DNA of 44,576 bases from a virus (IMGVR_UViG_3300032332_000389:1-44576), one strand, 5' to 3'. Shown: positions 1 to 44,576, counted from the first letter of the stretch. Notes: generated from the sequence alone by a model not told the origin. Translations and numbers: made by a program.

Positions 1-213
1 GGCCTGCATCACTATCTCAAACGCTGCCGCTGTGTCCGACTGGGCAAAACTACTTTTAGGTTTGGCAGCAGCTTTTTGGACTACGTCCTTGGCCTCAAAA
101 AACTTCATCAAGTCGCCAGAGACGGCCTGTATGTCCTTACCTAATGCAATGGCGGCTTTTACTCCTTTAATTGCCGCTTGGGCCGTAGCAAAGGCGGTAA
201 TTGGATCAAGCAT
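1..213 (-). CDS. Hypothetical phage protein, 3' end beyond window (MLDPITAFATAQAAIKGVKAAIALGKDIQ...)
   Basis: Hand-translated, not in ORF track; ATG at 213, open to the window edge, co-oriented with the virion module. Confidence 0.75.
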   Translation of the reverse strand, partial: MLDPITAFATAQAAIKGVKAAIALGKDIQAVSGDLMKFFEAKDVVQKAAAKPKSSFAQSDTAAAFEIVMQA

Positions 214-224
214 ATATTCATTTG

Positions 225-1319
225 TCAGGGGTAAATGGCATAGCTGCTATAACCTCTAACAGGAGTATCATTATCGCCTTGGCACACGGCAATAAATTTA
301 ATAGGTGATGTTGGTGAAACAGTTACATCAAGACCAGAATATCCGGCAAATGCTCCTGTAGACCATGTTGTTCCATTAGATGATGATGCATAAGAAAAAT
401 TACCATTGCCGCTATACCCAACAGTAACAAAAACACCGGCTGAGTTAACTGTTATTGCCGTTGGTACAAAAGCTGGTGTACTTAACCTGCCGGGAGTTGT
501 CCATGTTGATCCATCAGTTGATGTTGTATATGCACCATAAGTAAGATTTACAGAGCCATTCCCCCATCCAGTTGCTACAAACAAGTTAGAAGAATTAACA
601 GTAATATATGGAACAGTTATTGCATAAGAAGCGTTACTTGGTAAAGCAGTTGGCGTTGATGACCAAGTAGTTCCATTGGTAGATGTTGCATATACTCCAT
701 TACCAGCCCCAGAAGTAGCATACCCAACAGCAACAAACTTTCCAGAAGAGTTTACGGCTACACTGGTCATTCTGTAACCTGTAGCCCCTCCTAATTGAGC
801 AGGCACTGTCCAAGTATTACCATAATCAGAAGAATATGCATAAAGCGGCGTGTTGGTAGTGCTATTATCATAACCTACTGCTACAAATAATCCAGAAGAA
901 TTTACGGTAATCCCAGACATATAAGATGCGGTAGTTGTTCCACCCATAGCAGTTGGATTTGACCAATTAGTGCCATCAAATACTGCATATGCTGGATAAT
1001 TTGTTCCACTTAAATATCCAATAGCAACAAAAGAGTCATATGACCCAACATTATAAACAGCTATGTTTAATATAATAAAACCTGAAGTAAAGTTATTTAT
1101 TCTGGCTGGCGTTGTAAATGTTATTCCATCAGTAGAAGTGGAATAAAGTGGATATGCAGTGCCAGTAGATTCATAACCAACTACAACATATAGTCCGCGA
1201 GAGCTAACAGTTATTGCTGTTGCATTAAAAGTATTATTCCCGCCAATTACAGTTGGCGTTGTAAAAGCATTAAATGTTGGGGATGCTAAATAACCCAATG
1301 TGCGTGCAGCAAAAGTCAT
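225..1319 (-). CDS. Beta-propeller-like tail/receptor-binding protein
   Basis: Repeated blades (ITVNSSGxFVAVGY...YSTSTDGxTW, BNR/Asp-box-like); ATG at 1319 overlaps upstream TGA. Confidence 0.7.
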   Translation of the reverse strand: MTFAARTLGYLASPTFNAFTTPTVIGGNNTFNATAITVSSRGLYVVVGYESTGTAYPLYSTSTDGITFTTPARINNFTSGFIILNIAVYNVGSYDSFVAIGYLSGTNYPAYAVFDGTNWSNPTAMGGTTTASYMSGITVNSSGLFVAVGYDNSTTNTPLYAYSSDYGNTWTVPAQLGGATGYRMTSVAVNSSGKFVAVGYATSGAGNGVYATSTNGTTWSSTPTALPSNASYAITVPYITVNSSNLFVATGWGNGSVNLTYGAYTTSTDGSTWTTPGRLSTPAFVPTAITVNSAGVFVTVGYSGNGNFSYASSSNGTTWSTGAFAGYSGLDVTVSPTSPIKFIAVCQGDNDTPVRGYSSYAIYP

Positions 1320-2635
1320 GAGAATGCCTTTGCAAGTGAGGCATACCAAAAGCCTGTAGAGCTTCTGTATGTGGCTACTAATAAATCAACTGAACCTGCT
1401 GTAGTGCTTAATACTGGAACTATACCCCCTGACCATTTAAAGCTAGAAGGCCATATCATGGTGCGGCTACCTGTGCCATCTTGGGTAAGGAACCAATTAA
1501 TAGTTTGCCCATCCGTTGGACTGCTCATGGTGGGCGCTACTGCTATATTGGCAGTTAGCGTCATAGTAAAGACATTAGATAATGCGCAGTTAACCGTTGT
1601 AGCTCCAGCAGAAAAAGTTACTGCAACCGGCGTAGTTGATGCTCTAGCAAAAGTGGCTGCTGCTACAGTGGTTGCACCAATTGTCACATTGTCCATTGTG
1701 CCTACGGCGGCAGGATTAATGGCAAACGTATTAGCTGTGGTTAGCGGGCTAAGGTTAACAGATGCATTGGCATTCAATGCTGTAAACGATCCTGCTGCGC
1801 GGGTTGTAGCGCCTATGGTTACATTATCAATTGTGCTTGCACCGGCGGGGCTTATAACCAGTGTACCGGCAGTGGTTAGCGGGCTAAGGTTAACAGATGC
1901 ATTAGCATTTAATGTAGTGAAGGAACCTGCCGCTCTGGTTGTAGCCCCAATCGCCACGTTGTCTATAGAACTAACGCCAGCAGGGCTAATAACTAACGTA
2001 CCAGCCGTTGTTAGAGGACTTAGGTTAACGGCTGCATTAGCGTTCAGAGTAGTGAAGGAACCTGCCGCCCGCGTTGTTGCTCCTATTGCCACATTGTCCA
2101 TTGTGCTTGCACCGCCCGGACTAATAACCAATGTACCCGCAGTTGTTAGAGGGCTTAAATTTACATTGCCGCTTGCAGTTAATGTTGTGAAAGCTCCGGG
2201 GCCATTTGTACCAGAAATTTTTACGTAGTCTGAGCCGTTCCAAGCAATAACAACTCTTTCACCATCTACTAAAGTAATACCGGTAGTTGGAGTCACCCCG
2301 CGCACAGTGAGCAAAAACCCGCCTGTACCCGAGTTGTTGATTACATACTTCCGGCTGGATGCAGGTAAGTTAAGAGTACGTGCTGCCGTCTTGGCCCCGG
2401 TAATGTTCAATATTGCGTACTGCGCTGTAGTTGAGGTTATCCCCGTCACAGAGCTTGTACCCGCTGTATTAGCGAGGGTAACATCCGCCGTGGTTATAGA
2501 AACAGACAAACCTCCGGCAATGGCAATGTCCAAGTATGACGTTAAACCATTGTCTACAATTTCACCCCAAAGCCCAGACTCAGTGCCTGTTGTAATCAGT
2601 GGTAGGCTCAATAAAGAGCTAGGTGTAATAGTCAT
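1316..2635 (-). CDS. Tail fibre protein with internal 45-aa repeats
   Basis: T/G/A-rich; N-term 'LITTGTESGLWG' typical of podoviral fibre anchors; C-term 'LTQDGTGSRT..WP..FKW' module. Confidence 0.75.
   Translation of the reverse strand: MTITPSSLLSLPLITTGTESGLWGEIVDNGLTSYLDIAIAGGLSVSITTADVTLANTAGTSSVTGITSTTAQYAILNITGAKTAARTLNLPASSRKYVINNSGTGGFLLTVRGVTPTTGITLVDGERVVIAWNGSDYVKISGTNGPGAFTTLTASGNVNLSPLTTAGTLVISPGGASTMDNVAIGATTRAAGSFTTLNANAAVNLSPLTTAGTLVISPAGVSSIDNVAIGATTRAAGSFTTLNANASVNLSPLTTAGTLVISPAGASTIDNVTIGATTRAAGSFTALNANASVNLSPLTTANTFAINPAAVGTMDNVTIGATTVAAATFARASTTPVAVTFSAGATTVNCALSNVFTMTLTANIAVAPTMSSPTDGQTINWFLTQDGTGSRTMIWPSSFKWSGGIVPVLSTTAGSVDLLVATYRSSTGFWYASLAKAFS
1650..2190 (-). repeat. 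About 4 tandem 135-bp (45-aa) coding repeats
   Basis: NLSPLTTAGTLVISPAG.S.IDNV.IGATTRAAGSFTTLNA recurs 4 times; gtggttagcgggctaaggttaacagatgcatt recurs at 135-bp spacing; boundaries approximate. Confidence 0.85.
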
Positions 2636-2672
2636 AAGGTTTCCTTACTGTGTAGTTGGTTCATAATTTTAG

Positions 2673-4901
2673 CTACCTAAACATAAAAAAGAAGTTGCCA
2701 GTATTTGTTGCTGGTGGAGCGGTAAAAATCCAGCCGGTATTTCCACTGACGTTAGTGGAGTTTGCGCCAGCATACCAAGTAGCGCCACCTGTAGCAATTG
2801 AGTTTGTCAACGATAAGTAATTTGCGCTAACAGTGCCAGTTGCTTTGGACAGCGTATGGGTAGCTGCTGTAGCCGAGCTAATGGTCAACACATTACCAGC
2901 CGCACCACTTGCATTCCAATTTGTAAACGTACTGGTTGTTGCCGCAGTAAATAAGATAGACGTTGCGCCAGTTGCATTGTAGGTATTTGTTATGTTAGAA
3001 AAAGTGTTTGAGCCTGTTATGGTCAATGCGCCTGCGCCACCTTGGTCTAATGTAATGGTGCTATATGAAAAACCACCGCCTGCAAAAGTTTTTGCTGATG
3101 CGCTTGTAAGGCTAATTGAACCTGTTCCTGTTACCGTCAATCCTGTAGTAGTTGCGGTAGTCCAAACAGTACCTGTACCAGAACATATAACACTACCAAC
3201 ACCAAAAGCAAGTACTCTGGTAGCAGTACCTGTACCACTAAATAATCCTGTAGTTAAAGTTTTACCATTTAAATCAAGTGTGCCAGATGTTAATGTAGTT
3301 GTTCGTGTGGTTGCAGTTGTAAAATTATCTACCAACTGAACTGTTCCCGTTAAGTTGTCAATTGTTATTGGCTGGGTAAATGCAATATTGTTGCTTGTTA
3401 CTTGCTGAGTTGTTCTCCCAGAAAAAGTAATTGCTTGAGTTCCAGAAATTGTTGTTCCACTTCCGTTAAGCCAATTTCCGTAAACATTAGGGCCACCTGA
3501 AGCAGATAACGTCATTGCGCTTGTTCGTGCAGACATATCAAGCGTACCGATATTCCATCCAGCATTTACTGTTATTGTTCCGGTTACGCTACCGGTGTTA
3601 TCAAACACGGCAGTATCTTGAGCCAATGGGAAATTAGCCGCAGCAGGTGTTCCACCAGAAGATGTTGCCCATCCCGTAGCAGGCCAGCTTTGCGCACCAG
3701 CAAGATTCCAATAAACTGTTTTTGCTGCGGTAAAAGTTATTCCAGAATTGCCATAACAATTTCCAATAGACGTACCCGTCCAACTACCAGCACCAGCGCC
3801 TGTAATATCTTGAAAATCACAATAGGCAATAGCGACAGTTGCCGCTGTAATTGTTCTGGAGGTTCCTAATACATCTGAAATAAAAAATGTTCTTGCGTTA
3901 TAAGAGCCACTATTTGAAGTAAAAGTACCAGTAACAATTTGGTTTGCTGCAAATGATAATGTTTTAATTAAACTAGCTGGGCCAGAAATATTTAAGTTAA
4001 GAAAAGTATTAGCTCCTCTTATTGCTAGCGGACTAGTATTGGAACCGCCTGTAAAACCAACAGTGCTATAAGTAAGACCCCCACTATTAAAATTTGGCGA
4101 TGATGCTGTAAAGTTTATTGTTGAGGTTCCAGCGTTAAATGTAAGATTTGTTATAGTTGTAAAGTTCCAAGCCGTAGATGTTCCCGATAAAGTAATGGTA
4201 GAAGAACCTAAAGAAACTGATCTAGTAGAACTATTTGATGAATTAAAAGACGAACCTGTAAAAGCAAAATTTCCTGTACTAAACGTACCGCTGCTAACTG
4301 TAATTCCACCTGTTGAAGTTAATGCGCTACCAAGAGTCCAGCCGCCAGTACCAGTAAAAAAAATACTTGATGATAATGAAACACCATTAGTTGTAATAGT
4401 TTTTCCGGTAGTAGTAGATTGAAATGAAATTGGAGCAGTTGTTGACCAAACAGTTCCTGCTACCAAACTCATACTTCCATAAACATCAAGAGTAGGAGCA
4501 GTTCCATCTACAAAAGTAACCGTTCCAGCCGATACGGTTATATCAAGACAAACCAATGCCCCTGTGCAGGTAACGGTATAAGTTAATGCTTTATCAAAAA
4601 TTACTGAATCTGCTGAGGTTGGAACAGATGCTCCTATGGTCGCGGCTTGCATTGCTTGTGAGGCATAAGTACCGCCAACGGATACAACCCAAGTATTAAC
4701 TGCGCCTGATACAACTGTGCCAAGGCTAACGTAAGTGCTTGACCATACAGTCATTCCAGCAACCAATGCTGGTGAACCTGTTGTCGTTAAAGTAGTTCCT
4801 GAACAAGATGCTGTAAACGTCAATGCCGTGGCAGCACTCCATTTAGCAGTAGATGAAGTATCCCAAGTTCCAGTACCGCCAGCCCAATAACGATTTGCCA
4901 T
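2673..4901 (-). CDS. Tail spike / beta-helix-like virion protein
   Basis: 742 aa S/T/G-rich, two copies of a 'YW..G...W....W......G...P...D...FD' module. Confidence 0.7.
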   Translation of the reverse strand: MANRYWAGGTGTWDTSSTAKWSAATALTFTASCSGTTLTTTGSPALVAGMTVWSSTYVSLGTVVSGAVNTWVVSVGGTYASQAMQAATIGASVPTSADSVIFDKALTYTVTCTGALVCLDITVSAGTVTFVDGTAPTLDVYGSMSLVAGTVWSTTAPISFQSTTTGKTITTNGVSLSSSIFFTGTGGWTLGSALTSTGGITVSSGTFSTGNFAFTGSSFNSSNSSTRSVSLGSSTITLSGTSTAWNFTTITNLTFNAGTSTINFTASSPNFNSGGLTYSTVGFTGGSNTSPLAIRGANTFLNLNISGPASLIKTLSFAANQIVTGTFTSNSGSYNARTFFISDVLGTSRTITAATVAIAYCDFQDITGAGAGSWTGTSIGNCYGNSGITFTAAKTVYWNLAGAQSWPATGWATSSGGTPAAANFPLAQDTAVFDNTGSVTGTITVNAGWNIGTLDMSARTSAMTLSASGGPNVYGNWLNGSGTTISGTQAITFSGRTTQQVTSNNIAFTQPITIDNLTGTVQLVDNFTTATTRTTTLTSGTLDLNGKTLTTGLFSGTGTATRVLAFGVGSVICSGTGTVWTTATTTGLTVTGTGSISLTSASAKTFAGGGFSYSTITLDQGGAGALTITGSNTFSNITNTYNATGATSILFTAATTSTFTNWNASGAAGNVLTISSATAATHTLSKATGTVSANYLSLTNSIATGGATWYAGANSTNVSGNTGWIFTAPPATNTGNFFFMFR

Positions 4902-4904
4902 GCT

Positions 4905-5066
4905 TTACTCCGCAGGAGGAGCAGTGATAACAACAATCCAGTTATCCAGACGCTGCTGTTTCATGGCATCCAACTCAGCATCACTCAAGCCGTGATCATC
5001 AGGCAGCACCAAAGCGTCCCGGAACGTGCCGTACTGTGTGTCAAATTCAAATTCAATGCTTACCAT
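4905..5066 (-). CDS. Small hypothetical protein (53 aa, MVSIEFEFDTQYGTFRDALVLPDD...)
   Basis: Hand-translated; AAGGAG RBS upstream; fills the gap between neighbours. Confidence 0.75.
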   Translation of the reverse strand: MVSIEFEFDTQYGTFRDALVLPDDHGLSDAELDAMKQQRLDNWIVVITAPPAE

Positions 5067-5076
5067 GTCATGCTCC

Positions 5077-5451
5077 TTATGCGGATGCTACGCAGCGCCA
5101 TTTGCTGGTTGCCACGTTCCAAACAAAACCCACATCCAAACGAGCCGTGGTGACCGTGGTTGAGGGTAAGGTAACCGTGGACGATTCAAACGACGCGCCC
5201 CAAGTGATGGCGATAGCGCCTGTACCGGTGATTGCAATCCACAGCTTTTGCCCGTTGGTTGCTGTGCCGGTTAAATTGGTAGTGAAAGATGTAATGGCTA
5301 CGGTCTGACCCGTAATCACCATCATGTCATAGTTGTCGGTGTTAAGCGTAGGTGTTGCACTATTAGCAGTGCTTGCCAATACCCGTGGCACTACCGCACC
5401 AGTAGTGCTGGTGTTTTCAGCAAAGAAAGATAGATTACGGGGTATGCTCAT
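5077..5451 (-). CDS. Tail-associated hypothetical protein
   Basis: Operonic ORF, T-rich, C-term 'W...SKWRCVA' fibre-tip-like motif. Confidence 0.65.
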   Translation of the reverse strand: MSIPRNLSFFAENTSTTGAVVPRVLASTANSATPTLNTDNYDMMVITGQTVAITSFTTNLTGTATNGQKLWIAITGTGAIAITWGASFESSTVTLPSTTVTTARLDVGFVWNVATSKWRCVASA

Positions 5452-5651
5452 GATTCAATCCATTGTTCTTCATTTTGGCCCCATACCCAATTGCCTTCTG
5501 GCTTTACCGGGCGGACTACCCAACCCGGTGGATACCACCAGACAACCTCGTACCCTTCTGCTACAGGGCTTGGTGGGTAACCCACCTCTATCCAGCCCTC
5601 AGTGCCGTCGGTGTCTGTTTTAGGAATTGAGCCAAGTTTTGAGTAAAGCAT
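5448..5651 (-). CDS. Small Trp/Pro-rich tail fibre assembly-like protein
   Basis: RBS AAGGA, ATGA overlap with next gene, 'W.W...EEQW' C-terminus. Confidence 0.6.
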   Translation of the reverse strand: MLYSKLGSIPKTDTDGTEGWIEVGYPPSPVAEGYEVVWWYPPGWVVRPVKPEGNWVWGQNEEQWIES

Positions 5652-5659
5652 ATTTATCC

Positions 5660-7132
5660 TTACTGATTAGGAAATGCTTGTTGCGGGGCGGTAAAGTTTG
5701 CTGTGTACCTAGCAACGCCTTTGGTAATCCGCAGATCATCAACATAGCCGTTAAGCGGAGTAGTCCCCGTCCTGCTAGCCCCAACGTACATGATGCTTGT
5801 TTGGTTAAAGTTGTCTGTTACCGCGCCCGCGCTAGTTGCATCCGCCGTCCCATTAAGGTAGATTTTCAGGTTTCCAGTTCCGCTACCAGATCGCACTACT
5901 GCAAAATGATACCAAGTAGACGCAGCCAACGCGGTTGCCCCTGTTAACACAGTCGCTGTATAGCTAAACTGCAATAAATTTCCCGTAGTTGTGTTAACGC
6001 TCCACCCGGTAGCTGCTGCACCTTTACTTACAACAGCATAGGCAACACCAGCCGTTGATATGTACATCCAACCTTCAATCGTAAAATCACCTGTGCCAAG
6101 CTGTAAAGCAGGTCTATCTAATGCGGTTAGCCAATTCCCCGTACCAAATGACAACGACCCTGTTCCGTATTTATATATAGCGGTGGAAATTTGTGCTGAA
6201 CCAACAGTAGTGAAATCGTTAAGCATGGAATTATCATAAATTCCTGCGTTTGTATAGTTGTAAAGTAATGAGGTAGCCGTTCCAGTAATAGCCGCAATGT
6301 TTGTTCCCGCGCTTTGAGTTGCAGCTAATGGGGCTGTTGGTGGGGTAAAAGCACCCGTATATACACCAACACCTTTAACAATCCTTACATTACTAAGATA
6401 GCCAGCAAAAGGTGAAGCTGTATTTGCGCCGCCAGCAGTACCTACATAAAGAGCGGCAGTACCTGAGAAATTTAATGACCGGGTAACTGCTAATGCTGAT
6501 ACACCATTTACATAAAATGTTTCAACCCCACTAATTCTTACCCACGCAACGTGACCCCATGCGCCAACAAGAGTATTAGTTACTGTTGTTGATATTGTAG
6601 ACATAGTTGTCCAGCCGCCAAATTCTAATCCACCAGCATTAGTATCTATATTCCAAAAAGTATTTCCTGATGAATAACCAGTACCTAAATTTCCCAATAT
6701 CCTATTAGTGGAAGCAACAGAATTAAAATTAATCCAAAACTCAACAGTAAAGTCACCAGTGCCAAATGTGTATACGGCGTTGGAAGGGGTAGCAAGATAA
6801 CTAGAGCCGTCAAAATATGCTGATCCGCCGATAACACTGGCTTGGTACGGAGGGGTAACTCCAAATGGACTATAAGTGCCTTGAGTAACAGTCCCGGTGC
6901 GGGTAACAGTAGCCGCAACAGTGCTGCTATCTAAAAACGTGTTATTTTGAGCGCCGTTAGTTCCATCTCCGTGAAGCAAGGTAGAAACACTAGACCAATA
7001 TTGGTCAATCGAAGGCCAAGCAGAATTAATTAACTGAGCAACTTCTGTTTGTTTCCAAATGCCATACGCTGCCGCGCTAGATGAACTAGCAGCAGTAGAC
7101 GAAATGATTGAACCCTTGTACCGATTGGACAT
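5660..7132 (-). CDS. LamG/concanavalin A-like lectin domain virion protein (two domains)
   Basis: Two 'GTGDFT(V/I)E.W...W.H.A.VR......Y.NG...G(Y)...RI.KG' LamG signatures. Confidence 0.85.
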   Translation of the reverse strand: MSNRYKGSIISSTAASSSSAAAYGIWKQTEVAQLINSAWPSIDQYWSSVSTLLHGDGTNGAQNNTFLDSSTVAATVTRTGTVTQGTYSPFGVTPPYQASVIGGSAYFDGSSYLATPSNAVYTFGTGDFTVEFWINFNSVASTNRILGNLGTGYSSGNTFWNIDTNAGGLEFGGWTTMSTISTTVTNTLVGAWGHVAWVRISGVETFYVNGVSALAVTRSLNFSGTAALYVGTAGGANTASPFAGYLSNVRIVKGVGVYTGAFTPPTAPLAATQSAGTNIAAITGTATSLLYNYTNAGIYDNSMLNDFTTVGSAQISTAIYKYGTGSLSFGTGNWLTALDRPALQLGTGDFTIEGWMYISTAGVAYAVVSKGAAATGWSVNTTTGNLLQFSYTATVLTGATALAASTWYHFAVVRSGSGTGNLKIYLNGTADATSAGAVTDNFNQTSIMYVGASRTGTTPLNGYVDDLRITKGVARYTANFTAPQQAFPNQ

Positions 7133-7524
7133 TAGCTAATCGCCTCGTAAGACGTTGTAAAAGTAATGGCGTTTGCCGTACCAGATGTTACGCTTATAGA
7201 TGTTCCCTCTTGCAAGTAGAAAGATGTGCTTTTATCCACCACCACAACCGCTGAATTTCCCGGAACCGGCACTTGATAAATAATTGGGTAAGCTGTACCG
7301 CCAGAAGGCGCAGAACCTTGGGCCACAGCGCCATTGGTGTAGATAGATACGGTAGCGTTTGCAGTAGCGCCTGTCACATTTGCCGCAACCACGTTGTCAA
7401 TTTTATTAACTACTCCTGAAGCTGCGGCGTTAGCCAACAATACCACTGCTGTAGTTCCAGATGGGGTGTAATACGTTGTAGTGCCGTAAATGGCTGTTAC
7501 GTTAACTATATTTGGGTTTGCCAT
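7132..7524 (-). CDS. Virion structural protein
   Basis: RBS GAGGA; 'MANPNIVNVT.I.G...SYEAIS' type typical of such tail modules. Confidence 0.7.
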   Translation of the reverse strand: MANPNIVNVTAIYGTTTYYTPSGTTAVVLLANAAASGVVNKIDNVVAANVTGATANATVSIYTNGAVAQGSAPSGGTAYPIIYQVPVPGNSAVVVVDKSTSFYLQEGTSISVTSGTANAITFTTSYEAIS

Positions 7525-7533
7525 GTTTGTTCC

Positions 7534-8250
7534 TCAATAACCGAAGATAAGCGCCATTGCGATACTCTTGCCTGTGGTGACTCCGGTCACCGAAGTGGTG
7601 ATAACCAATGCCTCCACAATATCGCCCACCGCGCAAGCGATACCAAGGGTAAAGCCTGTGCCGCTGGTAGCAGTGTAGTCCGAGGTAGCCAGCAAAACAC
7701 CGTTTACATAGACTTGGAGATAGCCCACTGCGTAGGTAACTGTAAACGCTGTCTGCCCAGCCGTAGCGGTAAATGATGTGCGGGTATATGCGCTACTACT
7801 ACCACTAGGAGCGGCAGAAGTCCAGATTGATCCATTGGACGTTAAAACATTGCCGTTTGTTCCGGGTGCGCTAAGTCCTGTTCCGCCGCTTGAAGCTGGC
7901 AAGATGGAGCTATTTGTCGCTGTTAGTACCGTGCCATTGGCATAGATAGAGCGCCCTGCTGGGTAAGTTACAAATACGTCTTTTGTCCCAGCCGATAGGG
8001 TGACTACGGAACCACTGTTACTTGATGCAAGGATTGTATCGCGGGAAAGGGTTGTGCCAGATGCGGTGTATGTCCCAATCCCAACTTCCCATTCGGAGCC
8101 AGTCTGGCCTGCAATGGTGTAATAAGTTGTGTTGGCGTTGCCTACTGCCGCAAAAGACTGATAGCCTGTAGACGCGCCTAATAGCGTTACTGCTCCAGTA
8201 CCTGTTGTGGTAGTTGTTTCTTTAACGCGATCTGCTAGTACAAGCGCCAT
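7534..8250 (-). CDS. Tail fibre-related protein
   Basis: 'MALVLADRVKET...WEVGIGTY...TLSR' N-domain plus 'FTATAGQT.F...VYVNGV.L...DYTA' domain. Confidence 0.75.
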   Translation of the reverse strand: MALVLADRVKETTTTTGTGAVTLLGASTGYQSFAAVGNANTTYYTIAGQTGSEWEVGIGTYTASGTTLSRDTILASSNSGSVVTLSAGTKDVFVTYPAGRSIYANGTVLTATNSSILPASSGGTGLSAPGTNGNVLTSNGSIWTSAAPSGSSSAYTRTSFTATAGQTAFTVTYAVGYLQVYVNGVLLATSDYTATSGTGFTLGIACAVGDIVEALVITTSVTGVTTGKSIAMALIFGY

Positions 8251-8258
8251 TTTTTATC

Positions 8259-9128
8259 CTATACCGTTGTTTCTATCAATACCCAGTCTGCACTTTCTGA
8301 GTTATCAATTAAGGCCCAGCTTGCTGTTTGCGTGTTTGAAATATTTTGCCAATCTGCATTTTGGCTATCGTCTATTAATCTCCAATAAACAGGAATAATA
8401 GTCCCAACAGCACCGTTTGCTTGTACCCCTGTCAGGGCATTTATAAAACTTTTGCCAACAGACCCAATAGTACCCGAAGCCTGCGCCCCAGTCAAAGTAG
8501 GAGAAATATCTTTAGCTACACTACCTACTGCTCCGGAAGCCACAACACCAGTCAAGGCTTTTGTAATGTTTACACCAACAGTTCCTAAGCTACCAATTGC
8601 TTGGTTACCTGTAATTTCCTTTGTTTGGCTGTAAGCAACTGATCCTACTGCCCCAGAAGCTTGAACACCGGTAAGGGCAACTACTATCCCACCATTGGCT
8701 ACTGTCCCAACAGAGCCGGTAGCCAAGACACTAGTTAGAGCCGCCGCCCCAGACGAAGAGGTTGCGGCAACTGTTCCTACTGAACCTGATGCCTGAACAC
8801 CAGATAAAGCAAATGAAAAGGCAAAAGCAACAGTACCTAATGAACCTTGCGCCTGAACACCGGTCAGTGCAACGGAACAACTTGGGACTACTGTACCTGC
8901 CGAACCTAATGCCTGAACACCAGTTAATGCAACCGTTACGTTAGAAGATACCGCAGTAACTGTACCAACAGAACCTGATGCTTGAACGCCAGATAAAGCA
9001 ACCGAGACATTAACAGCTACTGTCCCAACCGAACCTGATGCTTCTACCCCTGTTATGGCAACAGTTGTCTGCGCCCCCCCGGCAAGACTAGAGAAGGGGA
9101 CTTCTGAAAACGCTGATATACCAAACAT
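8259..9128 (-). CDS. Repeat-rich virion protein
   Basis: About 11 copies of 'ALTGVQASGSVGTV' between MFGISAFSE.PF and Trp-repeat C-terminus. Confidence 0.75.
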   Translation of the reverse strand: MFGISAFSEVPFSSLAGGAQTTVAITGVEASGSVGTVAVNVSVALSGVQASGSVGTVTAVSSNVTVALTGVQALGSAGTVVPSCSVALTGVQAQGSLGTVAFAFSFALSGVQASGSVGTVAATSSSGAAALTSVLATGSVGTVANGGIVVALTGVQASGAVGSVAYSQTKEITGNQAIGSLGTVGVNITKALTGVVASGAVGSVAKDISPTLTGAQASGTIGSVGKSFINALTGVQANGAVGTIIPVYWRLIDDSQNADWQNISNTQTASWALIDNSESADWVLIETTV

Positions 9129-9153
9129 GGCTTACGGCATACGCCGCCTCTGT

Positions 9154-9645
9154 TTAGGTTGTCGCTAAACGAATCAGCGCAGCAGCCGTGGTATTAGCAG
9201 GCATTGTTAACGTAAAGGTTCCAGCAGTGATGGACTGTGAACCAAACGTATGGACACTGATTGCCTTGCCACTTTGAGTAGAGTTGTAAATTAATACTGC
9301 ATCAAATGCAGTTGCTAATGTTACGTTTGTATAAACAATACTTGCAGATGGTGTCCAGTAACCTACACCTGCCGTAGTAGATGAGTTGGTAGATGTTGGA
9401 GCCGTAGCATTAGTTACTGTTGCCCCGCCAGCAGTGTAATTAGTACCAGTTACTTCGCCAGTAGTTGAATATACAGTGGTACTAGCGTTTAAAGTAGCTG
9501 AAGCCAAATACAACGCAGCTTTTACCGTGTCGGTAGTAGGCGAGGTCAAGCTAGTGCGAGAAACAATAGTAGAAGCGCCAAGCTGGTGCTGGCCCAACAT
9601 CAGTTCACCAAGGAACGAAGTAGCCATTGATTGAGTATTAGCGAT
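9154..9645 (-). CDS. Virion structural protein (paralogue of 10335-10751); probable ATC start at 9645, first ATG at 9627
   Basis: RBS AAGAAAGGA 6 nt before ATC GCT AAT ACT CAA; N-terminus then aligns without gaps to the paralogue. Confidence 0.75.
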   Translation of the reverse strand: MANTQSMATSFLGELMLGQHQLGASTIVSRTSLTSPTTDTVKAALYLASATLNASTTVYSTTGEVTGTNYTAGGATVTNATAPTSTNSSTTAGVGYWTPSASIVYTNVTLATAFDAVLIYNSTQSGKAISVHTFGSQSITAGTFTLTMPANTTAAALIRLATT

Positions 9646-9663
9646 GATGGTTCCTTTCTTGGG

Positions 9664-10134
9664 CTATACCCAATTTACATTTTTTACTTGATGCGATTGA
9701 TTACCGCTTCTGATAAAGCTTATATGCCCTTGAGAAACGCCAAGCGCCGCAGCAATTTCTCGCTGCAATCCCGGTGCTATTTTTGCAAATTCAACTTGGG
9801 CATTTGTTAGCTTTGCCCTACCATGCAATTCACCAACACGCATACGCAATTTTCTTTTTGCGTCTTGCATGTTTTCTTTTCTTGTGCCAAGGCTTAAATG
9901 CTCTGGGTTTACACAAGCGGGAGTATCGCACGCATGCATTACGTCCCTTTGATCCAATAAACCTGTAAACAACCTGTAAGAAGCACGATGTGCAAGTTCG
10001 TGTCTTGTGGGTGTTCTAAACAATCCATAGCCGTTTTTCATGCGGTACGCAGTCCATAACCAACAGCCGTTTTCCGCTTTATGCACTTTTTGCATGAAAC
10101 GTTCACTTTCCGGCATTTTTGGTTTACCCGCCAC
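9664..10134 (-). mobile_element. Free-standing HNH homing endonuclease with C-terminal HTH
   Basis: CWLW...GYG...AHRASY...VMHACDTPACVNPEHL.LGT..EN..D signature. Confidence 0.9.
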
Positions 10135-10146
10135 AATGATTTTTCC

Positions 10147-10338
10147 TTAAAAAGAAGCAGTTTCGCCACCAGCAAAGGTAGGCATTTTCTTCAACGTAAC
10201 ATGCGCTGACCGGTGAACCAATTCGCCATCCAGCCAGTATTCCACCCACGTTGTCAGTTCATTTTCATTATCAACTGTGCCTTCCCGCTTCTCAAGCAGA
10301 GAATCATCCATATCGCCTTTGGTAGTGGTAACTATCAA
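10147..10338 (-). CDS. Small hypothetical protein
   Basis: Operonic ORF (TTG start overlapping upstream stop), 'WVEYWLDGELVHRSAHV'. Confidence 0.75.
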   Translation of the reverse strand: MIVTTTKGDMDDSLLEKREGTVDNENELTTWVEYWLDGELVHRSAHVTLKKMPTFAGGETASF

Positions 10339-10751
10339 TTTGAACTCCTGATAAGCGCGGTGGTTGATGTGTCGGCAGGCATAGTGATTGTAAACGTGGT
10401 GGTTGATGTTTTATCAGAACCAAAGTCCAAAACTGCAATTGATGTGTTGCTTTGCGTGGAGTTATAAATTAAAGCGCACCGGGCGGTCAAAGCACCAGTC
10501 CAAGATACATTATCCCAATTTACATAAGCTACAGAACCATCAGAACTAATTTGAACCCCGGTCATAACTTTCCCGCCAGCCGTGTAACCTGTCCCAGATA
10601 TTTCGTTGGTGCTACTATAAATACTAGTAGCTTCATTTAAATTTGCATTGGCGGTGTACAGGGCTATTTTGATAGTGTCCGTAGACAGATCATGGACTCC
10701 CTGATAAAGCTCTCTCTTGAAGCTGGTGGTTTGAGTCTGGACTATGCTCAT
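10335..10751 (-). CDS. Virion structural protein
   Basis: 'TSFK.EL..G.H....DT.KIALY...GTGYTAGG' shared with 9154-9645. Confidence 0.75.
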   Translation of the reverse strand: MSIVQTQTTSFKRELYQGVHDLSTDTIKIALYTANANLNEATSIYSSTNEISGTGYTAGGKVMTGVQISSDGSVAYVNWDNVSWTGALTARCALIYNSTQSNTSIAVLDFGSDKTSTTTFTITMPADTSTTALIRSSN

Positions 10752-11599
10752 ACAACACCCTGCCTAAATTGACCGTTGCGGTAGGCATCTTGGCGCTCCA
10801 TACCATCACCCAGACGTTTGGCAAGCGTAAGTGCTTCTTTGTACTTGCCGTCATATAAGGCAACTAAGTCTTGCTCACCCTTCATAAAGGTATAAGCTTC
10901 TACCAAAGATCCATAAAGTAATACGGAGTCAAAGTTATCACCAAGCCAAGTTTTACCACCAGATACCGTGGTAATGGACTCAGGGTAATAGTAGTAATGA
11001 AGTTCTGCGGAATATGCTGCATCAGGAGTTGGGCCTAAGATAAAGCTTAACTCATTAGAGATAGTGGCTCCTGAAACTGTCGGGCCAAACAATGCGTAAT
11101 ACTTTGGAGATCCTGTACTTGTTGGGCTGGGATATGCTTCTCGGATAAAGTTCACATCTTTGTTAAGAAGGAATGTGTAGTCCCCACCACCATAAGGATA
11201 AACAGCCAAAGAGTATGGAGCCAAGAAGTCATCTGGGCAAGACAAGTACTTATTGTTAATGGTGATTGTCCCGGTCACATTCTTACGCAAAGAAGGGAAC
11301 TGCACCGAGTTATAGATGCGTTGTTCTGCCTGCTGAATAAATCGGCTAATCTGATCTGTAGATGTGGCAGCTAATGTCGCTGTCCCTGTGCCGGAGCCAA
11401 CTCCAGTGGCAGTAAAGACTATACCAACCGTACTAGCGGAAGCGCCAATTGATACAAAGTTAGTTGTACCAACAGAAGCAATAGTATAAGTTTGACCAAC
11501 AACAAAGCTTCCAGCCGTATACAAACTTGCAGTATTAACCGTCGGAAAAAAGTTTTCCGTGTAAGTTTGTATATCGGTTAAAAGCTCAGTGTAGTTCAT
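10748..11599 (-). CDS. Head-tail adaptor / tail tubular-like protein
   Basis: 'FIQQAEQRIY...LGPTPD.AY..ELHY...LLYGSLVEA' pattern; position in tail module. Confidence 0.65.
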   Translation of the reverse strand: MNYTELLTDIQTYTENFFPTVNTASLYTAGSFVVGQTYTIASVGTTNFVSIGASASTVGIVFTATGVGSGTGTATLAATSTDQISRFIQQAEQRIYNSVQFPSLRKNVTGTITINNKYLSCPDDFLAPYSLAVYPYGGGDYTFLLNKDVNFIREAYPSPTSTGSPKYYALFGPTVSGATISNELSFILGPTPDAAYSAELHYYYYPESITTVSGGKTWLGDNFDSVLLYGSLVEAYTFMKGEQDLVALYDGKYKEALTLAKRLGDGMERQDAYRNGQFRQGVV

Positions 11600-11859
11600 G
11601 CCATTGGGCCTCGTGCCATCACGCCTTTAGTTGCGCAGCCAGTACCACGGATTTTGATGTTAGTTGTCTTAACAGGCTCATTACCAGCAGATTTGCTAAC
11701 ATTGCCTACGCTGACATCATAGGTATCCAGCTTGCTGCGGTTTGGTTCTTTGCCGGGGCTGTTTTGAATTTTCATAGCTTTACCATCCATTGTGTGTGGT
11801 TGCGCATAAACAGCAGCAGAGCCAATCTCTTTGCCGCCTTTTTTCATACTGTATGCCAT
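11596..11859 (-). CDS. Small basic protein
   Basis: Operonic ORF; MKKGG motif; C-term 'RGTGCATKG...RGPMA'. Confidence 0.75.
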   Translation of the reverse strand: MAYSMKKGGKEIGSAAVYAQPHTMDGKAMKIQNSPGKEPNRSKLDTYDVSVGNVSKSAGNEPVKTTNIKIRGTGCATKGVMARGPMA

Positions 11860-11862
11860 GAT

Positions 11863-12063
11863 TTACCCCGTCTTTTGGTTGGCTGCGCGGGACAGATTTC
11901 TCCCCATACGCATGCGGTCTTCACTAGTGGGGCCACCCTTTTTAAGCTTTAGGGATGTACCCTTACCGCCTTTATGCTCTTGAGCATCATGTTGTTTAAA
12001 CGCTTTTTTGATCATGGCTTTATCTTGTGCCAGATCACTCTTCATGTTTTCTTTAGCCATCAT
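11863..12063 (-). CDS. Small basic protein
   Basis: RBS AGGAG; LKKGG motif. Confidence 0.75.
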   Translation of the reverse strand: MMAKENMKSDLAQDKAMIKKAFKQHDAQEHKGGKGTSLKLKKGGPTSEDRMRMGRNLSRAANQKTG

Positions 12064-12069
12064 AAACTC

Positions 12070-12453
12070 CTATGAAACTGTTACCGTGCCAACACTTGTG
12101 GTTCCAACCAAGTAATTAGGCGTTAAAACTGCATCAAACTGACTAGCCCCACCTACAGGGTTCCAGCCCCATTGAATATCTCTGGAGCCTCCAGTTAGGT
12201 TACCAGAGCTATTCACACCTGCCGTTATGTATGTGGTGTCATGGCGGGGATTGCGCACAGCCTGTGGATCATCCACTGGATACATACCTAATTGCAACTG
12301 CGGCTGGTCTGGATCCCAGCAAGATCCACATACAAGCAAATTGTACGTCTTTGTCTTGATAATTTCCTTGCGTAATTCAGTTAATTTAAACCTAGCGCCA
12401 CACCTATCGCACATGGCAATACTATTCTTGCCGGATGCAAACCTATTACCCAT
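12070..12453 (-). CDS. Zn-ribbon (CxxC..CxxC) phage protein
   Basis: CDRCG...VCGSCWD.DQPQ; start re-set to MGNRF just after upstream stop. Confidence 0.75.
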   Translation of the reverse strand: MGNRFASGKNSIAMCDRCGARFKLTELRKEIIKTKTYNLLVCGSCWDPDQPQLQLGMYPVDDPQAVRNPRHDTTYITAGVNSSGNLTGGSRDIQWGWNPVGGASQFDAVLTPNYLVGTTSVGTVTVS

Positions 12454-12454
12454 G

Positions 12455-13153
12455 TCACGTTCCGCTTCCAATAAATACTTGGCGAGGCACGAACCTTACT
12501 GCTGCCTTCTCGCGGTCTTCATCAGCCGCTAGTTGCCAAGCTTCATCATATTGCTGCTTTAACGTACCAAGCCTATCCCCGCCATTGGGAACCTTCAGGG
12601 CTAAGTAGTACGCCAATCCAGCCACCATACAAGGCAAAAACCGGAACGGTACATCCATTGTGTTTACACCAGTCCCAGCATTGTCTATGCGGCGCAAGCG
12701 CCAATAAACAAACTGATAAGTCTGGGAGTTGTCTGGTACGGGCCAGACCGTGAATCTTGGCGTTTCCAACCGCTCTATCCAAACCTGAATAGGACGAGCC
12801 TGTTGCAACTTATTAGGAATAGTGGCATAAGTAGAAACACTAATACGGGTGATTGTCAGGTCTGCCTGTGTGGAAGCACTACCTGCACCGGTACGTATTA
12901 CATGCTCCAGAAGATCTACTGTGTCTTCTGGAAGATCATATGTAGCTGTTCCGGGGACAAGGTTAATAGTCCCCTGCTCAAACGTCCACATGTTTATGCC
13001 ACGGTTTGCCCAATCAGCAAACATGATGTTTAAACTGCGCCTAGCAGTACGTAAATCATACCCCGACCGAAGTTCGGAGCCAGCACGTTCAAACGCTTCC
13101 TCTACGATCTCCGTGAGGTCAAGATTGAAGTTTGCAACTCCTGAGACAGCCAT
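12455..13153 (-). CDS. Head-tail connector / tail tubular protein A-like
   Basis: 'EEAFERAG...ARRSLN.MFADWANRG...VWPVPD...P.RF.PC...GLAYYLA' pattern. Confidence 0.65.
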   Translation of the reverse strand: MAVSGVANFNLDLTEIVEEAFERAGSELRSGYDLRTARRSLNIMFADWANRGINMWTFEQGTINLVPGTATYDLPEDTVDLLEHVIRTGAGSASTQADLTITRISVSTYATIPNKLQQARPIQVWIERLETPRFTVWPVPDNSQTYQFVYWRLRRIDNAGTGVNTMDVPFRFLPCMVAGLAYYLALKVPNGGDRLGTLKQQYDEAWQLAADEDREKAAVRFVPRQVFIGSGT

Positions 13154-13156
13154 GTT

Positions 13157-13390
13157 TTACTTCTTCGCGGTTTTTGCAGAATCAATAAACGCCTGCGCAG
13201 TGGGAGCGCCCTTCTGACCGGGCTTGCGCATCTTATCGCCTCTAGCTCTCTTTGCATTGATATTAGCGTACAGCCCTACCTTACCACCTCCGGCGTACTG
13301 CGTAAAGTCAGTATCGTCCCGGCGGGCAGTCTTCTTGCCTTTTGGCATCTTGGACGGGGAGATATCGCCCATACCCCTGCTAGACATCAT
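13157..13390 (-). CDS. Small basic protein
   Basis: Operonic ORF with YAGGG motif. Confidence 0.75.
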   Translation of the reverse strand: MMSSRGMGDISPSKMPKGKKTARRDDTDFTQYAGGGKVGLYANINAKRARGDKMRKPGQKGAPTAQAFIDSAKTAKK

Positions 13391-13399
13391 GTTAATTTC

Positions 13400-13621
13400 C
13401 TAACAAATTGTGCCGCGAGTCTTGCCGCGCTGTGCAATGCCATCTGCACGAGAGGAGGCAGAGCCGCCCTTAGCATAGCCGCGTTGACCACGTACCATGT
13501 CACGAGGATCCATTGCTGGGGCAGGAGCAGTCATACGCAATGACTTCATATACGCTTTGTCCTGAGCAGCACGAATTTTTGCCTCTGCCACGCTTTGAGG
13601 GGTTTGGTCATTATCGTCCAT
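13400..13621 (-). CDS. Small basic protein with ADGIAQRGKTRG C-terminus
   Basis: RBS AAGGA; C-terminal motif shared with neighbours. Confidence 0.75.
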   Translation of the reverse strand: MDDNDQTPQSVAEAKIRAAQDKAYMKSLRMTAPAPAMDPRDMVRGQRGYAKGGSASSRADGIAQRGKTRGTIC

Positions 13622-13630
13622 GATTATTCC

Positions 13631-14110
13631 TTAGCACATTTTGCCGCGAGTTTTACCACGCTGGGCTATACCATCAGCGCGTCGAGAGGCGGAAGAAGTG
13701 GATCCACCAGAAGCCATTTTCTTGATAGCTCCACCGCGCTTGTACTCTTTAGTGCGATCCGCCGCATAAGCGTCACGGCGTGGCATGTAGTTAGCCATAG
13801 AAGCATCGCGCTGGGCAATTGCATCCTGTTTATCAACCATAGCTTTGCCGCTCTGGGTGTACTGATCACGGGGTACATAACCGGCTGTACGTTGAAGAGG
13901 TTGACCATTTTCATCAAGACCACGATTTGCGTTGTCCTGAGCCTCCATAGTCATACGCTCTTGCGTACTGGGGCGGGGCTTGTATACACCAGCTTTAGTG
14001 CCTTCTGGTGCTTTCATGGTTAGACCACGTTCTTTATTCAAAAACTCGCGCAAAGAAGATGCACCAGAGTCTTCCAACTCTTTTTTGGAAACAATACGAT
14101 TAGTAGCCAT
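13631..14110 (-). CDS. Basic protein with ADGIAQRGKTRG C-terminus
   Basis: RBS AAGGAG before ATG 14110 (MATNRIV). Confidence 0.75.
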   Translation of the reverse strand: MATNRIVSKKELEDSGASSLREFLNKERGLTMKAPEGTKAGVYKPRPSTQERMTMEAQDNANRGLDENGQPLQRTAGYVPRDQYTQSGKAMVDKQDAIAQRDASMANYMPRRDAYAADRTKEYKRGGAIKKMASGGSTSSASRRADGIAQRGKTRGKMC

Positions 14111-14120
14111 TATTTGCTCC

Positions 14121-14501
14121 TTAGCAAGCCATTCCGCCACGCTTCATGGTGATGTTTTTACCTTTGGTTTTACCCCTAGAGGCAACACCGTCTGCGCTTT
14201 TGTGACCTGAAGCAAGACCGCCAGATGCCATTTTCTTCATCTGCATTTTGTCCATCATCATGTCTTTCTTGGAGCCTTCTTTGGATCCTTTTTTCTCTGC
14301 GTCCTTACCGGACTTCTCAAACTTTGCAAAGGGATTCACACCTTTTGTAGCCATATCACCACCTCGTTTAAACGTTTTGCCTTTATCGGCGTTGCTAAAG
14401 TCTTGCCCCACAGACTGTGGAACCCCTACTTTCTTAGCAAACGATGGCGAGTGAGCTATCGCAGCCATGAAATTATGTTGTTTCTTGCTGATTGATGGCA
14501 T
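14121..14501 (-). CDS. Lys/Met-rich basic protein with ADG.A.RGKTKG motif
   Basis: Operonic ORF; three GG motifs. Confidence 0.75.
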   Translation of the reverse strand: MPSISKKQHNFMAAIAHSPSFAKKVGVPQSVGQDFSNADKGKTFKRGGDMATKGVNPFAKFEKSGKDAEKKGSKEGSKKDMMMDKMQMKKMASGGLASGHKSADGVASRGKTKGKNITMKRGGMAC

Positions 14502-14743
14502 TATTTATTCCACCAATGAAGTGCCTGCATAAAACCAGCGCCAAGTACGCCGCCTGCGCCAGCAACACCAACTAAAACTCTCCAGCCACCTTTGGCTTCA
14601 GAAAGCGTTTTATCAATACCAGAAAGCGTTTTCTGCATCTCTGCTACGCTGGCTACAAGTTTATCCATGTCCCGTTGCAGATGCTCAATATCTGCTGCGT
14701 GGGTAGCAAGTTCTCTGGCGGTTTGTATTGCTTCATCAGACAT
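14501..14743 (-). CDS. Coiled-coil plus C-terminal transmembrane protein (XhlA/holin-like)
   Basis: Heptad-like N-part, hydrophobic 'WRVLVGVAGAGGVLGAGFM'. Confidence 0.6.
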   Translation of the reverse strand: MSDEAIQTARELATHAADIEHLQRDMDKLVASVAEMQKTLSGIDKTLSEAKGGWRVLVGVAGAGGVLGAGFMQALHWWNK

Positions 14744-14744
14744 A

Positions 14745-15200
14745 TTAGCAGTTCCAAGCCTTCAAACTCTTATTGATACGGGAATTCGGGTCTTTTGCCG
14801 TCTTCTCGCGGTAGGCATCCCACTCTGGCGCATCCGCTGATGCGTATAAGTATTGTGCCGCAAATTCCAAAAGCATAGGGTCATCCCTAAAATGCCCTAA
14901 ACCCCGATTGCAATGGTTGCAAAGCATACCCCGAACCTTCCCGGTAACATGGTCATGGTCTACAACTAAAGCGTCTTCTACCCCGCAAATAACGCATTGC
15001 TTCACTGAAGTTTTTATTTCTTTAAGAACTTCATCAGGCATTACTGCACGATGTTTACCTCTGCAATTTTCACTCCGGTAGGTAGCACGGCATTCTCTGC
15101 ACCAGCTATCCAAACCATTGCGTTTTTTATTGTGCAATGGAAAAGCTTCAGCCGTTGCGGGCTTATCTACCTTACAGCGAGTACAAGTTAACAGTTCCAT
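14745..15200 (-). mobile_element. Endonuclease VII-family putative homing endonuclease, fused to a duplicate of the upstream gene's C-terminus
   Basis: CTRC/CREC Zn finger; CVICG...VDHDHVTGKVRGMLCNHCNRGLGHFRDD signature. Confidence 0.88.
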
Positions 15201-15433
15201 GCTTTTAATGCCAAGTTAATTCTGGACTTTGGGTCGTTCGCTGTTTTTGCGCTCGTCAACTTCTTTTTGGCCCCACCCATCCTTGCACAGAAGGAGTCGC
15301 GCCTGCTGCCGCCTTCTGGCTGGGGAGGTTTCAAGTTCATGCCTTGCGCTTTTGCTGAGGCGCGCCCCTTGGCGTTCAAGCCACCCTTCTCGGATTTGCC
15401 TTCTTTCCTCTGCCATGCTGGTGTCTTAGCCAT
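15188..15433 (-). CDS. Conserved small basic phage protein (possibly DUF6321-like)
   Basis: 'AWQRKEGK...GGLNAKGRAS...RR.SFCARM...DP.SRIN..L.AWNC'; family name from recall, unverified. Confidence 0.75.
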   Translation of the reverse strand: MAKTPAWQRKEGKSEKGGLNAKGRASAKAQGMNLKPPQPEGGSRRDSFCARMGGAKKKLTSAKTANDPKSRINLALKAWNC

Positions 15434-16169
15434 TTGCTACTTTTAGATGTAAACGAGCATGCTCTTTAAGAAGCGGCTGCAAAGCATCTTGCTCAAAGTT
15501 ACGGGTAAATTCTTGACTGCCAATGTGAGGCAAACTGATGGCTGGGTCTAAATAAATCTTAAACCCTTCCGCCCTAGCGCGTCGGCAGAATGCATAGTCT
15601 TCTCCAATGTACTGCCCATCAATCAACAGGAAGTCAAAGATAGCGTATTCGGTCTCGCCATCGCCATCCCCTTGGTATTCCCATTCAGGATGTTTTTCCA
15701 TCATATGTTCAATTACATGGCGGCGGATAAGCATAAAGCCTGTAGCAACGCTTTCTACGCGCATTAAGCCATTTTCATCAAACTCTAACTGATTACTCTC
15801 ATCCAAATAGAAGTCAAGAAAGAATTTAGCGTCTGTAGCACGGCGAGGATATGTACCAGCAACTACATCTTTGCCAGTGGACAGGGCCAACAAACGGGTT
15901 ACAGCTTCTACATTAATAACCACATCTGCATCTACAAACAATAAGTCGGTGCAGTCTGTATCCATAAAGTTGCGTACCAGCTTGTTACGCGCTTTGGAAA
16001 TAATAGAGCAACCAGACAGGTGCGCCAGATGAATCTGGACACCCATCTTGTCCAACTTGGGGACGAGTTGTGCTATGGCAAACGCAGTCTTGATATTGAC
16101 CTTGCCGTCATAACACGGGATCGCAAGCATAAGCTTGCGCCCCACCAAGTTAAAACTCTTATCAGCCAT
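15426..16169 (-). CDS. GT-A fold glycosyltransferase-like protein
   Basis: 'ARN.LV..F......LLFVDAD', 'ATGFMLIRR', 'GEDYAFC.R...G..I..D....L.HIG'. Confidence 0.8.
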   Translation of the reverse strand: MADKSFNLVGRKLMLAIPCYDGKVNIKTAFAIAQLVPKLDKMGVQIHLAHLSGCSIISKARNKLVRNFMDTDCTDLLFVDADVVINVEAVTRLLALSTGKDVVAGTYPRRATDAKFFLDFYLDESNQLEFDENGLMRVESVATGFMLIRRHVIEHMMEKHPEWEYQGDGDGETEYAIFDFLLIDGQYIGEDYAFCRRARAEGFKIYLDPAISLPHIGSQEFTRNFEQDALQPLLKEHARLHLKVANG

Positions 16170-16455
16170 AGAATATTGTGATTCCTGTTACCGTACCAAC
16201 ACTTGTTGTTAAATACAACCCAGTAGAAGCCAAGATGCCCTCACCGGGAACAAATATGCTAACCGTATTTGGGGTTCCAAGGCTTGCTATATCCATTGTG
16301 TACAGAATGGCTCCGGTAGCGCTACCATCTCTAATTTCAAATGTTGCTGCCGTGCTTGCTTTAGGACTGACCACAATACCTTTAAGGCGTGCGCGCCCAA
16401 CATAATAAGAACCCGCTACGCTCAAGTGCGCACTTTTTACATCAGTTTGTTGCAT
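16162..16455 (-). CDS. Virion structural protein
   Basis: RBS AGGAG; 'MQQTDVK...VPGEGIL....T.FYG' beta-rich protein downstream of capsid genes. Confidence 0.7.
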   Translation of the reverse strand: MQQTDVKSAHLSVAGSYYVGRARLKGIVVSPKASTAATFEIRDGSATGAILYTMDIASLGTPNTVSIFVPGEGILASTGLYLTTSVGTVTGITIFYG

Positions 16456-16473
16456 AACTAATCTCCTGTAAAG

Positions 16474-16491
16474 CGGGGGCCGAAGCCCCCG
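16474..16491 (-). terminator. GC hairpin with UUCG loop (weak terminator or stabiliser)
   Basis: CGGGGGC-TTCG-GCCCCCG followed by CTTT. Confidence 0.55.
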
Positions 16492-16498
16492 AGATTAA

Positions 16499-16999
16499 TT
16501 AAACTTGGCTAGGGTTAGCCGAGCCGTCGCTTTCGCGTACCACGTATTCAACCGTAACAACAACCGATCCAGCGGTTGCGTCAGCAGTAGCTGCTGTAAA
16601 CGTGCCAAAAATGATTGCGTCTGTAGTGCCAACATTATTGGTTTTGGCTGCTTGGGTAGCTGCTGCAATGGTGGCAGGCGAAGTTTGGACAGCACTGGTT
16701 CCGCTATTGACCGAAGTCATATAGAAGTTGGCTGTGCCGCTTGTACCAATAGTAACGCCGCAGTTTGTTGCGCCGGTCAATGCAACAATAACTTCAATGT
16801 CAAAGCGAAGAATCTTTGCTCCTGCGGGCAGGACAAACATTTGCACTGCGGTGGGGGATGCCAGAATAGTAGCTGTAGCTGCGGTATAAGACTGGGAAAC
16901 AATGGTTGCGCCAGTATTGCGGATTGTGCCAGCGGTAGTACCGGTGGTGTTTTTAACCGTGCCAAGCAGCCAAGGGCCGAGATGAGTTGCGAATCCCAT
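16499..16999 (-). CDS. Capsid decoration/virion protein
   Basis: RBS AAGGA before ATG 16999 (MGFATHLGPW). Confidence 0.7.
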   Translation of the reverse strand: MGFATHLGPWLLGTVKNTTGTTAGTIRNTGATIVSQSYTAATATILASPTAVQMFVLPAGAKILRFDIEVIVALTGATNCGVTIGTSGTANFYMTSVNSGTSAVQTSPATIAAATQAAKTNNVGTTDAIIFGTFTAATADATAGSVVVTVEYVVRESDGSANPSQV

Positions 17000-17007
17000 G
17001 ATATATA

Positions 17008-17080
17008 TCCTTACATACAAGTAAAGTGCATCAATCGGTATGTCGTCTGCCGGGACAGTTTGATGCACCGGAAAGCCCGG
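17008..17080 (-). ncRNA. Putative pseudoknotted cis-regulatory 5' leader
   Basis: GTGCATCAA/TTGATGCAC stem encloses ACATAC, complementary to GTATGT abutting the RBS. Confidence 0.5.
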
Positions 17081-17089
17081 AATAGCTGC

Positions 17090-17119
17090 AATATATCATA
17101 AATTTAAACGCTTGTGCAA
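17090..17119 (-). promoter_or_regulatory. Candidate sigma70 promoter
   Basis: TTGCAC-N18-TATATT with TG extension, just after the capsid terminator. Confidence 0.45.
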
Positions 17120-17121
17120 AT

Positions 17122-17147
17122 AAAAAAGGCCCCCGAAGGAGCCTTTT
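17122..17147 (-). terminator. Rho-independent terminator after major capsid gene
   Basis: AGGCTCC-TTCG-GGGGCCT then T run. Confidence 0.85.
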
Positions 17148-17163
17148 CTACAATCCCAAAGGA

Positions 17164-18075
17164 TTAAGACGAACCGGGCGATCCAAAGATACCCAGAGGA
17201 TCAGACCAGCCGAAGCTGTAACGCTCACGAGCTTTGTAACGGACATTGCCGGTGTCAAAATCACCGTCCATGCTGTTAGTCAGCGCCATACGCTCAAAGT
17301 GCTTCAAGCCGTTAGGAACGTCGGTGGTCAAATACCAGCCGTTCGTGTCGGTCAAGAAGTGGTTAACGGTGTAACCTTCAGGGATTGAGCCATTGTTCTT
17401 CAGCGCATTGATATCGTTGTCGGTAGTGCCAACACGGAGGCTGGTTTCCAACAGACGGGTAGCAACGAACATCAGAGCAGGAGGCACGATTAGCTTGCGA
17501 GGCTTTGCTGCGATCAACAGACCACGCTCATCAGTCCAACCTGCGATCTGAATAACTGCGTTTTCCAACGAAGTCTCATTCAGGTCAGCATTGGTAGATG
17601 GGCGGTTGCTGTTAACACCACCAGAGATCAGGGGGTGAGCCGTGCTAAACAAAGCCACGCCGTCACCACCAAGGTAGGACGAAGAAAAGCCATTGTTGAT
17701 AACGGATGCAGCCTTAACCTGCTTGGTGTAAGCCATAGCACGGGCCAGAGCTTTGGTATAACGTGCCGACAGGGAGTCGTACAGGTTATCTTCCACAGCC
17801 TCTTCCGTGATAGAAAAGCCCAAAGCAATGGTTTCATGGTTGTACCGGGCGGTGAAGGCTTCCTGTCCATTGTCATAAGCAATGGCAGAACCCTCATTCT
17901 TAACCGGTGCAGCCGAGAAGCCGGACAGCTTGGTTTCTTCTTCAAAACTACGCTCCGATTGCTCGGTTTCATAGATCTCTTTATGCTCTTCGCCGTAGCG
18001 GGCATACTCCAAACCGAACAATGCATTCAATCCGGGGAGCAACTCTTTAAGTAGTTGTGCGCGTGAAATAGCCAT
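17164..18075 (-). CDS. Major capsid protein
   Basis: 'MAISRAQLLKELLPGLNALFG...DGVALFSTAHP...YKARERYSFGWSDP' (Mu gpT-like family); context and terminator. Confidence 0.9.
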   Translation of the reverse strand: MAISRAQLLKELLPGLNALFGLEYARYGEEHKEIYETEQSERSFEEETKLSGFSAAPVKNEGSAIAYDNGQEAFTARYNHETIALGFSITEEAVEDNLYDSLSARYTKALARAMAYTKQVKAASVINNGFSSSYLGGDGVALFSTAHPLISGGVNSNRPSTNADLNETSLENAVIQIAGWTDERGLLIAAKPRKLIVPPALMFVATRLLETSLRVGTTDNDINALKNNGSIPEGYTVNHFLTDTNGWYLTTDVPNGLKHFERMALTNSMDGDFDTGNVRYKARERYSFGWSDPLGIFGSPGSS

Positions 18076-18085
18076 GATTTACTCC

Positions 18086-18682
18086 TTAAACACCAGTGGT
18101 GTTGTTATATTGGTGAGTGTTGATCTTCACCAATAGCTCGGTGTAGGTATCGGCTGCGGTAGCAGTCTCAGGCACTACGTCGATAACACGGATTGGGATA
18201 GTCGCGGTAGTACCAGCACCAGTCAAGGTTACGGCATATGCGGAATCACCATTGGTGGTGCTGCCAGCATTTAATACCAAAGCCAAGTTAGTACCCACTA
18301 CAGTGCGACCTGCGGAACTCATGGTCGTGCCAGACGAAACAACGGCGACCTTGAACAGGGCCATAGGATCATCAACAACATATGCATAAGCAGGGTTGGT
18401 AGACGTAGAAATCAAAGCCGGAATGTATTGGCCCTGAACGGTTTGACCGCTAGAGTTTACATACTGACCGCCGACGCAAACGCCAACGATTGCACCAGAG
18501 TTAGTGGTGCTAGAAAGAACCAAATAACCGGTGCTGTCAATTTGTACAGTGTCGCCATTAAAAATAGCGGTTGCAAAACTGGCAGCTACGGGGATCTGGC
18601 GAATAGCACCAGCGTAAGGCTTGCCATCAATGCTATTGATAGGCTTTAGACCATACGGGGCGCTAACGGTAGGATATGCCAT
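18086..18682 (-). CDS. Capsid cement/decoration-like protein
   Basis: RBS GGAG before MAYPTVSAPYGLKP; directly upstream of MCP. Confidence 0.7.
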   Translation of the reverse strand: MAYPTVSAPYGLKPINSIDGKPYAGAIRQIPVAASFATAIFNGDTVQIDSTGYLVLSSTTNSGAIVGVCVGGQYVNSSGQTVQGQYIPALISTSTNPAYAYVVDDPMALFKVAVVSSGTTMSSAGRTVVGTNLALVLNAGSTTNGDSAYAVTLTGAGTTATIPIRVIDVVPETATAADTYTELLVKINTHQYNNTTGV

Positions 18683-18714
18683 AGTTAACTCCAAAAATTA
18701 AAAATAAACACCTG

Positions 18715-19158
18715 TCAAGTTAACTTTCCGCGAGTTGTTGTAGATTTTCGGTCTGCAAACAAAGGCATGCGTGGGTCATTTTGACGTAAAAAGCTGTTAT
18801 CCACCGACTCCATCTGGTTTTGAGCTTGCCCATTAAAATACTCAGCCATAGCATTAGCTTTTTCAGTGGGTATCTTACAGAGCATTAACCCACCAATCTC
18901 GATATTGCCGGTCTTAGGATTCCCGGGAACCATCAATTCCGGATGATCCTCTGCCTTAACTGGGACATATCCATCACGCAATTTGCGGGATACATTTGTC
19001 ATCATTACCTCAGAATTACCATGTACTGCCGTCGCTATCCAGCGATAGGTGTACCCGGGTTCTTCTTTGGGGTCTGGCAAAGAACTAGACGGTTTATAAA
19101 CATACCTTACAGATTCGCTGCGTGTATCTAAGTCACGGGGTTTACGAGTTTCATTCAT
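18715..19158 (-). CDS. Conserved head-module protein
   Basis: RBS GGAG before MNETRK; 'YRWI....N.SRKLRDGY.PV...GGLMLCKIP'. Confidence 0.75.
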   Translation of the reverse strand: MNETRKPRDLDTRSESVRYVYKPSSSLPDPKEEPGYTYRWIATAVHGNSEVMMTNVSRKLRDGYVPVKAEDHPELMVPGNPKTGNIEIGGLMLCKIPTEKANAMAEYFNGQAQNQMESVDNSFLRQNDPRMPLFADRKSTTTRGKLT

Positions 19159-20083
19159 TTGAGTTCTCCAATTTTGCTTGTTGAATAGCATACTGTTGCG
19201 GGGTGATACCAAATTTCTTTGCCAAAGCCAAAGCTCTGGGTGTCATTTGGATCGTTTTCTTGCCTGACGAGCGTGCCGCAGGCGAGACTACCGAAACAGG
19301 TCTTTTGTGAGACTCATTTGACTTAGCTCGCTCATTCCCAAATACCTCTGGGAACTTATCTTTCACGCGAGTATCAATTTCTTGAAAATACTCGTCACTG
19401 CGCGGGTCATAGCCCGCGTTGATTAGTTTTTTATGCAGCCCTAATGCGTAGCTGGATACATCTTCAAAGCCTTCTGCACTAAACCACTGGTTTTTGGCCT
19501 GCCAGCGCAGGGTTTTTTCGTCTAGTTGAGGCTCTGGTTCTCTGTATTGTTGCGGTTGTACCCTATTTTGTGGCTGTTGTAAAGGGGCCTCCCTAATATT
19601 ATTTAGGGCATTTACCTTCATTTTTGCCTCCAAAAGAGCCTCTTGAGCAGCCAAAATAGCGTCTGCGTCAAAGGCTTCTTGGGCTTTTTTGTACTGACTA
19701 CGGGCGGATTCAAGCTCATTTTCAGCCAATGTCTTGGACTGATCTATATATTGCTTACTTCCGGTCTGTACATATTGTTTAAGCTGGTTGTTTTCATCGT
19801 AAAGCTGTTGGGCAATACGTTCCAAATCCTGCTTTTCCCGGGCTAGTGACTCTTTTGCCCTACGTTCATCATGGCGTACTCGGGTTAATTCCTTCATCCG
19901 GGCTTGAACGTTCTTGGAATATGAGGCTAATTCCTCTTCCTGTGGGTCTATAACCTCTTTTTCAAGCGGTGCGCGACCTTTATCTACCTCCGGAGTGTCA
20001 TCGATAAGCTCAATCTCGACCTCATCTTTGGACTCTTTTGGATCTTCTTTCTCAATTTCATCTGGGAATTTAAACTCAGACAT
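19151..20083 (-). CDS. Scaffolding protein (putative)
   Basis: Acidic coiled-coil, C-term 'LAKKFGITPQQYA'; between portal and MCP. Confidence 0.7.
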   Translation of the reverse strand: MSEFKFPDEIEKEDPKESKDEVEIELIDDTPEVDKGRAPLEKEVIDPQEEELASYSKNVQARMKELTRVRHDERRAKESLAREKQDLERIAQQLYDENNQLKQYVQTGSKQYIDQSKTLAENELESARSQYKKAQEAFDADAILAAQEALLEAKMKVNALNNIREAPLQQPQNRVQPQQYREPEPQLDEKTLRWQAKNQWFSAEGFEDVSSYALGLHKKLINAGYDPRSDEYFQEIDTRVKDKFPEVFGNERAKSNESHKRPVSVVSPAARSSGKKTIQMTPRALALAKKFGITPQQYAIQQAKLENSNE

Positions 20084-20504
20084 GGCTAATACCTCGCGGA
20101 TCTTGTACAACGCCTTCAATTTGGTCGTCGTTGATTAAGCGCATTTCTTTGCCATACATTTTGAAGCGCGTACCGGTATAGGTACGGGTCATTACAAAAT
20201 CTCCCACTTTGCACCAAGGGCCACTGGGAAACTTTGTAGTATCTTTATAGGCATCGGGGCCTACCTTAACTACAAAAAGCACGGTTGTGGTTTGTTCTTC
20301 CCGGCGCATAAAATCAGAAGGCTTTAGGAGAGAAGAATTCTCATAATGCTCTGATACGTCCGGAACGATACATAGCAGCTTGTATCCAATTGGATCTGGT
20401 AGCTGTTTGGCTTTCTCTTCATCTGTCGCAGCTTCATCCGGCTTTTCAGCAGGCTGAATGGTTTTTGGGAGGGTAACTCCCGGAGGCAGAATAAGATCAC
20501 TCAT
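20076..20504 (-). CDS. GroES/Cpn10-like co-chaperonin
   Basis: 'P.GYKLL...V.KVGPDAY...CKVGDFV....Y.GT.F...G.E.RLINDD.I.GVV'. Confidence 0.8.
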   Translation of the reverse strand: MSDLILPPGVTLPKTIQPAEKPDEAATDEEKAKQLPDPIGYKLLCIVPDVSEHYENSSLLKPSDFMRREEQTTTVLFVVKVGPDAYKDTTKFPSGPWCKVGDFVMTRTYTGTRFKMYGKEMRLINDDQIEGVVQDPRGISHV

Positions 20505-20691
20505 CTGATTGTTCAACTTTCTTAAGCAGGGCCAAAAGGTAGGACTCTGCGGTGGCTAGGCCCTGAATAACACCGCACAGTTTTTGATACTCATCGAAGG
20601 TACGACAGGCCCCACCAGCCATATCGTCCGCATAGTTGTTCATGTCCTTGCGTATTTGGTCGCGCAATACGCGTGCGAAGTCTTGAACCAT
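20497..20691 (-). CDS. Small conserved protein downstream of portal
   Basis: Operonic ORF; 'FDEYQKLCGVIQGL'. Confidence 0.8.
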   Translation of the reverse strand: MVQDFARVLRDQIRKDMNNYADDMAGGACRTFDEYQKLCGVIQGLATAESYLLALLKKVEQSDE

Positions 20692-20693
20692 GT

Positions 20694-23210
20694 TTAAACA
20701 CCTTCTGATTTATCGACTGCCTGCATAGCAGACAGGGCTTGATCTCTCTTGTCTTTAGAGATCTGTGCGCCAAGTTTTATCCCGGCGTGTTCTTGGTCAA
20801 AGGTCTGCCGCTCTTGATCGGCTTTAATCTTTGCTCCAATCTTTGTACCCTCAAGCTGCATGTCTGCCTGTATGGCTTCACGCTTGAGGTTGTTTTGATC
20901 AGCTTTGCTTGCTGCATCTGCTGCCAGACGTTTTGTATCCAATTCCAAACGCGCTTGGTCAAGCTGGAACTTCTGCTGCGCCTCTTGAGTCTTAAGCTGC
21001 AATTCACCCTGTTTGATCTGGAGTTCTTGCATCTGCATTTGAACCAGAGGATCTTGGGCTTGTTGCTGGGCTTGTTGTTGGGCAGCTTGACCTTGGTTTT
21101 GTTGTAGAACTTGCTGGGCTGCTTGAGCGATCATGGTAGACAAGGCCAGCTCGACTTGCGGGGGCAACTCATCATCCTGCGGAGGTAGAGATATACCCAT
21201 CTGCTGTTCAATCTGCGCCCGATATTTAAACCCTGCATGCTCGGCTATATGGGCCATCATTGCAGCCTGTATCTGAGGAGCGCGGGGGTTTTGACCTATA
21301 GATTGTGCAATTAACGGGTCTTGTACAAAAGACATGTGAGTTGCAATATGGGCATCCTGATCTTGGTAGAAGAATGCTTTTACCGGCTCTCCTCTGAGAA
21401 CTGCCATATTCTCTGAAACCGGATCCATTGGTTTCTGGTCTTCTGGAAGCTTGACTAACTTATCTGCGTTCTTAATTCCAAGAACTTCTAACATCCTGCG
21501 GTGCAACTGTGGAAGATCATAGATATCCGGAGCCATCTGGGCCATCTGAATGACAGCCTGATACTGAACCACGCGCTGGCTCATGGTGGCTGCGTTGGGA
21601 TCAGATACGGGGATGATCTCTACATAGTCGTAGTCTTCCCGCTTGGCGCTTTTGTCGCCCTTTTCCGGTTTGTAGTCATAGTCTGCATCTGTGTAGTCAC
21701 GGATGATTTCAGCCAGAAGACCAAGTTCCTGTTTAAACGTGTAATGCAGGCGAGCTTGGATGGCGGTCATCACCTTTAACTGGCGCTCTAGGAGAGCCAA
21801 TGTGCTTCCTACAGGAGCTTGGGCAGACATGTCGCTGATGTTCATGTCCGCTGTAGCGGCAAACCTACGCCCTTCTTCCACGATAGTTCCAAGAAGGGCT
21901 GCCAGAACCTGACTGGGTTCTTTATATGGAAGGGGAAGGATGTTGTCCCTCAAGGCTCCAGAGCCAATATCTACATCACGGAACTCACCCGGCTGAATAG
22001 GAGTGTCATCTCCTTTGATCCGCAGTCCACGGGACTTCAGTCCACCCGGCAAATTAGATAGAGTTCCTGCGTCGATAAGCTGGCGCATGATGCTGGTTGC
22101 CGATTTAGCAAACCCACCAATAAGGTGGAACAGACCGAATCCATAAGCACCAAAGCCGGGGATGTATTGGTAATGGACAAAATGCTGGCGCTTTAAACGC
22201 AACTTGTCATCCTCTTCCCAGTTCCTGCGGATAGCCAAGACCTTGTTGTTGCCTTTGATCATGGTCACAACATAGGGCAGGGCGATACCGGTTGGGCCAT
22301 CCTCATCAACATCCTCAAATCCCGGCAGGTCTAGGTCTGCGTGGACTTCATAGATGGTGTAGCGGTCATCGTTTAAATCACTAAAGCCGGTTTCTTTGTC
22401 TTTAGCTTTTTTGATGTTGTCCTGCTCTTTGCCGGGGTCTGGTAGATCTATGTCCCGGTAGAAGCCTGCCTGTTGGAGCTTGATGATCTCATTCTTAGTC
22501 TTACGCATGACATGGGTCAGGCGGTAGCAGGTATCCAGATCCGTTGTTCCATAGGGCAGAAGGATGTCCTCTGCGGGGATAAACATAGATACTTGCCGTC
22601 CCAGATTGGGATCAAAATACACTTTCTTAAACGCAGAGCCTGTGGCAGGAAGACTCCAGAGCATGCGCTCTATCTCGGGACGGAACTCTTTCATTACCTC
22701 CGTGAGTTCATAGTTCATGTCATCCTCAACTCGGATGGCAGCTTCTTTCTTCTCAGGAGTTTCTTCTCCGATAATTTTTGTCCGCACCGGCCCTTGGGCG
22801 GGGAACATCTCGGTGATACTTTCTGACTGGAACCTTACAACTGCCTCGGTGATCATGGGATGGAATACCCCACTAGCTCCTGACCAAGGCTCTGTGCGTT
22901 CTTCAAACTGGAGACCTAGAAGTTTTAAACCCTCTGTATAGGCTTTTTCCCAATCCTTGCGGCTACCTTTGTCATTTGAGATATCCCCGTCCAGATCTCC
23001 TGCAATGGAAGACATTTCTCCCTCATCCATTTCTTCTGCGAGGTTTAAACCAAAGTCTTCATCTCCAGCCTCAATGGAGATATCTAGTCCGTCCATGTGA
23101 ATATTCACTGCCTCGGGATCGACAATCTCAATCTCTATTGCATCTTCTGCTTTTGCCAATTCATCCAGCCCAGCGGGGGCTTGGTACAAACTCTTATCAA
23201 AATTAGCCAT
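20694..23210 (-). CDS. Portal protein
   Basis: 838 aa directly after TerL; Gln-rich coiled-coil C-terminal barrel as in P22-like portals. Confidence 0.85.
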   Translation of the reverse strand: MANFDKSLYQAPAGLDELAKAEDAIEIEIVDPEAVNIHMDGLDISIEAGDEDFGLNLAEEMDEGEMSSIAGDLDGDISNDKGSRKDWEKAYTEGLKLLGLQFEERTEPWSGASGVFHPMITEAVVRFQSESITEMFPAQGPVRTKIIGEETPEKKEAAIRVEDDMNYELTEVMKEFRPEIERMLWSLPATGSAFKKVYFDPNLGRQVSMFIPAEDILLPYGTTDLDTCYRLTHVMRKTKNEIIKLQQAGFYRDIDLPDPGKEQDNIKKAKDKETGFSDLNDDRYTIYEVHADLDLPGFEDVDEDGPTGIALPYVVTMIKGNNKVLAIRRNWEEDDKLRLKRQHFVHYQYIPGFGAYGFGLFHLIGGFAKSATSIMRQLIDAGTLSNLPGGLKSRGLRIKGDDTPIQPGEFRDVDIGSGALRDNILPLPYKEPSQVLAALLGTIVEEGRRFAATADMNISDMSAQAPVGSTLALLERQLKVMTAIQARLHYTFKQELGLLAEIIRDYTDADYDYKPEKGDKSAKREDYDYVEIIPVSDPNAATMSQRVVQYQAVIQMAQMAPDIYDLPQLHRRMLEVLGIKNADKLVKLPEDQKPMDPVSENMAVLRGEPVKAFFYQDQDAHIATHMSFVQDPLIAQSIGQNPRAPQIQAAMMAHIAEHAGFKYRAQIEQQMGISLPPQDDELPPQVELALSTMIAQAAQQVLQQNQGQAAQQQAQQQAQDPLVQMQMQELQIKQGELQLKTQEAQQKFQLDQARLELDTKRLAADAASKADQNNLKREAIQADMQLEGTKIGAKIKADQERQTFDQEHAGIKLGAQISKDKRDQALSAMQAVDKSEGV

Positions 23211-23219
23211 TGGGTATCC

Positions 23220-24719
23220 TTAGTAATATTCGTATTTACGCCGAAAGATAGGTGCTTCATCTTCCTCATCTGAGGCAATTTGAATAAAGCCACCCTGCCG
23301 AAACCTCATTAAGGCTTGGCTGCTGGAGTCAACCAAGTCATCGTTATCCCCATAGGGGAATGCAGCCAATTCTTCCATGACCTCATCTGCCCAGCGTGTT
23401 GTTGGACACCATACAACCCCAGAGGCAAACAGGTCTGCAATAGAGTTTACACGGCTTATTTTGTCATTTCCTTTGCCCGGCGTGTACTCCGACAGGGGGA
23501 CTCCAATCTTTCTTAGCTCATATATAAGAGGCGCTCCGGCAGCACGCTTCTCAATAATCAATGTATCTGGCTCCCACTGTTTATACAACTCCAGAGCCAT
23601 CTTTTTAAGCTCAGGGAACTCCATACGTTGTTTAAATGCATCTAAGAGGATGATATTAGTCTTGTAGTTACCTTTGTCATCTGGGTGTTCAAATATTCCC
23701 CAAGTGGTGCAGGCTGAATAATCTGCCCTGTTATTCTTCTCAAAGGCTGTATCCCAAGACTGTATAAGGTAATCACACTGGGGCATCTTTTCATGTTCCC
23801 AGATTCTCCACTGATCCCTTTTGATAATTGCACCTTCATTACCGGTTGGGTTTTGTTGGTACTGCGCTTCCCATTTGGCTACGGGGAGTTCCGCTTTCAG
23901 CGACTCTAGTTCTTTCTTTGACCAGAACGCAGGCCAAAGAGGCGTTCCGGACGGGAGAATGGCGGGGAACTCTATAACTTCCCACTCATCTACCCCATCG
24001 TTTCCTGACTTCTTAAGAATCTGCCCTGTTAAATCTCGGGTAGCCCATCTGGTCATAACGATGATAATTGCCCCGTTAGGCTGAAGACGCTGACGAGGGC
24101 CAGAGGTGTACCACTCATAAACCCCATCAAAGATGGCAGGGTTATTCTGTTTAGCCTCTTGCTCTGAATGTGGATCATCAATGATCAGAAGATCTGCACC
24201 CTTACCAGTGACGGCTCCACCCACACCGATAGCAAAATAATCTCCACCCTTGTTGGTGTTCCACCGACCAGCAGCTTTGGAATCACTTGATAGCTTGGTA
24301 TCAAAGATCTTGGAATAATCATCAGAGGAGACTAGATTCCTCACTTTGCGTCCAAACCCTGTAGAGAGTTCTGCGGTGTGAGCAGTCTGGATAATCTTCT
24401 TCTCAGGAAACTTTCCCAAGAACCAAGACGGCAGAAGAAAAGAAGCAAACTCCGACTTAGTGTGTCGGGGTGGCATATTAATGATTAACCTCTTGAGGGT
24501 TCCATTAGCCACTCTCTCAAAAGCATCTGCCATGATCTTATGATGCTGCCCCGATATAAATATAGGCCACATCTGCTGGACAAAGAACAGGAATGACTCC
24601 CTGCACTTCTCAACCCTGTCCATCTCCAGTAAGGTATTTATCTTCGCCCGCTCAGTATCAGGAACCTTATCCACAATACTCAAATACCCCGCAATCTCTT
24701 TAGCAGTAAGGAGAGTCAT
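23220..24719 (-). CDS. terL: Terminase large subunit
   Basis: Walker A MPPRHTKS, Walker B LLIIDDP, MTRW motif, nuclease SWDTA...DYSA...DDLVD. Confidence 0.95.
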   Translation of the reverse strand: MTLLTAKEIAGYLSIVDKVPDTERAKINTLLEMDRVEKCRESFLFFVQQMWPIFISGQHHKIMADAFERVANGTLKRLIINMPPRHTKSEFASFLLPSWFLGKFPEKKIIQTAHTAELSTGFGRKVRNLVSSDDYSKIFDTKLSSDSKAAGRWNTNKGGDYFAIGVGGAVTGKGADLLIIDDPHSEQEAKQNNPAIFDGVYEWYTSGPRQRLQPNGAIIIVMTRWATRDLTGQILKKSGNDGVDEWEVIEFPAILPSGTPLWPAFWSKKELESLKAELPVAKWEAQYQQNPTGNEGAIIKRDQWRIWEHEKMPQCDYLIQSWDTAFEKNNRADYSACTTWGIFEHPDDKGNYKTNIILLDAFKQRMEFPELKKMALELYKQWEPDTLIIEKRAAGAPLIYELRKIGVPLSEYTPGKGNDKISRVNSIADLFASGVVWCPTTRWADEVMEELAAFPYGDNDDLVDSSSQALMRFRQGGFIQIASDEEDEAPIFRRKYEYY

Positions 24720-24946
24720 AACTTAACTATCTCCTTCATAGACTTGTCCGCCAACTTGATGGAATGAAACTTGTACGCCTTAATCTCAATATGCCCATCC
24801 TCTTTTAACCTATGAACAATCCTGTGAATATTGGACTTAGAAGACATCCCAAGAGACCTAGCTATCACCTCATATGAAGGAGATACACCATGCAACCTAA
24901 TATAGGCTCTGATGAAGTCCAAGACTAGCTGTCTGCGTTGAGTCAT
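24716..24946 (-). CDS. Stand-alone LexA-type winged-HTH DNA-binding domain (no peptidase domain)
   Basis: 'T.R...VLDFI..YI..HG.SPSY..IA..LG..SKS.IHR.V..L...G.I'. Confidence 0.85.
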   Translation of the reverse strand: MTQRRQLVLDFIRAYIRLHGVSPSYEVIARSLGMSSKSNIHRIVHRLKEDGHIEIKAYKFHSIKLADKSMKEIVKL

Positions 24947-24967
24947 TCTGTAAGTTTAAACGATAAA

Positions 24968-24979
24968 GCGAACGTTCGC
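24968..24979. promoter_or_regulatory. Palindromic candidate operator GCGAACGTTCGC
   Basis: Perfect 12-bp palindrome about 20 bp upstream of the LexA-like gene. Confidence 0.4.
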
Positions 24980-25167
24980 AACTATCTTTCTAAAATTTAT
25001 ATATACCCCACCCCTGTTGGAGAAGAAAGAGATGGGGGTATGTTGCTATGTAATCGTTAGAGGGGATTAGAGCGTAACGTAAGCGGGGGCGTGTGCGAGT
25101 CATACAGGCGGGTGGGGGTACGGTGGGGTCTCGCCCTGCCGTTTAAACCACTCCCTCGTTTACACCG

Positions 25168-25761
25168 CTACGCCGCCTTGCCGCCTAGTAGCTTCAGGTG
25201 ACCTGACAGATCACGCTTGAGTTGGTCTGCCGTTGGTGCTGCCACTTCGGTGTCTGTTGTTGGTGTAAACACACCTGCTGCCTTGCCCATAAGCTCCAGA
25301 GCTTTGAGGCGGCTGCCCTCTTGTTTAGCTCCCTTGCTCAGTGCAAGTAGCTGCCTCAGTACATATCTCTTGGTTGCTGCTAGATCCTCTGTTAGTGCTT
25401 CCGCAGTCTCTCCCCATGCATCTTCCAGCATCTGACCTATGACAGGATGCCTAGTCAGTTTGTATGCGTTAGCACTGATTACCCTGTTGCTACTGTGATC
25501 GTCTGGGTATGCTTCCCTATAGGCATCTGTATTACTGAGACCGCTTATCTTGGCTCTTACGAATGCCAATTGCTTCTCTGTGAGTCTTCGCTGTCTCGGG
25601 GCGGTTATGACCTGTCCATCCTTGCGCTTTGCCGGAGCCTCAGCCGCTGCTGCCAGCACTTCAGCCTCAGTGTCTAGCCATTGATCCTCTACTGCCTCTC
25701 CATCCTGCTGCGCGGCGTTTTCTAGATCATTGAGATAATCTATTGACGTTGTCTTACCCAT
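25168..25761 (-). CDS. terS: Terminase small subunit
   Basis: 'LTEKQ.AFV....G.S.TDAYR.AY.......A..L...P.I' HTH and 'RLKALELMGK..G.F'. Confidence 0.85.
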   Translation of the reverse strand: MGKTTSIDYLNDLENAAQQDGEAVEDQWLDTEAEVLAAAAEAPAKRKDGQVITAPRQRRLTEKQLAFVRAKISGLSNTDAYREAYPDDHSSNRVISANAYKLTRHPVIGQMLEDAWGETAEALTEDLAATKRYVLRQLLALSKGAKQEGSRLKALELMGKAAGVFTPTTDTEVAAPTADQLKRDLSGHLKLLGGKAA

Positions 25762-25787
25762 AGTCTTTCCCCTTTGCGTGGTCTGTA

Positions 25788-25821
25788 CTGGTCAAGTATA
25801 CAGCACTGTGCATTTAAACAG
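25788..25821. promoter_or_regulatory. Two tandem LexA (SOS) boxes
   Basis: CTGG-TCAAGTAT-ACAG (25788-25803) and CTGT-GCATTTAA-ACAG (25806-25821); CTG-N10-CAG. Confidence 0.65.
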
Positions 25822-25840
25822 CACTGTTCGTGGCCCAATG

Positions 25841-25891
25841 TTATCCACAGCCTGTGCATAAGTAAAGTTATCCACCGCAAATTGTGGATAA
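25841..25891. promoter_or_regulatory. Four DnaA boxes in two inverted pairs
   Basis: TTATCCACA 25841, TGTGCATAA 25853, TTATCCACC 25868, TGTGGATAA 25883. Confidence 0.8.
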
Positions 25892-25895
25892 TAAA

Positions 25896-25912
25896 TGCAC
25901 CAAAATGGTGAA
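25896..25912. promoter_or_regulatory. NtrC-type enhancer site
   Basis: TGCACCAAAATGGTGAA, one mismatch to TGCACCAWWWTGGTGCA. Confidence 0.6.
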
Positions 25913-26024
25913 AAACGCGATAGAGCGACTTCAGCGCATGGGTCAAGGGGTAGGTAGCACCAACCCCTTAAAGTCGCTCAGATTCGTTCAAAATTTGGCA
26001 AATAGACACATTGGCGACACCTGC

Positions 26025-26040
26025 TGGCATGACTCATGCT
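26025..26040 (+). promoter_or_regulatory. Sigma54-like -24/-12 element
   Basis: TGGCATGACTCATGCT has GG-N10-GC spacing, about 115 bp from the NtrC-type site; -12 is ATGC, not TTGC. Confidence 0.4.
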
Positions 26041-26100
26041 ACATGCGCGCATCGCGTATCTCTGTTAGTCACTGGTAAGCCTGTAATCCCTGCTTCAATC

Positions 26101-26126
26101 AATACCCCTACGGTTCAGTCGGATAA
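26101..26126. promoter_or_regulatory. IscR/Rrf2-like site abutting the early promoter
   Basis: AATACCCCTACGGTTCAGTCGGATAA; right half resembles the IscR type-1 half-site (YAGTCRRSTAT). Confidence 0.4.
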
Positions 26127-26129
26127 CTA

Positions 26130-26159
26130 TTGCGCCCATGTTTTAAACACTACTACAAT
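26130..26159 (+). promoter_or_regulatory. Candidate early sigma70 promoter
   Basis: TTGCGC-N18-TACAAT, 40 bp before the first plus-strand gene. Confidence 0.6.
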
Positions 26160-26199
26160 GTGGTTGTGCAATGTCGCACAGTAGATTGGAGACCCTCTC

Positions 26200-26331
26200 A
26201 TGTATACCGCTCAGATCAATGCCCACGGCAATGTGATCGTCTGCAAAGGCGATACCGTCCGCAATTCATACCGTATCGTTTTCACTGGCACTTATGCAGA
26301 GTGCCTCGCAGTAAAGGCAGGTGCAGCATGA
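26200..26331 (+). CDS. Small early protein (43 aa, MYTAQINAHGNVIVCKGD...)
   Basis: Hand-translated; GGAG RBS; ATGA overlap with next gene. Confidence 0.7.
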   Translation: MYTAQINAHGNVIVCKGDTVRNSYRIVFTGTYAECLAVKAGAA

Positions 26332-26546
26332 GCAAATTCAAAACCTACACCAACGCCATGCTGGCCTACGCGCTGGCTGACTGCCACGCCACGCTAGAGG
26401 CTGGACAGTATGCCGCTGACCATCCCTACGGGCGCAAACTGTGGCTGGAGATCGATGCCATTCGGGACGAGCAAATGTCCCGCCGCTCAATTGCAAGGGC
26501 CGTGTCCCGCCGCATCAAAGCGGGAACCCTCGCCGCTGGAGTCTGA
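26328..26546 (+). CDS. Small early protein (MSKFKTYTNAML...)
   Basis: Start re-set to the ATGA overlap. Confidence 0.7.
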   Translation: MSKFKTYTNAMLAYALADCHATLEAGQYAADHPYGRKLWLEIDAIRDEQMSRRSIARAVSRRIKAGTLAAGV

Positions 26547-26548
26547 CT

Positions 26549-26716
26549 ATGAACCGCGCCGCTTACCTAATCGTCCGCGAGTTGGCCCATATCCTGAATG
26601 CCGTGCCGCTGGAGGCGCTGCCTTATGTGGCGCGTGGACTTGCTGACACCTACAACCTGCCCCGCAAGGCAATGCTCAAAGTGATGCGCCGCTATGTGCG
26701 CCTGTACCGCGCCTGA
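26549..26716 (+). CDS. Small early protein (MNRAAYLIVREL...)
   Basis: GGAG RBS; follows upstream stop by 2 nt. Confidence 0.65.
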   Translation: MNRAAYLIVRELAHILNAVPLEALPYVARGLADTYNLPRKAMLKVMRRYVRLYRA

Positions 26717-26785
26717 CATTTCAGCGGCTTGCCTCGCCGTGCGGGGCTTGCCAGTGCAATGTCGCACTGTTTGGAGATTGACCCT

Positions 26786-27370
26786 ATGAAAATCTACTCT
26801 ACCCGTGAGGAATGGTTGGTCGCAGCTATTGAGGAATTCCGCCCTCTGTTCGCTGCCTACGCCAGCCCCATTGCCGCCAAGGTGCGCGTCACCTGCGGCT
26901 TCCCTTCCAGCGCCAAGCGCAGCGGCGCAGTCGGCGAATGCTGGGCAGACACTGCCAGCGCTGACAAGTCAATGGAGATCCTGATCTCGCCCACAGTGGC
27001 AGACCCTATGCGAGTCGCTGACATTTTGGTGCATGAGTTGTGCCATACCGTGGCAGGGGCAATGAATCATGGAGTTAACTTCCGCAAGGCGGCGGACGCT
27101 ATGCACCTGATCCCTGCTGCGGGGAAAAAGGGTTACAAGGCTACCACTGGGGGGGATGCCTTCCGCTCCGCCTTTGGCGCGATCATCGATAGCCTTGGTG
27201 ACTACCCTCACGCCCAATTGTCGATGGCTACCCGCAAGACACAAGCCACTCGCATGCTGAAGGCGATCTGCCCCTCATGCGGGTACACCGTGAGACTGAC
27301 CAACAAATGGGCGGCTATGGGTCTGCCTTCCTGCCCCGTCGATGGCGACACCTTTAACCTTGGAGCGTAA
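26786..27370 (+). CDS. SprT-like zinc metalloprotease with C-terminal Zn ribbon
   Basis: ILVHELCH...HG..F; C-term CPSCGYTVR...P.CP; GGAG RBS. Confidence 0.8.
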   Translation: MKIYSTREEWLVAAIEEFRPLFAAYASPIAAKVRVTCGFPSSAKRSGAVGECWADTASADKSMEILISPTVADPMRVADILVHELCHTVAGAMNHGVNFRKAADAMHLIPAAGKKGYKATTGGDAFRSAFGAIIDSLGDYPHAQLSMATRKTQATRMLKAICPSCGYTVRLTNKWAAMGLPSCPVDGDTFNLGA

Positions 27371-27372
27371 TC

Positions 27373-28851
27373 ATGGCTAATGACTTAGAAATTGATATCA
27401 TGCAAACACCTATCAAGGTTGTGCATGGTGCGCTTAGACAATTCCATGCTGGTACACCGTGGGTAAGCAAGGCAGAGGCCGCCAAGGTCATGGCTTGGGA
27501 GATCCGAACCGGAGGCCCCTATACGCTGGCTGACATTCAAAATGCCACGCCTGTACCACTCCCGCTACCCGCTGCCGCCGCAGTCGTTGACTCAGTGCGC
27601 GATACCCTGCAAATTGAACAAGTGGTGAACCCCGTCCGCACTGTTGCTGACCGCGCAGACTCGCGCAGTCTAGACACTGCAAGCCGCCTGTCCCGCGCCG
27701 TGGATCGACTGGACGTGATCGAGCAAGGCCAGCCCGTGATCATTGAGGCCATTGAGGCGGTAGACAAGGCGCTGCGCGGTCTCGCGTTGAACGTTGACCG
27801 CATGGCGCAGATAGATCCAGCACTGGTGCAGGGTCAGGTTGCGGATGCCGTGCGTGATGCGTTTAAACCATTTGAGGCTGCGGTTGTGGCGGCTGGCGCT
27901 CAGACTGTGGTCGGGCAGATGGTGTCGGTCTCCAAGGTCAAGACCGTGCCTGTATCTCAGGCTTTCGGCGTGGCGGTGCATGATGCCAAGGGCCGCGAGA
28001 TGCTGGTCGATATCTATGACAATGCCGCCGCCCCTGCGGTTGATCCCTGCTTTGTGTGGACTGAGGGAATTCTGAAGCACCTGCTGCTCTCGCAGTCCAC
28101 TGGTGAAAACCTGTGGTTCGGCGGTGAAAAGGGTACAGGCAAGAGCGAGACCGTCCGCCAGTTCGCCGCTCGCACTGGTCGCGGGTATTGCCGAATCAAC
28201 TTCCATAAGTACACCACAAGCGAGGATTACATCGGCGCAGTGGGGCTGGACAATGGCGCTACCGTGTTCAAAGACGGTGACTTCCTGCAAGCTTTCACCA
28301 CTCCCGCTACCCTGATCCTGCTGGACGAGATCACCAATGCAGACCCCGCTGCACTCGCCACGTTGAACGGTTTTCTAGAGCCTAACAGTGCGGTGTCCTA
28401 TGGCGGTGCGGTTCGCCGCCGTGCGCCTAACGTGCTGGTGTTCGCCGCAGATAACACGCTGACCAACGGCGATGAGTCGGGCCGCTACGCTGGTACGCGC
28501 CAAATGAATAGCGCACTGGCTGATCGTTTCGCTCGCGTTGTAGCGTTTAAACATCTACCCTTGGCTGATGAGATCAACGCCGTGACTCGCCATACCGGAT
28601 GCACTGAGGCGCTGGCTGATCACGTTCTACGCGCAGTGCATGCATGCCGTGCAAAGGTGACTAGCGGTGACATCATCGACGCACCATCGATCAGGCAGGT
28701 GATGGCCTTTATCCGGTCAGTGGCAGTGCTAGGTGTCGATGAGGCTTGGGCTGCATCGATTGGACACCGCCAGCCTAGCGAGTCGGCGACTGCCATTGAG
28801 GCCATCAAGGCTACCTACATTTCCGATAGCTTTATCCACGCAAATATTTAA
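27373..28851 (+). CDS. MoxR/CobS-like AAA+ ATPase
   Basis: GEKGTGKS, LILLDEI, FAADNT, MNSALADRF, SIRQ sensor 2. Confidence 0.9.
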   Translation: MANDLEIDIMQTPIKVVHGALRQFHAGTPWVSKAEAAKVMAWEIRTGGPYTLADIQNATPVPLPLPAAAAVVDSVRDTLQIEQVVNPVRTVADRADSRSLDTASRLSRAVDRLDVIEQGQPVIIEAIEAVDKALRGLALNVDRMAQIDPALVQGQVADAVRDAFKPFEAAVVAAGAQTVVGQMVSVSKVKTVPVSQAFGVAVHDAKGREMLVDIYDNAAAPAVDPCFVWTEGILKHLLLSQSTGENLWFGGEKGTGKSETVRQFAARTGRGYCRINFHKYTTSEDYIGAVGLDNGATVFKDGDFLQAFTTPATLILLDEITNADPAALATLNGFLEPNSAVSYGGAVRRRAPNVLVFAADNTLTNGDESGRYAGTRQMNSALADRFARVVAFKHLPLADEINAVTRHTGCTEALADHVLRAVHACRAKVTSGDIIDAPSIRQVMAFIRSVAVLGVDEAWAASIGHRQPSESATAIEAIKATYISDSFIHANI

Positions 28852-28861
28852 GAGGATCACA

Positions 28862-30520
28862 ATGAAACGTTTAAACGGTATCCAATTCCGCTCCGGTGTC
28901 GATAAGGCAGTACATAAAATTGCCGCTGACCTTGGCGTGAAGGTGAAAATTGAGTGGACTCAGGGCATCACCACTGCTGCCATTAATTCATCTGGTGTCG
29001 TGCTGCTTGCTAATGTTGCTGATGATGCAGTCGTCACTGAGGCGCTGATCTGGAAATACGCTGGCTTTGTCCTGCACGAATTACTGCACCGCAAGTGGTC
29101 TGATTTCGGCGTGATTGAGTCTGTCACTGGCGACTTCTTGCGCCAATTGCACAATGGCGTCGAGGATTCATGGATTGAAAACCGCGCCGTGCGCGAGGGT
29201 CTTACTGGTAATGTCGAGCAACTGCTGACGGTGCTGGTCGATGGCATGGTCGATCAAGCAATGGTCAATGTCTCTGATTGGTCGGACACTCGCAAGTATC
29301 CCTTTTCGTTTGCCGTTAACCTGCGCTTGCATGGCAAGACCGTGCCTATCGCGCAGGGCCATGAGTGGATCCTGACTGAGGCGCAACAACGCATCACCGC
29401 ATGCAAAAATACATACGACACTCTCAAACTGGCTGAGTGGATCATGCTGCAACTGCAAGGCGGCAATAGCAGCAAGGGTAAAGACAAGGGCGACAAGGGT
29501 CAAGACAACGGTCAAGGCAAGGGCGACAAGGGTCAGGGCGGCAATGGGTCTGAGACCGATCAGAAGGGGTCAAATAGCGACGATAAGGGGCAGGGTAAGG
29601 GTAAGGGTGCGGGTCAGCCTAAAAAGCCCTCCACGGCTGGCCCTGCGAAGCCAGTAGCTGGCCCTAACGAACCAGCGAAGGAAGTCGAGCCAAGCTTAGA
29701 GTCTGATAGCAGCGCTCATAACGGTTCATATTCCAATGAGTCGGGCGTAGTTAATGCCAGCCGTCATACTAGTAAGACTAAACCTTGGGATCTTAGCGTT
29801 ACCGCTAACGCCCGTCTGCGCTATGAGGTAAAGCGCCTGTTTGAGAATACCGCCAATGATGAGTGGCAGGTCAACCGCCGTGCGGGGTCTCTCAATGTCC
29901 GCGCACTGCCTAAAGTTTCTACCAGTGACCGACTGTTTAAACGCCGCCTTGAATCCGAAGGGGTCGATAGCGCCGTGGTCGTGGTGCTGGACGTTTCCGG
30001 ATCTATGTTTGAAAATCAATATAAGCATGACCCCCAAGGCGTGAAGATACTTGACGACAAGGGAAATCCCTTGACCTATTTGTACATGGATTACGCCGTG
30101 AAGGCTACCGCTGCTTTGCTCGATACCCTGACCCGCGCTGGCGTTAAGGTCTCACTGCATGCATTCGGGTCGCGTACATCAGTGCTTAAGGGGTTTGATG
30201 AGACGCTGGTGCGCGGCCTGTCTAAGCTGGCCCATGTATCCAGTGGCGGCAACACCAACGACTATCAGGCGGTGCGCTATGCGCATGAAGTGCTGGCCTA
30301 CCGTTCTGAGGCGCGTAAAGCGGTATTCGTGATCACTGATGGAGTGGGCGATGCAAAGGCTACCCGCGCTCAGGTCGAATCAGGTGAGGCGCTAGGCATC
30401 AGCACCGTAGGTATCGGAATCGATATGGACGTTAAAGATATCTACCCTAAGTCGATCTGCATTAAGTCGGCTGAGGATATTGGGAATGCATCGTTTAAAC
30501 AAATCAAGCTTGCAGCTTAA
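28862..30520 (+). CDS. CobT-like HExxH metallopeptidase + vWA domain protein
   Basis: HELLH...NGVED.WIE; G/K/D linker; MIDAS LDVSGSM ... VITDG. Confidence 0.88.
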   Translation: MKRLNGIQFRSGVDKAVHKIAADLGVKVKIEWTQGITTAAINSSGVVLLANVADDAVVTEALIWKYAGFVLHELLHRKWSDFGVIESVTGDFLRQLHNGVEDSWIENRAVREGLTGNVEQLLTVLVDGMVDQAMVNVSDWSDTRKYPFSFAVNLRLHGKTVPIAQGHEWILTEAQQRITACKNTYDTLKLAEWIMLQLQGGNSSKGKDKGDKGQDNGQGKGDKGQGGNGSETDQKGSNSDDKGQGKGKGAGQPKKPSTAGPAKPVAGPNEPAKEVEPSLESDSSAHNGSYSNESGVVNASRHTSKTKPWDLSVTANARLRYEVKRLFENTANDEWQVNRRAGSLNVRALPKVSTSDRLFKRRLESEGVDSAVVVVLDVSGSMFENQYKHDPQGVKILDDKGNPLTYLYMDYAVKATAALLDTLTRAGVKVSLHAFGSRTSVLKGFDETLVRGLSKLAHVSSGGNTNDYQAVRYAHEVLAYRSEARKAVFVITDGVGDAKATRAQVESGEALGISTVGIGIDMDVKDIYPKSICIKSAEDIGNASFKQIKLAA

Positions 30521-30533
30521 CTGGAGAATGAAG

Positions 30534-30863
30534 ATGAAAACTATCAACCTGACAGGCGATGCCCTTGATTGGGCGGTTGACAAATCACTAAACCTAAACA
30601 CGCCGTACAACTCTTGGGGCCAAACAGGCAAAGTGCCGCTCTACTCAACCGACTGGTCGCAAGGCGGCCCGATTATTGAGCGCGAGGATATTGCGATTTG
30701 CCGCCTAGAAAATAGCGAATGGAGAGCGCAGTTGAATGTGGAAAGCTTTGGCCCATATTGCCGCCAATACGGCCCAACCCCACTGATAGCAGTCATGCGC
30801 TGCTATGTTGCCAGCAAGCTAGGTGATGACGTTGAAATACCGGAGGCACTATGCAACCAATGA
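30534..30863 (+). CDS. NinX/DUF2591-like protein
   Basis: 'LTG.ALDWAV...YSTDWSQGGPIIERE.I...GPTPLIA.MRC.VASKLG'. Confidence 0.75.
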   Translation: MKTINLTGDALDWAVDKSLNLNTPYNSWGQTGKVPLYSTDWSQGGPIIEREDIAICRLENSEWRAQLNVESFGPYCRQYGPTPLIAVMRCYVASKLGDDVEIPEALCNQ

Positions 30864-31066
30864 ATGCTAAGACTATCGACTCCGCTCGGGCCAAGCTGGA
30901 CATCATTACCAGCATGGCAGGGCCTGACCCTGATATGGCCCTTGCCGTCCTATCGTATGCGCTGATGCATGTAGCCCATGACAACAGGGTGATGTTTGCA
31001 TCGGTAATTCAGAATCTATCGATCCTTGAAATCATGTTCCATATGGAGGCTGGTCATGCAGAATGA
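30860..31066 (+). CDS. Hypothetical protein
   Basis: ATGA overlap; operonic. Confidence 0.65.
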   Translation: MNAKTIDSARAKLDIITSMAGPDPDMALAVLSYALMHVAHDNRVMFASVIQNLSILEIMFHMEAGHAE

Positions 31067-31151
31067 AACCAGTACCCGAGAGGCTTTAGGCTGGCTGGCG
31101 GTCTGCCTGATCTGTTTGTGCGTTGTAATCAATTGGGGGTCTTATGTCTGA
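31056..31151 (+). CDS. Tiny membrane peptide (31 aa)
   Basis: Hand-translated MQNETSTREALGWLAVCLICLCVVINWGSYV; GGAGG RBS; fills the gap. Confidence 0.5.
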   Translation: MQNETSTREALGWLAVCLICLCVVINWGSYV

Positions 31152-31374
31152 CTGGTACACCACTCACACTAGGGTTTGGACGCATACCGCGCTTGGGGAA
31201 ACACAAATAGCGGACTGTACCAATAAGAATCTGCCCACTGCTGATCAGCGTTTAAACGCACGAATGTGTGCGGCCTCACCTGCACTGATGGAATTACTAG
31301 AGTCGATACCTTACCTAGAGCCTGACCATCTCAATACCCTGATAAGCATACGCAAGTATGTTTACCAAGGTTAG
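31144..31374 (+). CDS. Hypothetical protein
   Basis: 'NAR..AASP.LME.LE' motif common in phage early genes. Confidence 0.7.
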   Translation: MSDWYTTHTRVWTHTALGETQIADCTNKNLPTADQRLNARMCAASPALMELLESIPYLEPDHLNTLISIRKYVYQG

Positions 31375-31573
31375 GGTGCTGGACTGTCCCTATGCGCGGT
31401 CTGCTGCCCCCCAATGCCCCCTGCTGGTCGAGTTGGTCAACTCACCGCCAGCGCGGGGAAAGTACATCTATTGGGACAGGGGATGGCAGATAGCAAGGAT
31501 GCAGTCGGGCCAGCCATACAGGCTAGGTCGGCATGACAGTTTTTTTAGAGCAATTTTTAACGCAAAAGGATAA
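31358..31573 (+). CDS. Hypothetical protein
   Basis: Operonic ORF. Confidence 0.55.
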   Translation: MFTKVRVLDCPYARSAAPQCPLLVELVNSPPARGKYIYWDRGWQIARMQSGQPYRLGRHDSFFRAIFNAKG

Positions 31574-31575
31574 AT

Positions 31576-31815
31576 ATGGCAAAGTTAACTATGAAACAAA
31601 AAATAGCTGGCGCGGTCAATGTGTATGCCGTCAAGGTGACGGTGTATGTCCACCACCAGTCGGAGGCAGAGGCGCAAAGCTATGTGCTGGACGCGCTGGC
31701 AGATTGGAACGGCGGCAATGGTAGGGTTATCCCTGCCTATCATTGCCACTCAGTGGAGGAATCCCCTATGCGGTTCCCGCTGGAAGTAACCTATCCGGAA
31801 GAGATCGAAACATAG
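31576..31815 (+). CDS. Hypothetical protein
   Basis: RBS AAGGA; last gene before the terminator. Confidence 0.7.
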   Translation: MAKLTMKQKIAGAVNVYAVKVTVYVHHQSEAEAQSYVLDALADWNGGNGRVIPAYHCHSVEESPMRFPLEVTYPEEIET

Positions 31816-31830
31816 CAGGGATGCAAAATA

Positions 31831-31854
31831 ATAAAGGGGCTTCGGCCCCTTTAT
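31831..31854. terminator. Bidirectional rho-independent terminator
   Basis: ATAAAGGGGC-TTCG-GCCCCTTTAT between convergent operons. Confidence 0.85.
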
Positions 31855-31931
31855 CTGTTTAAACGATTGATACGCCTGATACGCCTGAAACGTCAGTGAT
31901 TAAAAACTAAACATGTACAGTCGTTTAAACG

Positions 31932-33617
31932 CTAAAACATATCTAGGTTTTCACTGTACGTCCCTGACGTTGTATTGAATAGCAGGGTTGTCTCGCCCTG
32001 AGTGCCAACCCAACGGTGACGGCATTTCCATACCGCCATCTCTACAAAGCCTTCCTTCCTGTGGATCGTGATGCCGCAGTCGGTCTTGGCCCACCACGCC
32101 ATCGATCCGCTGATGCTCATGCCGTCCGGTCTCGGTTGCTCCATGCCTGTACGGTTGACCTTGGCGGGGTGAGCAACAAACCAGCAATGTAAATCGTGTG
32201 CCTTCACAAAACGCTGCACCTTGGTGAGCATGTCTGAGATGGCCTCAGTCTCAGTCGAGTTGCGGGTCAGATCTAAAAAGTTGTAGGGGTCGATCACCAA
32301 CCCCCGCACTCCCATACGCTTTATTGCCACCTTGGCGCGGGTCAGGATCGACTCAAGGGTCGAGGGTTCATCCCCATTGGTATCAATGAATAGAAAATGG
32401 TCGTTGACCCATTTAAACGCTTCATCCTTTTCCTGATCGTTCATTCTGTTTTTACCGTCAAAGAACCGCTTCCTAGTGTAGATCTCCATCAGTCGGGTAA
32501 TGTGGATCTCAGGCTGATTCTCAAAAGAACAGATGGCAAACTTCCAGTCATCATCACGGGCTAGGTTAACGGTGATCTGATCCACGAAGTTGGACTTACC
32601 GGACGATGGGTAGCCAGTGACCACTGTTAGCTGGGCAGGGGCCACCGTGTAAATGTCATCGATGGACTTAAAGCCGGTGCTGAATCCTTTCCCAGTACCG
32701 CGTGCGTACAGGTCGTTTAAACGATCCTTGTAGGTCGTCGCTTCGGATAGGCCAGCAATCGGGTACGCCACCGCCGCATCCAGTATCTCCCTTATATGCG
32801 TTGAGGGGTCGTTCGTTGAGGGGTCGTTAAGAAAAATTTCGTTGAGGTCTTTTGCGGCGAACTTAGCTAATCTGCATTTCTCTTTACCTATCCGTCGGGC
32901 TAACTCCTCTGCCAATGCTTGGCCCGGCGTGTCTTGGTCTGTGGCTAGGATTACATAGGGTGCTGCGTCTAAATACTCTACTGCGCTCCATACATAGCTG
33001 AACCGCTTGTCTTCGCTTGGCAGAACTTTACCGTCTGCAACCTTGATGGGAGCGCCGCTCGGCACTGACACCACGTTCTCTATTCCTGCCTCCATCAATG
33101 TGAGGCAATCAATCTCACCTTCTACGATGATGATGGGCTTACCCTTCTCAAGCTGGTCGAGGCCAAAGAAATCATGCGCTCCACCTGTATCTTGTGTAAA
33201 CGCTTTATCTGGGAAGCTTCGATATTTAACAGCAACCAATGCACCGTTGCGGTAATAAGGAAACGCTATGGCATCGGAGTGGCGGTCAAGTTTGGGAAAG
33301 AATTTATCTGCGCCGAATAGCCGCATGCGGTCTGCGGTTGGTTTAGATATGCCCCGCGACAGAAGGTAGTCGTAGTGAAAGGGCTGAAGGACTTGGTTTT
33401 CTATTTTGAGGACAGGGACGGCTGACAATTTTATCTCCTTGGGTTGTATTGATCCACTTGCAGAACAGTGATGACAGTGATACACAACCGCGCCGTCAGG
33501 CTTGCGTGTCAGGGTCATATCTTTTATGTTTTGTTTCTTGCGCTCGTTTGAACAGTAGGGGCAAGCAATCCTACCGGTCTGGTCAAAGCCAGACCTTTCT
33601 ATCATGGCTTCGATCAT
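31932..33617 (-). CDS. T7 gp4/Twinkle-like primase-helicase
   Basis: Zn finger CPYC..CHHC, TOPRIM VEGEID..ATDQD.PG, Walker A GYPSSGKS, LVIDPYN, VAHP. Confidence 0.93.
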   Translation of the reverse strand: MIEAMIERSGFDQTGRIACPYCSNERKKQNIKDMTLTRKPDGAVVYHCHHCSASGSIQPKEIKLSAVPVLKIENQVLQPFHYDYLLSRGISKPTADRMRLFGADKFFPKLDRHSDAIAFPYYRNGALVAVKYRSFPDKAFTQDTGGAHDFFGLDQLEKGKPIIIVEGEIDCLTLMEAGIENVVSVPSGAPIKVADGKVLPSEDKRFSYVWSAVEYLDAAPYVILATDQDTPGQALAEELARRIGKEKCRLAKFAAKDLNEIFLNDPSTNDPSTHIREILDAAVAYPIAGLSEATTYKDRLNDLYARGTGKGFSTGFKSIDDIYTVAPAQLTVVTGYPSSGKSNFVDQITVNLARDDDWKFAICSFENQPEIHITRLMEIYTRKRFFDGKNRMNDQEKDEAFKWVNDHFLFIDTNGDEPSTLESILTRAKVAIKRMGVRGLVIDPYNFLDLTRNSTETEAISDMLTKVQRFVKAHDLHCWFVAHPAKVNRTGMEQPRPDGMSISGSMAWWAKTDCGITIHRKEGFVEMAVWKCRHRWVGTQGETTLLFNTTSGTYSENLDMF

Positions 33618-33922
33618 GCTTCCGACAGATGTCCATATCGGTTTAAGAATGTAACCACCCACTCACCATCCTTGAGGCTATACACATTTATCAAGCTTTT
33701 AGCCTCGTACACTTTTATCTGTTGCACATATTCATCTACTAATTTACAGTAAGCAATTGCACCAGTCATGTCCGTGCAGTTATACATTGGCAAGCGCAGA
33801 ACCGCCGTCTGATTTCCAAAAAAATAAGTGAAGCTATCTATATCACATTGCAGCAAGCCCTCTTTATCCTCACGATGAGATTTCATCTTCTTGTTAATTT
33901 GTAAATTCATTTCGCTAATCAT
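33614..33922 (-). CDS. Hypothetical protein
   Basis: ATGA overlaps at both ends. Confidence 0.7.
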   Translation of the reverse strand: MISEMNLQINKKMKSHREDKEGLLQCDIDSFTYFFGNQTAVLRLPMYNCTDMTGAIAYCKLVDEYVQQIKVYEAKSLINVYSLKDGEWVVTFLNRYGHLSEA

Positions 33923-34158
33923 TTCATGCTCCCATCTTTGTTGCGTTTAAATGAACGGTTCTTTGACGGGGCTTGCAACTTGACCCCGTCGGAATTAGAA
34001 CCACCCTTGCTCAAGGCTTTGACATGGGCTACATCTTTACCTTTGCGGGAAACTCCCTCTGCGTCGAGTTTCCTACGCGCTCGTTGTCTCTCCATCCTGT
34101 CGGGGTGTTCACCTCTTGCAACCTGTGTTTTGTATTCTTGTTTGAAATCGCGTGGCAT
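33919..34158 (-). CDS. Small basic HNH-like protein
   Basis: 'R..R.RARR.L......GKDVAH.K.LSKGGSN........S.NRS'; AGGAG RBS. Confidence 0.7.
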   Translation of the reverse strand: MPRDFKQEYKTQVARGEHPDRMERQRARRKLDAEGVSRKGKDVAHVKALSKGGSNSDGVKLQAPSKNRSFKRNKDGSMK

Positions 34159-34166
34159 AGCTACTC

Positions 34167-34601
34167 CTAAATTTTTTTAAACTTGTTTACATCCAACAGG
34201 ACACAAGGCTCAATGTCTTGCCAGTCATCTCTGTCTTTTCTGCCCCTGACCAATACATTATCGGGATGAAAAAATCCGGTACGGAATTCTGCATAATAAA
34301 CAGCATCGGTTGTTTTAACAACAAGAAAAAATGGCAGACCAGAAGACTCGGTTATTTGCTTTGCAGCCATCCATTTGCCAAGGCTTAACAGGTAACCCCC
34401 GAACTGGTCAATCTCTGCCATCGTATAGTTTCTAGTCTTAACCTCGCAGAAGGCAAGAGCCTTGTCATCTCTGGTAAGAACATAGTCCAGACTGTACTTG
34501 ATGGACAACTTCACCGCCTTGCATTTCCACGCAGACTCGACCAAGGCTATGACCTTGGACTCTCTGGCTAAGTCATCCTCTGATTCATATAACTCTCTCA
34601 T
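34167..34601 (-). CDS. PD-(D/E)XK nuclease-like protein
   Basis: 'LDY......FCEVKTR' catalytic pattern. Confidence 0.65.
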   Translation of the reverse strand: MRELYESEDDLARESKVIALVESAWKCKAVKLSIKYSLDYVLTRDDKALAFCEVKTRNYTMAEIDQFGGYLLSLGKWMAAKQITESSGLPFFLVVKTTDAVYYAEFRTGFFHPDNVLVRGRKDRDDWQDIEPCVLLDVNKFKKI

Positions 34602-34856
34602 CCTGTTCCTTTCGCCCCGCTAAAGCAGGGCTTATTAAATTTCACCCAAAGACCCCCCTTCCCCACTGAAGGAGAAGGAAGGAATGGTTTCACCGCCTCT
34701 CGGCATCTGCATGGCTGTTATGCCCCCTGTGCTTGCAGCTTAGACCAGCACCACGGATTGTTGGGAGTAGTTGCTCCGCGCCATAACGCTTACCGTGTAC
34801 CCTTTTCTTCCACGCCGTCAGGTTAACGCTTGCTATCGTGTGGAGTACGGAAGCAC

Positions 34857-34958
34857 AAATGCAAAAAGCCGTTACAACTGCATTCGGGTAGCACCCCCTG
34901 AGAATTCCCAGAGGCCAGAACGCATGTGTAACGGCTTTCAACTGTTGTGTGCTACGAC
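34857..34958 (-). ncRNA. C4/P4-CI-like antisense/attenuator RNA
   Basis: Upstream GTAGCAC is complementary to GTGCTAC inside the long stem AAAGCCGTTACA...TGTAACGGCTTT, followed by a T run. Confidence 0.55.
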
Positions 34959-34968
34959 AACTGTTCGC

Positions 34969-34997
34969 ACTGTATCACAGAATGATACGGGGTGCAA
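34969..34997 (-). promoter_or_regulatory. Sigma70 promoter with overlapping palindromic operator
   Basis: TTGCAC-N17-TACAGT; GTATCA-N5-TGATAC at 34972-34988. Confidence 0.6.
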
Positions 34998-35015
34998 CAA
35001 CTTTACAAAAAAATA

Positions 35016-35179
35016 TTGGTACTCGCTGCACTATGGGCCGCATGGGTTCAAGACTCAATTGTTTTAAACCATAGCATCCGCTTTCCCAACACGGCTGGGG
35101 ACTGTTCTTGATGGGCTTACCGAATCGAACGGACTAGCGTCAAGTCGCTTAACCTTGCCCACAATCCCCATGCGTGTTG
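35016..35179 (-). ncRNA. Two adjacent long imperfect stem-loops (putative structured RNA)
   Basis: 35016-35036 pairs with 35069-35089; 35087-35105 pairs with 35161-35179. Confidence 0.5.
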
Positions 35180-35416
35180 AACGCAAGGCTATTTTCCCCT
35201 TGGTCGGCCCTCCGGAAAAGCCTAGTTGTGCAGGAACTGCACGGGTACGATCATGTCGCGCAGAAACAAGTGTACAAGAAAAACAGGTATTCCACATAGG
35301 TGTTTTCCCTAATATGTTTAAATGCACAAGCTCACCCGGTGAGCCTGCCGGGTGTATACTGGCCTTGCATGTTTACATGCGTTCTCCTTGTCTCCTATCC
35401 CCATCCAGCAGGGGAT

Positions 35417-35809
35417 TTAGCCCCGCTTCTTGGTGGGGCTTTTTTTTGGAGCAATCTCGGGAATGCACTCAATGGTGATGTCACTTCTGGGACATTTCGG
35501 ATCAAGATGCCAGTAGGTATGCCTCTCCTTAACCTGTCTGTCGTTTGCGTAGATGCAGCCCTGCATCAGGTCTAAGATTAAGCTTTCATCTAAGTCAGGT
35601 CTGCGTGATGCGTAATAGATATGCATGGTTACACGCAGATCCCCCTCCATAAGGACTGGAAGGACGGGGCATTGCTGCAAAAAAACATCGCTATAGGACA
35701 AAGCCTTTGCGGATTTGATCAGGCGAGACATGCCCCCGTACCTCACAACACGCCTTGAATTTGCCTTACTGGCAGGCTCCCCAAAAATATTTATTGATAG
35801 TGCTTGCAT
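35417..35809 (-). CDS. rusA: RusA-like Holliday junction resolvase
   Basis: 'G.P.SK.N...RRPDLD...ILD.MQG.IY.NDRQV......D...PR..I.I'; start re-set to MQALSI. Confidence 0.8.
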   Translation of the reverse strand: MQALSINIFGEPASKANSRRVVRYGGMSRLIKSAKALSYSDVFLQQCPVLPVLMEGDLRVTMHIYYASRRPDLDESLILDLMQGCIYANDRQVKERHTYWHLDPKCPRSDITIECIPEIAPKKSPTKKRG

Positions 35810-35832
35810 TTTTGGTGTAACATCACTATCAT
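35804..35832 (+). promoter_or_regulatory. Sigma70 promoter for the recombination operon
   Basis: TTGCAT-N17-TATCAT, bracketed by the TGATAGTG/CACTATCA inverted repeat. Confidence 0.6.
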
Positions 35833-35868
35833 TCGTTGCAGGGATCATAAAAACCTTTTGGAGATGAG

Positions 35869-36750
35869 ATGAAAATTACGAACAAGTACAACCTACCCGA
35901 GGCATTAGTCAGTGCCATGCTGAAGGATGACTACACCAAAGGCGCTTCTGAGTATAGCGTTACAGGGCTATTGCAGCCACCTAAAGTTGCACTGTTACGC
36001 GAACAGTACGACGGTCAGATAGAGATAGACGTTAGCGACAAGATGTTCACCTTCCTTGGTACTGCACTACATAAGGTGCTGGAAGCCACGCTAATGCCTG
36101 ATAACTGCACGTTCGAGGAGCGTCTGCATACCAAGGTAGACGGAACAAGTATCAGCGGCGCAATCGACGTACAGGAACGCGGAGCGAACGGTACAACCAT
36201 CTGGGACTACAAGGTCACTTCGGTATGGTCTGTGATCAACGAGAAATCTGAGTGGGTAGAGCAACTCAACATGTACAAGTGGCTAGTGGAGACCGTCAAG
36301 GGTGAGCGGATCGTTGGACTCAAGATCTGCGCATTCCTGCGGGACTGGAGCAAGAACGGCAATGGTGCTAACTACCCCGAGGCATCCATCGTCACTGTAG
36401 ATATCCCGATGTGGACTGCCACAGAGACTGAGGCTTTCATTATGGATCGTTTAAACGCACATAAGAAAGCAAAGATGGCAAGAGATTTTGGAGAAGAGCT
36501 ACCACCCTGCTCCAACGCAGAACGCTGGATGTCGGAAACGACATTTGCCGTAAAGAGAGAGGGTCGCAAGACTGCGATCCGTGTATTAACCAATGTAAAA
36601 GAAGCCAAAGAGATGGCAATAAAGGAAAAAGGATATGTCGAAACAAGACTCGGGGAGCCAAGGCGCTGCGCAGGAAACTACTGCCAAGTCGCCCAGTGGT
36701 GCAGCCAATACCAAGGAGAAGTCAATCGTGAAAGTGACGGCATTGCATAA
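35869..36750 (+). CDS. RecB/Cas4-like PD-(D/E)XK exonuclease
   Basis: 'GTALH..LE...EERL...ISGAID.....I.DYK...QLN.Y', C-terminal Cys cluster. Confidence 0.85.
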   Translation: MKITNKYNLPEALVSAMLKDDYTKGASEYSVTGLLQPPKVALLREQYDGQIEIDVSDKMFTFLGTALHKVLEATLMPDNCTFEERLHTKVDGTSISGAIDVQERGANGTTIWDYKVTSVWSVINEKSEWVEQLNMYKWLVETVKGERIVGLKICAFLRDWSKNGNGANYPEASIVTVDIPMWTATETEAFIMDRLNAHKKAKMARDFGEELPPCSNAERWMSETTFAVKREGRKTAIRVLTNVKEAKEMAIKEKGYVETRLGEPRRCAGNYCQVAQWCSQYQGEVNRESDGIA

Positions 36751-36946
36751 AGAAGCAAGCTCAGCCTTGAGGCGCATTGAGCAGTTGTTGGAGAAAGATG
36801 AAAAAGCCAATTTTGCTTTTGAGCAGATGGACTTAGCAGAGGTTGTTAATGAGTTGCGGGAAACAATGAACACGCTGCATTGGCTTGCTGAAGTGCTTAA
36901 GGCAAATGATTCTATTTATGTAACTTACGCAAGGAGCTTTGAATGA
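36728..36946 (+). CDS. Hypothetical protein
   Basis: GTG start after AAGGAG; ATGA overlap with next gene. Confidence 0.6.
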   Translation: MKVTALHKEASSALRRIEQLLEKDEKANFAFEQMDLAEVVNELRETMNTLHWLAEVLKANDSIYVTYARSFE

Positions 36947-37617
36947 ACCAAGTAGACCTGCTCAAGATTAACGTCAACGAGCATACGGAGAAGAAGAACG
37001 GCCTGACATACCTGTCATGGGCATGGGCTTGGACTGAGGTGCTGAAGGCTGACCCCAAGGCTAACTGGGAGGTCAAGCTATTTGAGGGTAGCCCTCTGAT
37101 GCCTGTCGGTGGAACCTATATGGTCTGGGTGACTGTGACCATGTTTGATAAGCCTATAACTTGCATGCTGCCCGTCCTTGACTACCGCAACAAGCCTATC
37201 CCTACGCCTAACTCCTTTGATGTAAACACATCAATCATGCGGTGCTTGGTCAAGGCTATTGCTATGCATGGACTCGGTCTGTACATATACAGCGGAGAGG
37301 ATCTGCCCCCTGATTCAGAGGAACCAACCGCAGAGGAACCCAAGCCAGCCCCTAAGAAGGTTGTTGATGTCCCCGCTAAGAAGCGTCCCCAGCCTACAGA
37401 GTGGGACAACTCCGATGCTTCTCGCCAATTATTTGCAGACGGCATGGTTAAGTATGCCGATATCTGCACCACAGTTGATGACCTCAATAGCTACTGGATG
37501 AACAACCAGTTGCAGTTGGAGTCGTTAAAGCAGACGCACGCTGACCTGTTTAAAGGTGTGCTGGATCACTTCTCCACTATGAAGAAAACTTTTACTCAAG
37601 GAACCTCAAATGGCTAA
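36943..37617 (+). CDS. Sak3/DUF1071-like single-strand annealing protein
   Basis: 'NVNEHTEKKNGLTYLSWAWAW...LPVLDYRNK...N.SIMRCLVKAIAMHGLGLYIY.GEDLP'. Confidence 0.88.
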   Translation: MNQVDLLKINVNEHTEKKNGLTYLSWAWAWTEVLKADPKANWEVKLFEGSPLMPVGGTYMVWVTVTMFDKPITCMLPVLDYRNKPIPTPNSFDVNTSIMRCLVKAIAMHGLGLYIYSGEDLPPDSEEPTAEEPKPAPKKVVDVPAKKRPQPTEWDNSDASRQLFADGMVKYADICTTVDDLNSYWMNNQLQLESLKQTHADLFKGVLDHFSTMKKTFTQGTSNG

Positions 37618-37918
37618 TTACGATACCCCATACAAACCCAAACCTGATAGCGGAACTTTACGAGCGCAGGGATCCAAGAAGACCTCTGCCAGCCCAGACT
37701 ACTGGGGTGATATCCGGATCAATTTGAAAGACTTGACCGCCATCAAGATTGAGGACGGTTGCCATGTGATCAAGCTCAGTGGTTGGAAGAAGATTGATAA
37801 GGCCGGTAAGGTGTATCTGTCTATTGGTGTAAACAGGTTTGTTCCAAAGGATGAGGGCGGAACTGTGCGTCAAGAAGACCAGCGTCAGGACTTCCCTGAT
37901 GAAGACATCCCCTTCTGA
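37610..37918 (+). CDS. Putative single-stranded DNA-binding protein
   Basis: 'PDY.G.I...LSGWKK....G..YLS' and acidic tail DEDIPF; follows the annealase. Confidence 0.75.
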   Translation: MANYDTPYKPKPDSGTLRAQGSKKTSASPDYWGDIRINLKDLTAIKIEDGCHVIKLSGWKKIDKAGKVYLSIGVNRFVPKDEGGTVRQEDQRQDFPDEDIPF

Positions 37919-37919
37919 T

Positions 37920-38321
37920 ATGACACTCCAATTTGAATGCAGGAAGATAGCGTTGAAGCAAGACCGCTCCGGTTTTGTTTTGACCCTAGCTATACACCCT
38001 GACGAGTTGCCCGAAGAACTGATTCGGGACTTTGTCGGGGCGCGTTATGCATGCGTCATGGTAAGGCTCAAAGATGATGAGTCTGCCACCGAATACAGCA
38101 ACCGCACCCAGCAGGCAGGGATCCTATGTCGCACACCGCTATTTCAGTCCTTTATTGGTCAGGCATATGTAGGTAGCGATTGCACAGAAGAAGAGACGGC
38201 AGCGGCTCTGTGCCGTGAATGCGGCATAGATTCTCGGACGGAACTCAATGGGAATGTCTCAGCCAAGTTCAGGTTTGATGAGATCCTCAAAGAGTTTGAA
38301 ACATGGAAGATGAGCATATGA
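37920..38321 (+). CDS. Hypothetical protein
   Basis: Start MTLQFEC; 'AG.LC....F......CGIDSRTEL..N..A..RF'. Confidence 0.7.
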   Translation: MTLQFECRKIALKQDRSGFVLTLAIHPDELPEELIRDFVGARYACVMVRLKDDESATEYSNRTQQAGILCRTPLFQSFIGQAYVGSDCTEEETAAALCRECGIDSRTELNGNVSAKFRFDEILKEFETWKMSI

Positions 38322-38608
38322 GTAAGTTAAAACCATTTATGACTTACATGACCGAAACAGACCATACCAGTCTGCGTAAGTTTGCAAGGGCAAAGAAGAT
38401 CACGATGGCACAACTAATCCGCGAAGGGGTGGGCATGAGGATGTCGGATGGGACTTATGCCTCTGGGTTTAATGATGGGGTGAAAGCCTCCATTGAGTCC
38501 ATTAGCAAACTCCCTGCCGCGCAGATGAGATTCCCTAGTGGTCAGTCATTTGCAGAACTCATCTCAGATGAACTGTTTAAACGAATGATTGTGGGGAACA
38601 CCAAATGA
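38318..38608 (+). CDS. Ribbon-helix-helix-like DNA-binding protein
   Basis: 'FMTYM...DH..LRKFA..KKITMAQLIREG'. Confidence 0.65.
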   Translation: MSKLKPFMTYMTETDHTSLRKFARAKKITMAQLIREGVGMRMSDGTYASGFNDGVKASIESISKLPAAQMRFPSGQSFAELISDELFKRMIVGNTK

Positions 38609-38817
38609 AACTAACCGGCAGACGTAACCAATGCCAAAGCTGCAAAGAGTATTTCAACAGCAATGATGCTTTTGATATACACCGGACAGGTAAACATGGC
38701 GTAAACCGCAGATGCAGGACTCCAGAAGAAATGATGGATAAGGGAATGCTTGTAAACAATGATGGCTTCTGGATAGGTAGGCCGTCTACTAGGGAGTTTG
38801 CAAATGAAGATGCTTGA
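38605..38817 (+). CDS. FDXHR zinc-binding phage protein
   Basis: 'CQSC.EYF.S..AFDIHR.G.....RC..P'. Confidence 0.75.
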   Translation: MKLTGRRNQCQSCKEYFNSNDAFDIHRTGKHGVNRRCRTPEEMMDKGMLVNNDGFWIGRPSTREFANEDA

Positions 38818-39010
38818 GTTTATTAAAAATTATATGCGACAACCAACGCATATGGAAATGGTGAACAGGGAACTTGAAGAAGCCAAGCTGGAAAAGCTGG
38901 AAGCAGAAACCGCAGTGGAGTATGCGCAATCTATTGTGCAGTACAACACAAAGAGAATAGATCGTTTAAACATATATATCGCCGAGCAAGGCAAGGAGAA
39001 ATCAAAATGA
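38804..39010 (+). CDS. Hypothetical coiled-coil protein
   Basis: GGAG RBS; operonic. Confidence 0.7.
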   Translation: MKMLEFIKNYMRQPTHMEMVNRELEEAKLEKLEAETAVEYAQSIVQYNTKRIDRLNIYIAEQGKEKSK

Positions 39011-39432
39011 AATGGAATATTTTTGAGCGTTTAAATACGTTGGAGAAAGAACTGCATGAGCTGCGTGAAGTTGTAAGGTATCAGGGCAACACCATCATCT
39101 CTTTGCAGTTGGATAATATAGAACAAGAGGGGGCAAAGTTAGTAACATCTCAAGCAGACCGCAATGTATTAAGTGAAGCCACAATTCGCGGAGAAATGGC
39201 GTTTACTAAGACTGAATCATATGCAGAGTATCGACGCAAATACCAACGCGAGTGGTACGCCAAAAACAAAGCTGTTATTTTTGAGCGCAGGAAAGCTGCG
39301 AAGAAACTTAAAGAGGCACAGAACCAAGGCAATAGCAAGAAAACTTATTACTGGAAAAACAGAGAAAAAATGCGGGAGTATGCCCGTCAGTACCAACAGA
39401 AGAAAAAAGCAAAACTTCAAGGAGAAACATGA
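39007..39432 (+). CDS. Hypothetical protein with basic helical C-terminus
   Basis: ATGA overlaps; 'REWY.KNK', 'YYWKNREK' repeats. Confidence 0.7.
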   Translation: MKWNIFERLNTLEKELHELREVVRYQGNTIISLQLDNIEQEGAKLVTSQADRNVLSEATIRGEMAFTKTESYAEYRRKYQREWYAKNKAVIFERRKAAKKLKEAQNQGNSKKTYYWKNREKMREYARQYQQKKKAKLQGET

Positions 39433-39581
39433 TGGGGCAGATCCTTGGATTCGCTTGCGGTGCTGCATGGCTAACGCACATCTTCACATGCTTTGCTCAG
39501 AGCCTGTGGGGTTTTTTATTAGCAGGAGCAATCCTGTTCCCCATCGGCATCCTGCACGGGTTTTATCTTTGGCTTCATTAG
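39429..39581 (+). CDS. Small membrane protein (50 aa)
   Basis: Hand-translated MMGQILGFACGAAWLTHIFTCF...FPIGILHGFYLWLH; AAGGAG RBS. Confidence 0.7.
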   Translation: MMGQILGFACGAAWLTHIFTCFAQSLWGFLLAGAILFPIGILHGFYLWLH

Positions 39582-39591
39582 GAGAATACAA

Positions 39592-40026
39592 ATGAAAGAT
39601 GAAACAAGACAGGAAATTAGTGCAGCCTATGCAAAAGACTACACCGACTGGATGGTAAAGACAGGCGGCTTTGCAAGGGACATGACGCTGCGGGATTACT
39701 TTGCGGGGCAGATACTGCGCCTTTACACGGACGATAAGCCTAACCACATGAAACTCAACGCAGAGCAAGCGTATATGCAAGCGGACTACGCGCTCAAGGA
39801 GCGCATCAAAGACTCAACAAAAGAAAACCCGTCATCATTAGATGATTGGGACTTAACAGTGCGTGTTCGCAATTGCTTAAAAGCTGAAGGTATAAACACC
39901 GTAGGTACGTTAGTTCCGTACACACAATCTGATTTACGCCGCATACCAAACATGGGGCGCAAGTCAGTTAAGGAAGTGGTTACAGAAGCCGCATTGCGTG
40001 GGTTCACTATTAAGGAATACAAATGA
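39592..40026 (+). CDS. 'MTLRDYFA' domain fused to an RNA polymerase alpha-CTD-like domain
   Basis: LDDWDLTVRVRNCLKAEGINTVGTL...DL.RIPNMGRKSVKEV closely parallels the RpoA CTD. Confidence 0.85.
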   Translation: MKDETRQEISAAYAKDYTDWMVKTGGFARDMTLRDYFAGQILRLYTDDKPNHMKLNAEQAYMQADYALKERIKDSTKENPSSLDDWDLTVRVRNCLKAEGINTVGTLVPYTQSDLRRIPNMGRKSVKEVVTEAALRGFTIKEYK

Positions 40027-40178
40027 AACCAGCAGACAAGGCTTATGCAGAGAGGGGCAGGGAGCATGACCCTGACCCCGCAGAGGAAGTGTTCGAATCC
40101 TTCAAAGCGCTGATCGCGGTACTGGGCATAGTGGCTGGTGTGGTGCTGATTGCACTTGTGTTGTGGGGGAAGCTATGA
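40023..40178 (+). CDS. Small protein with C-terminal TM helix (51 aa)
   Basis: Hand-translated; overlaps neighbours at both ends. Confidence 0.65.
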   Translation: MKPADKAYAERGREHDPDPAEEVFESFKALIAVLGIVAGVVLIALVLWGKL

Positions 40179-40408
40179 ACATCATTGAACTGGCGAAGCA
40201 AGCAGGGCTTGTACGAAACGGCGATATTGGAATGAAACGATGGGAAGGCCCACAGTCAGACAGTGTCAGTGACCAAGATTTGGAAAAGTTTGCCGCCTTG
40301 GTAGAAGCAGCAGCCCGTGCTGATGAGCATAAGAGGGCTTGTGCATTCATGCGTCAAATGCATGATGCCTACTCAATGGCAAGCTATCCACCAAGGGGAA
40401 CAACATGA
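40175..40408 (+). CDS. Hypothetical protein
   Basis: 'IIELAKQAG...LEKFAALV.AA.RA.E..AC' common phage motif. Confidence 0.7.
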   Translation: MNIIELAKQAGLVRNGDIGMKRWEGPQSDSVSDQDLEKFAALVEAAARADEHKRACAFMRQMHDAYSMASYPPRGTT

Positions 40409-40812
40409 CAGGCTATCAAAGCAAAAAGAACATGGCGCAAGACAAGCTGGCACAGCCAGAGCAGAAGCCAGATGAATGGTTTGAAGGGGCGCATTGGTCT
40501 GATTGCGCTGTTCATAACGAGCCAGCTTACCCAAAGGGTGAATGCGATTGCGGTGGCTACACTCCACCCGCAGCACAGCGCACAGAGCCACCAGATTGGT
40601 TTCCTGCTGTTGAGAATATTCTTAAGGTGTATGGTTTGCAAGCAATATCTTTTGTGGCTGACTTCAAAGAAGCGATGAAAGATGCAGAGCAATCACAGCG
40701 CACATGGGTAGGGCTGACGAATGAAGATGTCTATGAATTTGCAAAGGCGCAACTTAGCTGGGATGAGTTGCTTATTGCGGCAGAAACCAAACTCAAGGAG
40801 AAGAACACATGA
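40405..40812 (+). CDS. Mosaic hypothetical protein
   Basis: 'HWSDCAVHNEPAYP.G.CDCG' and 'RTWVGLT.E....E.KLKEKN' modules. Confidence 0.7.
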   Translation: MTGYQSKKNMAQDKLAQPEQKPDEWFEGAHWSDCAVHNEPAYPKGECDCGGYTPPAAQRTEPPDWFPAVENILKVYGLQAISFVADFKEAMKDAEQSQRTWVGLTNEDVYEFAKAQLSWDELLIAAETKLKEKNT

Positions 40813-41018
40813 AAGTAGAAGAGATTATTGATTACGCATCCCCTTGCATGAGCGCAGAGAAGGCTATTAAAGATGTACACAACCGTATGCTGGATTTCGA
40901 CTTTGACGGGGCCACGGCAGAAGCTTTAAACGCAGCAGGTCACATTCAGTGGATGCTGTTCACAATAAGAAAAATGAAAGAGGCGCATGACTCCCATAGT
41001 CTTAAACAATACACATAG
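40809..41018 (+). CDS. Hypothetical protein
   Basis: AAGGAG RBS, ATGA overlap. Confidence 0.7.
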   Translation: MKVEEIIDYASPCMSAEKAIKDVHNRMLDFDFDGATAEALNAAGHIQWMLFTIRKMKEAHDSHSLKQYT

Positions 41019-41160
41019 GAATATCCATAAATTAAAACTATGCACCCAGTGTGATAAAGATAAACCTCCAGAGGGTGGTATTGAGATGCAAAGTAAATGG
41101 ATCTGCCACCCATGTTGGATACGCAGGGTGACCACAGGAAAACTGAAAGGAAGCAAGTGA
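40987..41160 (+). CDS. Small Zn-finger protein (57 aa, CTQC...CHPC)
   Basis: Hand-translated; GAGG RBS; GTGA overlap with next gene. Confidence 0.6.
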   Translation: MTPIVLNNTHRNIHKLKLCTQCDKDKPPEGGIEMQSKWICHPCWIRRVTTGKLKGSK

Positions 41161-41393
41161 TATCACATCACCCCAAGATTAGAAGCATGCTGCGTGAGCA
41201 TGAGGATGGAATGACTATCGGCTGGATTGCGGAGTTCTTGGAGTTAAAGCCAGACTCTGTGCGCGGTGCTTTAGAGGGGATGCCTGATGCATACATTGAC
41301 CGCTGGACAAAAGCTCCAAAGGGCAAAACATATGAGGCAATATGGTGCGTAATTGTTCCGCCAGAGAATTGCCCAAGACCAACGAGAAAATGA
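41157..41393 (+). CDS. HTH-like hypothetical protein
   Basis: 'IR..LR...DGMT...IA..L......VR.AL..MPDAYIDRW...WC...PPENCPRP'. Confidence 0.7.
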   Translation: MISHHPKIRSMLREHEDGMTIGWIAEFLELKPDSVRGALEGMPDAYIDRWTKAPKGKTYEAIWCVIVPPENCPRPTRK

Positions 41394-41394
41394 T

Positions 41395-41592
41395 ATGACT
41401 GAACATGAACAAAATTTACGAGACCTTGCTGCTATCTTTGCAATGTCTGCACTGCTCATCCGAAACGATGATGACCCGCATGAACAAGCATTTGCCATAG
41501 CCAACTCCTTTATGGAAACAAGAGAGTCTATGAACAAGGAATTAGACGGGATAGCGGCCCTTAAACGGCCCCGAAAGGCAAAGGATGTATAG
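41395..41592 (+). CDS. Hypothetical protein
   Basis: 'LRDL.A.FAM..L......A..IA...M..R'; operonic. Confidence 0.65.
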   Translation: MTEHEQNLRDLAAIFAMSALLIRNDDDPHEQAFAIANSFMETRESMNKELDGIAALKRPRKAKDV

Positions 41593-41872
41593 GAACCCCA
41601 AGCTGCTACAAGCGGTCAGGGATTGCCCATGCCAGCACTGTGGGGCCAAAGATGGAACCATAGTTGCTGCCCACTCCAATCAGATGCGGGACGGCAAAGG
41701 AAGGGGACTCAAAGCCTATGACTACCGTATTGCAGCCCTATGCTTTAAATGCCACTACGAGATAGATCAGGGCAAAGACTTATCCCGGGCGGAGCGTTTA
41801 AACATATGGGAAGATGCTCATCGGGCCACCATAGGGTGGCTCTTTGAGAACGACCTCATCAAGGTCGGATGA
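41585..41872 (+). CDS. DUF1364/YbcO-like Zn-binding putative nuclease
   Basis: 'R..KLL....CPCQHCG.....VAAHSN....GKG.GLKA.D..IA.LC..CH..ID'. Confidence 0.75.
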   Translation: MYRNPKLLQAVRDCPCQHCGAKDGTIVAAHSNQMRDGKGRGLKAYDYRIAALCFKCHYEIDQGKDLSRAERLNIWEDAHRATIGWLFENDLIKVG

Positions 41873-44576
41873 TGTTGCGGATCTGCCTGATGTCGTTTAC
41901 CAGCAGGTTCTGAGCCTTGGTAATCTCCATCAGCATATCCCGCTTCTCATCCGCAGGTATGGATGCAGCCCTGATCATATTAGCCTGCTGTTGAAGCTCA
42001 TCCATCTGCTTGTTTAAACCATTCATAAAATCCCGTGCAGCAAAAAGCTGTGCGTTCTTCTCAACATAGTCCGGAAGATTTGGATCTGCTTCTTTTTCAA
42101 GCTTGTTAATTGTCCGCACGGTGGTATCCACTGCATGCTTTAAATCAAAGTACGAGGTGATCTTGCCACGAGCTTCTGGGTCTGCCAAGAAACGTTTGAT
42201 GATTGGCATCTGCTCTATGCGCTTGGATGGTTTATCTATACCTGATGGAGACACCGCCTCTATGCCTGCATCTAGTAGGTCTGCTGCGTAAACACCCATC
42301 GTTCCTGTGTAACCTTTAAACACATGGTCAATCATCATGGGGGACATACCTGCCTGCTGTCCAAGAATCTCTGCCCACTTAGATGTTCCGGGGCCTACTT
42401 GGAACTCAGGGGCAATACCCTGCATGTTTTGCCCAACGATAGGACGTTGTGTAAACACCGAGTAGTTATCGCGTGCCTCTAGCAAAGGAGCAGCTATCTG
42501 TGGCACAGGATTTAAACCAAATGTGCTTTGCAACGCACGCCTCATGGATTTTTGTAAATCCTCTGTGGTGTCGCGGTTCTCTTTATTTTCCATAAAGAAG
42601 CTGCGATAGATCCGCTCGGGGATTGTTTTAAATAGCGTACCAACTTCAAACGGGATTGGGATCTTGAGCGGGGTCTTGCCTTCGCCCATAGGAATAATCC
42701 AGTTGTTGTCCTTGGTTTCCTCTTCCTGCTTCTCATAATCAGGGTTACCAGAGATCGCCATTGCGTACATAACACTCAACCCAAGCAGGGTCATGCCACG
42801 GATGATCATGGCTTTCTGGACTTGTTTCTCTTGCTCTGTGGCATTGGCATCCATAAATGGACGGATACCGGCACGGAAGAACACATCCAAACCTTGGACA
42901 CGAGCGTTTAAGAATGGGATGGCTGCTGCTGCAATACGAACAACGGCAGAGCTTCCCTTGCGGTTGAAGTTCATCACCTCCAACGCACGGTGGATAGCCT
43001 CTGCTTCGTTGCCTGTCTCAGCAAGGGTTGCCTTGTAAACAGCAATACGAGTGGCAGCATCAGATGCCTCAGTTCCCTTTTCCAGTGCATCCCAGAAGAA
43101 GGTAAAGGGAGATGTAGCAGACTCAAAGCTGGTCTTGGTTCCAGTCTTTTTACGCAAATCTTTGGCAAAAGCTTCTGCGCTGGCCTCGACATTGCGGGAA
43201 AATTCATATCCACCCAAGACACCAGCACTCAGAAGCTTCTGGTACTCGGGAGAGTTGTTCATCAGAACGTTTCCCATCTCCTTGACTGCCGATGCCACAG
43301 GGGTCAGCTTTGCCCCGCTAGTTACATACGCAGATACAGAGTCACGCATCAAGTTAGCCAGCATGAAGCCCGGATCCTTGGTAACCGCTGAACGCAAGAA
43401 GTTGGCAGGCATGGCAAGGAAGTTCAGGAACGGCAGTTCAGGTAGGTTTAAACTGCTAACAGCATCCACCCAGAGCTTGTCTGCGCATTCATACGAAACC
43501 TTCTGACCCTTCTCAAGGATGGTTACGGTGTTGGGGCCAGAGGCCACATAATCCAGTTTGCGAACCATTTGCAGGGTCATGCCGCCCTTGACAGCTTTTT
43601 GAGCTGCCACGTTCTTCATGCCAGCTTGGATGATGGACTGGGTATTACGAACAACAGTCTCAAGGAAATCAGCTAATGGTGCTTCGCTACCAGTGATTTT
43701 CTGAGGGCCTTTAACACCAGAGATACTCTGGAAGATGTTTGGCCCGACAGTGCGCTCACCTTCTAGTTGGCGATAGAAAGGCACATAGTCTGAGTATCGA
43801 ACAAACTCTGCTGCGTTTTGGGCAGAAATAACGCCAGTGTCTACTGCGTACTTAACGAGTCCATCGTTGTACTTGATCCAGTCTTTCTGCACGTTCACAA
43901 ACTCTGGGTACTGTTGCTCCAGTTCTTTGGCATAAGCCATATCCTGCGGGGTGTACAGTTCCTCTTTGCCGCTTGCTAAAAGGCGTTTACCGCGCTTTGC
44001 ACCGGCCCAGAACTGATAGGCTTGATAGATCCTTGGGTTGCCGTATTTTGCAAGCGGAGAGAAGATCTCTACCGCACCCTTAACCGTACCGTTTTCGTTG
44101 CTTACAGTGGTGTAGCCGTTGCGATAAACAGGGGTTCCACCCATGCGGTTACCAACACCCAACGCAGAGGCAGCAACCCCCGCAGCAGCATCAGACTGCA
44201 AGGCGGCAGCATGTGCGCTCTGGTCAGCAAGATAAGCAACTCCGCCCATTTGCTGAGCAACCAGCTTATCAAAGTCGTTTAAACGGTTGTAGCGGTCAAG
44301 AGCTTTTTGACGCAGATAAGAAAAAGTTTCTGATCTTCCAGCAAGAGCGGTAGTCATACGCTCTACATAGCCAACCTCTTGCCGAGCGGTAGTGACTCGG
44401 TTGATGGCTGCGTTAATAGCTGCCCCGTTGGGCAGGCTATCAATGTCTTTGGTTACGTCAGTGCGCAGGCTGTAGCGAGTGGGCGTTCTGTCTTCTTGCT
44501 CACGCTCGCGCCGACCAGTTTCTTCATTCATGCGCACCATTAATGCATTTACATCATTAAAGTCTTTGCCAACATA
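41859..44576 (-). CDS. Large internal virion (ejected) protein with LPD38-like C-terminal region; 5' end beyond window
   Basis: Frame open to the window edge; 'NF.RKG......IPFLNA.VQG', 'KDNNWIIP.....KIP.PFE.G.LFK.IPER'. Confidence 0.75.
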   Translation of the reverse strand, partial: YVGKDFNDVNALMVRMNEETGRREREQEDRTPTRYSLRTDVTKDIDSLPNGAAINAAINRVTTARQEVGYVERMTTALAGRSETFSYLRQKALDRYNRLNDFDKLVAQQMGGVAYLADQSAHAAALQSDAAAGVAASALGVGNRMGGTPVYRNGYTTVSNENGTVKGAVEIFSPLAKYGNPRIYQAYQFWAGAKRGKRLLASGKEELYTPQDMAYAKELEQQYPEFVNVQKDWIKYNDGLVKYAVDTGVISAQNAAEFVRYSDYVPFYRQLEGERTVGPNIFQSISGVKGPQKITGSEAPLADFLETVVRNTQSIIQAGMKNVAAQKAVKGGMTLQMVRKLDYVASGPNTVTILEKGQKVSYECADKLWVDAVSSLNLPELPFLNFLAMPANFLRSAVTKDPGFMLANLMRDSVSAYVTSGAKLTPVASAVKEMGNVLMNNSPEYQKLLSAGVLGGYEFSRNVEASAEAFAKDLRKKTGTKTSFESATSPFTFFWDALEKGTEASDAATRIAVYKATLAETGNEAEAIHRALEVMNFNRKGSSAVVRIAAAAIPFLNARVQGLDVFFRAGIRPFMDANATEQEKQVQKAMIIRGMTLLGLSVMYAMAISGNPDYEKQEEETKDNNWIIPMGEGKTPLKIPIPFEVGTLFKTIPERIYRSFFMENKENRDTTEDLQKSMRRALQSTFGLNPVPQIAAPLLEARDNYSVFTQRPIVGQNMQGIAPEFQVGPGTSKWAEILGQQAGMSPMMIDHVFKGYTGTMGVYAADLLDAGIEAVSPSGIDKPSKRIEQMPIIKRFLADPEARGKITSYFDLKHAVDTTVRTINKLEKEADPNLPDYVEKNAQLFAARDFMNGLNKQMDELQQQANMIRAASIPADEKRDMLMEITKAQNLLVNDIRQIRNIIRP

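Follow-up and report, generated by a model that had tools for sequence, protein, structure and literature searches.

The window, by which is meant the whole 44,576-nucleotide stretch of viral DNA that was analysed (IMGVR_UViG_3300032332_000389), carries virion genes, terminase and portal genes, a gene for a SprT-like protein, AAA+ and vWA genes and a primase-helicase. Across these genes lie 24 copies of the palindrome GTTTAAAC, listed below without strand. A sequence-only reading had located these copies by eye; all 24 coordinates proved exact and there are none beyond them.

11994..12001, GTTTAAAC, within small ORF 11863-12063(-)
13028..13035, GTTTAAAC, within virion gene 12455-13153(-)
14366..14373, CGTTTAAACG, within ORF 14121-14501(-)
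20692..20699, GTTTAAAC, spans portal stop codon, next ATG 1 bp away
21731..21738, GTTTAAAC, within portal
23043..23050, GTTTAAAC, within portal
24954..24961, GTTTAAAC, intergenic, 8 bp ahead of LexA-like HTH gene start
25141..25148, GTTTAAAC, intergenic, after terminase small subunit
25812..25819 (+), variant ATTTAAAC, 51 bp ahead of terS start
26130..26159 (+), candidate early promoter (TTGCGC, 18 bp, TACAAT), read by eye
26141-26148, one-mismatch site TTTTAAAC, in spacer of the candidate early promoter 26130..26159
26786..27370 (+), SprT-like gene, 194 aa, likely word reader (phrog_6361, weak PF10263)
27032..27046 (+), HExxH motif of the SprT-like protein (HELCH, residues 83-87), intact
27221..27367 (+), C-terminal zinc ribbon QxTR..C..C..R....W...C, predicted DNA-reading domain
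27861..27868, GTTTAAAC, within MoxR/CobS-like AAA+ gene
28545..28552, GTTTAAAC, within AAA+ gene
28869..28876, CGTTTAAACG, vWA gene, 7 bp in
29935..29942, GTTTAAAC, within vWA gene, kept in 40/50 aligned relatives
30493..30500, GTTTAAAC, close to vWA gene end
31250..31257, CGTTTAAACG, within small early ORF
31857..31864, GTTTAAAC, intergenic, early and primase units converge here
31923..31930, CGTTTAAACG, intergenic, previous site 66 bp away
32715..32722, CGTTTAAACG, within primase-helicase, kept in 65/65 same-residue relatives
36449..36456, CGTTTAAACG, within exonuclease
38575..38582, GTTTAAAC, within ORF 38303-38608 (RHH-like)
38964..38971, GTTTAAAC, within ORF 38804-39010
41796..41803, GTTTAAAC, within HNH-like ORF 41585-41872
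42012..42019, GTTTAAAC, within LPD38 protein gene
43446..43453, GTTTAAAC, within LPD38 protein gene
44277..44284, CGTTTAAACG, within LPD38 protein gene

A promoter scan of 24700-27000 gave no sigma-70 match, the candidate at 26130..26159 lying below the threshold of the tool. No perfect site occurs in 1-11993 (tail-fibre region), and the spacing of the sites is irregular (66-6326 bp). They are densest over the early and replication region. No near DNA relative of 20000-44576 was found among cultured phages.

Enrichment and synonymous retention of the word

The word is strongly over-represented in the window. In 100 dinucleotide shuffles 0.99 +/- 1.03 copies were expected (maximum 5), and Markov models of orders 2-5, trained with the sites masked, predicted 0.85-1.8. 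Synonymous codon shuffling left a mean of 5.4, in which the 4 untouched intergenic copies are included. Unmasked models of orders 5 and 6 predicted 21 and 47 against the 48 counted on both strands, and absorb the signal only because those 6- and 7-mers come from the sites themselves. The reported extension of the word was also found: C precedes 26 of the 48 half-sites, and seven sites read CGTTTAAACG. Among the one-mismatch variants, said to be many, ATTTAAAC (12 copies, 1.5-2.3 expected) and GTGTAAAC (9 copies, 1.2-1.4 expected) are clearly enriched and add 21 main variants to the 24 perfect sites, whereas the others were seen 1-5 times for about 1-3 expected. Many 6-bp palindromes are missing from the same phage genome.

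As the earlier reading had described, the word occurs in different reading frames and between genes: 19 copies lie within genes, in frames giving xLN or xFKx, four are intergenic and one (20692) spans the portal stop codon and the next ATG. The number of coding positions able to spell GTTTAAAC is 30, and 19 of them do so for 1.01 expected from codon usage; ten control AT-rich palindromes were realised at 0-2 of 8-23 possible positions. Of 216 synonymous orthologous sites in word-rich relatives, 200 retained the word, where about 30 would be expected. The realised coding positions and the synonymous retention support the proposal that selection acts on the DNA itself and that the word is a probable genome-wide binding site.

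Co-occurrence of the word with the SprT-like tail

The LexA-like protein (24716-24946), the RHH-like protein (38303-38608) and the small basic proteins had been named as possible readers. They were dropped as universal readers, since none had a tblastn match in eight word-rich cultured phages. The SprT-like gene was the sole match there among 75 window ORFs; these phages had been chosen by that gene, and what they are informative about is the presence of the word and the absence of other shared genes. The LexA-like gene tracks the word inside the clade (6/6 word-rich and 0/3 word-poor IMG/VR genomes) and does not follow it outside; its product might serve as a local partner.

The word, or GTGTAAAC, follows a single gene, that of the SprT-like protein with a QxTR zinc-ribbon tail. 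Among loci picked by primase, 79 of 80 had at least 2 sites per 10 kb, and 70 of 80 picked by portal were without any. In the 11 records at least 90% complete, nine gene-positive ones had 18-49 copies and two gene-negative ones 2 and 3, a comparison confounded because the records belong to one clade. Twelve unrelated cultured phages were then chosen from 164 SprT hits. All eight with the QxTR tail were enriched, either in GTGTAAAC (observed/expected: Zeta1847 22/0.6, VroomVroom 18/0.7, Marky 35/1.2, 4A 13/0.6) or in GTTTAAAC (R5C 17/0.5, Mica 7/0.1, HeidiAbel 6/0.5, MQ-4 6/0.5). The four with a different tail had no GTTTAAAC and at most one GTGTAAAC, and no alternative word was found in these four. 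Structural relatives lacking the SprT-like gene were not enriched (0/7). Searched with the tail alone, 13 of the 14 word-rich genomes gave a match and none of the 15 word-poor ones did. In 18 MAG loci picked by the protein, 47 sites were present in 219 kb (about 2 expected, summed), with at least one site in 17.

The association was also examined in reverse, in loci chosen solely by a double-site DNA pattern (the first 80 of 120, 55 of them at least 10 kb long). Among the loci listed, 13 of 19 word-rich ones contained the gene or the tail, and in two further ones the gene was elsewhere in the record or a distant homologue was flanked by sites. A tail-only ORF of about 55 aa was present in three loci, amid 40, 23 and 18 sites; the tandem-site loci probably belong to a single prophage family and the tail-only ORFs, which lie on partial contigs, perhaps to a single clade, so that these counts overstate independent events. 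Word and tail thus co-occur in both directions of the test. Counted against this association are the word-rich record G083, 81% complete with 25 sites in 17.9 kb, and three word-rich fragments (L351, L361 and the L353/L383 type), in which no tail was detectable. The word occurs in phages of Actinomycetota and of Alpha-, Beta- and Gammaproteobacteria, which have no other window gene in common. Its identity across host phyla means that there is no immunity-type diversity, unlike in typical repressors, and this is counted against a repressor.

The PF10263 match of the SprT-like protein (E 1.3e-4) was below the cut-off. Residues 1-139 have the fold of SPRTN/Wss1 and of minigluzincins (Z 7.2-7.8), with HExxH: the N-terminal domain aligned with abylysin (Z 7.8, rmsd 2.6, 90 residues), SPRTN 6mdx (Z 7.6, rmsd 3.5, 95 residues) and Wss1 (Z 7.2, rmsd 3.5, 104 residues). 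HExxH was lost in 9 of 29 clade rows, by three changes on the tree of which at least two are forced. Eight of these rows keep 16-49 sites per record, and the ninth has 6 plus many GTGTAAAC. The protease motif is therefore dispensable, the word persisting after its loss in at least two lineages. Invariant columns of the alignment include Q153, T155, R156, C162, R170 and W175. The tail of the window protein matched no Pfam family; Ogr_Delta was matched weakly by 2 of 55 tail members (E 0.025). The fold of the window tail resembles generic zinc ribbons only (best Z 3.9), which is counted against the proposed reader. Foldseek returned nothing at E 0.001 or better, whether with the full model or with the tail, and VIA-align of the tail gave no alignment reaching Z 5. 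Prediction of a homodimer scored 0.11 against a mark of 0.42.

Operator-like placement in temperate relatives

In temperate relatives the sites are placed like operators. A pair of sites stands directly ahead of the gene in 9 long and 2 short double-site loci, and in six of the double-site loci a TTGCGT -35 box, with a -10 box at a distance of 17-18 bp, is overlapped by the first site. Intergenic sites number 7 of 17 in Maureen (p 7e-5) and 10 of 18 in VroomVroom (p 8e-7). In the AZ phages they have a single orientation and lie mostly 4-40 bp ahead of starts, that of the SprT gene included. AZ/EH sites directly follow TAnnnT in 9 of 57 cases versus a background of 0.3%, and in 0 of 57 in the reverse orientation.

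These phages (Arthrobacter cluster AZ and Microbacterium EH, with the SprT-like proteins Lizalica gp46 and Maureen gp49) use GTGTAAAC and mostly integrate, and according to the AZ preprint (10.1101/2025.05.26.655371) the cluster AZ repressor is unidentified and the SprT-like gene is conserved in all AZ phages. Liebe, with a one-base insertion in that gene, is described there as forming clear plaques and Maureen turbid ones, but three other positions also distinguish the two. Lysogens of Powerpuff are reported in PMC8758107 to show homoimmunity, with no repressor known. The SprT-like protein may be the immunity repressor of the Arthrobacter cluster AZ phages. The preprint favours a SPRTN-like protease function for it and mentions 'repeat sequences', not displayed, in the vicinity of the gene, and the present sites may be among them; its main text contains neither TAAAC nor GTTTA and names no binding site (10.1101/2025.05.26.655371).

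Placement in the window counts against operators: intergenic sites make up 4 of 24 (p 0.04), and one intergenic site lies within 100 bp before a start (p 0.43). The same applies to adjacency to a -10 box, seen at 1 of 48 half-sites in the window, 11 of 484 in the clade, 0 of 35 in Marky and 0 of 34 in R5C. Neither here nor in most of the clade does a perfect site stand directly ahead of the SprT-like gene. In 24 of 43 distinct relative loci a perfect site was present at about 70 bp or less from terS; with the main variants, a site near terS was present in 30 of 43. No tyrosine integrase, serine recombinase or ParA was found in five complete relatives. As most window sites are intragenic and close relatives are without integrase, the job of the array is less sure here.

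Interpretations of the array

The best reading is that of an operator/stoperator-like array with a non-HTH repressor. It is likely that the SprT-like tail reads the word. That the 24 sites form a selected array, likely bound by the zinc ribbon of a SprT-like protein acting as repressor, is favoured to a modest degree, and repression as the job in this phage is held with similarly limited preference. We infer direct binding of two protein copies to the near-palindrome (C)GT(T/G)TAAAC(G), with repression as the outcome. The protein would block initiation wherever a site overlaps a promoter and would probably slow transcription at intragenic sites. In a non-integrating lineage the array would likely keep the genome quiet, in a carrier or stalled state or for superinfection control; it might alternatively provide a timed shut-off of early and replication genes. 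The reader would not be the protease domain, which would serve instead as accessory scaffold or as damage-sensing switch.

SPRTN/Wss1 proteases, in which DNA activates the cleavage of crosslinked proteins, and minigluzincins are not known to recognise particular sequences. The SprT-like protein shares with them a DNA-binding module (predicted here) C-terminal to the protease, but in its relatives the catalytic motif is dispensable and the tail can stand alone. In cluster A mycobacteriophages (L5, TipsytheTRex; PMC9283540), operator/stoperator sites are 13-bp, asymmetric and in short intergenic gaps, and the repressor is a monomer with HTH and Stoperator domains. Its binding there halts initiation and elongation and confers immunity; bearing on such an effect here are only the geometry of the sites and the published Liebe/Maureen plaque difference. 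The present system resembles cluster A in having more than 20 copies of one short site genome-wide (here 24 plus 21 variants), some at promoters, in a single phage protein that reads them (here a candidate), and in an orientation tied to transcription, which was seen in the AZ relatives and not in the window. It differs in that the site is an 8-10-bp (near-)palindrome with a C/G flank preference only, 19 of 24 sites are intragenic and close relatives are without integrase, and the candidate reader is a zincin plus zinc ribbon with no HTH.

A further-reaching version seems rather unlikely. In it, a widespread and so far undescribed one-protein switch would coat the genome by its zinc ribbon, which reads one near-universal word, via coding-sequence sites, and the SPRTN-like protease would sense damage or stand guard. 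The switch would be the missing AZ/EH immunity repressor, the abundant integrase-less freshwater podovirus lineage would persist as a silent DnaA-replicated extrachromosomal genome, and tail variants would read ATTTAAAC (G029) and ATCGTACG (ct7L0027) as a re-programmable code. Less likely again is that the sites tether the same reader as a DNA-dependent protease (SPRTN/Wss1-like) or protective coat, clearing or blocking host silencers, restriction or other defence complexes. The alignment with abylysin, SPRTN and Wss1, the HExxH intact here, the mostly intragenic sites, densest in the early/replication region, and the constancy of the word across host phyla would fit this. However, the array was kept when the protease motif was lost at least twice, the densest arrays accompany tail-only ORFs, HeidiAbel (gene plus 6 sites) is reported in 10.1101/2024.09.12.612763 to be very restriction-sensitive, and operator geometry at the gene's own promoter would be unneeded.

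It is improbable that the same reader has a structural task, the array organising, segregating or licensing replication of a non-integrated genome in the manner of parS, iterons or matS. ParA is absent in 5/5 complete relatives, the window spacing is irregular and integrating AZ phages have sites at promoters, against which can be set that the five complete relatives are without integrase, that at least two DnaA-box-like 9-mers adjoin terS in 42 of 43 loci, that the sites of R5C, Mica and HeidiAbel occur at 4-6 kb intervals, and that record L433 has 13 sites mostly 16-17 bp apart.

In cyanobacteria, HIP1 (GCGATCGC) is spread throughout the host chromosome and has a link to methylases. The window word is likewise an 8-bp palindrome, strongly over-represented, in any reading frame and kept at synonymous positions, but it is confined to phage DNA and follows a phage gene. 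As regards a host-type mark, the analogy drawn with HIP1 was not supported in the candidate host genomes surveyed, which are without enrichment: in a Burkholderiales MAG that contains a contig of a related phage, 68 copies were counted versus 110 of a control word in 3 Mb, and 41 Burkholderiales genomes have 55 CGTTTAAACG versus 169 of the control (summed). No methylase annotation was present among 71 window ORFs scanned, in a record that is 75% complete. That a host protein or methylase reads or creates the word, HIP1-like or uptake-sequence-like, with the gene as hitch-hiker, would accommodate G083 and is very improbable given that the word is found in phages of several phyla with no other window gene in common and is lost where the tail changes.

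Nick motifs are present in some podophages. A signal for packaging, nicking or ejection, recognised by proteins of the virion or the terminase, would agree with a short, dispersed, conserved motif often just ahead of terS, but phages with near-identical head genes are without the word (70/80 portal loci) and it is present in siphoviruses and myoviruses whose head genes are unrelated, which leaves this explanation highly doubtful. Composition, codon bias or directed mutation without selection is scarcely tenable: synonymous retention alone cannot tell selection from constant re-creation, but 19 of 30 positions are realised for 1.0 expected, the tail-only ORFs are without an enzyme domain and AZ placement is oriented and promoter-specific.

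In the literature searched, nothing relevant was found on over-representation of GTTTAAAC in phage; work on highly iterated palindromes in phage was cyanobacterial only, and that on SprT-like anti-defense in phage gave only structural likeness to SPRTN. None of the matches listed for GTGTAAAC/GTTTACAC as a phage motif concerned these sites, and no SprT zinc-ribbon phage operator or repressor was found, subscription papers and bioRxiv supplements lying outside the search. New here are that the word outlasts the protease motif, adjoins 55-residue ORFs consisting of the tail alone and is missing from phages with a different tail, and that promoter overlap and -10 adjacency are operator-like in temperate relatives.

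For a common phage protein whose sole annotation is 'SprT-like protease', these observations provide a candidate site, domain and promoter layout. If the preferred reading, a repressor acting on an operator/stoperator-like array, is true, repressors need not be HTH proteins, coding DNA can carry operator arrays at a density of one site per 1-2 kb, and counting an 8-mer would reveal such regulation in uncultured phages. A sequence-specific DNA binder of 50 residues would be a compact tool. The identity of the AZ/EH immunity repressor is made directly testable (10.1101/2025.05.26.655371; PMC8758107). A natural mutant and its parent (Liebe, Maureen) are in culture, as is the E. coli phage HeidiAbel, with gene and sites.

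Abundance and retention of the word

The 24 positions at which the sequence-only reading had placed the 8-bp palindrome GTTTAAAC (the word) were each found to hold an exact copy. Its estimate that about one copy would be expected also held, as dinucleotide shuffles gave 0.99 and Markov models fitted after masking of the sites gave 0.85-1.8 versus 24 observed. Nineteen sites are intragenic and, as had been proposed, lie in more than one reading frame (two); another bridges a stop codon and the start that follows it, and 4 are intergenic (n = 24). In the window the word is spelled at 19 of the 30 coding positions with permissive residues, where codon usage predicts 1.01, and 5 of the remaining 11 differ from it by one base. 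Two variants are enriched in the window, ATTTAAAC (n = 12) and GTGTAAAC (n = 9), and the consensus becomes wider, (C)GT(T/G)TAAAC(G). Perfect copies were absent from the first 12 kb, and density peaks over the early and replication genes. Restriction sites are strongly avoided window-wide: 19 of the 64 six-base palindromes are missing, e.g. CTGCAG and CAGCTG (22 expected each).

That selection acts on the DNA itself, as suspected from the sequence, was supported by word-rich relatives with unchanged residues, which kept the word in 200 of 216 comparisons (codon background about 30); word-poor relatives with unchanged residues at window sites kept it in 0 of 13, the relatives in both counts being mutually non-independent. 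The primase site was retained in 65/65 relatives. Many of the other sites turn over, which implies that copy number counts more than position.

The gene and domain that accompany the word

The SprT-like gene (26786-27370, +) encodes an HExxH protease-like domain and a C-terminal QxTR zinc ribbon (the tail). Among complete records of relatives, the 9 with this gene hold 18-49 copies of the word and the 2 without it hold 2 and 3, a contrast that comes from a single clade. The comparison was extended to cultured phages, 12 chosen from 164 with a SprT-like homologue and 8 chosen from 18 portal relatives. In all 8 sampled phages with the QxTR tail, GTTTAAAC or GTGTAAAC was over-represented, and it was often the most enriched 8-mer. 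Word enrichment was seen neither in the 4 sampled phages with a different SprT tail nor in the 7 portal relatives that lack the gene. In the eighth, a distant homologue is present, with a different tail and a different word. The SprT-like gene is the sole ORF of the window's 75 common to all 8 word-rich cultured phages; as these were selected via that gene, what is informative is that the word is present and that no other gene is common. Eighteen MAG loci selected by protein held 47 word sites versus about 2 expected.

In the reverse test viral contigs were selected by the double-site DNA pattern alone, with long flanks for the first 80 of 120 loci. Nineteen of the 55 loci of at least 10 kb were word-rich, 13 of which have the SprT-like gene or tail. 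As to the other six, one belongs to a record with the gene elsewhere; another has a distant homologue, preceded at about 100 bp by a word site and followed at 10 bp by a pair; two belong to a single 17.9-kb record with 25 sites, G083, in which no SprT or tail match was found; and the last two, likewise without a match, are fragments, 28-35% complete. Gene or tail was matched in 9 of 36 word-poor loci as well, the site pair standing directly before the gene in 8.

The AlphaFold2 model of the SprT-like protein is confident (pLDDT 93) and has two domains, an N-terminal minigluzincin/SPRTN/Wss1-like one (Z 7.2-7.8) and a C-terminal zinc ribbon with generic structural matches only. Invariant alignment columns are concentrated in the tail. 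A tail-only ORF of about 55 residues occurs amid 40, 23 and 18 word sites, with sites just upstream, in three loci, all partial contigs and two nearly identical. HExxH is missing in 9 of 29 clade rows while the arrays persist; its loss falls at three places on the clade tree, of which strong branches force at least two. These tail-only ORFs and HExxH losses with arrays kept indicate that the word tracks the tail, not proteolysis. We consider it likely that the QxTR tail is the reader of the word. The SprT-like family was already annotated; the evidence from tail-only ORFs, dead proteases, promoter geometry and AZ phages was obtained in this analysis.

Window genome and role of the array

The window is the entire IMG/VR record, linear and 75% complete. 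PHROGs and Pfam annotation gave tail and head genes, a terminase, a LexA-like HTH, a primase-helicase, an exonuclease, Sak and an LPD38 protein, and an early unit in which the SprT-like gene comes first, followed by MoxR/CobS-like AAA+ and vWA genes. The portal is about 42% identical to those of HTVC023P- and CRP-901-type phages. Among cellular assemblies the closest homologue of the SprT-like gene comes from a Burkholderiales MAG, where its contig is 5 kb long, a sequence match that hints at the host of the window phage.

Features of the window
24716-24946 (-): LexA-type HTH gene, no peptidase domain, between terS and terL; word site 8 bp before its start
27373-30520 (+): MoxR/CobS-like AAA+ and vWA pair, directly 3' of the SprT-like gene
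39592-40026 (+): small protein with C-terminal RNA polymerase alpha-CTD domain (PF03118, E 1.5e-18)
9664-10134 and 14745-15200 (-): genes of HNH and endonuclease VII type that interrupt the run of structural genes
25841, 25853 and 25883 (region 25841-25891): three 9-mers resembling the DnaA-box consensus; divergent region between terS and early genes

The vWA protein bears a HELLH motif of its own, and the phage Mica has a gene similar to that for the alpha-CTD protein three ORFs ahead of its SprT gene. At least two DnaA-box-like 9-mers were found in the terS/early-gene intergenic region of 42 of 43 relative loci. In this integrase-less phage the cluster is possibly a DnaA-dependent origin or a sink for DnaA, and we infer that it would suit a host-coupled origin.

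A pair of word sites precedes the SprT-like gene in 11 loci. In 6 paired loci a TTGCGT -35 box is overlapped by the first site, and the second lies after the -10 box; these promoter loci are probably one prophage family. In 6 of the 8 word-rich cultured phages a site lies at most about 100 bp before the gene. Intergenic sites (7 of 17 in Maureen and 10 of 18 in VroomVroom, both Arthrobacter cluster AZ phages) have a single orientation and stand mostly 4-40 bp ahead of a start, and 9 of 57 sites in AZ and Microbacterium EH phages immediately follow TAnnnT. Judged from sequence, the placement of the word in temperate relatives looks like that of an operator. AZ phages are described as temperate, with the repressor not identified, in section 14 of a bioRxiv preprint (10.1101/2025.05.26.655371). 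The same section reports that every AZ phage has the SprT-like gene, its tail predicted to bind DNA, and that plaques are clear in Liebe (a one-base insertion in this gene plus three other changes) and turbid in Maureen; a lysogeny role for the protein is suspected in the preprint. Homoimmune lysogens, their repressor not known, are described in the relevant part of PMC8758107. A binding site of the SprT-like protein is named neither in that section 14 nor in that part of PMC8758107, and a literature search, with subscription papers and bioRxiv supplements outside it, returned no paper with this family's site.

The window matches the operator picture less neatly than the temperate relatives do. 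Just 4/24 of its sites are intergenic, no -10 adjacency is seen, and integrase, serine recombinase and ParA were absent from 5/5 complete relatives searched. Of 43 relative loci, 24 have a site no more than about 70 bp from the terS start (30 including variants), where density predicts about 4, and in the window a variant sits in the spacer of a likely early promoter. The LexA-type gene was found in 6/6 word-rich and 0/3 word-poor IMG/VR genomes. From the LexA-adjoining site, the terS sites, the promoter variant and the early and replication density, the array is read as operators plus intragenic sites. The many intragenic sites would act as roadblock or loading sites for the predicted SprT-like reader, and the array might serve to keep a non-integrated genome quiet, to control superinfection or to set timing. 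Repression is the function that we slightly favour for the array in the window phage. The proposed way of working is like that of the cluster A stoperator array, as far as the relevant part of PMC9283540 describes it, but the two differ in site symmetry, placement and repressor fold.

The same reader might instead be a DNA-tethered protease or form a protective coat, which would account for the intragenic sites and the constant word. However, this leaves the dead-protease and tail-only versions unexplained, and the E. coli phage HeidiAbel is also reported to be restriction-sensitive (10.1101/2024.09.12.612763); we regard such a job as improbable. A structural or segregation role of the array appears somewhat less probable still. 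The sequence-only reading had likened the word to HIP1; the likeness is in form only, and a host mark of this type is unlikely because candidate host genomes hold the word below control level. A role of the word as a signal for packaging or nicking is unlikely, since it occurs regardless of head-gene kinship.

Other words and arrays

The clade member G029 (L133, L288-L289) has 0 GTTTAAAC, 22 ATTTAAAC (1.5 expected) and 8 ATTTAAAT. Its tail is slightly different, and a whole-array word switch or PmeI-type site avoidance are candidate readings. MW202675.1 (L264-L266) carries, near 32598-33203, a distantly related SprT-like gene whose zinc-ribbon tail is of another kind; in this genome ATCGTACG occurs 19 times versus 2.3 expected, one copy about 50 bp ahead of the gene, and is possibly the partner in a second tail-word pair. 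At L433:218-439, 13 copies of GTTTAAAC are packed into 220 bp with a spacing of mostly 16-17 bp, a candidate decoy, centromere-like element or origin. G083 (L337, L385, L492) has inverted terminal repeats, and most of its sites among those viewed are extended to TTCC-GTTTAAAC-GGAA and adjoin a ribosome-binding sequence; this array is probably served by a different reader. Unconnected with GTTTAAAC, Zeta1847 (L230-L232) holds 189 GAGCTC versus 55 and 81 CGAGCTCG versus 17 expected, an excess that may be codon-driven.
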